In this document: one piece after another, positions 1-32,000 of the stretch
Layout: every line of letters begins with the position of its first letter
How positions within the stretch are numbered: the first letter of the stretch is position 1
From: an uncultured archaeon
Lineage (GTDB): Archaea; Asgardarchaeota; Thorarchaeia; Thorarchaeales; Thorarchaeaceae
Direction of reading: 5' to 3'
DNA length: 32,000 nt
NCBI GenBank assembly: GCA_964354495.1
Contig: CAYHAA010000013.1
Coordinates: 58,681 to 90,680, forward strand
Translations under genes and position numbers: made by a program
Notes under the pieces: model-generated
Database searches by the model: none
Seen by the model: the letters and a program-made list of their open reading frames with translations, nothing else
What the model was told of the DNA's origin: nothing

Positions 1-1399
1 TTCTGTTCAGCATCCACAGCATGTAGCCCACCGTGAGAAAGATACCAAAGGCAATCAGTGCCGACAGAGGGTATATCACAATAGATCCAAAGATGACCAG
101 TGCTTCTGCGATAAAGCCGCTAAAGCCAGGCAAACCAAAAGCCGCGAGTGTGGCGATTATGAACACTCCAGAAAGGCGCGGTGCTTTTGTCATAAGTCCC
201 TTGACATTAGGAATTTCCCTTGTCCCTGCACTGTATTTGAGCTGACCAGAAACAATGAACATCACGGAAATTATCGTCCCGTGAGAGAACATCATGAATA
301 TTGAACCCTGAACGGCCAAGTTTGCTGCAGCCTGAATTGCAGGATCTGCGGAGTTGTAACCAGCGGCATATGCAGCTACACCAAGCAAGACCCAAGCCAT
401 ATGATTGATCGAGGTGTACGCGACTAGGCTCTTCATGTCAGTCTGAGCCAGTGCAGTGAAAGCAGCATAGATGCACGTAAAAACAGCGGCAACTGCAAAA
501 GGAATGGCTAATCGTGCCATAGCCTCAGGTACCATCCACAAACCAAGACGGATGAATGCATACCCTCCCATCTTCAGCAGGATTCCAGCAAGAATGACAG
601 ATCCAGGTGTCGGAGCCTTCACATGTGCCCATGGAAGCCAGTTGTGAAGCGGAAAGACGGGCAATTTCACGCCTGCACCCACAAAGAGTGCAAGGGCAAA
701 TCCAATTTGAATGGTTGGATCAAGTCCAATGTTGCGTAGCGCGACCATATCGAAGGTAGGCACATGATTAACTGTGAAGCTGGAGGACATGAAGTAGAGA
801 TAGAAAAATCCCACCAACATCACAGCAGAGCCGAGGTGGGTGTAGATGAAGAACTTGATTGAGGCATGTCTGCTGCCTTCCTCACCCCACTTACCAATGA
901 TGAAGAACATGGGCACTAGAACAAGCTCCCAGAATATGAAGAATCCAATCAAATCGAATGAAACAAAGACTCCCAGCAGCCCTGTCTGCAGCAGAAGAAA
1001 CAGAGCATAGTACACATTTGCTGAATTCTTGATGTGATTCGACCCGATGGCCGCAATCCATACTACGAGGGTGGAGAGCAGGACCAAGACCATCGAGATA
1101 CCATCGACACCAAGGATGATCTCAAAGACTGGAGAATCTGTGGTTGTACCTAGTCGAGCTAAGATATAGCTCCAGGTGTGACTCAGACCGCCTGGAGCTG
1201 GACCTACTGATGGAGTGCCCAGCATCAGGAGTACGGAAAGACCCAGCTCTAGAGTTGTGATGGCCAGCGTGATGGCTCGCGCTCCCTTGTTTCCGAGGAG
1301 ATACGCTAGGAATGCGCCACCTAGAGGCATCACAAGCATTAGAACAAGGATGTTCAATGGAAGACCGTTGATTAGACCCGTGGCAAAGTCCAGCTGCAT
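1..1399 (-). CDS. nuoM: Complex I-like antiporter subunit NuoM, second copy; 3' end lies outside the window (absent from the ORF track)
   Basis: Manual translation from ATG at 1399, directly after the nuoL TAG: MQLDFATGLING...LGVDGISMVL...FFIFWELVLVPMFFIIGKWG...ASIKFFIYTHLGS...GVKLPVFPLHNWLPWAHVKAPTPGSVILAGILLKMGGY...GLPGFSGFIAE. These are NuoM motifs, not NuoN motifs. Confidence 0.93.
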   Translation of the reverse strand, partial: MQLDFATGLINGLPLNILVLMLVMPLGGAFLAYLLGNKGARAITLAITTLELGLSVLLMLGTPSVGPAPGGLSHTWSYILARLGTTTDSPVFEIILGVDGISMVLVLLSTLVVWIAAIGSNHIKNSANVYYALFLLLQTGLLGVFVSFDLIGFFIFWELVLVPMFFIIGKWGEEGSRHASIKFFIYTHLGSAVMLVGFFYLYFMSSSFTVNHVPTFDMVALRNIGLDPTIQIGFALALFVGAGVKLPVFPLHNWLPWAHVKAPTPGSVILAGILLKMGGYAFIRLGLWMVPEAMARLAIPFAVAAVFTCIYAAFTALAQTDMKSLVAYTSINHMAWVLLGVAAYAAGYNSADPAIQAAANLAVQGSIFMMFSHGTIISVMFIVSGQLKYSAGTREIPNVKGLMTKAPRLSGVFIIATLAAFGLPGFSGFIAEALVIFGSIVIYPLSALIAFGIFLTVGYMLWMLNR

Positions 1400-3601
1400 C
1401 TAGAGCACCCCCATTGTTAGAAGGCCGATGATTATCAAAAGGCCAATGCCAAAGATTACCACACTTACGTAGTCATTGATTCGCCCAGTCTGTGTTTCAA
1501 GACCTATTTCCGAGGCCTCTACGCTCTTTGTTGAAACCCCCTCTGCAAAACCATCAATGACATGGTCATCAAACCAGCGTATCTTTCTTGAAAGGGTCTG
1601 TGCAGTTCCGGCAGACTTGAAGTCAATCCCATCGATTACGGGTTCATCCACCTGGACTCGCCATACATCTGCGAAGCGAAGGAGCTTGTTTACGAACCAG
1701 TAGTAGGACTCATTGATATACCATCGATGCTTCAGGAAGTTGTACAGCTTCCGGCGGACGCCATTCTCTGGAATAACGGAGTTCGGTCTCTCTGCATTCC
1801 TTATGTAAATCCAATACGCTGGTACACCACCAAGAAGGAGAGCACCAATAGTGATTGCGAATGGGATTACTCCTGGTAGTGTGAACTTGACAACAATCAT
1901 CTCTGTGAGTATCTCGACGAACAGTTCCATCGTCATGGGGCCTTCAGAAAGGACGATTGCCTGAATGAATGGAAACACAAGGAATGCAATGATTGTGAAT
2001 CCTGCAAGAATATACAGCGGAACCATCATTGCAGGACCGGGGTCATGAGGACTGCTGTGATGCTCTTCATCATGGTGTTCCGGTTCTTTACCATGAAAGA
2101 CTATTCCCATCAGCCTTATGCTGTAGAAGATGGTACTAGCTGCTGCAAACACTGCAAGACCAAACAACAGAATACCAAATGAATATTCAACTGCAAGCTC
2201 GTAGGTGTACTCAATGATGGAGTCCTTTGACCAGAAACCAGACATCGGTGGAATCCCTGCAAGTGCGAGCACACCAATCAGCATGACCCGATAAGTCCGA
2301 GGCATGCTCATTTTCAGACCGCCCATGTTGGACATATACTTCGTATGGACAGCATGGATGACTCCGCCCGCAGCAAGGAAGAGAAGGGCTTTGAAGGCAC
2401 CATGGGACACAACATGAAGCACGCCACTGAGATACGCCTGATCATAATGACCGCTCACTGCGAGAATTCCACCTGTGCCAATTGCCAGAATCATGTAGCC
2501 AAGCTGACTCAGGGTTGAGAAAGCGAGGACCTGTTTGAGTTCGTTGGACACCATACCCATTGTTGCTGTCATAAAGGCTGTAATCGCTCCGACGGTTGCA
2601 ACGATGATGAAGAATGAGATGGCCATCTCGATGCCGAATGTCTGGAGTGCTGCGAAGCCCGACTCGGTACCAGTTTCATGAGCATGAGTCGCAGTAGCAT
2701 CCACAATGGTAACCAAGAAACGAGCGGTGATGTACACACCAGCCTTCACCATGGTCGCGGCATGAATCAGTGCAGAAACAGCTGTCGGGCCGCTCATCGC
2801 CTCGGGGAGCCACACCTGGAGGGGAACCTGACCAGATTTTCCTATTGCACCCGCAAAGATGAGTATGAGTGCTGGGAGCAGGAGACCCCAGTTGCCCATC
2901 GTACCCCACCAATTGTTGATATTACTGGCGAGGTCTGTGAATAGAAAGGATCCGGTGAACGTGAAGAGTAGGAGAATGCCGCCCAGCATGAGAGCGTCGC
3001 CAATCCTAGTGACGATGAAAGCCTTCGTGCCGCAGTGAGTGTTATACTCGCCTTCTGTCTCGAATTGGAGCAATGGATTGCTCTGTTCATAACCCGTGGG
3101 GTCTTTTTCCGGTCTATTCCGTTTGTCATTCCAGAAACCGATGAGACCATAGCTGCACAATCCCATGATCTCCCATCCGATGAAAGCAATCAGTAGGGAA
3201 CCGCTTAGGACAAGTGTCAGCATTCCCCCTCCGAACAGGAGCATCAGGAAGAAGAATCTGTTTCTATCGCCTTCATTCGCCATGTACTCAGTACTATACA
3301 CATAGATGAGGAAACACAGTGTACTTGATAGAATGGCCATAATGACCGAGAGCGGGTCTAGGAGCATCTCGAAGGGAACATAGAGACCTGGGATATTGAT
3401 CCACTCATAGTGTGGCATGTGCTCTATGCCTAGGTCCCAAAGAAGAGACCAACACAACACCATAGTCATTCCCATCAAGATAGATGGCGTCCAATCACGG
3501 AGTCTTACACTGAATCTTCCCACGAGTGGCACCAACAATGATCCAGCCAGAGGGATGACGAGGATTAGGTAATAGGGTAGACCAAGTAACATCTGACTCA
3601 C
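1400..3601 (-). CDS. nuoL: Complex I-like subunit NuoL, long form; probable start ATG 3592 after a GAGGTGA SD
   Basis: FIGWEIMGLCSYGLIGFW, KAFIVTRIGD, GKSGQVPLQVWLPEAMSGPTAVSALIHAATMVKAGVY, STLSQLGYM, HGAFKALLFL, GFWSKDSI, and a C-terminal lateral helix ending QTGRINDY plus a final TM helix. Confidence 0.96.
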   Translation of the reverse strand: MSQMLLGLPYYLILVIPLAGSLLVPLVGRFSVRLRDWTPSILMGMTMVLCWSLLWDLGIEHMPHYEWINIPGLYVPFEMLLDPLSVIMAILSSTLCFLIYVYSTEYMANEGDRNRFFFLMLLFGGGMLTLVLSGSLLIAFIGWEIMGLCSYGLIGFWNDKRNRPEKDPTGYEQSNPLLQFETEGEYNTHCGTKAFIVTRIGDALMLGGILLLFTFTGSFLFTDLASNINNWWGTMGNWGLLLPALILIFAGAIGKSGQVPLQVWLPEAMSGPTAVSALIHAATMVKAGVYITARFLVTIVDATATHAHETGTESGFAALQTFGIEMAISFFIIVATVGAITAFMTATMGMVSNELKQVLAFSTLSQLGYMILAIGTGGILAVSGHYDQAYLSGVLHVVSHGAFKALLFLAAGGVIHAVHTKYMSNMGGLKMSMPRTYRVMLIGVLALAGIPPMSGFWSKDSIIEYTYELAVEYSFGILLFGLAVFAAASTIFYSIRLMGIVFHGKEPEHHDEEHHSSPHDPGPAMMVPLYILAGFTIIAFLVFPFIQAIVLSEGPMTMELFVEILTEMIVVKFTLPGVIPFAITIGALLLGGVPAYWIYIRNAERPNSVIPENGVRRKLYNFLKHRWYINESYYWFVNKLLRFADVWRVQVDEPVIDGIDFKSAGTAQTLSRKIRWFDDHVIDGFAEGVSTKSVEASEIGLETQTGRINDYVSVVIFGIGLLIIIGLLTMGVL

Positions 3602-3602
3602 C

Positions 3603-5123
3603 TCATGGACCGAAAGCGTCTGTGAACGCCGGGACTATGACATCCAGTGCCAAGCTCGGGAATATTCCAAAGATTACAATGAGAATGCCAAGGATGACCA
3701 TCGGGATGGTCATTGATCGAGGACTCTCCTTCACGTCCGCAAGAGACTCGGGATGTGGACCCAAGAACACACGCCAGAAGAATCGCAACATATAGGCAGC
3801 ACTCAGAATCGAACTTGATGCTGCAATGATGGCTAGTAGCAGAAAACTCATATTGAGCTCCGCACCGGGGATTGGAATCGCCGCTTGGAAGCCTCCCAGG
3901 AACATCATCCATTCGCTTGCAAAACCTGAGAGGGGAGGACTGCCAGCGATGCTCATCATTCCTATCGCTGCCGCGAATGCAGTGATTGGCATCTTGTTGG
4001 AGAGACCACCCATCTTCTTGATATCGCGGAGACCTGTCTGATGGATGACAGCTCCAGCGACCATGAACAGCAGTCCCTTGGAGAATGCATGATTGATGAG
4101 ATGGAACATCCCACCAGACACTCCTGCAATTGTTGCAGTGCCCAGAGCAAAGAGTACGTATCCCATCTGCGAAACAGACGAATATGCAAGGAGCCTCTTG
4201 ATGTCCACCTGGGCGAGAGCCATGAAACCGCCGTAGAAGATTGTGATAACACCAAGTGTTGCTACGTAGAGAGCAAACTGACTTGCAACCACATCCAGAG
4301 TTAACGTGCCAAATCGCACGAGCGCGTAGGCGCCTGTCTCAATCATTGCACCGGATAGGAGAACTGAGATTGGAGTAGGTGCCTCTGCATGAACCGGTGG
4401 AAGCCACCAATGGATTGGGAATACTGCCATCTTGACCAAGAACCCGGCAGCAAGTAGTATGAAGATAATCTTGAAGATCAAGTCCCCAGTAGCTCCAATG
4501 TTCGCAAGTACAAAAGAACCACCACCGTTGGCGTACAGTAGTCCGAATCCAATAAGGATACACACTGCACCGGACTGGGTATAGAGCCAGAACTTGAGAG
4601 CTGTGCGCTTTCGAGTCTCTGGAAGTCCCCAGAATAGGATGAGGAAATAGCTGGGGACAAGCATGATTTCCCAGGCAATGAAGAATTCTATCAGGTTAGT
4701 TGCAAGCGTCACCCAAATCATGCCCATGATGAAGAACAACTGGTTGGCGAAGAAGGTCGGTTTGTTCTCCGTGTGTTCAGTGTATCCTACTGCATACACC
4801 ACTGATAGGAATCCGAGCACAACGACTGCGAGGGTGATGGGGAATGCTACGGGGTCAAGGAAGAGCCCGAACGGTTCCAGAAGCGTAGACCAGACGTATG
4901 TCTCCTCTGAGAAGCCTTCCGTCAAAAGCTCGTAGAAGGGCTGTATCATTAGAGCAGAGCCTACAAGAGAAACGCCAGTGGCAATCTTTCCCGCGCTATT
5001 ACCGATTCTGTCCTTGAAGACGTAGATGAGAAGTGCTCCTATGAACATGACAGCTAGAGAGAGTGCCATGAAGGGGAATTCAGAGAGGAAGGTCTGCATT
5101 ACCTGAACCTCCTTCCACGCCAC
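3603..5123 (-). CDS. nuoM: Complex I-like antiporter subunit NuoM, first copy; probable start ATG 5099 overlapping the nuoI TAA, after a GGAGGT SD
   Basis: FFIAWEIMLVPSYFLILFWG, ALKFWLYTQSG, FLVKMAVFPIHWWLPPVHAEAPT, KRLLAYSSVSQMGY, INHAFSKGLLF, PPLSGFASE. Confidence 0.92.
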   Translation of the reverse strand: MAWKEVQVMQTFLSEFPFMALSLAVMFIGALLIYVFKDRIGNSAGKIATGVSLVGSALMIQPFYELLTEGFSEETYVWSTLLEPFGLFLDPVAFPITLAVVVLGFLSVVYAVGYTEHTENKPTFFANQLFFIMGMIWVTLATNLIEFFIAWEIMLVPSYFLILFWGLPETRKRTALKFWLYTQSGAVCILIGFGLLYANGGGSFVLANIGATGDLIFKIIFILLAAGFLVKMAVFPIHWWLPPVHAEAPTPISVLLSGAMIETGAYALVRFGTLTLDVVASQFALYVATLGVITIFYGGFMALAQVDIKRLLAYSSVSQMGYVLFALGTATIAGVSGGMFHLINHAFSKGLLFMVAGAVIHQTGLRDIKKMGGLSNKMPITAFAAAIGMMSIAGSPPLSGFASEWMMFLGGFQAAIPIPGAELNMSFLLLAIIAASSSILSAAYMLRFFWRVFLGPHPESLADVKESPRSMTIPMVILGILIVIFGIFPSLALDVIVPAFTDAFGP

Positions 5124-5530
5124 TCTAACGGTTTCCTCTCTAGGGTTGTGATCTTATCGGGCCCGTAGATCAGGTCTCTTCTGTCGCCCTCACTAATGTC
5201 GACGACTGGAGTGTGGAATAGTGCATTGAATCGACAGGCCTCAACACAGTGCCCACAGAAGATGCAGCGAGTGTAGTCAAAGTAGAGGGCTGCATCTTTC
5301 TCGTACATTCTATCGTCCTTATCCATTCGTATCGCAACGACTGGACATGACCGAACACACTGCGCGCATGCTGTGCAATTCTGTCGGACATGGATGTGCC
5401 TTCCACGCGTCCTCTCTGGATAGATTCTGTCCTCAAATGGGTAGAAGTAGGTGAAGGGTCTCATGAAGACCTGCCTGAATGTGTGTTTCAGAATCTTGAA
5501 GATGTCACCCAGTACGCTGAAGAAACCCAT
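5099..5530 (-). CDS. nuoI: Complex I-like subunit NuoI, 2x[4Fe-4S]
   Basis: YPFEDRIYPERTRGRH, CTACAQCVRSCP, CIFCGHCVEAC; operon position. Confidence 0.95.
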   Translation of the reverse strand: MGFFSVLGDIFKILKHTFRQVFMRPFTYFYPFEDRIYPERTRGRHIHVRQNCTACAQCVRSCPVVAIRMDKDDRMYEKDAALYFDYTRCIFCGHCVEACRFNALFHTPVVDISEGDRRDLIYGPDKITTLERKPLEWRGRRFR

Positions 5531-5533
5531 TGT

Positions 5534-6700
5534 TTATGGACCTCCTAAGGGTAGCAATGCTGCCAGTCCAGGAAGATAGACTATCGCGAGCATTGCAAAT
5601 ATGACATTCAGTAGCGCAAGAGGAAGCAGATACCTCCAACAGTAGTGAACAATCTGATCTTGCCTAAGTCGTTGGAATGACGAACTGACAAGAACGAAGA
5701 AGAAGAAGGTGATGATGAACTTGATAATGAAGTTCACTGCACCAGGGAGGAAGGGCAGACCAACAGGCCCTCCCAAAAAGAGAGCGACGATTATTGCGGA
5801 GTAGAGCATCTGCTCTGCAAACTCTGCAAAGTAAGTGAGAGTGAAGTAGATACCAGTAAACTCAGTCCTCCAGCCAAAGATTATCTCAGAGTCTGCGACG
5901 GGTGCGTCAAAGGGGAACACACCAACTGATGCAATGGCGGCAATTAGGAATGTTGCAAGGTTAACAGGCAATACAACTGCAAACCAGACAGAAGTCTGTG
6001 CTTGGGCGATGCCCATGAGACTCAGAGAACCCGCAAGCATGGCAGGTCCGGCAGAAGAAACAATCATTGGAATCTCTGCAGCGAATTGATTGTTTGCCGC
6101 TCGGAATCCTCCTATGAGCGAGTACTTGCAGCCGCTGACCCAACCTGCAAGCAATGATACAACAGGAACCGCTGTCAGAAAGGCAAACACCAGGACAAGA
6201 CTCACAGAGAGGTCTGAAATATACCAGAAGTCAAAGTCCCAAGGTATGAAACAGAAAGGCAATAGTACAACCACAAGAAGGAGACAGGGTAGGAATCTGA
6301 ACATCCAGCGTTTTGCATTATCAGGGATGATAGTCTCCTTTGCTATGAGCTTGATAGCATCAGCAAACAACTGAAGTCCACCATACTTGCCGATATGAAG
6401 TGGTCCTCGTCGGTCCTGAATGCGACCCCAGAGTTTTCGTGTGAACCACACCGCCCATATGAGGGTGAGAACGACAAAGATGAGACCCGGAAACAAGACA
6501 GCTCGAAACAAGAACATGAAGTTCGCTGGTGAGAACACCATTGCCCAGAGCCATTCGACGATGCCCCAGGCCCAGTAGAAGACACCCAGGATGAGATTGA
6601 TTATCCATTGCAGTACGCCATAGATCCAATCGGGAATCCCCGCAAGCCAGGTAAAGAAATCGAACTGCAACATCACACCTCCATTCATCGGTCCCACCAT
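5534..6700 (-). CDS. nuoH: Complex I-like subunit NuoH; probable start ATG 6673 after a GGAGGTG SD
   Basis: RKLWGRIQDRRGP, GGLQLFADAIKLIAKE, PFDAPVADSEIIFGWRTEFTG, FQRLRQDQ; polytopic membrane protein. Confidence 0.95.
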   Translation of the reverse strand: MVGPMNGGVMLQFDFFTWLAGIPDWIYGVLQWIINLILGVFYWAWGIVEWLWAMVFSPANFMFLFRAVLFPGLIFVVLTLIWAVWFTRKLWGRIQDRRGPLHIGKYGGLQLFADAIKLIAKETIIPDNAKRWMFRFLPCLLLVVVLLPFCFIPWDFDFWYISDLSVSLVLVFAFLTAVPVVSLLAGWVSGCKYSLIGGFRAANNQFAAEIPMIVSSAGPAMLAGSLSLMGIAQAQTSVWFAVVLPVNLATFLIAAIASVGVFPFDAPVADSEIIFGWRTEFTGIYFTLTYFAEFAEQMLYSAIIVALFLGGPVGLPFLPGAVNFIIKFIITFFFFVLVSSSFQRLRQDQIVHYCWRYLLPLALLNVIFAMLAIVYLPGLAALLPLGGP

Positions 6701-7821
6701 CCAGGATACGGGTCCAAGCTTCCGAATATCACAATGAAGTCTGCAAACTTCGCGCCAGGGACTAAGTCCTTCAAGGCGTAGTAAGATGCAAAACAGGGTC
6801 CACGTATCTTTGCGCGATATGCACTCTGTGCCTTATCTTGAGTCTTGAGCCACAGTGATGTGATGCCTCGTGTTCCTTCTACGCGACCATATGCCTCTCC
6901 TGCAGGAAGTCTGTTCACTTTGGCACGAGCTTTGGGATCGATAATAGGACCTTCGGGTATCTGTGGTAATAGCTGCTTAATGATCTCTACAGAGGTCTCT
7001 GCCTCCTTGAATCTTTGCTCCATCCTGTCCAGAGCATCACTCTCTCCGGGATGATCTGGATTCTCAGTTATGGGTACTTCCCAATCACACATATTGTAGG
7101 CAAGATTCGGGTCGGGAGCATCTTTCCTGAGGTCCATAGGGATTCCGCATGCCTTAATCGGAGGCCCGCTCAGTCCCCATTTGAGACCCTGTCTTGCAGT
7201 GTATTGCCCTATGCCCTTGGTTCTCGCTCTGAAAGTAGGACTTCCCATCTGCATATCTCGGAACTTGGGCAGTCTGTCCTCAAACCTCTTGACGGCTCTA
7301 TTGATTTGTTTCAAGACCTTCTCATTAAAGTCGAACCTTGTTCCACCAGGAGTTGAGAACGATACAGTGTGTCGCGAACCTGTTAACTCTTCAAAGGCAT
7401 CAAGGGTATACTCTCGGTCGACCCAAGGCCAGAGAGCCATTGTAAAGAATCCAAGCTCTGCATTGAACTGTCCCCACCAGAATTGTATACTGTGCAGACG
7501 GGACAGCTCCATCATGATGGTCCTCATGACCTTCGCTCGTTCTGGCACCTCAAGCTCTGCAATCTTCTCAACTGCAGCAATAAAGGGATACTCAGCAAGA
7601 AATGCTTCAAGCATGCACATTCTTTCCATAACCAGGGATCCTTGCCTGAAGGTCCTGTACTCGAGGACCTTCTCTGCAGAACGGTGAAAGTACCCGGCAT
7701 TTGGGTCACATTTGACAATGTAGTCGCCGACCAAGGTCAGTTTTGTCGCCCATCCATGAGCAGAAACATGTTGGGGTCCGAACCAGACGTCTATGGCCTC
7801 ATCAAGAATGTTAGGGCTCAC
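6685..7821 (-). CDS. nuoD: Complex I-like subunit NuoD (no NiFe ligands)
   Basis: WFGPQHVSAHG, GYFHRSAEK, TGSRH...PGG, GEAYGRVEGTRG, YRAKIRGP, C-terminal SLDPYPGWWDR; neither hydrogenase CxxC pair is present. Confidence 0.93.
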   Translation of the reverse strand: MSPNILDEAIDVWFGPQHVSAHGWATKLTLVGDYIVKCDPNAGYFHRSAEKVLEYRTFRQGSLVMERMCMLEAFLAEYPFIAAVEKIAELEVPERAKVMRTIMMELSRLHSIQFWWGQFNAELGFFTMALWPWVDREYTLDAFEELTGSRHTVSFSTPGGTRFDFNEKVLKQINRAVKRFEDRLPKFRDMQMGSPTFRARTKGIGQYTARQGLKWGLSGPPIKACGIPMDLRKDAPDPNLAYNMCDWEVPITENPDHPGESDALDRMEQRFKEAETSVEIIKQLLPQIPEGPIIDPKARAKVNRLPAGEAYGRVEGTRGITSLWLKTQDKAQSAYRAKIRGPCFASYYALKDLVPGAKFADFIVIFGSLDPYPGWWDR

Positions 7822-8366
7822 TGGTCTGCCCCTCCGGTTTTTGTCGGTGTTTTTGGTGGAGTGAGGCCTGTTTTATCCAAGCGGCTTCTGTCTGTCTGGA
7901 ATCTCTTGCGAAGAGGAAATGCGCCCGCCAGTTCATCCGGCAGAAGGAGCAGTCGAGGATCAGGATGACTCTTGAATTCAATCCCGAACATCTCTCGTGT
8001 TTCACGTTCGTGCCATTCAAAGCCGGGGAAGATGTCGCAGGTACTCTCGATCTCAGGTCTCTCCCCTTCCAGCGACACTCTTAGCTGAAGCAGCATCCGA
8101 TTTGAGTGAGACCAAATGATGTAGATGAGCTCGTATTTGTCGTTTTCAAGGTCGATTCCAAAGAGTGACTCAGGAAGAGCATCATGCACTTCTTCATCAA
8201 TCATCGTCACGACCTGTCGAATCTTATTGGCAGGCACCAGGAGCTCGACCTGATTCGCGCCTAAAAGCCTTGAATTAACATCAGGATGCTTGTTGATGAG
8301 TTTTCTCGCGAGCGTTGAAGCATCAATGGTGGAGGGTTGCGACAATTCATCATCCCTCCATCTCAA
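7818..8366 (-). CDS. nuoC: Complex I-like subunit NuoC; probable start TTG 8345 after a GGAGGG SD
   Basis: IFPGFEWHERETREMFGIEFKSHPDPRLLLLP...FPLRKRF; stop overlaps the nuoD GTG start. Confidence 0.94.
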   Translation of the reverse strand: MRWRDDELSQPSTIDASTLARKLINKHPDVNSRLLGANQVELLVPANKIRQVVTMIDEEVHDALPESLFGIDLENDKYELIYIIWSHSNRMLLQLRVSLEGERPEIESTCDIFPGFEWHERETREMFGIEFKSHPDPRLLLLPDELAGAFPLRKRFQTDRSRLDKTGLTPPKTPTKTGGADQ

Positions 8367-8658
8367 TTGGCTTGCCTAAGTCAACCGAATGATATCGACG
8401 GTTATACATCAACATCAGGACCAGTGCAAGTGCAGTATGTGCAGCAGAGACAGAGATGACAAGCATGATTAGACCCTGACCAGTGAAGTTGAATATCGGA
8501 TTGTAAAGAGAGATGGCAACAAGGGCGATATTCGCTCCATTGGCCATTATCTCAGCACCTATCAGGATTCTAATGAGGTTCCTCTTCACCATCATCCCGT
8601 ATCCACCCAAACCTATCATCATAAAGGAGAGAACCAAATACCAAGTGAGCGGGATCAT
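8350..8658 (-). CDS. nuoK: Complex I-like subunit NuoK
   Basis: 102 aa, 3 TM helices; KRNLIRILIGAEIMANGANIALVA, GQGLIMLVISVSAA. Confidence 0.93.
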   Translation of the reverse strand: MIPLTWYLVLSFMMIGLGGYGMMVKRNLIRILIGAEIMANGANIALVAISLYNPIFNFTGQGLIMLVISVSAAHTALALVLMLMYNRRYHSVDLGKPIEMEG

Positions 8659-9302
8659 CAGGCATCAACCTCCTTTGATTCATCGATAGTTCGCACATCG
8701 TCAACGATGGTTCCCTCACCTTCGGTAGAGCCTGCCTCTCCTCCTGAAGCTCCAATAACAACTCCGAGTTGTTCGGCCTTGTCGATTTTCAGAAGAGCGA
8801 TTGCACCCACAAGAGCTGTGAGGATGATCAGGGCGACCATCTGCACGTAGATACCATTCTCGAACCACAACCAGCGCGCAAGTTCATTCAGATTTTGCGA
8901 GATACTGACGAATGCCTCGTTGAACGACTCAGCCCATGGGAAGATAATCGCAAGAAAGCCAGTAAGTACTGTTACAACTGCTGAAATGAGAAGACCAATA
9001 TGACGAACTCTAGGGGACGCGAATTTCTCTAGAGTCGAGTCTTGGGCTCTTGGTAATATGAGAACTGCAAAGATAATCAAAGCGCTGATTCCGCCGGTGT
9101 ACACGGCAATCTGCATTCCAGCAATGAAGGGCGCTTCAAGGAGAAGGAAGAAACCAGCAACAAAGGATGCCATAAAACCAAAGAAGAATGCGGCATAGAC
9201 AATCTCCTTATGCTCCAAGGCCAAATATGCAAGCACGAGGACCATGCCTGCCAAGATTAGGAACTCGATCTGCTCAAGCAATGCAGGATCAAAACCTTGC
9301 AT
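8658..9302 (-). CDS. nuoJ: Complex I-like subunit NuoJ
   Basis: IVYAAFF, LLLEAPFIAGMQIAVYTGGI, ILTALVGAIALL. Confidence 0.93.
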   Translation of the reverse strand: MQGFDPALLEQIEFLILAGMVLVLAYLALEHKEIVYAAFFFGFMASFVAGFFLLLEAPFIAGMQIAVYTGGISALIIFAVLILPRAQDSTLEKFASPRVRHIGLLISAVVTVLTGFLAIIFPWAESFNEAFVSISQNLNELARWLWFENGIYVQMVALIILTALVGAIALLKIDKAEQLGVVIGASGGEAGSTEGEGTIVDDVRTIDESKEVDA

Positions 9303-9304
9303 CT

Positions 9305-9802
9305 CTATCGACCTCCCGCAGCCGACTGCTCTTGCTCTCTCTCAGCCTTCATCTTCCTGTATAGCTCAACAGTCTCTCTCCCATCGAGGAATGTGTGTGG
9401 GATCATCTTCAAGGAAAAACCAATTCCGCCCATGATTATGAAAATGAAGAGGATGACCTGCCATACAGCCTCGTATTTCGTAGCGTCAGCCCATAGAATG
9501 GTCGAAGAAGAAAGGAGCCAGAGAAATGCGCCCATCACGTCGACAACTACGAAGAGGACTGTGTATACGAAGTAATTGTACGGATAAGAAATGCGCGAGG
9601 TGCCTATTGGTTCCTCACCACATTCGTAGGTCGAGGTCTTCTCGGAGTTCTGGAGTACATGAGGTCGTAGCACCCAAGATGCTAGTAGCATTAGAATGAC
9701 GAGAACTATTGCAAGTAGCGCCCAGACTATGACAGGGAAGAAATCCAAGAACAATCTGCTGGTCTGTATCATTCTTTGAAACCATCCTCTTGAGAGACTC
9801 AA
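9305..9802 (-). CDS. nuoA: Complex I-like subunit NuoA; start uncertain (TTG 9802 or ATG 9772)
   Basis: EKTSTYECGEEPIG loop, YFVYTVLFVVVD, three TM helices; first gene of the operon. Confidence 0.92.
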   Translation of the reverse strand: MSLSRGWFQRMIQTSRLFLDFFPVIVWALLAIVLVILMLLASWVLRPHVLQNSEKTSTYECGEEPIGTSRISYPYNYFVYTVLFVVVDVMGAFLWLLSSSTILWADATKYEAVWQVILFIFIIMGGIGFSLKMIPHTFLDGRETVELYRKMKAEREQEQSAAGGR

Positions 9803-9891
9803 GTGCGAGAGGCCGCCTTGCTAACCTTCGATCTCTCATCATTATTCAAGACTGACTATGGTCGGCAATCTGCGCCAGACTTACTCGCGTA

Positions 9892-9912
9892 GGAAAGCAG
9901 CATGATAAAAAC
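9892..9912 (-). promoter_or_regulatory. Upstream element of the nuo operon, GTTTTTATCATGCTGCTTTCC, containing a TATA-like TTTTTAT
   Basis: Plus strand reads GGAAAGCAGCATGATAAAAAC; 19/21 identical to 12886-12906; about 90 nt upstream of the nuoA ORF start. Confidence 0.6.
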
Positions 9913-9990
9913 GCTTCGGGGCACCTCGCAAAGAAGTTATATACTGCAGGACGTCGAGGAGCTACTTGACATAGGTTTCTACTTTGTCGG

Positions 9991-10356
9991 GTGATTCATT
10001 TGACTCGTGCCGAAGAAGGAAAATTCTTCTATTATCTATCGCTCTTCATGGGAATGTCGCTTCTTGGAGTCTACATGTGGATAATAATGAGTGCAGCACT
10101 GGCTCCGCAGTACGTGTTCTTCCATCTAATCCTCTTCATAAGCGGGATTCTACTCATTGCCTCGGCGTTCGGATTTATCGTTGCTGATACCCGATCTAGT
10201 AGAGTAGCGCTGACAATGGTTTCTGGTGTTTTTGGTGGCATTCATGCGTATCTCATCTTCGTTCTGTTTGAGTTTCTCACGAATGTCATCCTGTTCGCTC
10301 TGATGGCCCTTGGACTCATGCTAGCATTTGCTGCGTTCAATTGGATTCATGAATAG
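9991..10356 (+). CDS. Hypothetical 4-TM membrane protein
   Basis: 121-aa hydrophobic ORF with about four TM segments; TTATATA at ~9937-9943 upstream; converges on the next gene. Confidence 0.75.
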   Translation: MIHLTRAEEGKFFYYLSLFMGMSLLGVYMWIIMSAALAPQYVFFHLILFISGILLIASAFGFIVADTRSSRVALTMVSGVFGGIHAYLIFVLFEFLTNVILFALMALGLMLAFAAFNWIHE

Positions 10357-10366
10357 AGCAAAATCC

Positions 10367-10900
10367 CTACTCATTTGGACCAGTAGATGTAGGATCAATA
10401 GCATCAGCAGGTTTCTCGGGTTTTGTTTCAGTCTTAGGTGCCGCTTCTTCCGCAGGTTTTGGCGCACCACCATAATGGAGTGACCTTACATCCAACATGC
10501 CTGGAGAGTGACTCTCTTCGCGAGTATGCATCACCGAGAGACCTCCAGCAGTCAGTACTGAACCTCCAAGGCCCCAGGCCGAGAGATACAGTGTAGTCCC
10601 AACTGCAGGGAGAGCATTCACAAATTCATCAACAAAGATAACGAAGAAGAATCCAACAACAATCGATAGTGCCATCATTAGGCTCTTTCCTTTACCTCTC
10701 GCAGGTCGCAAATACCCAACTAGCAGGAAGATCATCAATAGGGAAATCCCGCTTAGCAGAGCAAAGGCGCTTCCAATGACCAGCACCGATTCCGGCATCA
10801 GAAAGCCAAGATAGATGAAATTGAAGATGAACGATGACAAAATGACTATGCCTAGCCAGAGCATGCAAAACGGGTCGCTATCTTGTCGAATCGACATCAC
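10367..10900 (-). CDS. Hypothetical 4-TM membrane protein with a Pro/Ala/Glu/Lys-rich tail, coupled to the FAD-NuoB fusion gene
   Basis: Start overlaps the fusion's TGA (GTGATG at 10895-10900); four hydrophobic segments; tail APKPAEEAAPKTETKPEKPA. Confidence 0.8.
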   Translation of the reverse strand: MMSIRQDSDPFCMLWLGIVILSSFIFNFIYLGFLMPESVLVIGSAFALLSGISLLMIFLLVGYLRPARGKGKSLMMALSIVVGFFFVIFVDEFVNALPAVGTTLYLSAWGLGGSVLTAGGLSVMHTREESHSPGMLDVRSLHYGGAPKPAEEAAPKTETKPEKPADAIDPTSTGPNE

Positions 10901-12837
10901 TGTATCATCCCCATCGCATCCTGGTTCTCATATCTCCTTTGCCAGTGAGTCGTGCCAGCCCGTATCTTATTCTGAAGAATCAGATGTGCTCGAATGAAAT
11001 CTGCTGGCTTCGGAGGACATCCAGGCAGGTAGACGTCGACAGGTACTACCTTGTCAGGCGGTGTCATCAGGCTGTATCCCTCCCAGAAGAGGCCTCCTGA
11101 AGCAACGCATTGACCAAAGGCAATCACATATTTGGGCTCAGGCATCTGCTCGTAAATCCTCCTGAGCCGCGGTGCCATCTTCTTGGTGAGCGAACCCGAG
11201 ATCCACAGAACGTCGGTCTGTCTCGGACCAAACAGGGGTAGCATGCCAAATCGCTCAAAGTCCCATCGAGGAGCTATTCCTGCAGCACCATCCACCATGC
11301 AACACCCAATACCATACTGCATTGGCCAGGGACTATATGCCCTTCCCCATCTGAGTACCCACTTCAGCGGCGGTACATTCTGCAACCATTTCAGCAAAAT
11401 GGGAGCAATCCGACCCCAACCGTTTCTGAACAGATCGAAGAAGATCCACATGAAGTATTTCCCTATTCTCAAAATAAATGGAAGCCAGTAGGCGAATATC
11501 TTCCCGGGATTCGAGATCTCGTTCCTGTCCCATTGGAGTTTCGCTGCTCGAATTCGGGACAGTCGTTCCTTTCCAAAGTATTGATACGCGTAGTTTGCAA
11601 ACCAAATTCCTGTGGAGTGCACATGCCCTCCGTGACGCTGTGCAATTTTGAATATGACAAAGCTCTGTGACCACGAGAGCATGTAGAAGTGCCTTCGCTC
11701 ATCTTCAAGGAAGTAGCCCATCATAGTTACTCCGGTCTTTGAGGTGACGTAGCCGTCGATTCCAGCTCTCGCAGAGGCTTGTTCAAACTGGAAGTCATCA
11801 AGAATTGCAACGAGATTCTCGAGAGGGGCAAAAGCTTGACCGACTACTAGGGTTGGCCCTCTCTTCTTAATCTTCATTGGATAGTAGCGTAGCTGCCATT
11901 CATGTTCTGCAAAATCATCATCATAGATGCGCCCTCGATACAGTTCAGTGACTTCGCGGACAACTCCTAACCCCTCTTCAATCTCTTCCTCGTTGCCCTC
12001 ATACGCAATCATTAACGAACAATGATTGGCAGGTATCGGGAATGGCTTCTTGCCCTCCCAACTGGCCTTTTTGAGGTCAGTATACTTTGACTCTTCGAAT
12101 AATATCGTGTATGGGAGTGGGCCATCTTCGAGTATTTTCTCAATTGCAAGGACCATTTGGTAGTTTTCCTCAAAACTGGAAACAATTACCTTCATCGGTG
12201 TGAGAGGTTTGATCTTAAGAGTGGCTTTGGTGATGATACCCAGAATTCCCTCAGTGTCACAGAAGAGGCCAAAATCCTTTGTCTTGACTGTTTTTCCAGT
12301 TGGCAGAACCACTTCGAGCTCGACTATGTTCTCATTGATCTTCCCGTACTTCAGCGAACCAATGCCATCGCCGCCCTGGGCAATCCAGCCGCCCACAGTC
12401 GCTGAGATGCCAGATGATGGATAGCATCGTATATCCAGACCCTTCCTGTTCAACGCAAACTGAAGATTTGCCCAAGAGATTCCTGGTTCAACCGTGACGG
12501 TGAGATTCTCACTCTCAACTTCAAGAATCCTGTCCATTCGACGCATATCAACAATGATTCCTCCTTTTCGGGGTATAGCGCCGCCATATCCTGAGGTTCC
12601 TGCCGCTCTGGGCACAAGGGGGATTTTGTGTTTTCGCGCAATCTCATAGAGCGCCTGAACCTCTTCAGGAGTCAAGGGTTGAACAAGGGCATCGGGTTTT
12701 GTGTTCATGAGCCAACCAACCTGCTTCGGAAGAGAACCAACATCTTGTCCAAACAGAATCAGCTCATGCTTCGCAGTAATCAAGCGGTCTCCAAAAATTT
12801 TGCCTAGTTCTTCAATCAGCTTTTGATTAAGGACCAT
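10897..12837 (-). CDS. Fusion protein: FAD-linked oxidoreductase (GlcD/D-LDH, FAD_binding_4 + FAD-oxidase_C type) plus NuoB
   Basis: N-terminal part: PDALVQP, LVPRAAGTSGYGGAIP, IIVDMRRMDRILEV, VTVEPGI, SATVGGWIAQGGDGIGSLKYG, TEGILGIITKATLK, ending ISNPGKIF (~11494). C-terminal part: RWGRAYSPWP, GIGCC, PRQTDVLWISGSLTKKMAPRLRRIYEQMPEPKYVIAFGQCVASGG, VPVDVYLPGCPP. Single uninterrupted 646-aa frame. Confidence 0.93.
   Translation of the reverse strand: MVLNQKLIEELGKIFGDRLITAKHELILFGQDVGSLPKQVGWLMNTKPDALVQPLTPEEVQALYEIARKHKIPLVPRAAGTSGYGGAIPRKGGIIVDMRRMDRILEVESENLTVTVEPGISWANLQFALNRKGLDIRCYPSSGISATVGGWIAQGGDGIGSLKYGKINENIVELEVVLPTGKTVKTKDFGLFCDTEGILGIITKATLKIKPLTPMKVIVSSFEENYQMVLAIEKILEDGPLPYTILFEESKYTDLKKASWEGKKPFPIPANHCSLMIAYEGNEEEIEEGLGVVREVTELYRGRIYDDDFAEHEWQLRYYPMKIKKRGPTLVVGQAFAPLENLVAILDDFQFEQASARAGIDGYVTSKTGVTMMGYFLEDERRHFYMLSWSQSFVIFKIAQRHGGHVHSTGIWFANYAYQYFGKERLSRIRAAKLQWDRNEISNPGKIFAYWLPFILRIGKYFMWIFFDLFRNGWGRIAPILLKWLQNVPPLKWVLRWGRAYSPWPMQYGIGCCMVDGAAGIAPRWDFERFGMLPLFGPRQTDVLWISGSLTKKMAPRLRRIYEQMPEPKYVIAFGQCVASGGLFWEGYSLMTPPDKVVPVDVYLPGCPPKPADFIRAHLILQNKIRAGTTHWQRRYENQDAMGMIQ
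10960..11370 (-). other. nuoB: NuoB domain (N2 [4Fe-4S] subunit) within the fusion gene
   Basis: Tandem Cys-Cys at 11299-11304 (C512/C513), GQC..SGG and PGCPP together give all four N2 ligands; the YEQMPEPKYVIA signature is present. Confidence 0.93.
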
Positions 12838-12885
12838 GAGTCCACTCTCCAGCTCATGAGCAGAGCCGCTTACAAATCGAGGCTT

Positions 12886-12906
12886 GGAAAGCAGGAAGAT
12901 AAAAAC
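12886..12906 (-). promoter_or_regulatory. Upstream element of the FAD-NuoB fusion gene, GTTTTTATCTTCCTGCTTTCC
   Basis: Plus strand reads GGAAAGCAGGAAGATAAAAAC; 19/21 identical to 9892-9912; 49-69 nt upstream of ATG 12837. Confidence 0.6.
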
Positions 12907-13041
12907 CTAGCGTACAAGTTCATGGGTACGAATAGTTCACCAATGCGCAAAAGCAGATCGTCTTCTCTATTCGCAGTCCGAATGGAAGGATTTTAAGGAG
13001 CGTTGCATCGAACCTCCTGAGTAAGTCATCACCGGAGACAA

Positions 13042-14274
13042 GTGACGATGGACTTTCCAACACTGAATGAATATGACCTTCAGAAGTACGCATTCACTTG
13101 CGCGCAATGTGGTTTTTGTCAGGTAGGTCATGGTGCTTGTCCCACCTACAAGGTGAAACGGCGGGACACATATTCTGGTAAGGGTAAGATGCTCTTGACC
13201 CGGGCATTGATGCAAGGACGAATTAGACCGTCCGAGGGTCTGGAAGGTCTAAGGGATGGGATCTTTGGCTGTACTCTATGTGGAGGTTGTGAAGAAGTCT
13301 GCCAAGTGGATATTCCGTTTGTGAAGCTCTATCAAGTGATGCGCTCGGAGTTCATGAAGCGGAACATGTGGCCAGAGAAGCTGCAGGTAGCAAGGGACAC
13401 AGTCTTGAAGAACTTCAATATTCAGGGCCAGGCACAAATGGATAGGATAGAGGGATGGTCCTATTGGACTCCTAACGAGGATGAATTGCTGGGCAAACAA
13501 GGGACTCCGGCAAAGACTGCCTTCTTCATTGGATGTGCATCTTCGTTTCGAGGCGTTTCGATTCAAGCCACAATTGCCATGACACTGATCTTGGACAAGA
13601 TTGGAGCAGAGTATACCGTGCTGGGTGAAGAGGAATACTGCTGCGGCGCTCCTCTTATCATGTCGGGAGATTTCGACGGAGCGAGAGTCCTCGCTGAACA
13701 CAATATTCAGAAGTATAGAGAACTTGGCGTTGAAACCATAATAACCAATTGTCCGGGCTGCTATAAGATGTGGGCTCATGAATATCATGAGTTCTTAGGT
13801 ATTGATCATGGTTTTGAGATTCGCTATGGCTACGAATACCTTGCTGACCTTCTTGATAAAGGAAGACTGACAGGTTTCAATACTCCTCTCAATGCCACAG
13901 TAACGTTCCATGATGGTTGCGACGCAGGTAGGAATACGGGATTTTATGAAGAACCAAGAAAAGTGCTTGAGAACATTCCGGGTGTGATATTTGAAGAGCT
14001 TCCGCATAACAGAGCAAACTGCTATTGTTGCGGTTCTGGTGGCGTACTAAGAGCGATTGATGCTGAATTCGCCAATCAAATCAATAGGCTCAAGGTAGAA
14101 GATATCGAAGCCACGAATGCTCAAATCGTAGCATCTGGTTGTCCATCTTGTGTAGATTTCATGCACTCTCAACTTCCACAGGCAGGTTCGAGTAAGACTG
14201 TGAAAGATCTTGCTGTTCTTGTCGCTCAGGCTCTTGGTCTATCATGGGACGGACTCACTGAGATTTACGGCTGA
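13042..14274 (+). CDS. GlcF/HdrD-like Fe-S oxidoreductase (2x[4Fe-4S] plus two CCG domains)
   Basis: CAQCGFC...CP, CTLCGGCEEVC, FFIGC, EEYCCG, TNCPGC, FHDGC, CYCCGSGG, SGCPSC. Confidence 0.92.
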   Translation: MTMDFPTLNEYDLQKYAFTCAQCGFCQVGHGACPTYKVKRRDTYSGKGKMLLTRALMQGRIRPSEGLEGLRDGIFGCTLCGGCEEVCQVDIPFVKLYQVMRSEFMKRNMWPEKLQVARDTVLKNFNIQGQAQMDRIEGWSYWTPNEDELLGKQGTPAKTAFFIGCASSFRGVSIQATIAMTLILDKIGAEYTVLGEEEYCCGAPLIMSGDFDGARVLAEHNIQKYRELGVETIITNCPGCYKMWAHEYHEFLGIDHGFEIRYGYEYLADLLDKGRLTGFNTPLNATVTFHDGCDAGRNTGFYEEPRKVLENIPGVIFEELPHNRANCYCCGSGGVLRAIDAEFANQINRLKVEDIEATNAQIVASGCPSCVDFMHSQLPQAGSSKTVKDLAVLVAQALGLSWDGLTEIYG

Positions 14275-14379
14275 TTTGCAGAAGGTCGCTTCAATAGTCA
14301 ATAATCAGTTGACGACTAGCCAAGTCTATTGAGTGGTCGGCAGACAGCAAGGAGTAAGCTTGAGAACGAATGTGAGATA

Positions 14380-15432
14380 TCAGCTGTTGAGAGATGCTGA
14401 AGCTGCTGCTTTCGCTTTGCGTTCTGATTGATAGTAGAACACAAGGGACATCGCAAGACATAGAGCGCCCCCGACAAAGACGTAGAGAAGAGGTGATGCC
14501 AATCCAATCAACAAGTAAGACAGTGATAGAAAGAGCCCCGTGAACAAGTGATTCGTGACCGTCGCCGCACATGCGGGTAACATCTGAAGCGATTGATCAT
14601 AGTGTGCTAGTACGTGCTTGCTGGCCATCACTGCGATAGGCACAGTAGAAAGCCCAACTACTGTATACCAGTTTGTCAGGCCGAAAAAGATGGGTAGGAG
14701 TATTGAGAGATATAGGGCCACCATCAAGACGACGTACCCTTTCGAGGCACGTTTTCGGCCGAGACGCACTACTGCAGTCAGTTTTCCAACAGACTTGTCA
14801 GCCTCATAGTCGGGAAACTCATTGATATATAGAACAGCTGTGATTAGAATCGCGACTGGAATAGATGGGAAGACTGCTTCCCAAGCAAGCACCTGAGTTT
14901 GAACGAAGTAGGCTCCGAGAGTCATAAGAACGCCAAAATTGAGCCCAATGAAGACCTCCCCAATGCCTCTATTCACTAATCTAAAAGGCGGAGCAGTATA
15001 GAAGAAACCCGAGCACACACCAATGACTCCAAGGATTAGGACTTCTATGCCTCTTGTGTAGGCAAGATACAGGCCAATGCCGCCCCCAAGAGAGAAGAAT
15101 ACCATTGACTCTAGGAAGACCTCTCCCGGAGACATCAGCCCCCTTTGGATCATCCTGCTTCCCCCGGTGAAAGGACGCACATACTCCACATTGATATCGT
15201 CAGTCCCACTTCTGTGGTCGAAATAGTCGTTGGCAACATTAGACCCGATGTGGATGAACACACCTGCAGCTAGGGTCAAAAGAAAGATGTCGAGAAGGAA
15301 TGTGCCTGTTGATGCCCAAGCCACGCACGTTCCAATGACTACAGGTACAATGGCACCCGTCAGGAAGGGGGCACGCATTTCGGCCAGCCAGGTTCTGACT
15401 CTCGAAGGTCTTACATCCATCAAATCAATCAC
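14380..15432 (-). CDS. menA: 1,4-dihydroxy-2-naphthoate polyprenyltransferase (MenA/UbiA family)
   Basis: NVANDYFDHRSGTDD, RPFTGGSRMIQ, FFYTAPPFRL..RGIGE, YINEFPDYEADKSVGKLT..VRLG. Confidence 0.88.
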   Translation of the reverse strand: MIDLMDVRPSRVRTWLAEMRAPFLTGAIVPVVIGTCVAWASTGTFLLDIFLLTLAAGVFIHIGSNVANDYFDHRSGTDDINVEYVRPFTGGSRMIQRGLMSPGEVFLESMVFFSLGGGIGLYLAYTRGIEVLILGVIGVCSGFFYTAPPFRLVNRGIGEVFIGLNFGVLMTLGAYFVQTQVLAWEAVFPSIPVAILITAVLYINEFPDYEADKSVGKLTAVVRLGRKRASKGYVVLMVALYLSILLPIFFGLTNWYTVVGLSTVPIAVMASKHVLAHYDQSLQMLPACAATVTNHLFTGLFLSLSYLLIGLASPLLYVFVGGALCLAMSLVFYYQSERKAKAAASASLNS

Positions 15433-15554
15433 GACTTATGAACTTGAAATCCTTTTGAGTTTAAGAAAAGACTTACTATAGGATGCGATTGATGCAAAAA
15501 CGACATTGCTTTAAGGCGCATACAGTCTGAACCAAAAGTTGAGGAGAATATCTG

Positions 15555-16592
15555 ATGTCAGAACGCCCATCCGTCCGCCATGAGTATGGACTAAACACAT
15601 CAGAACCTTGGCCATCTGATACTTCGTGTTTTCTAGAGAATGAGAAGATAAGGACAAGAATCAACCTCATTAATGAAGAGATCAAACGTTGCCTATTGGA
15701 TGAAGATGGAGAACCGAAACAACTCTATGAATCAGTCCGTAGCCTAGTCCTTGCAGGTGGCAAGAGACTAAGGTCCCTTTTGCTGATACTGAGTTGCGAA
15801 GCAGTGGGTGGGGCTCTCGTGGACGCATTGCCTTTTGCAGTCGCCACAGAGTTCATACAGACCGCTAGCTTGATCCATGATGATATCATTGATGAAGATG
15901 ATTTGCGTCGTGGAGTTGAAACCATGCACAAGAAGTATGGAGAGAAGATGGCAATAATCTCCGGAGACCTACTTGTCGGCCTGGCAATCAAGTTGATTGG
16001 AGAGAGAGCAACTCCCCAACTTCTATCCAGTGTTGCCACAGCTGGTATCCGAATGTGTGAAGGCGAAGCTGCCGACCTCTTGATGAGTCAAAACAGAGCA
16101 CATTCTTACACGACAAAGGCAGCGCTTGATATTATTAGAATGAAGACAGTCGCGTTCATGACATACGCTGCGAAGGTAGGAGCGGTTCTGGGGCATGCGA
16201 CTGAGGAGCAATCGGAAGTTCTAACCAAATATGCCGAAGAACTTGGTTACTCATTCCAAATTCGTGACGATATACTCGATATAATCGCCACTCAAAATGA
16301 AACAGGAGAGACAGGTTTGTCCGATTTGAAAGGTAATGTGAGTAATTTCGTTCTTGCGCATGCCATAGAGAGCTGTTCTCCGAAAGGAAGGAAGCAACTC
16401 ATTCAGAATTTGGACGAGGGTGATGTAGACTCTGCCTTTGAACATATCAAGGAAATGAAGTCTATTGAATACTCCACTGAGACTGCCAAGGAGTTCGTGG
16501 AATCTGCCAAGGACAGAATTCGCGGATCCAACTTCTCAAATGAAGAGTTGCTGATGCTCCTCGCAGATTTCGCTGTGAAACGGCAATACTAA
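15555..16592 (+). CDS. Trans-polyprenyl diphosphate synthase, probably longer than C20; true start may be downstream
   Basis: GGKRLR, first Asp-rich motif TASLIHDDIIDEDDLRRG, GEAADL, KT, second motif FQIRDDILD. Confidence 0.93.
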   Translation: MSERPSVRHEYGLNTSEPWPSDTSCFLENEKIRTRINLINEEIKRCLLDEDGEPKQLYESVRSLVLAGGKRLRSLLLILSCEAVGGALVDALPFAVATEFIQTASLIHDDIIDEDDLRRGVETMHKKYGEKMAIISGDLLVGLAIKLIGERATPQLLSSVATAGIRMCEGEAADLLMSQNRAHSYTTKAALDIIRMKTVAFMTYAAKVGAVLGHATEEQSEVLTKYAEELGYSFQIRDDILDIIATQNETGETGLSDLKGNVSNFVLAHAIESCSPKGRKQLIQNLDEGDVDSAFEHIKEMKSIEYSTETAKEFVESAKDRIRGSNFSNEELLMLLADFAVKRQY

Positions 16593-16603
16593 TTCAGCTC
16601 ACA

Positions 16604-17809
16604 CTACATGAACTGGTTCAGCAGCCTGACAAAGGTCTTCGCCGCCATATCCACAGGAAGTGGCAGGCGGCACCGAATAAGTGGCTCAAGAAATCTGACT
16701 CCAGCTAGCCGCATACATATGTCAGTAACCGCGTCTGATGGCATAACTAGATCTGCAACTCTAAGGACTCTTAGTGCAGTCACTAACTCATGACCAAACT
16801 CAGCTCTCCATAGTTCTTCGTAGGTCGACAGAGGTTCGTTCTCTGTCAGGTACCTAACAACAGATTCGCCTGCGATACGGCCTCCGCATAATGCAGTCGG
16901 AATTCCTCCACCATTTGATGCCATCACATGCCCAGCTGCATCCCCGACTAGCAATGCATTTTGATGCCACGTTTGGTGAAGGGGACCGCCCATAGGGATT
17001 ATTGCACCTATTCTTCGAATGACCTTCGCGCTCTCGACCCTGTGTGCTAGGAGAGAAAACACAAACCGTTCTAGATACTTCTTGAGAGGGGTTGCATCAC
17101 TACCGACACTTCGTCTCATACCAAAACCGATGTTGGCAAGCCCTTCACCCCTAGGAATGACCCAAGCATAACCGCCTGGTGCTATCCTCTCACCAAAATA
17201 CATCTCTACCACAGACGGTTCCACATCGAAATCATTCATTACATATTGGAGAGCTGGGCTGAGGTCTGACTCGGGGTGAATGAATCTCGGTCCCATCGAG
17301 CGAGCCACAATGGATCTAGGTCCATCGGCTCCTATGATAGCCTTAGCAGTCATTTTGTGTGTCGTACTCTGAGTTCTGACAGTCAGTTCATTCTTGCCTT
17401 GTCGTTTCAATACCGTTGAATGAAGCTGAAGCTCAGCACCCGCATCTATGGCGTTCTGCGCAAGTTGTTTGTCCAATCTCGACCGGTCAACAATGTTGGC
17501 TTCAAAGGGAAACTCAAATGTACTGCCATGTGGTGAAATCAGGCGAATGAATTTCGTCCTGTTCGTGATGAATTCCCTTGGCACATCGACAGCTCTAGGC
17601 ATCATTTTGGAGCGGGGAAACAGTCTTCGTGTTTCTGACTGCGTGGGTATGATCTCGCCACACTGGACTGGCGTGCCCGCTATAGACCTTCGGTCTAGAA
17701 TGAGTGTTCGTAGATTGCTCCTAGCGACTACCTGAGCTGCAGAAGACCCTGCTGGTCCAGCTCCAACTACTGCAACATCATAAGTTTGACTCACGAGTAG
17801 CCACTCCAT
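16604..17809 (-). CDS. Geranylgeranyl/prenyl reductase family FAD oxidoreductase
   Basis: DVAVVGAGPAGS, PVQCGE, IIGADG..S, APGGYAWVIP, ANIGFG, LLVGDAAGHV...GGGI. Confidence 0.92.
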   Translation of the reverse strand: MEWLLVSQTYDVAVVGAGPAGSSAAQVVARSNLRTLILDRRSIAGTPVQCGEIIPTQSETRRLFPRSKMMPRAVDVPREFITNRTKFIRLISPHGSTFEFPFEANIVDRSRLDKQLAQNAIDAGAELQLHSTVLKRQGKNELTVRTQSTTHKMTAKAIIGADGPRSIVARSMGPRFIHPESDLSPALQYVMNDFDVEPSVVEMYFGERIAPGGYAWVIPRGEGLANIGFGMRRSVGSDATPLKKYLERFVFSLLAHRVESAKVIRRIGAIIPMGGPLHQTWHQNALLVGDAAGHVMASNGGGIPTALCGGRIAGESVVRYLTENEPLSTYEELWRAEFGHELVTALRVLRVADLVMPSDAVTDICMRLAGVRFLEPLIRCRLPLPVDMAAKTFVRLLNQFM

Positions 17810-17830
17810 GAAGTGAATGGCTTGCGCAGG

Positions 17831-17836
17831 TATAAA
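17831..17836 (-). promoter_or_regulatory. Putative TATA box of the prenyl reductase gene (leaderless spacing)
   Basis: TTTATA on the minus strand, about 22 nt upstream of ATG 17809. Confidence 0.45.
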
Positions 17837-17848
17837 GTGTTTTGAAAC

Positions 17849-18862
17849 TCAGACAGTTGGCTGTAACTTACTATCAAAGTGGGTCCTCAATCGAGCTTTT
17901 GCTCCTATGACTATAATCACAGCCGCCCCAACGACAAGTATGCAGCCGGTATCGACGAAGCCGCCTTGGCTGTATCTAATCCGACCGTTGAATACAATGA
18001 CATCCTCAGTGAACTGACTGATGTTGAACTCCCATATTGCCTCAGTAAGGATTCCATCCTGTGACACGGTTAGCGTTTCATCTGGGTGGAACTCTGTTTC
18101 CAAAAATGCGGCATGCTCGATGATGCGAAGGTGTATCTTCTCATGAGTGTCACCTATGAAAGTCCGAGCACTTCCTACGATGTAATAGTATTGGAATAGG
18201 TCTGTGTTAGTCAGGATGTGGACAGAGTCAGAAACTACTGTGAAGATGAGAGTTGTGTTTGCCATAAGTTCAAGGTCAAACACAGCAAAGTCGGCGAACG
18301 GATGAACAAATGGAGCATGGTATAGGAAGTCATCAGTAAATCCGCTTTCGATAAAATCATCCCAAAACACGATTGTGTAATTCATTATGGTTCCATTTGC
18401 TGCGATCTGCATGGTCCCATTGGTCTGGAAGGATATTGGATTACCAGATTCATCTGTTGACATAAACACAATACCAATCTTGCTGAAGGAAGGATAGACA
18501 AATGCAAGAGTCGCATTCTGTGTGACGTTTGTATAGATTGTAAACACAGCTGTCATATTCACCGTTGCATAGTCGGCTATTCTAGTGATATTGATGCTGA
18601 CGTCTGCATAGGGCATGCTAATATCAGTCCCATTGTGAAACGTAGAGCCCTCCAGCATCATTGCCACATTTCCCATGTTCGCATCGCACCGCGGAATCTT
18701 TATGGAAGCAATTGTCAGGGATAGCAAACTGAATGCGAGAAACAATGCAATCTCTTTTCGACTCATAGACCTACCAACCGGTATCAAGTATAGAAGATGA
18801 AGACCTATCTTTCTTGTTGTGTACGTAGTGAACCATTGGTCAGACTCTGCAAGTGAACTCAC
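17849..18862 (-). CDS. Hypothetical exported, membrane-anchored protein; probable start ATG 18766
   Basis: Signal-like MSRKEIALFLAFSLLSLTIA, a beta-rich Asn/Thr-rich body with several N-x-S/T sequons, and a C-terminal TM segment (CILVVGAAVIIVIGA). Confidence 0.75.
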   Translation of the reverse strand: MSSLAESDQWFTTYTTRKIGLHLLYLIPVGRSMSRKEIALFLAFSLLSLTIASIKIPRCDANMGNVAMMLEGSTFHNGTDISMPYADVSINITRIADYATVNMTAVFTIYTNVTQNATLAFVYPSFSKIGIVFMSTDESGNPISFQTNGTMQIAANGTIMNYTIVFWDDFIESGFTDDFLYHAPFVHPFADFAVFDLELMANTTLIFTVVSDSVHILTNTDLFQYYYIVGSARTFIGDTHEKIHLRIIEHAAFLETEFHPDETLTVSQDGILTEAIWEFNISQFTEDVIVFNGRIRYSQGGFVDTGCILVVGAAVIIVIGAKARLRTHFDSKLQPTV

Positions 18863-18917
18863 AAGGCGATGCGATTATTAGAGAGTCAGCTGAATCCAAA
18901 ATAGGCAGGGAGTCATC

Positions 18918-21518
18918 ATGACCAAGCAGACACCGATGCAGCGGCAGTATCTTCAGCTGAAGAAACAGTATCCGGACTGCATTCTGATGTTCAGACTTGG
19001 TGACTTCTATGAGATGTTCAATGAGGATGCAAAGACTGCAAGCAAAGCATTAGACATTGTCCTGACTGCAAGGGGAGAGGGGGTCAGCCGCTGGCCGCTA
19101 TGCGGGGTTCCTTTTCACGCCGTCGACGGTTATATTGCCAAGCTGCTACAGCAAGGCTACACAGTAGCAATGGCGGACCAGATGGAGGACCCCGCGCAAG
19201 CAAGGGGTCTTGTCAAACGAGATGTTGTCAGAGTCATCACACCTGGAACCGTCTTGGAGAGTTCCATGCTCGAGGATGCAACGAACAACTTCTTGGTAGC
19301 GGCAATTGAACACTCAGGTGTTGTTGGCATAGCAGCCGTTGATGTATCTACAGGCGAATTCCAAGCAACACAGATTGAGGGGCACATTGACAGCGAGCCA
19401 GTGATGAATGAAATAGGGCGACTAGCCCCCTCTGAAACACTCCTGCCCGATGCTCTGGCCAGGTCGGAAGCAATGAGAAGGCTGCAAGAAACAGGCACTC
19501 ACATCACATTCAGAAACGATATTGACTTCTCTATTGCAAACGCCGAAGTCATACTCAAGGAACACTTTGGAGTCGCCACTCTCGAGGGTTATGGTATCAC
19601 GGATAAGCCAGCGGCGATGGGAGCATCTGGTGCAGTCTTGTCGTACTTGAGGGACGTACATAAAACGAGTACGGTTTCTCTCTCAGGGCTCAGAACATAT
19701 ACTGTTGATGCTCATTTGGTCATTGACAGTCAAACACAGAGGAATCTTGAGCTCATCAAGAATGCCAGAGATGGAACACCTCGCGGAACACTTCTCAGTG
19801 TCCTATCAAGGACAGTCACGCCGATGGGAAAGCGCAAGCTAAGGCAGTGGATTCTGCAGCCTCTTCGAGATGTTGAAGCGATTGAAAAGAGATTAGACGC
19901 TGTGGAAGAGCTGGCACGGGACGCACTGATACGTCAGCGGATTGCAGGGAGTCTGAGGGACATCGGAGACCTAGAGAGAATCACAAGCAGAATCGTCTTT
20001 GGAGCGTCTGGAGCAAGAGACCTCCTTGCACTGAGAAATTCCCTCTCCAAGCTGCCCACAGCAAAAGAAGCACTCTCATCCTGCTCTGCCGAGGTCATAC
20101 GGGACTCCGCTGGGTCTATTGATCCATTGACTGGACTTCACGCCACGCTTAAGTCAGCCATAGTAGACGATCCTCCTATCTCAGTCAGAGATGGAGGAAT
20201 GATAAAGCGAGGATTCAGCAAGGAGCTTGACTCACTGAAGGACTCGATTGCCTCTGATAAGAAATGGATTGCGGCCCTTCAAGAAACCGAGAGAAGGAGG
20301 ACTGGCATCAAGTCGCTGAAGGTCGGATTCAACAAGGTCTTTGGATACTACATCGAGATCTCGAGGTCCAATCTCAATATGGCACCAAAGGAATATGAGA
20401 GGAAACAGACTCTTGCCAATGCAGAGAGGTTCATCACACCTGACCTCAAAGATAAGGAATCAGCAGTCCTTGCTGGCGAAGAACGCATCAACAAGGTTGA
20501 GTTCGAAATTTGTGAGGAACTGCGTGAGAAGGTTGGCGACGCATCCAGCATACTGCGTGATAATTCCGGCACATTGGCTACAGCCGATGTTCTGGTATCA
20601 CTTGCTGATGTTGCTGTGAAAGGGAGGTATTGTAGACCGAGTCTGACCAATGGCACACGCATTAGAATCACAGATGGCAGACACGCGGCACTTGAGGTCA
20701 TGCTGGGTGCGAATGAATTCGTGCCCAATGACATCGAAATAGGTGATGGAGGCACATCTCTCATAATTGTCACAGGGCCGAATATGGCCGGGAAATCGAC
20801 GTGGATGCGGCAGTGTGCCATCATCGTTCTTCTTGCACAGATGGGCTCCTTCGTTCCAGCAAAGAACGCAGAGATAGGTCTCGTGGATAGAATCTTCACT
20901 CGAGTTGGTGCCTTTGACGATCTGACTGCGCGACAGAGTACATTCATGGTCGAAATGATAGAGACAGCAAACATCCTCAACAATGCCACTGAGAGAAGCC
21001 TTGTAGTACTCGACGAGATAGGAAGAGGAACTTCGACATTCGATGGCATGGCACTAGCATGGGCAGTTGCTGAGCGAATTGTCCAATTGAAAACGCGCAC
21101 CCTGTTTGCGACTCATTTCCATCAGCTCACAGACATGGCAGCCCAATTCCATGGTGTCAAGAACGTGCACACCCTAGCAAAGGAAGTCGGTGACAAGATT
21201 ATCTTCATGCACAAGGTGATTGATGGCGGGAGTGATAAGAGCTATGGGATTCATGTGGCTGCCCTGGCAGGAGTTCCTGAAACAGTTGTCAGGAGAGCCA
21301 GGCAGATTCTTCAGAAGATTGAGAGAGAGAACAGAGTCGCTGTTGGCGAGAATACTCCAGATTTCAGTGAAACTGAACAAGCTAGTCTTGAGTCATTGGC
21401 CGTAGAGGATCCTCTAGTAGAGAAGTTAAGAAATATGGACCTTGACAGGACAACCCCCTTGGATGCTCTGGTACAACTCAAAGAGATGCAAGAGGACGCA
21501 AAGAAGAGGAAACTCTGA
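18918..21518 (+). CDS. mutS: DNA mismatch repair protein MutS (MutS1 type)
   Basis: TPMQRQY..LK..YPD.ILMFRLGDFYEMF, GVPFHA, TGPNMAGKST, DRIFTRVGA.DDL, STFMVEM, LDEIGRGTST.DG, FATH, SYGIHVA.LAGVP. Confidence 0.98.
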   Translation: MTKQTPMQRQYLQLKKQYPDCILMFRLGDFYEMFNEDAKTASKALDIVLTARGEGVSRWPLCGVPFHAVDGYIAKLLQQGYTVAMADQMEDPAQARGLVKRDVVRVITPGTVLESSMLEDATNNFLVAAIEHSGVVGIAAVDVSTGEFQATQIEGHIDSEPVMNEIGRLAPSETLLPDALARSEAMRRLQETGTHITFRNDIDFSIANAEVILKEHFGVATLEGYGITDKPAAMGASGAVLSYLRDVHKTSTVSLSGLRTYTVDAHLVIDSQTQRNLELIKNARDGTPRGTLLSVLSRTVTPMGKRKLRQWILQPLRDVEAIEKRLDAVEELARDALIRQRIAGSLRDIGDLERITSRIVFGASGARDLLALRNSLSKLPTAKEALSSCSAEVIRDSAGSIDPLTGLHATLKSAIVDDPPISVRDGGMIKRGFSKELDSLKDSIASDKKWIAALQETERRRTGIKSLKVGFNKVFGYYIEISRSNLNMAPKEYERKQTLANAERFITPDLKDKESAVLAGEERINKVEFEICEELREKVGDASSILRDNSGTLATADVLVSLADVAVKGRYCRPSLTNGTRIRITDGRHAALEVMLGANEFVPNDIEIGDGGTSLIIVTGPNMAGKSTWMRQCAIIVLLAQMGSFVPAKNAEIGLVDRIFTRVGAFDDLTARQSTFMVEMIETANILNNATERSLVVLDEIGRGTSTFDGMALAWAVAERIVQLKTRTLFATHFHQLTDMAAQFHGVKNVHTLAKEVGDKIIFMHKVIDGGSDKSYGIHVAALAGVPETVVRRARQILQKIERENRVAVGENTPDFSETEQASLESLAVEDPLVEKLRNMDLDRTTPLDALVQLKEMQEDAKKRKL

Positions 21519-21538
21519 ATCTGCGACTGACCTGTAGA

Positions 21539-22943
21539 CTACTCTGCTTCAACTGATTTCTTGGTTGACTTCAGCTCTACCTCCAGCTCTTCAACACTGA
21601 CCCTCGGTTCAATACTCTTAGTCGCAAGAATAGCCAAGATGACGATGTTTAGAATAAGGGCGCCAAGAATGAGCGGAACGCCTTCATAATAGGTGTAGAT
21701 CAACCCTGAGAAGATAGGCGCGATTGTGCCCACAATCAAGACAAGAAGCGTCGATAGACCCAACATCTTGCCGAGATCTTTCCTTGGCAGGGACTTCTGA
21801 ATGTAGGCATCTATTGTTGTCCACCAGAGACTATCATTCGTTGTCTTCATGGCGGTAGCGATGAATGCAAGCGAGAGTATCACTCCGAAACCGGGATAGA
21901 TATTATCGAGAACTGCAACCCATGGTTCCGGGGCTATGTACTTCACTTGCTGAGCGATGAGTAGCAGACTCAACGCAACGGGCATGACTGAATATACTGC
22001 AATGGTTATCCTCTTTCCGCCCCTCTTATCGAAGGCTCGACCTAATAGAAGTGTCAATGGAACTGACAATGCGAGGGTAATCAACATCATCAAGAATATC
22101 TGGCCTATGTTGAACTCCAAGGTTTCATTGACGTAGAATAAGTTGGAGTACCCATACATGTTATCGCTGAGCGCGTCAATCATCATCACGAGGATGAACA
22201 CCGGGAATATTCTCACAAGCAGTCTTAGTCCTCTTAGGCTCTCCTTAACGAAGTCCCTGATTATCGACGAGTCTCGTTCTCGCTCAGGAATTGGCGTTGA
22301 ATCAAGCCAGATTATTCTGATGATGATTGTGAACAAAAAAGGCAACAGCACCGAAGAAGAACACTGCTCTCATAATCAGTATGAATTCCCATCCACTGTT
22401 GAACAATACACCCATGGCAAAGAGCGGGCCAAGTCCGAAAAGAGCTCCTAGGGTGAAGAGTGATACTGCGACGCCACCGTACTTCCGATCGGTCACCTGA
22501 AATATGTAGGCTGTGCCGCCTTGGCCTGTGAAATTCCCTGAGGCCATGGTGAGCAGTCCTAATGCAACTAGCTCAATCCTATCAGCAAACGAAAGGATAA
22601 GAAAACCAACACCATTGAAGACCATGGTGGCAATTGCGAGATTTCTCCGATTGTAGTTGTCCGCCAGATAACTAGCGACGAGGTTCCCAACCAGTGTTAC
22701 AGCTGTGATTAACGAAAACAACAGACCTAGTGTAACATAGGCAATACCGAGGTCGCGGAGATACAGACCCGGAAAGTTCCATACAATGTTGAGACTCGCC
22801 ATGATCCAGTTTGTTACTATGAAGACCTTGAAGTTCTTGTTTGACATCAACTTTCGGACAATCTGACTCCACGTATCATCCATTGTTTGTTTGGAAGGGG
22901 GATCGGGCACATCCATTGGTGTATCACCTAGCTCATCGACCAT
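21539..22943 (-). pseudogene. MFS transporter split by a +1 frameshift at a T6 run (plus-strand A6 at 22335-22340); pseudogene or sequencing error
   Basis: ORFs 22302-22943 (N-half; YLADNYNRRN, MFS motif A-like) and 21539-22351 (C-half; GRAFDKRGGKR, DLGKMLG) join as ...GAVAFLFTIIIRIIW... if one T is removed. Confidence 0.85.
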
Positions 22944-23182
22944 GACCAGTCAGACAACCTAATGCAATGTATGTTGAGAAAACGCGAAACGAATCACCAG
23001 TGAACGGCTAATGAACGTCGCGATAGACGCATGATGTGTCATTGCTTCAAGGCATTCTTGTTTATCGTGCGGAAGTCGTTCCAGCTTTCATGGAGATGAA
23101 GAAATTCACGAATGTCTAGTCAGATGGAAAGCCATTTTAGTTACGAATTGTAACCGTTGGTATATTCATTATAGTTAACAGA

Positions 23183-23376
23183 ATGGAAGGTCTGAAGAAA
23201 GGAGTTCAATCGTCCTCAGGATATCTTGATGCGGCATTCCAGCTGCGGTAGCGTATGCTGAAGGCCTAGCAAAGGAATACACTGCTAGGGCAAAGGATGC
23301 ATTGAAGGGCAGTGACTTCGCTGAGAAAGAACTCCTCGAACTACTAGCAGACTATGAAACAGGAAGAGAAAGATGA
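23183..23376 (+). pseudogene. Remnant of the C-terminus of a second polyprenyl synthase
   Basis: Frame 1 gives EGLKKGVQSSSGYLDAAFQL, then a second frame gives AVAYAEGLAKEYTARAKDALKGSDFAEKELLELLADYETGRER*. This aligns with KGRKQLIQNLDEGDVDSAF...SIEYSTETAKEFVESAKDRIRGSNFSNEELLMLLADFAVKRQY* of 15555-16592. Confidence 0.8.
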
Positions 23377-23658
23377 GAATCAGCAATAATGAGAGCAAGT
23401 CATAGATTCATCAGTTTCATATGTCCATACTTTCTTCGACATGCAAGATTCTTCAATGGTTTTAATCAAGAGGCACTCTCCACAATCTACTCAGTCTCGC
23501 TGAATTAAGCTGGAACACGAGTGTTGTTTTGAGACATGAAGAACGAACCAACAGATTTTTGTTAGACACAAACAAGAATGCCGGAGAATATCTTTGCGAG
23601 AGCCATCCTGATTGAGAGGTGCAGCGTAGAGTAGACTCGCAGACCGAGGATTGAGAAA

Positions 23659-24216
23659 GTGGATTATCCCATAGTCATAATCACGCTGGGCATTTCCTTT
23701 CTTGTTTTTCGAATTTGGCTTGTAGAGATCAAGCTGGTCGACGAGCTCCAGTTTAGACGCAGGTACTTCAGCCGATTCTTTGGCTACTATGGTTGCCTAG
23801 CGCTCGTTTTCGGACTAGGTTTCTATCCGTTCAACATAATGGTAATGATAGCCTTTCCAATCCTACTAGTGACATCAATTTGGGATGTTAACTTTTATCG
23901 CAGGTTCAGTACCCAAGCTTATTGGACGAAGAATAGAAGATGGGTTCTGGTTGAAAGACTTACTCTACATCCGCCTATAGTCATAATAGCTCTATTCATG
24001 ATTTTCAATGATGCCAGAAACTACATCCAACCTCCTAATCTAGTCATTATGGTAGTCAGTGTTCTCATTCTCTTTATTCCGTTCTTTCTCCTTGATGAAC
24101 GCTGGACACGACATTACAAATGGCCGGAGGCTCTAATCGTGATTGGGCTGATTGTCTCCTCTGGGATATCTTTGCTTCTTGCAGAAATACTTCTTTGGGG
24201 TGTTCCACTTTGGTAG
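23659..24216 (+). CDS. Hypothetical multi-pass membrane protein
   Basis: 185-aa ORF with about six hydrophobic segments; no recognised motif. Confidence 0.75.
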   Translation: MDYPIVIITLGISFLVFRIWLVEIKLVDELQFRRRYFSRFFGYYGCLALVFGLGFYPFNIMVMIAFPILLVTSIWDVNFYRRFSTQAYWTKNRRWVLVERLTLHPPIVIIALFMIFNDARNYIQPPNLVIMVVSVLILFIPFFLLDERWTRHYKWPEALIVIGLIVSSGISLLLAEILLWGVPLW

Positions 24217-25514
24217 ACGAAAGAGATAGGTCATGTGACTCGTTCTTGGAATATTTCAAGGAATCTACATTGCTCAAGGTGGGTCTAGCTTTTAATCTCC
24301 TTTATTTTGTCTGTGTAATCTCAGGATTGATCTATTTTCTCCTTGAGGGAACACTCCATGAAACAGTCTTTGTAGTAGATTTCCGAGTTTTCTATGAGGC
24401 GGGTCAAGTATTCCTGATCACTCCAAGCGAAATCTACTCCGTCAATCCGAATGGACTCCCATTCAGATACTTCCCCTCGTTTGCGGCATACATGGCTCTA
24501 TTCACAAATGTACCGTTACTCACCCTCTACTTGGTCAACATCACGCTGATGATGATATGTAATCTGGGCATAGTCTATTCTGCGTATAGAGTGAGTCTGC
24601 AAGTTGGAGTGACCCCTTCTACAAAGAACTTCGAAAGAACGCTACTCTTTGTGTTCATTGCACCTCAACACATCATCAATATCATATTTGGTCAAGTCAC
24701 GCAACTCGCGATACTTCTTGTCTTACTATCTTTGTTTCTCCTGCAATCCTCGAAACATAATTCATTTGGTTGGTTTCTCTGTGTAGGTGCCTTAATTGGA
24801 ATAGCCTCAACCCTCAAACCTTTCTTTCTCATCTTCATTCCATTTCTTATTCCGATCAGCATGTCTAGCCAATTTCGCATTAATATCCCACGTGGACAGC
24901 TTACTGGGGTGGCATCAGGATTTCTTCTATCAACGCTCCCCAATATTGCTTACTTCATCACTTACCCGACTGCGCTAGACGCATTCATTCAAGTGAATCT
25001 CGTCGAGGATCTCACAGGTCAACACAGTACAAGCATAACCAAGCTGATCATAGCTCTCACAGCATTCCCAGACTCGTTTCTTCTTCAAGTCGCAACCATC
25101 ATGATTTTGGGCGGTTTCATATTCTTCAGAAGCTATGTTCGATTTGTTAGGACTCCCGCGGCCCAGAAGAACTATCTTCACCACTTTGCTGACATGATGT
25201 TCTTGGTTCTGCTAGTTTATCCTGATTCATGGTTCCTCTTTCTGGCGGCTTGGTACGCCTTTCTCGGCCCGTCAATGCTTCAGATCTATAGCGGCAAAAG
25301 ATTCCAAGAGGAAGGAACTCGATCTCTTGACATGCTCTGGTCGGGAGCGAATAATTTGCTTGCTTTCTTCTCTATTGGTATTCTTCTGCATTATCTAGTA
25401 CTCGGTTTTGATCCGATAATTCCAATCTGGCTGATCATTCTCTATATATTGTATCATCGCGTTCTCGCTCATGGCAACAACAAGACTACGTCAAACCAGA
25501 TCGTAGTTCCATGA
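24120..25514 (+). CDS. GT87/DUF2029-like polytopic glycosyltransferase; real start probably TTG 24270 or GTG 24279
   Basis: VDFRVFYEAG, FRYFPSFA, NIIFGQVTQL, IASTLKPFF; many TM helices. The ORF-track N-terminus overlaps the previous gene and is probably not translated. Confidence 0.72.
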   Translation: MAGGSNRDWADCLLWDIFASCRNTSLGCSTLVDERDRSCDSFLEYFKESTLLKVGLAFNLLYFVCVISGLIYFLLEGTLHETVFVVDFRVFYEAGQVFLITPSEIYSVNPNGLPFRYFPSFAAYMALFTNVPLLTLYLVNITLMMICNLGIVYSAYRVSLQVGVTPSTKNFERTLLFVFIAPQHIINIIFGQVTQLAILLVLLSLFLLQSSKHNSFGWFLCVGALIGIASTLKPFFLIFIPFLIPISMSSQFRINIPRGQLTGVASGFLLSTLPNIAYFITYPTALDAFIQVNLVEDLTGQHSTSITKLIIALTAFPDSFLLQVATIMILGGFIFFRSYVRFVRTPAAQKNYLHHFADMMFLVLLVYPDSWFLFLAAWYAFLGPSMLQIYSGKRFQEEGTRSLDMLWSGANNLLAFFSIGILLHYLVLGFDPIIPIWLIILYILYHRVLAHGNNKTTSNQIVVP

Positions 25515-25645
25515 CTTTCTTCGACTGAGGTACATAGTACACGCAAGGTCTGGGGAGGGGTCCTAGTTGCAGCAGTCAAACCTCCAATTCCTGCTCCTAC
25601 GATAATTACATCGTATTCAGACTTGAGTAGTCTTTCTGAAGTCAT
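25469..25645 (-). pseudogene. Truncated N-terminus of an FAD/NAD(P)-dependent oxidoreductase
   Basis: MTSERLLKSEYDVIIVGAGIGGLTAA is a clean Rossmann GxGxxG, followed immediately by unrelated sequence and a stop. Confidence 0.7.
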
Positions 25646-25819
25646 GATTGGCATAAGAGTTAATAATATTATCAAATATGTAAAAAAGGGCTCGGCTGTT
25701 ACTTATCAACCCCGAGAACTGCTGCAATTATCTCAGAATAATGAAGTCAAGACCTCTTGACTGCCTGGTCAAGGAACGTAGGATTATATCTCTCCGTTAG
25801 ATGTAATTCGTGATGAGCC

Positions 25820-26272
25820 ATGACCTCGGATGAAGTGTTTGAAGCAATCTCGCACCCAATGAGAATCGCTATTCTGAATGAATTGGCAAAGGGGCCTATT
25901 CGATTTGCAGATATCAAGAGAAGATTACGAATCAAGAGCAGTGGTCTCTTAGATTTCCACCTCAAGAAGATGGTGTTGATTCTGACAACTGACAGAGACG
26001 GACTGTACGCCTTGAATGACAGAGGATTCGCCGCCCTTCGCGCAATCAACATTGTTAGGAACTATGGTTGGCAGAGAAGGTCTTGGATGGTCAATGTGCT
26101 ATTGATGTCCATGATCAACATCTTCTTTCTCTTCGCAGCCTTTGACCTCTTCATTTTCACCGCTATCCCAACGATTTGCTGGATCGTGTTCTATAGTTAC
26201 TGGACTTTTGTGAGGAGAGGGATTCGTCTGAGAGGCAACGGAATTGACACAGAAGACGTGGAGGGGTCCTAG
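25820..26272 (+). CDS. ArsR-like winged-helix regulator with a C-terminal two-TM anchor
   Basis: VFEAISHPMRIAILNEL...SSGLLDFHLKKM...GLYALNDRG, followed by two hydrophobic helices. Confidence 0.85.
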   Translation: MTSDEVFEAISHPMRIAILNELAKGPIRFADIKRRLRIKSSGLLDFHLKKMVLILTTDRDGLYALNDRGFAALRAINIVRNYGWQRRSWMVNVLLMSMINIFFLFAAFDLFIFTAIPTICWIVFYSYWTFVRRGIRLRGNGIDTEDVEGS

Positions 26273-26364
26273 TTGGAGGTACCGCGCGGATGTAAAGAAC
26301 CATATTCCTACAATACTGGATTCTTTACAACTGTATTTCATAACGTACATACTACTATTGGAGC

Positions 26365-27153
26365 TTGAGGAAATTGGTCGCTGCTTGTATTCAGAATCTT
26401 GTCAAGTCCTTCGGAAGCCTCGTGGCAGTAAATGATGTAACCCTCGAAGTGCGGGAGGGTGAAACATATGGTATCTTGGGGCCGAATGGAGCCGGCAAGA
26501 CTACTACCATGAAATGCCTGATGGGGCTCTTAGATCCGGACAGTGGATCTTCCTCTATCTACGGGGTCAATTCATTGGAAAATCCAATTGAAGTCAAGAG
26601 GCTTGTGGGCTATGTGCCAGAAGAACACCAACTTTATGATTCTCTGACTCCTCGTGAGCTCTTCGAGTTTATCGCTTCTATCAGGGAGCTTCCAGAGGAA
26701 AGAACCAATAAAAGAATCAAAGAGATGGTGAAAGCATTTGACTTTGAGAAGTACTACGATTCAATGATTGTGACTCTCTCCCAAGGCAACAAGCAGAAGA
26801 CCATGCTAATCTCTGCTTTACTACATGCTCCCAAGCTCTTGATTCTGGATGAGCCATTTGTGGGTCTGGACGTTCGAACAACAAGGATGGTCAAGGACAT
26901 CATCAAGATACATGTTGAGGGCGCAGGTTCAGTATTGCTCTCCACGCACACCATGGAGGTTGCCCAAGGACTCTGCGATCGTGTTGGTATTATCGATGAT
27001 GGCGTCCTAGTCGCTGAGGGTTCGCTTGCGGAACTCAGGAGTCAAGCCCACGAAGAGAGCGCAACCCTCGAGAAGCTGTTTCTCAGACTCACAGAACAGG
27101 AAGAAGAGGTTCAAGTGGGTGTAGATGCACTTCGGGAGGCCCTCTCAGAGTGA
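26365..27153 (+). CDS. ABC transporter ATP-binding subunit (exporter type)
   Basis: Walker A GPNGAGKTT, LSQGNKQK signature, Walker B LLILDEP, H-loop LSTH. Confidence 0.95.
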   Translation: MRKLVAACIQNLVKSFGSLVAVNDVTLEVREGETYGILGPNGAGKTTTMKCLMGLLDPDSGSSSIYGVNSLENPIEVKRLVGYVPEEHQLYDSLTPRELFEFIASIRELPEERTNKRIKEMVKAFDFEKYYDSMIVTLSQGNKQKTMLISALLHAPKLLILDEPFVGLDVRTTRMVKDIIKIHVEGAGSVLLSTHTMEVAQGLCDRVGIIDDGVLVAEGSLAELRSQAHEESATLEKLFLRLTEQEEEVQVGVDALREALSE

Positions 27154-28793
27154 ATTTCAAAGAGCGATGGAGAATAGCAGGCATCATCGCAACTCAGATG
27201 AGGTTCGACGGATTTCTTGAGAGTAATCCAGGCAACGTGGCTCGAATCAAGGAGGATCCTCAGAGAATATCGAGGAGCGTAAAGTCCGCGAGTAGGATCA
27301 ATAGTCTCATGAGCGCTTTCATGATTGTTTTGTTGGCCACTCTCACAGTCGGTGCAGCTGGTTTTGGTGGCTCAGTGGGAGAACTTAATGTCAGGCTTGC
27401 TATAGGATTCTCATTCTTTATGGCACTCGCCTTTGTCTTGATATTCTTCCTCAATCTCACAACTACCACTGGATTCTTCACTTCGGGTGCCATGAAATTG
27501 CCAAGTTCCTTGCCCCTCAGTCGAAAAGACCTTGAGAATCTGGCAATACTTGCCTTTGCTCGGGTCTTCATTGCGCCTGCAGTATTGACAGCAACCTTGT
27601 TCCCAGTCGCATGTCTTATTCTATTCGGACCATTAGCAGGTCTAGTTACGTTCATTGGGTGTCTGGCGACAGTCTCAATTTCTCTTCGCTCACTTATTGG
27701 GTTCTCACGATGGTTCCAAGTGAAGATCCATTCATCAGGAGAATCGAAGCTAGGAACCATAGTGAGAATGGCGGCTACTATTGGGCTTGTGGTTGGAATC
27801 ATGAGTATCTATATGCTAGCCAGCTATGTTGTCTATATCGTTGAAGCAGTAATCGTGTTCGCGGAATCATTTGGTGGGACTTACCTAGTCCTTTCACTAC
27901 TATTCCCATTTTCATTCGGATTCTTGGCTTCAGCTGTTAGCCCAGGAGTAGTGTTTACTGATTGGATAATACCTCTGTCCTCGGCAGGTATGTCTTGCCT
28001 GTATGCATTGATTGCCCTTGTCTTCTACAGGCAGAGTGGGAGATTGCTGAGAAGTCTTGCCATTGGAGGAGTATCAACAGGGAAAACAGGACTCCTGAAA
28101 GAGATTGGCATCGAAACTCGAACACCATTAATGGCCGTCATTCGAAAGGACGTGAAGATGGCGACCAAGAGCGTCGGGTCAGCAATCGTGTTTGCATTCC
28201 CTATCTTCCTTGTGGTCATGCTGTATCCAATGATTGCAGGATGGTCAGACGAGGGACACCTCCGTAGCATTACTGCCCTCACGGCAGTGGCATATGCGAA
28301 TCTCTTTGCAGGGCTCACAGTTGTATCAGTCATGATGTTTGATACTCAGGGTGCGTCAATCCATGAAGGACTACCACTGAGTTCTAGACTGGTTCTAAGA
28401 GGAAAGACTGCAATCTCAGTCATTCCTTACATGATGACGATGATTCTGGTTGCTATCTTGCTTTCTCTATTCAACCCTATCACACCGCTTGTTGTCTTAA
28501 TCCCGATCATAGCCATTCCACTTGGCTATGCAGTACCAATGTCTGTAGGAGCAGCCTTGTATCGCTACAAGGGAGATGGCCGCGCAGTGGCAATCAATCT
28601 GACATCTGATCAAAAAATGGGCCTACTCGCAGGATTTGTCGGAGCAGTTGTTGGGCTTGGCCCACTGGTGTGCTTTGGCATCACCATGTTACTCACGGGG
28701 TCTCAAGTGTACAGTCTTATCGCGCAGATGCTTTGTACACTGGCCTTGGTCATCATAGCGCACTATCGACTTCCGAGACTGCTTAGGGATTGA
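27150..28793 (+). CDS. Putative ABC-2 type permease
   Basis: GTGA overlap with the ATPase gene; about 12 TM helices in two halves; VIRKDVKMATK, SLPLSRKDL, GLPLSSRLVLRGK. Confidence 0.8.
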   Translation: MNFKERWRIAGIIATQMRFDGFLESNPGNVARIKEDPQRISRSVKSASRINSLMSAFMIVLLATLTVGAAGFGGSVGELNVRLAIGFSFFMALAFVLIFFLNLTTTTGFFTSGAMKLPSSLPLSRKDLENLAILAFARVFIAPAVLTATLFPVACLILFGPLAGLVTFIGCLATVSISLRSLIGFSRWFQVKIHSSGESKLGTIVRMAATIGLVVGIMSIYMLASYVVYIVEAVIVFAESFGGTYLVLSLLFPFSFGFLASAVSPGVVFTDWIIPLSSAGMSCLYALIALVFYRQSGRLLRSLAIGGVSTGKTGLLKEIGIETRTPLMAVIRKDVKMATKSVGSAIVFAFPIFLVVMLYPMIAGWSDEGHLRSITALTAVAYANLFAGLTVVSVMMFDTQGASIHEGLPLSSRLVLRGKTAISVIPYMMTMILVAILLSLFNPITPLVVLIPIIAIPLGYAVPMSVGAALYRYKGDGRAVAINLTSDQKMGLLAGFVGAVVGLGPLVCFGITMLLTGSQVYSLIAQMLCTLALVIIAHYRLPRLLRD

Positions 28794-28819
28794 GCCCTCT
28801 GAATTCCTCTGAGCGAAGA

Positions 28820-28825
28820 TTAAAA
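28820..28825 (+). promoter_or_regulatory. Putative TATA box of rpe (leaderless spacing)
   Basis: TTAAAA preceded by purine-rich GCGAAGA, 23 nt before ATG 28849. Confidence 0.45.
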
Positions 28826-28848
28826 GCCAGCCTCGACAACTGTAGCAG

Positions 28849-29508
28849 ATGATGAAGCCACTACTTACACCCTCAATCCTCGCTGCAGACTTCGCCAATC
28901 TTGAGAGAGATATCAAGGCTGCAGAGAGAGGAGGAGCAGATTACTTCCATCTTGATATAATGGATGGCCATTTCGTGCCCAACATCTCCTTTGGACCTTG
29001 GGTAGCCAAGCTGATGAAAAAAATCACCGACAGACCTCTTGACGCTCACCTAATGATTACGAACCCGCGGGAGTATATTCCAGAATTCATAGAGGCTGGG
29101 GTCGAGCTCATCTACCCCCACATAGAGGCATCATACGACATTTACCGCACAGTCCAGATGATTACTGATCATGGGGCAAGAGCGGGCATCACCCTCAATC
29201 CAGCAACTCCGATTTCTTCTGTTGAGGGAGTGATAGACCTCATTGATGCCGTTTTGGTGATGAGCGTCTGTCCTGGATTCGGGGGTCAGAAGTTCATTCC
29301 ATCGAGCATGGACAGGATAACCGAGTTAAGGGAACTGCTAGACAGCCTCAAACCAAGCATTCGGATTGCAGTTGATGGTGGAGTAACTCTTGAGAACATT
29401 AGAAACCTCCGAAAGGCAGGAGCTGATTTCTTCATTGCGGGCTCTGCAGTATTCGAGGCACCGGATATCGAAGAGAGAGTACGCGCAATGAAGAAAGCCA
29501 TGAAATAA
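28849..29508 (+). CDS. rpe: Ribulose-phosphate 3-epimerase
   Basis: PSILAADF, HLDIMDGHFVPNISFG, DAHLMI, LNPATP, MSV.PGFGGQKF, VDGG, AGSAVF. Confidence 0.97.
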   Translation: MMKPLLTPSILAADFANLERDIKAAERGGADYFHLDIMDGHFVPNISFGPWVAKLMKKITDRPLDAHLMITNPREYIPEFIEAGVELIYPHIEASYDIYRTVQMITDHGARAGITLNPATPISSVEGVIDLIDAVLVMSVCPGFGGQKFIPSSMDRITELRELLDSLKPSIRIAVDGGVTLENIRNLRKAGADFFIAGSAVFEAPDIEERVRAMKKAMK

Positions 29509-29612
29509 GGGCTGCTTCAGGTCTTTTGTTACCGACCCTACGTTTTAAATCAGAAGGAATTCTAGACTAGATAGCACGGAGCACATCATGGCTCTAACAG
29601 GAGCAAGAACAA

Positions 29613-30263
29613 TTGAAATTCTTCATAGATACTGCCAATGTTCAAGAGATTCGCAAAGCGCACGAGAGAGGAATGGTCGATGGAGTTACCACAAATCCCT
29701 CGCTGGTCGCTAAGGAAGGAAAGGACTTCCGAAAGATCATCGATGAGATAGCCTCTTTCGTCAAAGGGCCAATCAGCCTTGAAGTTGTGAGCGAGAAAGC
29801 TGAGGGAATGCTGAAAGAAGCACGGGAGCTCAACAGCTGGATTGACAATGCTGCAATCAAGATACCTATGACATGGGAAGGCTTGAAGGCAGTCAAGCAA
29901 TGTTCGGATGAAGGAATCCAGACGAATGTCACACTCTGTTTCAGCGCGAATCAAGCACTCCTGGCTGCAAAGGCAGGAGCAACGTTCGTTTCACCTTTCA
30001 TTGGCAGGCTAGATGATGTCGGTCAGGTCGGTATGGAGCTGATTGAAAGCATCGGTCAAATCTATGCAAACTATGGGATAGATACAGAAATCATCGTCGC
30101 GAGCATCAGGCACCCAATTCATGTCTATGAGGCTGCTCTGATAGGCGCTGATATTGCCACAATTCCTCCCGAAGTCCTTGACAAAATGGTGAACCATCCG
30201 CTTACTGACGTCGGTATCAAGAGATTCCTTGAGGATTGGGAGAAAGTCAAAAAGATAAAATGA
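29613..30263 (+). CDS. tal: Transaldolase (short FSA/TalC family)
   Basis: [19 protein letters not shown] (Schiff-base Lys), [12 protein letters not shown] (Glu) and SPFIGR (Phe) are transaldolase-type rather than FSA-type (Gln/Tyr). Confidence 0.95.
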
Positions 30264-30365
30264 GGAACACGCTTCTCGATATATCAGGAGTGAAAAAAGA
30301 GAGAAAGAACGTCGCACGAATGAATGACAAGAATGATATGCCGCTGCGTTGTGTGTCTTTAGTTA

Positions 30366-31931
30366 GTGGGATGGCCTTTGAAGATTGAAGCCGACCTCGT
30401 TGTCTTTAATGGAAACATAATAACCATGGATCCACAGCGACCAACTGCAACAGCTTTCATTGTGAAGAGCTATAGGATCCTTGCTATTGGTGACGATGCG
30501 GCAGTGCTCGATCTCGTACCCAATGCAAAGAGGGTCATTGACCTTGGAGGCAAGACAGTTGTTCCTGGCTTCATTGATGCACATACACACTTGACTAGCG
30601 CTGGTGTGAAAGAATCGTATATCAAATTGGATACTGTCAAATCTGTTGCTCAGGCGCTGAAGGTAATCAGAGATGATCTGCATCAATATTCTGAAGATGA
30701 GTGGGTTTTGGGGTTTGGTTGGGACGAAAGCGAATGGTCAACCAAACGTTACATCGATGGAAAGGACCTAGATAGCGTCAGCACTACGCAGCCCATTATG
30801 GTCACACGTGTGGACGGTCACCTTGCAAGCGTGAATAGAGTGGGCCTCAAGAAGTTGGGAATATCTCTGAATCAAGAAGGAGTTCAGAAGGACAAGAAAG
30901 GAAAACCTACGGGTATTCTAACGGATATTGACGAAGTATGGGAGAAGGTGAGACCATCTCCAGCCAAAACACGAGCAGGTGTCATTGCAGGGAACAATAT
31001 CGCCAATGAATGTGGGATTACCGCAGCCGTTGATAATGCAGCCATCGGCACTTTGAGACACATCCGCGAAGTGGAAGACATTCACGAACTCACAACGCGA
31101 ATGATTGTGAACGTTCCTGTGGAACAGATGAACCACCTTGTTGGATTAGGTTTGACGTCAGGAATGGGAAGCCCGCTCGTCAAGATTGGCGGTGTAAAAA
31201 TCTTCACAGATGGTTCAATTGGCGCAATGACTGCAGCTGTTTCGAAGGGGTATCGCAGAGAACTGATGAACAAGGGCAGAATACTCCTCCCAAAGAGGAG
31301 GTATGCATCCATTGTACGAAAAGCAGTTGAAAACAATATCCAGACTGCGACGCATGCAATTGGTGACGATGCCATCGAGATGGTGATATCGACCTTCGAA
31401 GATATCGAGGACAAGAGCCTGCTTCGTGTCCAACGTCACAGAATTGAGCATGCAGAGCTGATTAGTGAGTATCAAATCAGAAGAGCAGTGAGTCTAGGAC
31501 TGATTCTCTCAATGCAGCCGAACTTCGTTGGTAGGTGGCAACAGAAGGGAGGGCTCTATGAGGAGAGATTTAATGAAGAAATTGTCCGAGGAATGAACAT
31601 GTTTCGTGTGGCGCTAGACAATGGTGCTCGACTGTGCTTTGGTTCAGATGGCATGCCATACGGACCGCTCTATGGCATCTGGTCAGCAACAACACACTCG
31701 AATGATAGAGTCAGATTGACTGTTGATGAGGCATTGCGGTGCTACACGATGGAGAGCGCATATTCTGTCTATCTTGAGAAGACACTGGGAAGTCTGGCGG
31801 TTGGCAAACGGGCTGACTTTGTTGTACTCTCAGAAAACATTCTAGAGATACCGCCAGCCAGAATCAAGGATGTCCGCATAGAGATGACAGTTGTAGGCGG
31901 CCTCGTAGAGTACTCTGCGCCGCGACCCTGA
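30366..31931 (+). CDS. Amidohydrolase family 3 (YtcJ-like) metal-dependent hydrolase
   Basis: DLGGKTVVPGFIDAHTH, VKIFTDGSIG, HAIGDDAI, RHRIEHAE, FGSDG, GSLAVGKRADFVVLS. Confidence 0.93.
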   Translation: MGWPLKIEADLVVFNGNIITMDPQRPTATAFIVKSYRILAIGDDAAVLDLVPNAKRVIDLGGKTVVPGFIDAHTHLTSAGVKESYIKLDTVKSVAQALKVIRDDLHQYSEDEWVLGFGWDESEWSTKRYIDGKDLDSVSTTQPIMVTRVDGHLASVNRVGLKKLGISLNQEGVQKDKKGKPTGILTDIDEVWEKVRPSPAKTRAGVIAGNNIANECGITAAVDNAAIGTLRHIREVEDIHELTTRMIVNVPVEQMNHLVGLGLTSGMGSPLVKIGGVKIFTDGSIGAMTAAVSKGYRRELMNKGRILLPKRRYASIVRKAVENNIQTATHAIGDDAIEMVISTFEDIEDKSLLRVQRHRIEHAELISEYQIRRAVSLGLILSMQPNFVGRWQQKGGLYEERFNEEIVRGMNMFRVALDNGARLCFGSDGMPYGPLYGIWSATTHSNDRVRLTVDEALRCYTMESAYSVYLEKTLGSLAVGKRADFVVLSENILEIPPARIKDVRIEMTVVGGLVEYSAPRP

Positions 31932-31935
31932 GGTG
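31930..31935 (+). promoter_or_regulatory. Shine-Dalgarno site of mutL
   Basis: GAGGTG, 5 nt before ATG 31941. Confidence 0.6.
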
Positions 31936-31940
31936 TTATA

Positions 31941-32000
31941 ATGGGCAAGGTCAGAGCTCTGACCAAGGACCTTGTGTCCCTGATCTCGGCTGGCGAGGTC
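31941..32000 (+). CDS. mutL: DNA mismatch repair protein MutL, first 20 codons only
   Basis: MGKVRALTKDLVSLISAGEV matches the MutL N-terminus (I..L......IAAGEV); mutS is 10.4 kb upstream on the same strand. Only 20 aa are visible. Confidence 0.8.
   Translation, partial: MGKVRALTKDLVSLISAGEV

Follow-up and report, generated by a model that had tools for sequence, protein, structure and literature searches.

The 11-subunit Fpo-like complex of Methanomassiliicoccales is proposed to work with HdrD as a ferredoxin:heterodisulfide oxidoreductase, a headless complex-I-type pump being paired with a soluble protein of two [4Fe-4S] clusters and two CCG domains, with ferredoxin as the presumed donor. 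The NDH-1 complex of cyanobacteria and chloroplasts also consists of an eleven-subunit core without the NADH module, and ferredoxin is its likely donor at NuoI. In the Pyrococcus MBS/Mbx complex (PDB 6u8y) the NiFe site is lost and R-x-C-x-x-E replaces RxCGxC. PMC9040806 describes the 2M complex I (Chadwick et al. 2018), found in Nitrospira among other bacteria: it gains a fourth antiporter-like subunit from a second NuoM-like gene and carries an insertion of ~26 residues in the lateral helix (HL) of NuoL. Among peripheral flavoenzymes, YdiJ (the D-2-hydroxyglutarate dehydrogenase of E. coli) and the glycolate oxidase GlcDEF unite FAD_binding_4, FAD-oxidase_C, 2x[4Fe-4S] and two CCG domains, and the E. 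coli ydiJ gene adjoins the menaquinone gene menI.

A gene block from the 3.3-Mb, 97.7% complete genome of a Thorarchaeota archaeon shares these features with all five systems and differs from each. Compared with 2M complex I, it has an MrpA/MbhH-like extra subunit whose TM8 Lys is replaced by Glu, its nuo operon runs A-J-K-C-D-H-I-M-L-M-N and does not include nuoB, NuoEFG is missing, NuoD is devoid of the quinone Tyr, and NuoB is fused to a flavoenzyme. In contrast to the Fpo-like complex with HdrD, NuoB forms one polypeptide with a GlcD-fold FAD domain, the CCG protein is the split half of an FAD+FeS+CCG enzyme, the module is linked to prenyl-quinone genes, and the host is not a methanogen. 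NDH-1 differs in that it retains the quinone Tyr and has its own accessory subunits, with neither the flavoenzyme fusion nor the M-L-M layout. The Thorarchaeota membrane arm is of the complex I type (NuoA, J, K, L with lateral helix, M, N) and not Mrp-like as in MBS/Mbx. Finally, in the Thorarchaeota block the domain set seen in YdiJ and GlcDEF is split over two genes, the C-terminus of the FAD half being joined to NuoB instead of the Fe-S/CCG half.

Composition and conservation of the locus

The window, i.e. the whole stretch of DNA analysed, comprises 32,000 nt, and the block described here occupies its positions 1-17,809; sequence flanking it on the left was taken from a second stretch (L004). 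The features are as follows.

2-1399, minus strand: nuoM2, canonical NuoM-type antiporter-like subunit (PF00361; TIGR01972, 381 bits)
1400-3601, minus strand: nuoL, 733 aa, elongated lateral helix (PF00662 and PF00361)
3603-5123, minus strand: nuoM1, extra antiporter-like subunit, MrpA/MbhH-like (PDB matches)
5099-5530, minus strand: nuoI, 2x[4Fe-4S] (Fer4 Pfam matches)
5534-6700, minus strand: nuoH (PF00146, 281.8 bits)
6685-7821, minus strand: nuoD, divergent (alignments; best PDB match MbsL, 6u8y_L)
7818-8366, minus strand: nuoC (PF00329)
8350-8658, minus strand: nuoK (PF00420)
8658-9302, minus strand: nuoJ (PF00499)
9305-9802, minus strand: nuoA (PF00507)
9892-9912, minus strand: TATA-containing 21-nt element, copy 1, upstream of nuoA
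9991-10356, plus strand: orf121, small multi-TM membrane protein (hydropathy; without Pfam or NCBIfam match)
10367-10900, minus strand: orf177, small multi-TM membrane protein with a disordered tail (hydropathy; without Pfam or NCBIfam match)
10897-12837, minus strand: FAD-NuoB fusion, 646 aa (FAD_binding_4, FAD-oxidase_C and Oxidored_q6)
10897-11352, minus strand: NuoB domain of the fusion, aa 496-646 (PF01058; NF005012; TIGR01957)
11353-11502, minus strand: linker of the fusion, aa 446-495, amphipathic and Trp/Phe-rich (sequence; AF2 helices)
11503-12837, minus strand: FAD domain of the fusion, aa 1-445, GlcD/LDHD/ADPS fold (PF01565 and PF02913)
12886-12906, minus strand: TATA-containing 21-nt element, copy 2, upstream of the fusion gene
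13042-14274, plus strand: CCG protein of HdrD/GlcF/TfrB-C type, 2x[4Fe-4S] and two CCG domains (PF13183; PF02754 twice)
14380-15432, minus strand: MenA-like UbiA-family prenyltransferase (TIGR00751 above cut-off)
15555-16592, plus strand: trans-polyprenyl diphosphate synthase (PF00348)
16604-17809, minus strand: GGR-family prenyl reductase (TIGR02032, 244 bits; PF22578)

All genes that the sequence-only reading had listed for this block, from the nuo cluster and the small membrane genes to the fusion, the CCG protein and the three isoprenoid genes, are present at their positions, as checked with Pfam and NCBIfam profiles. That reading had also called for the sequence left of base 1: nuoM2 runs past the edge of the window and ends ~170 nt outside it, followed by nuoN (502 aa, L004:17004-18512, minus strand), so that the nuo operon is complete; a Ras-family GTPase gene lies beyond nuoN on the opposite strand. 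The start of orf177 overlaps the stop of the fusion gene, and the CCG gene is divergently transcribed from the latter. The two copies of the 21-nt element are identical at 19 of 21 positions and are its two matches in the window, versus 0 in 100 shuffles. A 20-mer of the element is confined to these two sites in the entire genome and is retained at both in the closest relatives, while the other genera conserve just its GTTTTTAT half.

Conservation was counted over related genomes, which are not independent samples: the block was found at 17 loci, spread over 12 genera of a single Thorarchaeota family, and in 16 of these loci the nuo genes, orf121, the orf177-fusion pair and the CCG gene are kept together. 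The menA-pps-ggr genes adjoin the CCG gene in 11 loci and lie within 8-29 kb on the same contig in others; orf121 is syntenic in 14 Thorarchaeota loci, and orf177 directly follows the fusion gene in 16/17. Among 301 Asgard genomes the fusion is restricted to this family, and the 12 genera that have it coincide exactly with those whose NuoD is at least 70% identical; all of them retain it without any free NuoB. A related block occurs in a second Asgard lineage, where assemblies named Borrarchaeum combine antiporter-like genes with FAD, CCG, UbiA, GGR and polyprenyl synthase genes; here the FAD protein (36-38% identical) is unfused, has its own TM anchor and is encoded beside the UbiA gene (42%). 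Genus g13 keeps CCG-FAD(1-494)-menA-pps-ggr, and no orthologous complex was found in it; its FAD protein ends inside the NuoB-derived N-terminal sequence and is therefore a shortened fusion. Synteny, the genus-level co-occurrence of fusion and NuoD, and the Borrarchaeum block support the view that the modules form one conserved unit, so that the linkage noted earlier holds in related genomes as well. Of 16 genera, 15 have MenA-like genes, and the M-L-M layout is also found in Asgard nuo clusters whose NuoB is free-standing. The latter observation speaks against the suggestion that the extra antiporter is an adaptation to flavin input.

Pump subunits and their substituted residues

All eleven core Nuo subunits (A, B, C, D, H, I, J, K, L, M, N) score above the Pfam cut-off, NuoB being the C-terminus of the fusion and nuoH the sole PF00146 match of the genome. 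No match to PF01512 (Complex1_51K, the NuoF/RnfC domain) was found in the genome or at the locus, and a profile search of the locus genes detected no FpoF-type gene. The missing PF01512 match argues against a 14-subunit NADH:quinone oxidoreductase with an NADH-oxidizing NuoE/F/G module.

The presence of an extra antiporter was confirmed in two ways. NuoL, which was aligned to the NdhF and Nqo12 structures in PDB, has the VIDG motif at residues 655 and 681, a duplication of 26 residues in the lateral helix, and there are two NuoM-like genes. By these two marks, taken from PMC9040806 and leaving descent from the bacterial 2M clade aside, the complex is of 2M type. The best PDB matches of NuoM1 are MrpA (7qru_A), MbhH (6cfw_H) and an MBS subunit (6u8y_X); its TM8 Lys is replaced by Glu (AMIETGAY), which is kept in all Thorarchaeota genera and in a Heimdall-named sister clade, whereas NuoM2 retains the canonical TM8 Lys motif ILLKMGGY.

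NuoI has eight Cys in two CxxCxxCxxxC motifs. In agreement with the altered channel residues noted before, substitutions were observed at both channel and quinone-site positions. Conserved charged positions are replaced in NuoH, NuoK, NuoA and NuoM1: aligned with its E. coli counterpart, NuoH reads FTRK for GERR and PVAD for PEAE, and NuoK reads AAH at the position of the canonical second Glu (AAE). NuoD retains the quinone-ligand His (His22; H38 in T. thermophilus, H95 in Y. lipolytica) and has Met70 at the position of the quinone Tyr (Y87 and Y144, respectively), with ERMCMLE versus the canonical DRxDY; the loss of this Tyr is common to the sister clade, and Tyr is present in every canonical NuoD aligned. 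Given these changes in NuoD, NuoH, NuoK, NuoA and NuoM1, quinone reduction at the usual site is not assured. NuoD has also lost the NiFe site, one of the four Cys being left (RMCMLE with one Cys, DPYPGWWDR with none); the missing RxCGxC and DPCxxC motifs argue against a group 4 membrane-bound [NiFe] hydrogenase (Mbh/Ech). Its nearest relatives outside the Thorarchaeota are 47-49% identical, all others at most 37%.

The flavoenzyme, its CCG partner and the isoprenoid genes

The fusion is the only complex-I NuoB of the genome, the other Oxidored_q6 genes belonging to group-3 hydrogenases, and our literature search found no paper describing such a fusion. Its NuoB domain exceeds the cut-offs of NF005012 (175 bits) and TIGR01957 (167 bits), and the four N2-type Cys are intact (C512, C513, C577 and C607, in the context CC...GxC...GCPP). 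In the AF2 model the linker forms two helices (451-472 and 474-485) with low pLDDT, and over its last ~12 residues it can be aligned with the start of a free-standing Asgard NuoB.

The FAD domain (PF01565, 140.7 bits; PF02913, 32.9 bits) is modeled with pLDDT >80 over most of its length. It has the fold of the GlcD/LDHD/D2HGDH proteins by both Pfam and Foldseek, with TM scores of 0.84 (mouse LDHD) and 0.65-0.70 (alkyl-DHAP synthase). The entire subfamily is devoid of the H-x6-H metal and E-H catalytic residues kept by LDHD, LctD and GlcD and, as far as H-x6-H was compared, by YdiJ: in the profile-to-PDB alignment 'glvvskdevvl' stands opposite GHVGDGNFH and 'ystG' opposite EHGIG, and E. coli YdiJ retains GHVDAGVLH where the Thorarchaeota domain has GYVTSKTGVTMMGYF. 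The residues that mark D-lactate and 2-hydroxyglutarate dehydrogenases are thus missing, and TIGR00387 reaches 137 bits versus a cut-off of 568. The 2-hydroxyacid-like donor supposed in the sequence-only reading is not supported.

In the CCG protein the eight Fe-S Cys (two CxxCxxCxxxC) and both CCG motifs are intact, and no NCBIfam equivalog model reaches its cut-off. Thermincola has a 1023-aa FAD+FeS+CCG protein whose residues 497-878 align with residues 13-407 of the CCG protein (E 2e-58), and the FAD and CCG proteins can each be aligned from end to end with the respective half of such proteins of 1020 aa. The two are thus halves of what other prokaryotes encode as a single fused chain, and are predicted to constitute one split enzyme. 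The ydiJ gene of E. coli, equal in architecture, overlaps menI, and a Hydrothermarchaeota member of the FAD subfamily carries an NrfD fusion close to a UbiE-like gene. In these contexts, as in the NuoB fusion and the TM-anchored Borrarchaeum protein, the subfamily sits on membrane or quinone modules, often near quinone-biosynthesis genes.

The genome has three UbiA-family genes. The MenA-like one reaches 123 bits with TIGR00751 (cut-off 102), and all nine other matching MenA models of NCBIfam stay below their cut-offs. The polyprenyl synthase, one of two, has Ala-Ser before the first DDxxD, and the reductase is one of at least nine paralogues above the cut-off. The set at the locus would be a dedicated one, the second synthase, two UbiA genes and at least eight GGR paralogues lying elsewhere. 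Two genera, g4 and g11, have their pps and menA-like genes within a carotenoid-type cluster, which weakens the 'MenA' label. The pathway search, which covered MqnA/D, MqnC, MenB, MenD and UbiE/MenG, detected a UbiE/MenG-like methylase elsewhere in the genome (186 bits, cut-off 158). MqnA/D (PF02621) matched in none of 81 genomes of the family, MqnC and MenD were not found in this genome, and its best MenB-like matches reach at most 147 bits versus a cut-off of 343. Together with the Met for Tyr exchange in NuoD, these results count against menaquinone as the acceptor. Other redox genes of the genome include a TfrAB-like fumarate reductase with FumAB, and HdrA-MvhD-MvhG-MvhA; of the respiratory enzymes, the searches covered molybdopterin oxidoreductases and NrfD, and found neither.

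Interpretation of the locus

With somewhat less than even confidence, we favor a reading in which a pump, probably driven by ferredoxin, and a quinone-linked FAD/FeS/CCG oxidoreductase tethered to it use one dedicated prenyl-quinone.

That the flavin instead feeds the pump is unlikely. As in the sequence-only reading, the FAD would oxidize an organic donor and pass electrons via the [4Fe-4S] clusters of the CCG protein and NuoI to N2, replacing NuoEFG in a pumping donor:quinone oxidoreductase. In solved structures of complex I the N-terminus of NuoB lies at the membrane surface, far from the distal cluster of NuoI, and this geometry argues against such a route, although NuoI might come within range of the FAD domain by way of the ~50-residue linker. 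The fusion being the sole NuoB, its strict conservation wherever the complex occurs, the missing NuoF-type module and the peripheral domains resembling heterodisulfide reductase that a preprint (10.1101/2024.07.04.601786) reports for other Mbh-like complexes of Asgard archaea are in favor of this input. However, g13 keeps the module but not the complex, the Borrarchaeum-named assemblies have a TM anchor of its own for it, and the residues that define 2-hydroxyacid dehydrogenases are missing. The thermodynamic argument made earlier from textbook potentials (pyruvate/lactate ~-190 mV and menaquinone ~-75 mV, compared with -320 mV for NADH) is sound as arithmetic: five ions per 2e- are infeasible over this gap, and flavin input would require a low-potential donor or reduced coupling. 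Thus the sequence-only reading is upheld for the conserved unit, the extra antiporter, the altered residues and the arithmetic, but not for its premises on donor, acceptor, electron input and antiporter adaptation.

A ferredoxin:X oxidoreductase that operates without a free quinone pool, as an analogue of the Fpo-like complex with HdrD, is distinctly improbable. Electrons would run from ferredoxin through NuoI and N2 to a bound carrier and on to CCG/FAD, which would reduce a disulfide or an organic acceptor. This would agree with a NuoD that lacks the canonical Tyr as well as the NiFe ligands and best matches MbsL of the sulfane-sulfur reductase MBS, with the HdrD/TfrB-like CCG protein, the HdrA-MvhD-MvhG-MvhA genes, the negative searches for molybdopterin oxidoreductase and NrfD, and the failure to find a known quinone head-group pathway. 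Nevertheless, the MenA-like, UbiE-like, synthase and GGR genes conserved near the module in two lineages argue for a real prenylated carrier, flavoenzymes of the VAO/GlcD fold normally oxidize their substrates, and the membrane arm is of complex I and not Mrp/Mbs type.

Still less probable is reverse electron transport as the specific role, in which FAD/CCG would use an organic donor to reduce the quinone and the five-site pump would spend the ion gradient to drive electrons from quinol to ferredoxin for the Wood-Ljungdahl pathway or biosynthesis. Reverse running has been proposed for the extra-antiporter complexes of Nitrospira and 'Ca. Manganitrophus' (PMC9040806), relatives of the same architecture are donor:quinone dehydrogenases (e.g. 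E. coli YdiJ as annotated), and no other route from a mid-potential donor to ferredoxin was found here, in agreement with the absence of an RnfC domain. The cost would be ~five ions per 2e- in an organism without evident high-yield respiration; moreover, Asgard nuo clusters commonly have the M-L-M layout whether or not they carry the fusion, and the direction is not readable from sequence.

Mere neighborhood, with a fusion that serves assembly, stoichiometry or anchoring of an unrelated flavoenzyme and isoprenoid genes that serve lipids or pigments, is very improbable, since the carotenoid-cluster setting in g4 and g11, the spread of MenA-like genes beyond the range of the complex and the numerous GGR paralogues are outweighed by a block conserved over two lineages at 36-42% protein identity, strict genus-level co-occurrence, the fusion as sole NuoB and the repeated joining of related FAD proteins to quinone modules.

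In the favored reading of a pump and a tethered oxidoreductase sharing one quinone, the first machine would be a twelve-subunit complex-I-type ion pump composed of NuoA/H/J/K, the four antiporter-like subunits N/M2/M1/L, and C/D/I/B, devoid of NuoEFG; its soluble redox partner would most likely be ferredoxin docking on NuoI. The second would be a peripheral FAD / 2x[4Fe-4S] / CCG oxidoreductase, formed by the FAD domain and the CCG protein, that exchanges electrons between a substrate and the quinone of the pump. Its persistence in g13 suggests that this module is autonomous; because of g13 and the Borrarchaeum TM anchor, an autonomous quinone-linked enzyme fits better than a substitute for the N-module. 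In Thorarchaeota, an amphipathic linker on the membrane surface would tie the FAD half to the N-terminus of NuoB, and from the position of that terminus the fusion would park the second machine beside the pump. Counter to this reading, the retention of the fusion in all 12 genera without a free NuoB suggests a role tighter than co-location. The MenA-like protein, the polyprenyl synthase and the GGR reductase, with the distant UbiE/MenG-like methylase, would make and saturate the side chain of the carrier, and the TfrAB-like fumarate reductase is a possible quinol sink. The net activity would be that of a ferredoxin:X oxidoreductase, or of the reverse XH2 to ferredoxin reaction, in which the quinone may act as a short-range shuttle and ~five ions would be moved per two electrons.

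Gene content of the locus

We tentatively prefer, as a reading just short of probable, that this locus encodes a probably ferredoxin-linked pump with five ion routes and a tethered FAD/FeS/CCG quinone-linked oxidoreductase, the two sharing one dedicated prenylated carrier. The window (C13:58681-90680) comes from a genome of 3.3 Mb that is 97.7% complete, and its proteins are 73-96% identical to public proteins named Candidatus Thorarchaeota. Pfam and NCBIfam scans confirmed every gene listed in the sequence-only reading. The genes are as follows (window positions; M1 and M2 are the first and second NuoM-like genes).

Left part, minus strand: nuoA, J, K, C, D, H, I, M1, nuoL (733 aa) and M2, the last crossing the left edge
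9991-10356, plus strand: orf121, small multi-TM ORF
10367-10900, minus strand: orf177, small multi-TM ORF
10897-12837, minus strand: FAD-NuoB fusion, 646 aa
13042-14274, plus strand: CCG protein, 410 aa
14380-15432, minus strand: MenA-like UbiA prenyltransferase (menA)
15555-16592, plus strand: polyprenyl synthase (pps)
16604-17809, minus strand: GGR-family reductase (ggr)
17849-18862, minus strand: 337-aa ORF
18918-21518, plus strand: MutS with all five domains
21539-22351 and 22302-22943, minus strand: overlapping ORFs, each matching half of an MFS_1 transporter

The DNA left of base 1, where the sequence-only reading proposed to look for nuoN or other subunits, was recovered and contains nuoN and the end of the operon. 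M2 ends ~170 nt beyond the window's left edge, and its stop is overlapped by nuoN, a 502-aa Proton_antipo_M gene, giving the order A-J-K-C-D-H-I-M1-L-M2-N with no nuoB inside. Directly past the operon, on the opposite strand of the flanking DNA (L004:16262-16933), lies the gene for a small GTPase of the Ras/Roc family (223 aa), one of the eukaryote-like signature proteins of Asgard archaea. Between nuoA and the fusion gene stand orf121 and orf177, which belong to no family; orf177 overlaps the fusion stop. The CCG gene is divergent from the fusion gene at a distance of 204 nt, its product carrying two CxxCxxCxxxC motifs and two CCG domains, and the three isoprenoid genes follow.

Both nuoA and the fusion gene are preceded by a 21-nt element, GTTTTTATC(A/T)T(G/C)CTGCTTTCC, which the genome has at no other place. 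Both copies are kept in the closest relatives, whereas other genera keep only the TATA-like half; a role as a family-wide regulator was rejected, since beyond the closest relatives only the GTTTTTAT half is conserved. Past the isoprenoid genes, the 337-aa ORF matches no Pfam or NCBIfam family and may be a surface glycoprotein, judging by the hydrophobic segments at its N- and C-terminus and its many N-x-T/S sites. The neighboring mutS adjoins ggr-pps-menA in genus g13 of the same family as well (64-65% identity), which makes the adjacency old. The two MFS_1 ORFs may represent a frameshifted or split MFS gene.

The FAD-NuoB fusion and its flavoenzyme family

The NuoB absent from the operon is the C-terminal domain of the fusion (aa 496-646), which has the N2-type cysteines 512, 513, 577 and 607 and scores above the TIGR01957 and NF005012 cut-offs; the N-terminal ~445 residues form a FAD_binding_4/FAD-oxidase_C domain. 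No complex-I NuoB besides the fusion is encoded in the genome. Two other Oxidored_q6 genes both lie in group-3 hydrogenase clusters, one with a NAD-binding subunit and a Fer4_22 subunit, the other in HdrA-MvhD-MvhG-MvhA. With a single PF00146 (NuoH) gene in the genome, the locus encodes the only complex-I-family complex found. No Complex1_51K domain was detected in the 97.7%-complete genome, and thus neither NuoF nor RnfC is present. Direct input of electrons from the flavin into the N2 chain, as the covalent linkage and the absence of NuoF would allow, is nevertheless unlikely in our assessment. The AF2 model has low confidence for the linker and NuoB domain, and no geometry was drawn from it. 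A complex prediction of NuoI, the NuoB domain (aa 480-646) and the CCG protein scored 0.00, which is neither support nor counter-evidence for binding. A literature search found no paper on the fusion or the locus.

By homology, the FAD domain and the CCG protein are two halves of one enzyme. Once Thorarchaeota and their Asgard relatives are set aside, the FAD domain is closest to proteins of ~1020 aa combining FAD_binding_4, FAD-oxidase_C, Fer4 and CCG domains. In one such protein, of Thermincola potens, residues 497-878 align with residues 13-407 of the CCG protein (E 2e-58). The same FAD+FeS+CCG architecture is found in E. coli YdiJ (D-2-hydroxyglutarate dehydrogenase). In E. coli K-12 (L160, NC_000913.3:1765222-1768685) ydiJ overlaps menI, encoding DHNA-CoA hydrolase, which parallels the flavoenzyme/quinone-biosynthesis adjacency in Thorarchaeota. 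In Hydrothermarchaeota (L152, GCA_046760505.1) an 867-aa NrfD-FAD fusion with a 40% identical FAD domain is accompanied by two multihaem cytochromes c, a four-cluster Fe-S protein, a CCG protein and a UbiE-like methylase. Taken together, the NuoB, NrfD and menI contexts indicate a flavoenzyme family located on membrane or quinone-handling modules, in many cases beside quinone-biosynthesis genes.

Most of the FAD domain is modeled with pLDDT >80, and its Foldseek neighbors are mouse LDHD (TM 0.84), LctD and alkyl-DHAP synthase. Alignment of a subfamily profile of the domain with LDHD, LctD and glycolate oxidase/D-LDH shows that the subfamily has replaced both the metal ligands H-x6-H ('glvvskdevvl' opposite GHVGDGNFH) and the E-H pair ('ystG' opposite EHGIG); E. 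coli YdiJ retains GHVDAGVLH at the metal-ligand place, unlike the Thorarchaeota subfamily. The subfamily has invariant residues of its own: E313-W314, K324, D379-x-R381, G410 and NPGK. Because both the metal ligands and the E-H pair are replaced, the 2-hydroxyacid-like donor considered in the sequence-only reading is not supported, though not refuted either.

Pump, carrier and energetics

The pump departs from canonical complex I at several sites. M1 is structurally closest to MrpA, MbhH and an MBS antiporter subunit; it has Glu at the TM8 Lys position of NuoM, invariant in Thorarchaeota and the sister clade, whereas M2 is canonical. NuoL carries the VIDG motif twice with a spacing of 26 residues, the same insertion length as given for 2M complexes (PMC9040806). 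The M-L-M layout also occurs in other Asgard nuo clusters of the usual B-C-D-H-I-J-K order, and the J-K-C-D-H-I-M-L-M-N order is shared by a sister clade named Heimdallarchaeota. NuoD identities are 70-97% within Thorarchaeota, 47-49% to this sister clade and at most 37% to all else. NuoD, whose best PDB match is MbsL, keeps the quinone-site His and has Met at the Tyr position and one of the four NiFe Cys. In NuoH, Thr replaces the Glu of GERR, and Val/Asp occur in PEAE. NuoK and NuoA differ at positions that we take to be conserved acidic residues.

Menaquinone, taken as the acceptor in the sequence-only reading, is not supported: a MenA-like gene and, elsewhere in the genome, a UbiE/MenG-type methylase are present, but several enzymes expected on the way to it were not found. 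A search of 81 family genomes detected no PF02621 (MqnA/D); in the window's genome neither MqnC nor MenD had a match, and the best MenB-like hit reached 147 bits against a cut-off of 343. The MenA-like protein lies above the TIGR00751 (menA) cut-off and below the cut-off of nine other matching MenA models. An alternative assignment of the trio to lipid housekeeping (GGPP synthase, DGGGP synthase, GGR) was rejected, with the UbiA protein scoring 172 bits to MenA models versus 28 to the GGGP-prenyltransferase model; it is further disfavored by a second polyprenyl synthase and two more UbiA genes elsewhere in the genome. These paralogues, with at least eight more of GGR, mark menA-pps-ggr as a specialized set. 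In genera g11 and g4 of the family (L149-L151; genomes G233, G037 and G128), a 41-48% identical pair of pps and menA-like genes lies inside a carotenoid-type cluster (crtD-lyeJ-cruF/crtB/crtI) with CrtD/CrtI, a LyeJ-like prenyltransferase, CruF, CrtB and FixC, which looks like a bacterioruberin-like gene set in Thorarchaeota and calls for caution on the MenA label. The head group of the carrier may be either salvaged or made by an undescribed route. A ferredoxin:X machine working without a free quinone would accommodate the missing enzymes and the altered NuoD site; with a specialized isoprenoid set nearby, we regard it as quite unlikely.

The thermodynamic argument made previously is right: electron transfer from a donor at about -190 mV to an acceptor at about -75 mV cannot pay for the translocation of five ions. 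Transfer from ferredoxin (~-450 mV) to a menaquinone-like carrier is sufficient. Reverse electron transport, one of the ways out proposed for the weak donor, is very unlikely in our assessment. Neither a molybdopterin oxidoreductase nor NrfD was found in the genome. It encodes a TfrA/TfrB-like fumarate reductase (TfrB model 521 bits, above cut-off) beside class-I fumarate hydratase alpha and beta subunits, FumAB (L139, G000:C3:16500-27000), and this reductase is a possible quinol or thiol sink.

Conservation of the locus and its interpretation

The window proteins were mapped onto ~19.5 kb around the fusion in 17 genomes from 12 genera, and the modules are linked across these loci, upholding the claim that they form one unit. 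Sixteen of the 17 have nuoA at a distance of 1.1-7 kb from the fusion; genome G164, the exception, has it 24 kb off, on the contig and strand of the fusion. In 16, orf177 directly follows the fusion, and in 16 the CCG gene sits no more than 5 kb away, being directly divergent in 11. The menA-pps-ggr genes adjoin the CCG gene in 11 loci and otherwise lie 8-29 kb off on the same contig. In two loci of genus g10 (L119 and L130; genomes G124 and G299) a ~6-7 kb insertion parts orf121 from orf177 and the fusion, the block being otherwise conserved. In another (L133, G152:C5:88250-107800) the fusion (aa 435) and nuoD (aa ~275) are each split in two frames, because of sequencing errors or because the complex is decaying.

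Among 301 Asgard genomes of 30 families, a single frame spanning both fusion halves is confined to the window's family, in which at least 46 genomes from 12 of the 16 genera carry it, counts that overstate independence because the genomes are kin. With the whole fusion as query, a search of genome contigs gave just two Thorarchaeota loci among hits that were mainly bacterial NuoB genes. NuoD of at least 70% identity has the distribution of the fusion, being found in those 12 genera and not in the remaining four. MenA-like genes are more widespread (15 of 16). The idea that genera without the fusion have no complex-I-like enzyme proved wrong, as a PF00146 gene occurs in 16 of 16; genera g4, g5 and g13 have different clusters with free NuoB (27-40% identity). 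They are without the orthologous complex, not without complex-I-family enzymes.

In genus g13, an operon menA - CCG - FAD (498-499 aa) stands beside pps, ggr and mutS, and only an Mbh-like cluster, no orthologous NuoD, was found. The linker is complete in its FAD protein, whose last residues are ...PPLKWI; the counterpart of this end in the fusion aligns with the N-terminus of a free-standing Asgard NuoB (LQNVPPLKWVLRWGR vs VQNIGLVKKLQGWGR). As the end lies in a NuoB-derived stretch, we infer that the gene is most simply a truncated fusion surviving loss of the complex. The FAD-CCG module can exist without the pump.

The strongest independent support for one system comes from outside the family. 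Assemblies named Candidatus Borrarchaeum have the block antiporter-like M, M, L, M, N - small ORFs - FAD - CCG - amine-oxidase-like flavoprotein - UbiA - GGR - polyprenyl synthase, in which the UbiA protein is 42% identical to the MenA-like protein and the FAD protein (527-532 aa, 36-38% identity) has no NuoB fusion and a C-terminal hydrophobic helix of its own. At one such locus (L154, JGI 3300028897) five antiporter-like genes follow one another (495, 526, split nuoL 336+381, 489 and 484 aa), one more than the window's locus. Homology of orf177 or orf121 to a 156-aa membrane protein encoded at the Borrarchaeum-type locus was considered and not adopted, BLASTP giving E values of 0.19 and 0.53. 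In another Asgard family (L145, G034:C175:12000-23589) a free nuoA-nuoB pair is divergent from nuoJ-K-N; its NuoB is 57% identical to the fusion's NuoB domain, and a GlcD-like/CCG/GlcD-like trio lies 2 kb away, so the flavoenzyme-nuo association may be broader among Asgard archaea. Mere co-location of the genes, which the wider spread of MenA-like genes would suit, is highly improbable beside this linkage within and outside the family; the locus is a conserved functional unit.

Beyond the preferred reading of a ferredoxin-linked pump and a tethered oxidoreductase sharing one carrier, a bolder reading, which we hold unlikely, can be stated. The locus would encode an Asgard-specific ferredoxin:X oxidoreductase of undescribed kind, comprised of: i) a complex-I-type pump with five ion routes and without a canonical quinone site, ii) a metal-free GlcD/ADPS-fold flavoenzyme, wired in by the fusion, which with the HdrD-like CCG protein forms the true electron exit or entry, and iii) a prenylated carrier from a head-group pathway not yet known. 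If true, such an oxidoreductase would operate in archaeal relatives of eukaryotes.

Thorarchaeota are abundant sediment Asgard archaea whose energy conservation has been inferred from genomes only. The locus raises three tractable questions: the identity and biosynthesis of the Thorarchaeota quinone, the working of a complex I homologue without the conserved quinone-binding Tyr, and what is turned over by the metal-free GlcD branch, a widespread and uncharacterized group located on membrane/quinone modules here and in two other archaeal lineages. If the preferred reading holds, these organisms would conserve energy by a pump with a private quinone and an attached flavin/Fe-S/CCG enzyme dedicated to it, adding a new electron-input/output module on the complex I scaffold besides NuoEFG, FpoF and ferredoxin docking.

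Follow-up and report, generated by a model that had tools for sequence, protein, structure and literature searches.

Background

Complex I enzymes of the 2M type, in which a second NuoM goes together with a lengthened NuoL, have already been described (Chadwick et al. 2018, as presented in the citing papers PMC7300363, PMC6606698 and PMC9040806), and in these accounts, too, the assembly of four antiporter-like subunits into one enzyme and the translocation of an extra ion have the status of a hypothesis. The archaeal representatives correspond to 'clade 2' of Chadwick et al. 2018, which is cited for heterotrophic marine Thaumarchaeota (PMC7300363), and those of Nitrospira to clade 3 (PMC6606698, PMC9040806). 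The part of NuoL that is lengthened is the lateral helix (HL), the strap that runs along the neighbouring subunits. In E. coli, pumping is reported to be impaired when 6-7 residues are inserted into the part of HL that lies between L and M (PMC3274701), so the length of this helix matters.

The DNA that we analysed (the window, a stretch of 32,000 nucleotides from a thorarchaeial genome) shares with the 2M systems the presence of a second NuoM-type gene, a NuoL in which HL is about 26 residues longer, and a NuoN, whose gene lies just left of the window. In FastTree trees its NuoL groups with the long-HL NuoL proteins of Asgard archaea, and its two M-type subunits (M' and M in the following) match the pair found in archaeal M'-L-M-N clusters. 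The archaeal 2M examples from Nitrososphaerales (L031) and Bathyarchaeota (L030) resemble the window in gene order (M'-L-M-N), in the extension of HL by 26 residues (to 81), in having a cluster without NuoEFG, and in that their M' and M belong to the same two M-type lineages. They differ from it in that their NuoL is only ~37% identical, in that the position of the TM8 lysine in M' holds Gly and not Glu, and in that the fusion of NuoB to a flavoprotein is a feature of the window organism and not of theirs. In the 2M enzymes of Nitrospira (L035, L098), too, the antiporter-like subunits number four, two subunits carry a TM12 Glu and NuoL is lengthened (HL 79), but their gene order is L-M-M-N, both of their M genes fall inside the classical NuoM clade and their NuoL lies in the bacterial branch, whereas the extra subunit of the window has its gene upstream of nuoL and comes from another lineage.

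Lengthened straps are also found in enzymes of other composition. The long-helix NuoL proteins of one-nuoM operons, which occur in many bacterial phyla and include those of Complex_I_1 and Complex_I_2 of Ca. Manganitrophaceae (PMC9040806), show the same doubling of the 26-residue module in HL, often with a far clearer repeat, but their operons have three pump genes only and the window has a fourth. In Complex_I_3 of the same family (PMC9040806) the strap is, as in the window, lengthened by a 26-residue insert for extra pumps; there, however, it is carried by an MrpD-like subunit in an enzyme with five pumps, and in the window by NuoL next to four. Canonical complex I (E. coli NuoL, T. thermophilus Nqo12 and cyanobacterial NdhF; PDB 7p62, 4he8 and 6hum) has the NuoL fold, the upstream landmark, the QTG and the TM16 in common with the window, but a single D-x-x-V-x-D-G module (missing in E. 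coli) against two, an HL of 51-56 residues against 80, and three pumps against four.

As the 2M design is known already, the locus adds a clear new instance of it rather than introducing another kind of machine. On its gene content we place it within the known 2M type, as a new archaeal representative from Thorarchaeia, in which the four subunits would be assembled in one complex and a fifth proton would be pumped. A literature search that combined Thorarchaeia with NuoL or NuoM found no paper linking them, and the locus would extend the four-pump design to this class.

Results

Gene cluster and genome content

All genes mentioned here are encoded on the minus strand. The gene nuoL (1400-3601) has 733 codons from a GTG, and is given in the databases as a protein of 730 aa from an ATG at codon 4. 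Upstream of it lies the gene for the M-type antiporter-like subunit M' (3603-5123, 506 aa) and downstream a nuoM of the classical type (2-1399), which is cut by the window edge and encodes 523 aa in full (the full-length gene was taken from L002). It is adjoined by nuoN (502 aa), just left of the window (L003:1312-2820). The resulting row M'-L-M-N is tightly packed: the first 25 nt of M' lie within nuoI, a single nt separates its stop from the GTG of nuoL, and the ATG of nuoM follows directly after the stop of nuoL. Further upstream we found nuoI (5099-5530; Pfam Fer4), nuoH (5534-6700; NADHdh), nuoD (6685-7821; Complex1_49kDa), nuoC (7818-8366; Complex1_30kDa), nuoK (8350-8658; Oxidored_q2), nuoJ (8658-9302; Oxidored_q3) and nuoA (9305-9802; Oxidored_q4), and NuoEFG are absent from the cluster. 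The whole genome (97.7% complete) contains exactly four PF00361 genes, all of them in the M'-L-M-N row, and in at least 26 of 41 Thorarchaeia genomes one contig carries frames for M', M and N that are spaced as in the window cluster. Taken at the level of genes, the genome thus appears to encode a complex-I-like enzyme with four ion-pumping subunits instead of three, which would assemble together.

The pump subunits

A reading made earlier from the sequence alone (the sequence-only reading) had held that two NuoM genes flank nuoL. Both flanking genes are indeed of NuoM type: the proteins M' (P0002) and NuoM (P0003) score 309 and 381 bits, respectively, against TIGR01972 NDH_I_M (cut-off 263.8), and both carry the TM12 Glu that is specific for NuoM and not found in NuoL or NuoN, the TM12 residues across M'-L-M-N being E-K-E-K. 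That they are copies, as the same reading had it, does not hold. M' is 31% identical to NuoM and 30% identical to NuoL, and in the FastTree subunit tree it is placed in the archaeal M' lineage while NuoM is placed in the classical NuoM clade (support 100*). A recent origin of M' from nuoM is ruled out by this identity, which is no closer than that between M' and L, and by the separate lineages; the two proteins are anciently diverged paralogues from two old M-type lineages. In the same tree, the M' lineage provides the sole M-type subunit of ammonia-oxidiser-type clusters. M' has the TM5 Glu, the TM7 Lys and the TM12 Glu, all three of which are retained among family-level relatives (69-72% identity), and the position of the TM8 Lys is occupied by Glu in Thorarchaeia and by Gly elsewhere. 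For NuoN (P0004), which has the TM12 Lys, TIGR01770 is the best family match with 299 bits, under the cut-off of 332.6. The nuoN gene for which the sequence-only reading had proposed a check beyond the left edge is therefore there, and a replacement of N by the second M is ruled out.

NuoL and its strap helix

NuoL scores 451 bits against TIGR01974 NDH_I_L (cut-off 407.5) and matches PF00361 and PF00662. In a Foldseek comparison it comes closest to NuoL/ND5/NdhF chains (E 1e-25 to 5e-30), and the matches included no structure of a four-pump complex. In the AF2 model (119-sequence alignment, mean pLDDT 87), HL comprises residues 615-701 (1499-1759), modelled as helices 615-624 and 626-701. The pLDDT of HL drops from ~88 to ~53 toward the C-terminal end, which is expected because the strap was modelled without its partner subunits, and values below 50 at residues 700-706 indicate a break between HL and the TM16 anchor helix (residues 707-729; 1415-1483). 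Along HL we located an upstream landmark, W627-Y-I-N-E631 (1709-1723), which HMMER aligns with the WY-x-DE of cyanobacterial NdhF, then module A (residues 645-670; 1592-1669) and module B (residues 671-696; 1514-1591), and after HL the hinge Q704-T-G706 before TM16 (1484-1492), in which G706 never varies and the conservation of Q704 and T705 is 90% or more. We took as HL span the stretch that begins with the W of WY-x-(D/N)E and ends with the G of QTG. It amounts to 80 residues in this protein, compared with 54-56 in 55 NuoL representatives with a short helix and 51 in the NuoL of E. coli. Relative to ordinary NuoL, HL has gained exactly one module of 26 residues, and the net insertion that had been supposed is real.

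The two D..VIDG motifs had been placed correctly, 78 nt (26 codons) apart. The first VIDG is encoded by GTA ATC GAT GGG (1639-1628) and the second by GTC ATT GAT GGT (1561-1550), both on the minus strand, and the fuller motifs are D652-E-P-V-I-D-G658 in module A (1648-1628) and D678-D-H-V-I-D-G684 in module B (1570-1550). The distance of motif 1 from the upstream landmark is the canonical one, and the D of motif 2 precedes Q704 by 26 residues, with the same spacing as in short-helix NuoL. Of the '26-residue tandem unit' that was proposed, the motif pair stands, but a full-length repeat is not visible: the whole units share 5 of 26 residues (score -3) and 29 of 78 nt, and 2.6% of the other in-frame segments of nuoL match unit A at least equally well. 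The best ungapped self-match at offset 26 covers 7 residues (BLOSUM62 score 26); this score is equalled at some offset in 11% of shuffles of the region, and P is ~0.03 when the offset is limited to 24-28. Within this protein the repeat is a phased pair of 7-8-residue motifs that is not significant alone. Of 120 thorarchaeial homologues, with identities as low as ~60%, 117 have both motifs, 26 residues apart, and D652, D657, G658, D678, D683 and G684 are at least 90% conserved in the 119-sequence alignment. Profiles of the two units built within the Thor clade can be aligned in register over 8 columns (hhalign E 5e-5), with a score of 19.46 that tops all 200 column-shuffled controls only narrowly (maximum 19.28). 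Such conservation argues that the motif pair is real biology.

Tandem duplication in relatives

The HL spans of 142 NuoL cluster representatives are trimodal, being mostly 54-56, then 79-85 and 105-108 with almost none between, and define length classes of +0, +26 and +52. A significant internal repeat (offset 24-28, unreached by 500 shuffles) was detected in 41 of 69 '+26' proteins versus 1 of 55 short ones. In one '+26' protein (P0144), 17 of 20 residues and 61 of 81 nt are identical between the units, and a repeat at the DNA level is seen in L011. Profiles of modules A and B, built from 67 proteins, match each other in register over 27 columns (hhalign probability 97%, E 2e-11) and match the single canonical module equally well, whereas the negative control, an upstream HL segment, reaches ~2%. 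Two proteins from the Asgard clade to which this NuoL belongs (P0129 and P0145) keep a clearer full-module repeat (9 of 20 identical; P 0.006 and 0.002). It is because of these relatives, and not because of the window sequence, that a duplication origin of the extra module is supported; the local duplication that had been called still visible is thus upheld as a duplication, but here only the motif remains to be seen. A literature search for a 26 amino acid duplication in the amphipathic helix of NuoL retrieved only the Manganitrophaceae preprint, in which the word 'duplication' does not occur.

Pump number and helix length

In the fetched clusters of relatives, M'-L-M-N is combined with a long helix in 4 of 4 and with both motifs in 3 of 4, and three-gene clusters from Thorarchaeia (L-X-Y, X-L-Y) have a NuoL of 648-677 aa with a short helix. 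Within the Nitrososphaerota, the M'-L-N clusters have an HL of 55 and the M'-L-M-N cluster one of 81; Pelearchaeum has an HL of 55, against 107 in its Geothermarchaeales sister, where the pump genes number five. For 55 named loci the flanks were long enough to count the pump genes, and a four-gene cluster was present at 4 of 16 long-helix versus 0 of 39 short-helix loci (Fisher P 0.005, uncorrected for kinship). The other 12 of the 16 have only three pump genes, L-M-N, and three (G041, G044, G045) of the five long-HL three-pump genomes that were searched whole have no spare M gene anywhere. Three pump genes are also what the sampled contigs of P0144, P0134 and P0196 (+26) and P0239 (+52) show. 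These loci and genomes lead us to reject the general rule that a long helix must be accompanied by a fourth pump gene, whether inside or outside the operon; strap length alone is a poor guide to a hidden pump, because most long-helix loci do with three, and the length match in the window may on this account owe something to inheritance rather than to a causal link. The proposed fit to the 2M type holds in so far as four genes and +26 occur together here, but the long helix is not itself proof of a fourth pump.

Discussion

We consider it about 75% probable that the region is the NuoL strap (HL and TM16) of a four-pump membrane arm, and that its extra 26-residue module stems from an old in-frame tandem duplication. 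The arm would be built from M', L, M and N, with the subunits co-assembled and ordered along it, and a fifth ion would be moved per cycle. If helical, the 26 additional residues would lengthen the strap by ~39 A. One antiporter-like subunit is about this wide, and TM16 could therefore still dock at the proximal end past one more subunit. The extra module would have been copied from the canonical 'fD-x-x-V-(I/V)-D-G-x-V-N...' module by an in-frame tandem duplication of 78 nt; the event is presumably old in this lineage and common to Heimdall-type and other Asgard relatives, the copy having decayed to a motif of 7-8 residues.

The long-helix loci with three pumps, including Complex_I_1 and Complex_I_2 of Yu et al. 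(PMC9040806), also lend themselves to the explanation that the long helix was merely inherited, is unrelated to the fourth subunit and has another role, with M' accommodated in some other way. We think this unlikely, since every four-gene cluster encountered has a long helix and none of the 39 short-helix loci has four genes, since pump number and helix class co-vary within Thorarchaeia and again within Nitrososphaerota, and since the five-gene cluster carries +52. A slightly smaller chance is given to a convergent origin of the second D-x-x-V-I-D-G in an unrelated insert, with each copy making the same kind of contact. The modules of the window NuoL are indeed unrelated outside the motif, and the Thor-clade profiles align over no more than those 8 columns; against this, one motif suffices for an ordinary HL to span two subunits, so that it is not needed once per subunit, and in relatives the identity extends over full modules, DNA included, the family profiles match across 27 columns with a negative control, closer Asgard relatives retain more of the repeat, and insert sizes are quantised at 26.

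Very improbable, finally, is that M' stands outside the enzyme, as a leftover or as a subunit of another transporter, next to an ordinary L-M-N complex. Nothing speaks directly for it, although the missing TM8 lysine might suggest a degenerate pump; the genome offers no other antiporter-like gene or cluster to which M' could belong, its gene overlaps nuoI and adjoins nuoL, its sequence and its TM5, TM7 and TM12 residues are conserved among family-level relatives, and its lineage serves elsewhere as the only M-type subunit. The four-pump arm with a duplicated strap module remains the reading that we prefer.

A wider scenario is put forward tentatively, as we hold it to be rather doubtful. Archaeal four- and five-pump complex I would combine the M' lineage, with its TM8 lysine lost, with classical NuoM, and repeated tandem duplication would have added 26 residues to the strap per added pump; in Thorarchaeia a head of flavoprotein-fused NuoB would drive the arm, which might make this a previously undescribed Asgard enzyme of high stoichiometry or one that runs in reverse. 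The locus is a clean case of a longer strap with an extra pump, for which the clusters of the same class serve as natural controls, and the comparative work gives strap extension a simple origin, growth in quantised steps through the tandem duplication of a single module. With NuoEFG lacking and NuoB fused to a flavoprotein, a four-pump enzyme would bear on energy conservation in Asgard archaea, and five ions per two electrons would need a large redox span or reverse running.

Gene content of the nuo cluster

The genome around the window measures 3.3 Mb (97.7% complete), and the closest homologues of the window NuoL are labelled Candidatus Thorarchaeota. The nuo genes lie on the minus strand in the order nuoA, J, K, C, D, H, I, M', nuoL, nuoM: the cluster starts with nuoA (9305-9802), nuoI (5099-5530) adjoins the M-type gene M' (3603-5123), which sits between nuoI and nuoL, and nuoL (1400-3601) sits between M' and nuoM (2-1399), which is truncated by the window edge. 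The genes are tightly packed: M' and nuoI overlap by 25 nt, the stop of M' is separated by 1 nt from the GTG of nuoL, and the nuoL stop is directly followed by the ATG of nuoM. NuoEFG is absent from the cluster and NuoB is present as a fusion with a flavoprotein.

The gene encoding this fusion, located upstream of nuoA (10897-12837, minus strand), specifies a 646-aa protein consisting of a FAD_binding_4/FAD-oxidase_C flavoprotein and a C-terminal NuoB (Oxidored_q6) domain, and is the NuoB-domain gene that accompanies the cluster; two more Oxidored_q6 matches occur on other contigs of the genome. Beside it a CCG/Fer4_8 protein is encoded (13042-14274, plus strand). The adjoining region (14380-17809) holds genes for a UbiA-family prenyltransferase, a polyprenyl synthase and a geranylgeranyl-reductase-like flavoprotein, possibly for quinone supply.

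Four antiporter-like subunits, two of them M-type from separate lineages

A genome search with PF00361 gave six matches, representing four genes that all belong to the row M'-L-M-N, and thus recovered no other cluster to which M' could belong. The fourth gene was found beyond the left window edge, where the sequence-only reading had suggested looking for nuoN: P0004 (502 aa) has NuoN as best family. The possibility that the second M merely replaces N is thereby refuted, a NuoN-type gene being present next to nuoM. Alignment to the E. coli proteins NuoL, NuoM and NuoN showed a TM12 Glu, the signature of NuoM, in M' and M, and a TM12 Lys in L and N. M' retains Glu in TM5 and Lys in TM7, and Glu replaces the TM8 Lys. 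The codon concerned (4338-4340) specifies Glu at the central TM8 lysine site of NuoM (A-M-I-E-T-G); this Glu is conserved in the four-gene clusters of Thorarchaeia, and Gly is found in the same lineage of other archaea.

M' shares 31% identity with M, 30% with L and 29% with N. A FastTree phylogeny of 87 antiporter-like subunits united every subunit with a TM12 Glu in one clade (98, starred). The Thorarchaeial M fell within the classical NuoM clade (100, starred) together with bacterial NuoM and with the gene that other archaeal four- and five-gene clusters have between L and N. The Thorarchaeial M' fell in a separate archaeal lineage (support 89), whose members are neighbours of L, usually on its upstream side, and constitute the only M-type subunit of the three-gene clusters of Nitrososphaerota; in most of these members Gly or Glu has taken the place of the TM8 Lys. 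M' and M as a recent pair can therefore be rejected, given their 31% identity and their separate lineages. Relative to these archaeal relatives the added pump is the classical M, and relative to bacteria it is M'. Nitrospira differs, with the gene order L-M-M-N and both M genes in the classical clade.

A net insertion of one module in the NuoL lateral helix

NuoL was used as query against 1.84 billion cluster representatives. In an alignment of the C-termini of 142 full-length matches we measured the span of the lateral helix (HL), counted from the W of a WY-x-(D/N)E landmark on its upstream side as far as the G of QTG. Three length classes were recovered: 51-58 residues (55 proteins, mostly 54-56), 79-92 residues (69 proteins, 67 of which at 79-85) and 105-108 residues (8 proteins). 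The window NuoL has a span of 80, versus 51 for E. coli NuoL and mostly 54-56 for ordinary NuoL, so the longer helix that had been proposed is indeed a net insertion. The two VIDG motifs are 78 nt apart as reported (codons at 1639-1628 and 1561-1550); in full they read D652-E-P-V-I-D-G658 and D678-D-H-V-I-D-G684, and are followed by Q704-T-G706 and the terminal membrane helix. Short-HL proteins carry a single motif, about 25 residues past the landmark and 26 ahead of QTG. As motif 1 of the window NuoL keeps the short-type distance from the landmark and motif 2 that to QTG, the net gain is exactly one 26-residue module.

The pair recurs at 26-residue spacing in 117 of 120 Thorarchaeial homologues, and both motifs have their D, D and G conserved to at least 90% (119-sequence alignment). 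AlphaFold2 (with alignment; mean pLDDT 87) predicted a helix at 615-701, a break at 702-706 and the C-terminal anchor helix TM16 at 707-729. The best structural matches were ordinary NuoL/ND5/NdhF chains of about 600-720 residues; no four-pump complex was among them.

Origin of the additional module

The sequence-only reading held that the extension arose by a local duplication that is still visible. The duplication is supported by the relatives; the window protein itself retains the motif only. Its two modules (residues 645-670 and 671-696) share 5 residues per 26-residue unit (BLOSUM62 score -3), the two 78-nt units are identical at 29/78 nt, and shuffling gave P ~0.11 for any offset and ~0.03 for offsets 24-28. 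Within the Thorarchaeial clade the two unit profiles match in register across 8 columns (E 5e-5), with a score that exceeds those of all 200 column shuffles by a small margin.

Among the relatives the best 20-residue self-match at offset 24-28 was compared with 500 shuffles per protein, and was reached by no shuffle in 41 of the 69 '+26' proteins (one extra module) versus 1 of the 55 short ones; module identity goes up to 17/20 residues. In locus L011 two 81-nt stretches share 61/81 nt with a nearly perfect core, so that here a recent in-frame duplication is seen directly. In the HL of its NuoL (5539-7641) 27 residues are repeated in tandem almost perfectly (17/20 residues); the cluster, beside A-type ATPase genes, has only three antiporter-like genes and no fourth pump in view. 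Profiles of the first and second module from 67 proteins matched each other in register over 27 columns (hhalign probability 97%, E 2e-11) and each resembled the lone module of short proteins to the same degree; the control, the helix segment just upstream, matched no module profile (about 2%). An ordinary HL has a single motif but spans two subunits, and the motif is therefore no per-subunit requirement that would explain the resemblance by convergence.

A FastTree phylogeny computed from the NuoL core without HL shows at least 27 changes of helix class, and at least 8-9 changes are forced by the starred branches; this fits the 'convergent evolution' of a published title. The window NuoL belongs to an Asgard group that includes a Heimdall-type and an Asgardarchaeia-labelled protein and is entirely '+26' except for P0158, a long-branched short protein in the same unresolved fork. 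The full-module repeat is clearer in two other members, P0129 and P0145 (9/20), than in the Thorarchaeial proteins (6/20). The most economical reading of these comparisons is that the extra module of the window NuoL represents an old duplication that has decayed to the motif. A duplication origin of the insert is not given in the literature searched.

Strap length and the number of antiporter-like genes

Of 41 genomes belonging to this class, at least 26 have frames for M', M and N listed on one contig and spaced as here; the NuoL frame, where listed, has about 730-770 aa and lies between the M' and M/N frames. The relatives' clusters that were fetched were M'-L-M-N with a long helix in 4/4 cases and had both motifs in 3/4; in the most distant genome (L019, 690-aa NuoL) the long helix was judged by eye and the first motif is degenerate. 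Three-gene clusters of the same class, L-X-Y (NuoL 648-675 aa) and X-L-Y (675-677 aa), have a short helix. Nitrososphaerota with closely related NuoL have M'-L-N with HL 55 (L028, L032) versus M'-L-M-N with HL 81 (L031).

Many Thorarchaeia genomes contain a further cluster that resembles complex I or a hydrogenase and has three antiporter-like genes, the NuoL among them being of the short-helix type (L012-L016, L020, L021, L023). The X-L-Y clusters have two TM12-Glu subunits and no N-type subunit, and some genera lack the four-pump cluster and have only the three-gene one.

From 80 named loci of species-representative genomes, 55 had enough flank for gene counts, which rest on our own ORF and tblastn calls. 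None of the 39 short-helix loci had four pump genes (38 had three, one had two), versus 4 of the 16 '+26' loci (Bathyarchaeota, Nitrososphaerales and two Nitrospiraceae), the other 12 having three (Fisher P 0.005, kinship not corrected). Five long-helix three-gene genomes were searched whole, and in three no spare M gene was found, only two L-M-N triplets; sampled metagenome contigs likewise combine a long helix with three pump genes, and a long NuoL helix without a fourth pump gene has been reported for Ca. Manganitrophaceae (Yu et al., PMC9040806). Taken together, these counts and three-pump cases give a one-way rule: a fourth pump goes with a long strap, and a long strap does not by itself imply a fourth pump. 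The window has both.

The three long-helix genomes in which the whole-genome search gave no spare M gene are bacterial: G041, G045 and G044 (loci L045, L046 and L072). In L008 (10001-15115) a bacterial NuoL with three phased W-F-D-x-x-V-V-D-G-L-V-N modules (HL 106) is encoded in an ordinary L-M-N operon, which leads directly into an operon for an F-type ATP synthase.

Relation to 2M complex I

The window design is that of the known 2M complex I, of which archaeal members without NuoEFG are already described (PMC7300363); no paper linking Thorarchaeota with NuoL or NuoM was found in the literature searched. As side results, the archaeal M pair was found to combine two lineages, the strap to lengthen in quantised steps of +26/+52, and the strap rule to hold in one direction. 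HL and TM16 would clamp the row of antiporter-like subunits, and one extra module, about 39 A if helical, could let the strap pass a fourth subunit. HL length matters, since pumping in E. coli drops when 6-7 residues are inserted between L and M (PMC3274701, abstract). An extra ion per cycle is a published hypothesis for 2M complex I. With a membrane potential of ~150 mV, moving five ions per two electrons would take ~0.4 V. By our own estimate this would suit a ferredoxin-like donor that reduces menaquinone, or an enzyme running in reverse, better than a NADH-like donor.

A candidate five-pump complex I with a helix two modules longer was recovered in Geothermarchaeales (L010): it has five antiporter-like genes and HL 107, versus HL 55 in its sister NuoL (Pelearchaeum, L029). 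This candidate has a NuoL strap, whereas the only five-pump case in the literature read, that of Ca. Manganitrophaceae (PMC9040806), involves MrpD-like subunits. The row (4144-11522) comprises two M-type genes, NuoL, a classical M and an N-like gene truncated by the contig end.

Follow-up and report, generated by a model that had tools for sequence, protein, structure and literature searches.

A D-LDH-fold FAD domain fused to the only NuoB of a headless complex I across Thorarchaeia

Headless complexes and their redox partners

How the 'headless' 11-subunit homologs of complex I in anaerobes and archaea are fed with electrons and drained of them is a long-standing question. In the Methanomassiliicoccales, an 11-subunit homolog without NuoEFG or FpoF is thought to be driven by ferredoxin, and the proposal is that a soluble CCG protein of the HdrD type picks up electrons at the complex itself, which would make the Fpo-like:HdrD assembly a ferredoxin:heterodisulfide oxidoreductase (PMC7374477). 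The F420H2 dehydrogenases Fpo and Fqo also combine an archaeal complex I core with a non-NADH flavo-iron-sulfur module, FpoF/FqoF being a separate FrhB-family subunit docked at the NuoI end. Flavoproteins of D-LDH fold with FAD_binding_4 and FAD-oxidase_C domains go together with two [4Fe-4S] and two CCG units in GlcDEF, D-lactate dehydrogenases and YdiJ-like proteins of ~1000 aa. NuoB is found within longer polypeptides as NuoBC, NuoBCD, NuoAB and, in Asgard archaea, NuoI-B-D, fusions that join complex I subunits to each other. In plants, GLDH (PDB 7A24) is a VAO-superfamily flavoenzyme physically bound to complex I.

The locus described here lies in a window of 32,000 nucleotides, the whole stretch of DNA that was analysed, from a Thorarchaeia genome of 97.7% completeness. 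Asgard archaea are the closest prokaryotic relatives of eukaryotes. The assembly proposed below would be analogous to that of the Methanomassiliicoccales, with differences: in that system HdrD is not tethered and flavoproteins take no part, whereas the HdrD-like protein of Thorarchaeia would be recruited through a FAD domain fused to NuoB, and Thorarchaeia have neither methanogenesis nor a known heterodisulfide. A FpoF/FqoF subunit accompanying the complex, as in Fpo and Fqo, was not found. Unlike GlcD/GlcF-type enzymes, the flavoprotein has no His/His/Glu site and its C-terminus runs on into NuoB, and unlike the known NuoB fusions it joins NuoB to an unrelated flavoenzyme. Plant GLDH differs in being bound non-covalently, on the membrane arm, as a mitochondrial assembly factor present in assembly intermediates. 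The locus supplies physical evidence relevant to the proposed coupling of headless complexes to HdrD, and bears on energy conservation in Thorarchaeia.

The fusion gene and the nuo operon

The fusion gene (P0001; 10897..12837, minus strand) starts with ATG, has zero internal stops and encodes 646 aa with three Pfam domains: FAD_binding_4 at aa 48-186 (3.2e-41), FAD-oxidase_C at aa 216-447 (7.3e-8) and Oxidored_q6 at aa 524-617 (6.4e-23). The first-pass annotation had read this frame as a FAD oxidoreductase joined to a full NuoB with four N2 cysteines, a reading borne out by Pfam, NCBIfam and alignment. The NuoB core, delimited by Pfam, NCBIfam and cysteine positions (aa 504-646 and stop, 10897..11328, minus strand), scored 167.3 bits against nuoB_fam TIGR01957 (cut-off 142.7), 175.5 against the NuoB model NF005012 (cut-off 116) and 81.3 against PF01058 (cut-off 27). 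All four N2 ligands (C512/C513, C577, C607) are present, and none of them varies among 19 orthologs; C512 and C513 stand in tandem, the CC arrangement typical of NuoB in complex I. Family scores, the four cysteines and the companion core subunits place the protein in NuoB/Nqo6/PSST on sequence grounds, and it is predicted to bind N2 and to assemble into the complex.

The N-terminal part, aa 1-447 (11497..12837, minus strand), was assigned to the VAO/D-LDH fold by Pfam, profile-to-PDB alignment, the AF2 model, Foldseek and conservation; most of it is modelled with pLDDT >90 and it matches mLDHD with a TM of 0.85 in Foldseek. Its FAD-binding motifs are intact, and they are invariant among orthologs. 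In the profile-to-PDB alignment, the metal site of mouse LDHD (H398, H405, E442) is replaced by Y363, V370 and V406, and the His/His/Glu metal triad of 2-hydroxyacid dehydrogenases appears in none of the aligned fused orthologs or near relatives. Scores fell below the cut-offs of the glcD equivalog TIGR00387 (136.8 vs 567.9), of NF008408 (99.7 vs 897) and of the YdiJ equivalog (85 vs 1350). Of the label 'GlcD/D-LDH-family' given by the first-pass annotation, the fold therefore holds while the enzyme identity does not, since with the triad missing the label describes the fold only. The metal-site substitutions are shared throughout the subfamily, also by its stand-alone and Fe-S-fused members, indicating a distinct active site rather than decay.

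The FAD domain and NuoB are linked via a conserved amphipathic membrane-surface helix. AF2 modelled the linker (aa 448-503, 26% Phe/Trp/Tyr) as three helices; it has the highest hydrophobic moment of the whole fusion, stays below transmembrane-grade hydrophobicity, and it is more conserved among fused orthologs than the FAD domain (83-84% vs 74%). Its first part is an aromatic amphipathic helix (aa 448-473, 11419..11496, minus strand; model helix 451-472) where muH reaches the protein maximum of 0.56-0.64; at 84% mean identity among fused orthologs, it is, judging from sequence, the FAD protein family's own C-terminal membrane-surface tail. In the alignment, the closest stand-alone NuoBs have an N-terminus homologous to aa 474-503 (11329..11418, minus strand; model helices 474-486 and 489-500), so that NuoB-derived sequence, with NuoB's own N-terminal helices, begins at ~aa 474. 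The inter-domain geometry of the AF2 monomer model is not interpretable and yields no usable FAD-N2 distance.

The nuo operon lies on the same strand 1.1 kb downstream (nuoA start at 9802) and, as already noted in the first-pass annotation and verified by Pfam, has no nuoB; its order is A-J-K-C-D-H-I-M-L-M-N with four antiporter-like subunits. All genes were identified by Pfam and lie on the minus strand: nuoA (9305..9802, Oxidored_q4), nuoJ (8658..9302, Oxidored_q3), nuoK (8350..8658, Oxidored_q2), nuoC (7818..8366, Complex1_30kDa), nuoD (6685..7821, also PDB alignments), nuoH (5534..6700, NADHdh), nuoI (5099..5530, two CxxCxxCxxxC motifs with cysteines 52-62 and 89-99), a first NuoM-like antiporter subunit (3603..5123; TIGR01972, 309 bits), a long-form nuoL (1400..3601; TIGR01974, 451 bits) and a second nuoM that runs off the window (2..1399). 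The operon extends past the left edge of the window to the fourth antiporter-like gene, which is NuoN-like. Two NuoM genes (506 aa, and 523 aa in full) thus flank a lengthened NuoL of 733 aa and a 502-aa N follows; from the M-L-M-N order, the 733-aa NuoL and the lack of NuoEFG we take the complex to be of the 2M type. To our knowledge, Chadwick et al. 2018 describe no flavoprotein fusion for 2M-type complexes.

PDB alignments of NuoD gave no NiFe ligand set, with one relic Cys (C69) left. Of the canonical quinone-site pair His38 and Tyr87 (Thermus Nqo4 numbering), the quinone-head His is kept as H22, but the Tyr is lost: an ungapped alignment with Yarrowia NUCM puts M70 in its place. The surrounding motif ERMCMLEA (ERLCMLEA in locus L005) is kept across three genera, including those of L005 and L007.

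Two small membrane-protein genes stand between the fusion and nuoA. P0122 (10367..10900, minus strand), with ~4 TM helices and an acidic/Pro-rich tail, has a start that overlaps the fusion stop and recurs in this position in two further genera; it gave no family match in Pfam or NCBIfam and no Atlas lead (best score 0.83), and is a candidate accessory subunit. The second gene, which encodes a 121-aa membrane protein (9991..10356, plus strand), is conserved in its place ahead of nuoA, next to the fusion unit. Because these two genes intervene, one of them on the opposite strand, the fusion forms a separate transcription unit. A promoter-like element of 21 nt, whose T-rich core is TATA-like (12886..12906, minus strand), precedes the fusion start by 49 nt and has a second copy, 19/21 identical, upstream of nuoA (9892..9912, minus strand). 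These are its only copies in the window (0 expected by chance), and it is absent from L005 and L007 at <=3 mismatches and from the other Thorarchaeia loci compared by exact match.

The first-pass annotation had suggested looking in the genome for another nuoB, nuoEFG or fpoF. The fusion is the only NuoB, and no member of the NuoE and NuoF families was found in the whole 97.7%-complete genome; this complex I, which lacks NuoEFG, has as its one N2-cluster subunit a NuoB with an N-terminal D-LDH-fold FAD domain. The only two other Oxidored_q6 genes, considered as a second NuoB, encode the small subunits of hydrogenases of groups 3b and 3c. A lone FrhB/FpoF-like gene, considered as a hidden FpoF input, scored 106 bits, far below the FpoF cut-off of 475, and is also present in Thorarchaeia genera without the complex, showing no co-variation. 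With no genome match to MqnA/D and only 147 bits for MenB (cut-off 343), a conventional menaquinone carrier is not established.

Distribution of the fusion and its HdrD/GlcF-like partner

Uninterrupted full-length orthologs of the fusion were found in 51 of 87 Thorarchaeia species genomes, spanning 12 genera at 73-96% identity, and 46 independent protein clusters of 644-667 aa match it. Contigs from two independent studies cover the junction without indels, which answers the concern about junction integrity raised in the first-pass annotation. A raw-read run (X23) contributed just three partial reads, from another organism. That a misassembly or frameshift had joined two neighbouring genes has a vanishingly small probability and is already refuted by the unbroken frames, the clusters and the gap-free contigs; the gene of relative G026 is split, though within the FAD domain at aa 435, away from the junction. 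The fusion is thus a lineage-wide gene fusion in Thorarchaeia.

Of 1.84 billion representative proteins, those with the FAD+NuoB architecture all fall into one cluster at 50% identity, and a search of 5.8 billion proteins gave no other architecture with both parts. The ~668-aa NuoB-containing frames of other Asgard lineages proved to be NuoI-NuoB-NuoD fusions. Papers on complex I of Asgard archaea, on gene fusions in archaea and on surveys of complex I gave no description of the fusion, in agreement with the statement of the first-pass annotation that the architecture is not known from characterised complex I. Public records label the protein plain 'NuoB', and automatic annotation hides the FAD part. 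This is a conserved and apparently undescribed way to attach a redox enzyme to a respiratory ion pump: across an Asgard class, the N2 subunit carries a flavo-iron-sulfur module as a permanent attachment, a partner of the complex being written into the polypeptide.

The complex and the module also occur apart. In another Asgard class, genome G399 has the same J-K-C-D-H-I-M-L-M-N operon, and its NuoB, 65% identical, is unfused; an ortholog of the FAD protein is absent, suggesting from its gene content that the sister complex in that class works without the FAD module. Genus g14 retains the FAD and CCG genes (and menA) with no ortholog of the fusion's complex and no close NuoB in either genome, and the one g14 genome examined for it has only a group-4 hydrogenase-type complex; its FAD protein retains a relic of the NuoB N-terminal helix. 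The FAD/CCG module is autonomous, persisting without this complex in g14.

Head-to-head with the fusion lies P0123 (13042..14274, plus strand), an HdrD/GlcF-like protein with 2x[4Fe-4S] ferredoxin-like and two CCG domains (Pfam), whose true start is likely the ATG at 13048. The first-pass annotation had left this Fe-S partner out of its finding on the fusion. The family has 18 invariant Cys and keeps all cluster cysteines. The ortholog is single-copy, usually ~200 nt from the fusion and head-to-head with it, and its genus distribution is identical to that of the FAD ortholog (g1-g12 plus g14); moreover, FAD part and CCG part are in one chain in 33/33 relatives of ~1025 aa. The predicted complex of the FAD domain with P0123 reached ipSAE values of 0.91/0.91/0.92 (best control, 0.00) with a partner pLDDT of 92, and the runs agreed on >=95% of contacts. 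In the calibration of the tool, the ipSAE mark was reached by 58/80 solved complexes and 2/110 mismatched pairs, counts that hold only roughly here because custom paired alignments were used and FAD was included. In the predicted complex, the ferredoxin-like domain of P0123 (C20-C26, C87) docks on the FAD-binding loops at aa 79-81 and 142-145, and the family-invariant motifs R317-P328 and D379-R381 are interface residues. A heterodimer of the FAD domain and the divergently encoded P0123 is strongly supported by this evidence, and with it a redox chain running from FAD through two [4Fe-4S] clusters to the CCG clusters. On partner motifs, fusion in relatives, co-occurrence and the predicted complex, the pair qualifies as a predicted FAD + Fe-S/CCG oxidoreductase. 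Together with the fusion and the nuo operon, the CCG protein makes a defined, expressible target for the coupling of non-NADH redox modules to the pump.

By score, the characterised CCG systems nearest to P0123 include the quinone donors GlpC, LdhH and GlcF and the reductases TfrB and HdrD. Many FAD/CCG paralogs are present in Thorarchaeia genomes, also beside the locus in relatives, an abundance more typical of catabolic dehydrogenases. A gene for a MenA-like prenyltransferase (14380..15432, minus strand; TIGR00751, 123 bits vs cut-off 102) is syntenic with the CCG/FAD pair in both fused and unfused genomes.

Proposed electron routes through the tethered module

In Thermus, the N-terminus of Nqo6 is amphipathic and lies near the quinone-chamber exit formed by TM1, TM6 and AH1 of Nqo8 (bioRxiv 10.1101/572404). 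As the tether is the NuoB N-terminus, beside this membrane exit, we infer that the flavo-iron-sulfur module is placed where quinone and N2 are in complex I, away from the NuoI end, and that it is a Q-side module rather than a substitute for the NADH-oxidising head. The surface-seeking amphipathic character of the linker speaks for the same placement.

The best explanation overall, for which we see nearly an even chance, is a ferredoxin-driven pump with a tethered Q-side FAD/CCG module that passes electrons to a soluble acceptor. Reduced ferredoxin would drive the pump at NuoI, and electrons from N2 would go to a lipophilic carrier, possibly a prenylated naphthoquinone-like compound. The CCG end of the tethered module would collect them from the carrier on the spot and hand them via FAD to the soluble acceptor, making the whole assembly a self-contained ferredoxin:acceptor oxidoreductase. 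The synteny of the MenA-like gene is in favour of a quinone link, and the separate occurrence of complex and module in G399 and g14 and the Methanomassiliicoccales precedent of a headless complex passing electrons to an HdrD-type protein also count for this explanation. The Met in place of the quinone Tyr in NuoD, the missing MenB and MqnA/D hallmarks, the quinone donors among the closest characterised CCG systems and the catabolic-dehydrogenase-like number of paralogs speak against this explanation.

The same Q-side module could act as a donor, although we consider this unlikely: FAD/CCG would oxidise an organic substrate and deliver electrons to the N2 end, directly or as quinol, and the ion gradient would push them on to ferredoxin. 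In such reverse wiring, electrons would run from substrate through FAD and CCG to quinol, followed by pmf-driven reduction of ferredoxin, which would then serve CO2 reduction or H2 formation. The matches to GlcDF, GlpC and LdhH indicate kinship with substrate:quinone dehydrogenases, the many paralogs adjoin the locus in relatives, and the additional antiporter subunit raises the H+/e- ratio. In addition, 2M-type complexes were reportedly proposed, by Chadwick et al. in 2018, to run in reverse, and we know of no terminal oxidase in this group, both of which count for the donor role. Against it, the FAD domain has lost the metal triad found in 2-hydroxyacid dehydrogenases, and a separate source of the ion gradient would be needed.

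Rather doubtful is a direct connection, in which the FAD/HdrD-like module would be Fe-S-wired straight into the N2 end, a reading that takes in the lost quinone Tyr of NuoD. This would be a new energy-converting class, interconverting ferredoxin and a soluble substrate without free quinone, with a catalytic subunit covalently built into NuoB.

The first-pass annotation had proposed an electron-input module. A covalent flavoprotein on the sole NuoB of a NuoEFG-less complex stands; the input role, in which the flavoprotein would replace NuoEFG, be Fe-S-wired into N2 and let substrate oxidation drive quinone reduction and pumping, appears improbable. In its favour, no flavoprotein other than the fused FAD domain is physically attached to the complex, the genome has no NuoE or NuoF, the FrhB/FpoF-like gene fails to track the complex, and the predicted heterodimer supports a relay from FAD to 2x[4Fe-4S]. 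However, the tether is at the membrane-proximal NuoB N-terminus, the quinone end, far from the NuoI entry where NuoEFG, FpoF and ferredoxin feed in. Thermodynamics also speak against a flavoprotein as the donor that powers the pump: in this flavoprotein superfamily, substrate potentials lie near -200 mV or higher, and the gap to menaquinone would be too small for a pump that has four antiporter modules and 4-5 pumping channels. Moreover, the sister complex of G399 is unfused and without the module, which in turn persists in g14 without this complex.

Finally, it is highly improbable that the FAD domain is a non-catalytic appendage with a structural, assembly or regulatory role comparable to that of plant GLDH. 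The canonical active-site metal ligands are lost, and GLDH, a precedent for such a role, is among the PDB matches (7a24_z). Yet the loss is shared subfamily-wide, as expected of a distinct active site and not of decay, the FAD-binding motifs and the interface residues are invariant, and P0123 keeps all 18 of its cluster cysteines.

The fusion gene and its locus

The first-pass annotation described a single 646-aa frame joining an FAD oxidoreductase to a NuoB with all four N2 cysteines, upstream of a same-strand nuo operon that lacks nuoB, and both points hold. The ORF at 10897-12837 (minus strand) carries the Pfam domains FAD_binding_4 (aa 48-186, 3.2e-41), FAD-oxidase_C (aa 216-447, 7.3e-8) and Oxidored_q6 (aa 524-617, 6.4e-23). 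Its C-terminal part scores above the NCBIfam cut-offs for NuoB (TIGR01957, 167 vs 143; NF005012, 176 vs 116), and the N2 ligands C512/C513, C577 and C607 are invariant among orthologs. Downstream on the same strand, Pfam searches identified nuoA-J-K-C-D-H-I, then a gene resembling nuoM, nuoL (733 aa) and another nuoM, which exits the window. A NuoN-like gene lies beyond the edge, with a gene for a Ras-family GTPase after it. This gives the complex four antiporter-like subunits, and its operon has no nuoB. The antiporter-like genes (2-5123 in the window; the last, outside it, at G000:C13:57003-58511, locus L080:11004-12512) are ordered M-L-M-N, which with the 733-aa NuoL is a 2M-type architecture.

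A small membrane protein gene (P0122, 10367-10900), whose start overlaps the fusion stop, lies on the strand of the fusion, and a gene for a 121-aa membrane protein (9991-10356) lies on the opposite strand between P0122 and nuoA. Both products are small, multi-TM and without a family match, and their positions are kept in three genera of Thorarchaeia, making them candidate lineage-specific accessory subunits. A 21-nt element with a T-rich TATA-like core (9892-9912 and 12886-12906, 19/21 identical) occurs only upstream of nuoA and upstream of the fusion gene, which suggests that the two may be co-regulated in this genome. No copy of it turned up in the loci fetched from relatives (two, L005 and L007, searched with up to 3 mismatches, the others for exact matches only).

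Five independent sources of evidence establish that the fusion is real. Among 5.8 billion proteins searched, 46 clusters of 644-667 aa (nearly all 646) shared the three domains at 71-90% identity; nearly all of them came from Thorarchaeota MAGs, with NuoB as their sole annotation. In a survey of 87 Thorarchaeia genomes, one per species of the class, a full-length stop-free frame was present in 51 (73-96% identity, 12 genera), and several further frames end at contig edges yet cross the junction. The junction is covered without indels by Logan contigs of two different studies; one of 9.4 kb and depth 40 spans the whole gene, and another of 1.9 kb, from sediment metagenome data, reaches from 10800 to 11982. 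When 1.84 billion representatives were searched exhaustively with HMMER, a single 50%-identity cluster matched over both domains, and a region-restricted search for long NuoB-containing proteins yielded, besides this cluster, only NuoBC, NuoAB and plant gene-model artefacts. The architecture, with which the first-pass annotation was unfamiliar from any characterised complex I, is not described in the literature searched, including an Asgard complex I survey, an archaeal fusion catalogue and a complex I HMM survey. The FAD-NuoB fusion is a new variant of complex I. A frame change at aa 435, within the FAD domain, breaks the gene in two in one relative (G026:C5:93256-95186); this reflects a sequencing error or marks a pseudogene.

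The genome is 97.7% complete, and no member of the NuoE or NuoF families was found in the whole of it. Its two other Oxidored_q6 genes encode small subunits of group 3b and group 3c (Mvh) hydrogenases, and the fusion is therefore the only NuoB of this genome. An FrhB/FpoF-like gene elsewhere was rejected as FpoF (106 bits vs the 475-bit cut-off); its orthologs are present also in genera of the class without this complex.

The FAD domain and its iron-sulfur partner

The first-pass annotation assigned the flavoprotein to the GlcD/D-LDH family, a label that is right for the fold and fails at the active site. The best Foldseek matches of the FAD domain were mouse D-lactate dehydrogenase (target TM 0.85), alkyl-DHAP synthase and LctD, and the FAD-binding motifs are invariant. 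In the family profile, the mouse LDHD metal ligands H398, H405 and E442 align to Y363, V370 and V406, and only a neighbouring histidine (H407) is retained around the metal site. Neither the fused orthologs nor the relatives nearest to them have the metal triad, and the GlcD and YdiJ equivalog models scored far below cut-off. Judged by sequence, the FAD domain is no canonical 2-hydroxyacid dehydrogenase. A family of 573-aa FAD paralogs with hydrophobic C-tails is widespread in the class, and in a complete Thor genome (CP070761.1; L005:1-9808) an island of further FAD_binding_4, CCG, amine-oxidase and PNPOx-like genes directly adjoins the partner gene of the fusion.

This partner is a 410-aa HdrD/GlcF-like protein (P0123) with a 2x[4Fe-4S] domain and two CCG domains in Pfam, encoded divergently upstream of the fusion at 13042-14274. 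Four lines of evidence, namely phyletic pattern, fused relatives, cysteines and a predicted complex, tie it to the FAD domain. Its single-copy orthologs (65-92% identity) have exactly the same genus distribution as the FAD ortholog, and the gene usually lies about 200 nt from the fusion, head-to-head. All 33 of the ~1025-aa bacterial and archaeal relatives examined hold both parts in one chain (FAD part ~1-460, 33-37% identical; CCG part ~500-885, 31% identical, 2e-63), and none of the 18 cluster cysteines varies. Joint models of the FAD domain, the CCG protein and FAD were built from alignments paired by genome, in three runs and with three controls. The predicted complex reached an ipSAE of 0.91 in the three runs against 0.00 for the best control, with a partner pLDDT of 92 and at least 95% of contacts agreeing between runs; the calibration of the ipSAE mark (reached by 58 of 80 solved complexes and 2 of 110 mismatched pairs) holds only roughly here because our own alignments were used and a ligand was included. 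In the model, the ferredoxin-like domain of the CCG protein (~C20-C26, C87) packs onto the FAD-binding loops (aa 79-81, 142-145), and the family-invariant R317-P328 and D379-R381 belong to the interface, not to a substrate site. Docked in this way, the module would run FAD - 2x[4Fe-4S] - CCG sites.

After the CCG gene come genes for a MenA-like prenyltransferase, a polyprenyl synthase and a geranylgeranyl-reductase (GGR) family protein (14380-17809). They stay syntenic with the CCG/FAD pair even in a genus without this complex.

Tether position and evolution

The AlphaFold2 model of the fusion has a mean pLDDT of 83.5, with aa 1-447 folding at high confidence and linker helices at 451-472, 474-486 and 489-500. 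The linker has the highest hydrophobic moment of the fusion, is 26% aromatic and Lys/Arg-rich, stays below transmembrane hydrophobicity, and is more conserved than the FAD domain (83-84% vs 74%). The nearest stand-alone NuoBs (63-66% identical) carry a homologous N-terminal helix before the WGRAYSPWP motif, and aligning them places the start of NuoB-derived sequence at about aa 474; the tail of the FAD protein is therefore aa 448-473 only. The Nqo6 N-terminus of Thermus complex I is amphipathic and lies near the quinone-chamber exit made by Nqo8 TM1, TM6 and AH1 (bioRxiv 10.1101/572404). By analogy, the FAD domain would be anchored on the membrane surface next to where quinone enters, on the N2 side of the chain.

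The nearest unfused NuoBs (L011:10001-10561; L013:4951-5942) are already displaced from nuo operons, one standing alone beside hypC/D/E/F and the other in a nuoA-nuoB pair near a B12-radical-SAM gene and UbiA, GGR and polyprenyl synthase genes.

Fusion and CCG partner are absent from genera g13, g15 and g16 and from the second family. The best NuoD match in g15, g16 and g17 (one genome each) is 30-37% identical, so this complex is absent there too. Genus g14 has an unfused 498-499-aa FAD protein, 57-58% identical, that adjoins the CCG gene, menA, polyprenyl synthase and GGR. No nuo operon of this type was found in g14; in the g14 genome examined, the one complex related to it is a genuine group-4 [NiFe] hydrogenase that has a small subunit of its own. 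The C-terminal end of the g14 FAD protein (KW-x-L-x-x-x-PPLKW) matches the NuoB-derived helix of the fusion, a short alignment suggesting that g14 may descend from a fused ancestor and lost the NuoB core together with the complex. G399, a genome from a different Asgard class, shares the J-K-C-D-H-I-M-L-M-N operon (nuoA divergent, NuoD 50% identical); its NuoB, 65% identical, stands alone and is sited elsewhere, and no FAD ortholog was found in it. Going by the g14 and G399 patterns, neither the complex nor the module needs the other to work, and the fusion is a Thor-specific tethering of two systems each able to stand alone.

Other Asgard genomes encode 666-668-aa NuoI-NuoB-NuoD triple fusions (Fer4, Oxidored_q6 and Complex1_49kDa) adjoining NuoC, at L014:5268-7274 (G396), L015:960-2960 (G094) and L016:5003-7003 (G374). 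These join complex I subunits to each other, whereas the Thor fusion joins NuoB to an FAD domain. That of L014 also adjoins an FrhB-like protein, a molybdopterin formate-dehydrogenase-like subunit and MvhD, and the triple fusion looks like a soluble module derived from complex I.

Electron route

NuoI has its eight cluster cysteines. In the route we favour, ferredoxin would donate electrons at NuoI, from where they would arrive at N2, pass to the CCG end of the tethered module, probably via a lipophilic carrier at the adjoining chamber exit, and leave through FAD to a soluble acceptor. This route parallels the Fpo-like:HdrD coupling of Methanomassiliicoccales, a proposed ferredoxin:heterodisulfide oxidoreductase (PMC7374477). 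Nearly as plausible is the reverse direction, in which a substrate would reduce quinone to quinol and the gradient would then drive ferredoxin reduction.

It is also possible that the module is wired to N2 directly through Fe-S clusters. NuoD (6685-7821) keeps the quinone-site histidine, has Met70 in place of the invariant quinone tyrosine and bears one relic NiFe cysteine in the motif ERMCMLEA; three Thor genera share this conserved motif, which reads ERLCMLEA in L005. The best PDB match of NuoD is MbsL, a subunit of the sulfane reductase MBS. Direct wiring would also fit the genome, in which no MenB or MqnA/D hallmark gene was found despite the MenA-like, polyprenyl synthase and GGR genes.

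The covalent electron-input module proposed at first pass survives as a flavoprotein fused to the sole NuoB. Flavoenzymes of this superfamily work with couples near or above -200 mV, and menaquinone lies at about -75 mV, a gap that should be unable to drive a pump with four antiporter modules; this gap and the attachment at the NuoB N-terminus, the N2 end, argue against a NuoEFG-like input head.

The genome holds a further CCG-type redox enzyme, a TfrA/TfrB-like pair of the thiol:fumarate-reductase type (G000:C3:19604-22262, locus L053), whose TfrA scores 686 bits vs a cut-off of 718.

Follow-up and report, generated by a model that had tools for sequence, protein, structure and literature searches.

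No known group is more closely related to eukaryotes than the Asgard archaea, whose energy conservation has largely been inferred. They possess complex-I-like enzymes without the NADH module, and the electron donor of these enzymes is of interest. The locus described here raises this question in a specific form: a flavoprotein domain is covalently fused to the NuoB subunit of such an enzyme, and a gene for a Fe-S/CCG protein lies next to it on the opposite strand. Is this protein the redox partner of the fused FAD domain? The DNA that was analysed, hereafter the window, comprises 32,000 nucleotides and stems from a genome bin of the Thorarchaeia (Asgard) that is 97.7% complete. The relevant features are the following:

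2-9802, minus strand: nuoA-J-K-C-D-H-I and three antiporter-like genes; two small ORFs then lie before the fusion gene
10897-12837, minus strand: gene for the FAD::NuoB fusion, 646 aa, the inferred partner (FAD_binding_4 and FAD-oxidase_C, linker, NuoB)
12838-13047, no strand: divergent intergenic region with two separate TATA-like elements
13048-14274, plus strand: CCG gene, encoding a Fe-S/CCG protein of the HdrD/GlcF type (408 aa; start codon ATG at 13048)
13096-13314, plus strand: HdrC-like ferredoxin domain, residues 19-91 (Fer4_8; C20/23/26/33 and C77/80/83/87; predicted 2x[4Fe-4S])
13519-13776, plus strand: first CCG domain, HdrB-like (C165, C200-C201, C237-x2-C240)
13900-14151, plus strand: second CCG domain (C293, C329-C330, C367-x2-C370)
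14380-15432, minus strand: gene for a MenA-like prenyltransferase, convergent with the CCG gene; a neighbour conserved across Thorarchaeia

The fusion protein starts with a GlcD/Dld-like FAD domain (residues ~1-446) that ends in NPGK (443-446), followed by an amphipathic linker (~447-495) and a complete NuoB. The latter keeps all four N2 cysteines and is the sole NuoB found in the genome. NuoI at the locus contains two Fer4 motifs. Among solved structures, NuoD is matched best by a subunit of the Pyrococcus MBS complex (6u8y_L), ahead of complex I proper. Genes nuoE, nuoF and nuoG were not found at the locus. Past the CCG gene, the MenA-like prenyltransferase is accompanied by a polyprenyl synthase and a geranylgeranyl-reductase-family gene.

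The CCG ORF is a genuine gene, as is evident from ~75 clusters of proteins that are 62-91% identical to its product and occur in Thorarchaeota-type metagenome bins, and from an AlphaFold2 model with a mean pLDDT of 94.6 (57-sequence alignment as input). The mechanically called ORF extends from a GTG at 13042 to 14274 on the plus strand (410 aa). The true start is, however, almost certainly the ATG at 13048: all CCG orthologs (407-408 aa, alignment from residue 3) begin here, it is the aligned start codon at 17/17 loci, and a GGAG motif (13034-13037) precedes it by 10 nt. In a preliminary description the gene had been placed 204 nt from the fusion, which is correct if counted from the GTG, but the real start makes the gap 210 nt.

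Within this gap, a TATA-like element, GATTTTAAGG, lies at 12989-12998 on the plus strand, ~50 nt before the CCG ATG, and another element, GATAAAAACCTAGCG, serves the fusion side (12898-12912, minus strand TTTTTAT box, ~60 nt before the fusion ATG). Alignment of 17 loci from several genera revealed that ATAAAAAC is invariant and CTAGCG near-invariant at all of them. Likewise, the fusion-serving element ATAAAAACCTAGCG is conserved at 17/17 loci of several genera, and it is unique in this genome; of the 15-nt element upstream of the fusion only the TATA half recurs, namely before nuoA. Since the genes are divergent and have separate TATA-like elements, they are neighbours with promoters of their own rather than parts of one transcript.

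The product of the CCG gene is an HdrC-HdrB fusion, i.e. it has the HdrD/GlcF architecture, as judged from its solved relatives and from HdrC chains, which match its N-terminal domain (about residues 10-120). Its best solved match is EtfD (9ojn; profile E 3.5e-73; TM 0.79), followed by LutA and HdrB. Pfam detects Fer4_8 on residues 19-91 (42 bits vs a cut-off of 27) and PF02754 (CCG) in two stretches (111 bits vs 20.6). The first ferredoxin motif reads C20-x2-C23-x2-C26-x6-C33-P, its last spacing being x6 and not x3, and the second is C77-x2-C80-x2-C83-x3-C87. In an alignment of 57 sequences reaching down to 28% identity, these eight cysteines are invariant, and none of the 18 cysteines of the protein falls below 90% conservation. 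Both HdrB-like CCG domains keep all ten of their cysteines, and the protein is thus predicted to carry two non-cubane clusters in addition to two cubane [4Fe-4S] clusters. In the first CCG domain, CC and CPGC are present where EtfD has CT and CPHC. No hydrophobic segment reaches transmembrane level, indicating a soluble protein. Hence, the preliminary claim of a protein with two [4Fe-4S] motifs and two CCG domains, arranged head-to-head with the fusion, is borne out by the Pfam domains, the conserved cysteines and the divergent ORFs.

By itself, the CCG protein is unremarkable, as the family to which it belongs is very large. Two four-cysteine motifs in its N-terminal part and two CCG domains place it in the CCG-domain Fe-S oxidoreductase superfamily (HdrD/GlcF/GlpC/DsrK/TfrB), and its ortholog group forms a separate clade with at most 37% identity to everything else. 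None of the NCBIfam equivalog models for TfrB, LdhH, GlpC, GlcF, DsrK and HdrB came near its cut-off with this protein, and assignment to GlcF (NF008434; 67.9 bits vs 333), TfrB (155.7 vs 385), LdhH (131.7 vs 800), GlpC (112.5 vs 278) or DsrK (52 vs 400) was rejected. Likewise rejected were a GlcDEF trio, as a GlcE-like second FAD gene was not found at the locus, and the methanogen HdrD of HdrDE, as HdrE/NarI (PF02665) and ComA (PF02679) were not found in the genome. A single polypeptide of the Dld-II/YdiJ kind does not apply either, since the system is split and the CCG half falls outside the fused clade, a joint clade being rejected. As in split Dld-HdrD systems, the genomic coupling of the CCG gene with a GlcD-like FAD gene extends over several lineages.

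How do such genes pair within this genome? Each of the 10 other GlcD-like (FAD_binding_4) genes has a CCG gene as its immediate neighbour on the same strand, and the stop codon of one frequently overlaps the start codon of the next. Besides the gene studied here, the genome holds 11 full HdrD-like genes, and just one CCG gene is without such a neighbour. With the fusion and the gene studied here, the FAD/CCG pairs of the genome number eleven. Exact strings of the residues typical of 2-hydroxyacid dehydrogenases, HxGDGNxH and GEHGxG, are absent from all CCG-partnered FAD proteins examined (49/49).

We surveyed 87 genomes of the class Thorarchaeia, which are relatives, so that the counts do not represent independent events. 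The full-length FAD::NuoB fusion occurs in genera g1 to g12 (our numbering), and the CCG ortholog (63-92% identity) in the same genera plus g14; FAD and CCG orthologs occur together in these 13 genera and neither was detected in any genome of g13, g15, g16 and g17. The nuoD ortholog is confined to g1-g12, and MenA is present in g1-g15. Among the 57 genomes with both genes, 51 carry them divergently on one contig, comprising 37 in which fusion and CCG gene are directly divergent at a distance of 165-373 nt and 14 in which 1.4-9.6 kb are inserted. In the two of these 14 cases that were opened, the insert encodes large PKD/Ig-like surface proteins. In the remaining six genomes the genes lie on separate contigs, and in three further genomes the fusion was found but no CCG ortholog; all of these are incomplete bins. 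Divergent adjacency is kept over 12 genera, down to 65% identity. MutS identities suggest that g16, which lacks fusion, CCG gene and nuoD, is no more distant from the present genome than g12, which hints at a joint loss of the three genes. MutS identities gave no clean species order.

Genus g14 is represented by two genomes (90% and 94% complete), in which menA, the CCG gene and the FAD gene follow each other on one strand. In this case the FAD ortholog is unfused (499 aa) and starts ~120 nt after the CCG gene; nuoD had no match in either genome. At the end of its tail, the g14 FAD protein has the residues PPLKW, and these align with the beginning of the N-terminal helix of NuoB in the fusion. 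The phylogenetic position of g14 is conflicting: the FAD tree puts it outside all fusions (support 99), whereas in the CCG tree it is nested within the fusion group. The unfused form may accordingly be either ancestral or a secondarily truncated fusion.

Beyond the Thorarchaeia, the closest relatives of the FAD domain are, in order, an FAD+NrfD fusion of Hydrothermarchaeota, unfused proteins of 480-532 aa and FAD-FeS-CCG polypeptides of ~1020 aa. At most of 80 loci of such relatives, a CCG module lies after or before the FAD gene or is fused to it. FAD>CCG pairs were seen in Bathyarchaeota, Hecatella, Hydrothermarchaeota, Altiarchaeales, Actinomycetota and others, and in Borrarchaeum the pair is followed by menA, GGR and polyprenyl synthase genes; bacteria have the modules joined in a single FAD-FeS-CCG polypeptide. 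Matches of the CCG protein with 860-1030 aa were FAD+Fer4+CCG fusions in all seven cases scanned. The preliminary statement that GlcD-type FAD domains are often fused to Fe-S/CCG modules therefore holds for this clade.

It had further been proposed that NuoB took the place of a fused Fe-S/CCG domain, the displaced domain being retained next door. Position agrees with this idea: fused enzymes have 30-55 residues between the FAD domain with its NPGK motif and the start of the Fe-S domain, and NuoB follows at a similar distance here. Moreover, the fusion's FAD domain comes out in the tree as sister to the clade of fused FAD-FeS-CCG enzymes plus one Hydrothermarchaeota pair (support 96). However, the CCG half does not support the displacement of a formerly fused domain in this form. 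Its nearest relatives are stand-alone proteins of ~390 aa, each beside a stand-alone FAD gene, it groups among stand-alone archaeal CCG proteins in the tree, and uniting it with the fused enzymes is rejected by the CCG data (AU test, p-AU 0.0003). The reverse AU test, FAD data on the CCG topology, rejects as well, and is weak as two very long branches are included. Given the stand-alone CCG relatives beside FAD genes and the rejection of a joint clade, the likeliest precursor would be a two-gene pair. Its FAD protein would already have had an amphipathic tail, and such a tail (...RIGKYFMWIF...) is common to the flavoprotein of the fusion and to unfused relatives. At shallow depth, the FAD tree and the CCG tree recover matching clades, namely three Thorarchaeial paralog pairs, Borrarchaeum, Hecatella with an Actinomycetota MAG, and the fused subgroups. 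The conflict at depth implies that the pair may not have been one unit throughout its history, or that long branches mislead.

Taken together, the pairing of paralogs in this genome, the shared presence and absence of both genes, their kept adjacency and the unfused CCG>FAD pair of g14 strongly support what the preliminary description had suggested, namely a probable partnership between the CCG protein and the FAD domain. We put the probability at roughly 0.78 that it is the dedicated redox partner of the NuoB-fused FAD domain, the two proteins forming a module tethered to the nuo pump. Against the partnership stand the disagreement of the deep FAD and CCG trees, the separate promoters, and a gene for a DUF7530-PNPOx membrane protein followed by a PNPOx gene, which are located directly downstream of the CCG gene in 36/87 genomes and could be its operon partners there; both are absent here. 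The six genomes with the genes on separate contigs and the three in which only the fusion was found also count against it.

Mechanistically, the FAD domain and the CCG protein would constitute a dehydrogenase module with flavin and Fe-S centres, of the widespread type that is called Dld-HdrD when split and Dld-II/YdiJ when fused, and which the amphipathic C-terminal tail of the flavoprotein would tether to the only NuoB of a complex-I/MBS-like pump without NuoEFG. By analogy with mycobacterial EtfD, electrons may run from the substrate to FAD and further via the CCG clusters and the cubane clusters to an acceptor. This acceptor might be a prenylquinone at the membrane surface, possibly the ancestral mode as the pair survives in g14, where no nuoD was found, or it might be the cluster chain of NuoI and NuoB. 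Direct reduction of membrane prenylquinone would fit g14 and Borrarchaeum; a hand-over to NuoI/NuoB would fit the distribution shared with nuo. As to the quinone, the genome has MenA, a polyprenyl synthase and a prenyl reductase, but searches for MenD, true MenB and MqnA found none.

Which role the module plays at the pump can be read in opposite directions. Tentatively, the FAD domain and the CCG protein might be a new redox head of the complex-I-like pump that replaces NuoEFG/FpoF, so that electrons would pass from the substrate through FAD, the clusters of the CCG protein, NuoI (N6a/N6b) and N2 of NuoB to quinone and drive ion pumping. For such a role speak the uniqueness of the fused NuoB together with the lack of nuoE/F/G at the locus, the two Fer4 motifs of NuoI and the four N2 cysteines, as well as the distribution of nuoD, fusion and CCG ortholog, all three being present in g1-g12 and none of them in g13, g15 or g16. 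We nevertheless regard it as doubtful. The pair persists in g14 with menA and without a detected nuoD, which indicates that it does not need the pump, and the tether joins the N-terminus of NuoB via the amphipathic linker. In complex I structures this N-terminus is located near the membrane surface and not atop NuoI, where input modules dock. In addition, the span from a 2-hydroxyacid to menaquinone amounts to ~0.1 V, which is small for a pump with four antiporters. Conversely, reduced ferredoxin could feed the head-less pump, with electrons leaving via the CCG protein to a disulfide or back via FAD to a 2-oxoacid. The complete HdrB-like CCG motifs would allow thiol/disulfide chemistry, as both domains have the full set of HdrB-type cysteines and lack the exchanges to Thr and His by which the clusters of EtfD have become non-catalytic (PMC13083937); besides, the best solved match of NuoD belongs to the ferredoxin-driven MBS complex (6u8y_L), and the arrangement resembles the head-less Fpo-like complex with HdrD proposed for Methanomassiliicoccales. 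We consider this branched route improbable, however, because an FAD dehydrogenase invariably accompanies the module, no matter whether the pump is present, and because ComA, DsrC and an HdrE/NarI-type cytochrome b were not found in the 97.7% complete genome. Controls in the PF02665 and PF02679 searches responded; of the routes to coenzyme M, the search covered the one marked by ComA.

Finally, the adjacency might be accidental and the CCG protein might serve another flavoprotein or the DUF7530-PNPOx membrane protein, which is predicted to have 5-6 helices and is encoded directly downstream in the 36 genomes mentioned above. The separate promoters and the presence of 10 further FAD proteins in the genome would agree with this. 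Yet, each of these 10 has its own adjacent CCG gene, and the DUF7530 gene is absent here, as it is from 9 of the 13 genera with a CCG ortholog. Divergent adjacency down to 65% identity in 12 genera, joint presence and absence, and the placement of CCG and unfused FAD genes ~120 nt apart on one strand in g14 also argue against an unrelated neighbour, which we judge very unlikely.

The proposed flavin/Fe-S partnership can be compared with several known systems. Collocated Dld and HdrD genes have been published for the Asgard Sifarchaeia and Jordarchaeia (PMC9723677), and split as well as fused lactate dehydrogenases of the Dld-II type have been discussed for Archaeoglobus and bacteria (PMC3949148), including the dld/AF0809-type cluster of Archaeoglobus fulgidus. 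The present pair shares with the split systems an FAD_binding_4/FAD-oxidase_C protein beside a 2x[4Fe-4S]+2xCCG protein and the occurrence of many paralogous pairs per genome, and pairs of this kind are also what its nearest relatives form in Borrarchaeum, Bathyarchaeota and Hecatella; it differs in that NuoB is attached to the C-terminus of the FAD protein and in that the genes are divergent instead of being on the same strand. Single FAD-FeS-CCG polypeptides are represented by Shewanella Dld-II (cited in PMC3949148) and the D-2-hydroxyglutarate dehydrogenase YdiJ of E. coli (PMC9504171; NCBIfam NF049975). They show the same domain order with the second module ~30-55 residues past NPGK, but two proteins are involved here, and the YdiJ model scores 85 bits vs a cut-off of 1350.

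Mycobacterial EtfD (9ojn; PMC13083937) likewise combines two cubane clusters with two CCG domains and relays electrons from a flavoprotein to menaquinone. Its wire leads from the ETF flavin via two CCG-domain clusters, two cubane clusters and haem b to menaquinone, and a CCG cluster was argued to be the entry point (PMC13083937). In contrast to the soluble protein studied here, EtfD spans the membrane with five helices, binds haem b and ends in a long disordered tail, and its CT and His ligand yield a linear 3Fe-4S cluster and a closed non-cubane cluster, whereas the CCG protein keeps CC/CPGC like HdrB. For Methanomassiliicoccales, the literature discusses a head-less Fpo-like complex combined with HdrD. 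With HdrDE and this HdrD, the CCG protein has in common an HdrC+HdrB-like build, complete CCG motifs and a tie to a complex-I-like pump without NuoEFG. Unlike in those systems, no HdrE-type cytochrome b, ComA or DsrC was found, and the link is made by a flavoprotein covalently fused to NuoB. Our literature search yielded no description of an FAD::NuoB fusion or of its HdrD partner. Thus, the pairing of flavin and Fe-S proteins is itself well known, and the new element seems to be the fixed pairing of an HdrD-like protein with a NuoB-fused flavoprotein.

In 12 Thorarchaeial genera, the NuoB of the pump is covalently tied to a flavoenzyme that would have a dedicated HdrD-like Fe-S partner. The FAD/CCG pair thereby provides a concrete two-protein candidate for the missing redox module of these enzymes, and its value lies in the fixed coupling to the fusion. 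If the pair indeed acts as a redox head, oxidation (or reduction) of an organic substrate would be wired through the clusters of the CCG protein into NuoI/NuoB and thereby coupled directly to ion translocation in Asgard archaea.

In many relatives of the genome under study, the gene for the CCG protein, an HdrD/GlcF-type Fe-S protein with two CCG domains, is part of a larger arrangement. Inspection of 87 Thorarchaeia genomes revealed that in 36 of them two genes on the same strand directly follow it at its 3' side, as exemplified by locus L054:11612-13364 of genome G010:

first gene after the CCG gene, same strand: DUF7530 plus PNPOx-like domain protein, 420 aa, with 5-6 predicted membrane helices
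second gene after the CCG gene, same strand: PNPOx-like protein, 161 aa

Neither gene is present in the window between 14274 and 14380, i.e. in the interval after the CCG gene, and both have been lost from this genome. Their products could serve as membrane anchor or flavin module of the CCG protein.

On the other side, a 1.4-9.6 kb insertion separates the divergent CCG and FAD-NuoB fusion genes in ~14 genomes, and in both loci that we opened (L052:6358-10803 and L053:5174-14334) the inserts encode very large surface proteins with PKD/Ig-like repeats. Upstream of the fusion, the sequence GATAAAAACCTAGCG (window 12898-12912) is kept across genera and occurs only once in the genome. The stretch preceding nuoA (window 9903-9911) has only GGAAAGCAG..GATAAAAAC in common with this element.

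The neighbouring NuoD was compared with solved structures:

window 6685-7821, minus strand: NuoD

Its best match, at 194 bits, is 6u8y_L, one of the subunits of MBS, the membrane-bound sulfane reductase of Pyrococcus; the 49-kDa subunits of complex I rank behind at about 175 bits. The protein carries the N-terminal sequence FGPQHVSAHG and lacks the NiFe cysteines. As to quinone synthesis, the window encodes a MenA-like prenyltransferase, a polyprenyl synthase and a prenyl reductase (14380-17809); in the whole genome, no MenD, MqnA or true MenB was found, the last yielding merely crotonase-like matches, all below the cut-off. Elsewhere in the window, two overlapping ORFs of 270 and 213 aa (21539-22943, minus strand) correspond to the two halves of the MFS_1 model, the first to the C-terminal and the second to the N-terminal one. 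Together they look like a single transporter gene that was broken either by a frameshift or by an error in the assembly.

Genus g14 encodes the FAD protein in unfused form:

L050:10442-11941: unfused FAD ortholog
L051:10881-12377: unfused FAD ortholog

These orthologs end in ...FPPLKWLRNR, which aligns with ...VPPLKWVLRWGRA, where the NuoB part of the fusion begins. The tail may be what is left of a NuoB domain that was once attached and then lost.

Paralogous CCG>FAD gene pairs occur in rows amid menA, polyprenyl synthase and geranylgeranyl reductase genes in Thorarchaeota and Hermodarchaeota (L058-L093, e.g. L065:412-11167). Their FAD proteins comprise 566-581 aa, and the helices at their C-terminal end, two or three in number, are strongly hydrophobic; the genome holding the window is devoid of these particular paralogs. 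The closest non-Thorarchaeial relative of the fusion's FAD domain is P0305 from Hydrothermarchaeota (867 aa, 40% identity), in which this domain is joined to a quinone-interacting membrane anchor of the NrfD/PsrC type. P0305 represents a second, independent fusion of this flavoprotein clade with a membrane redox module.
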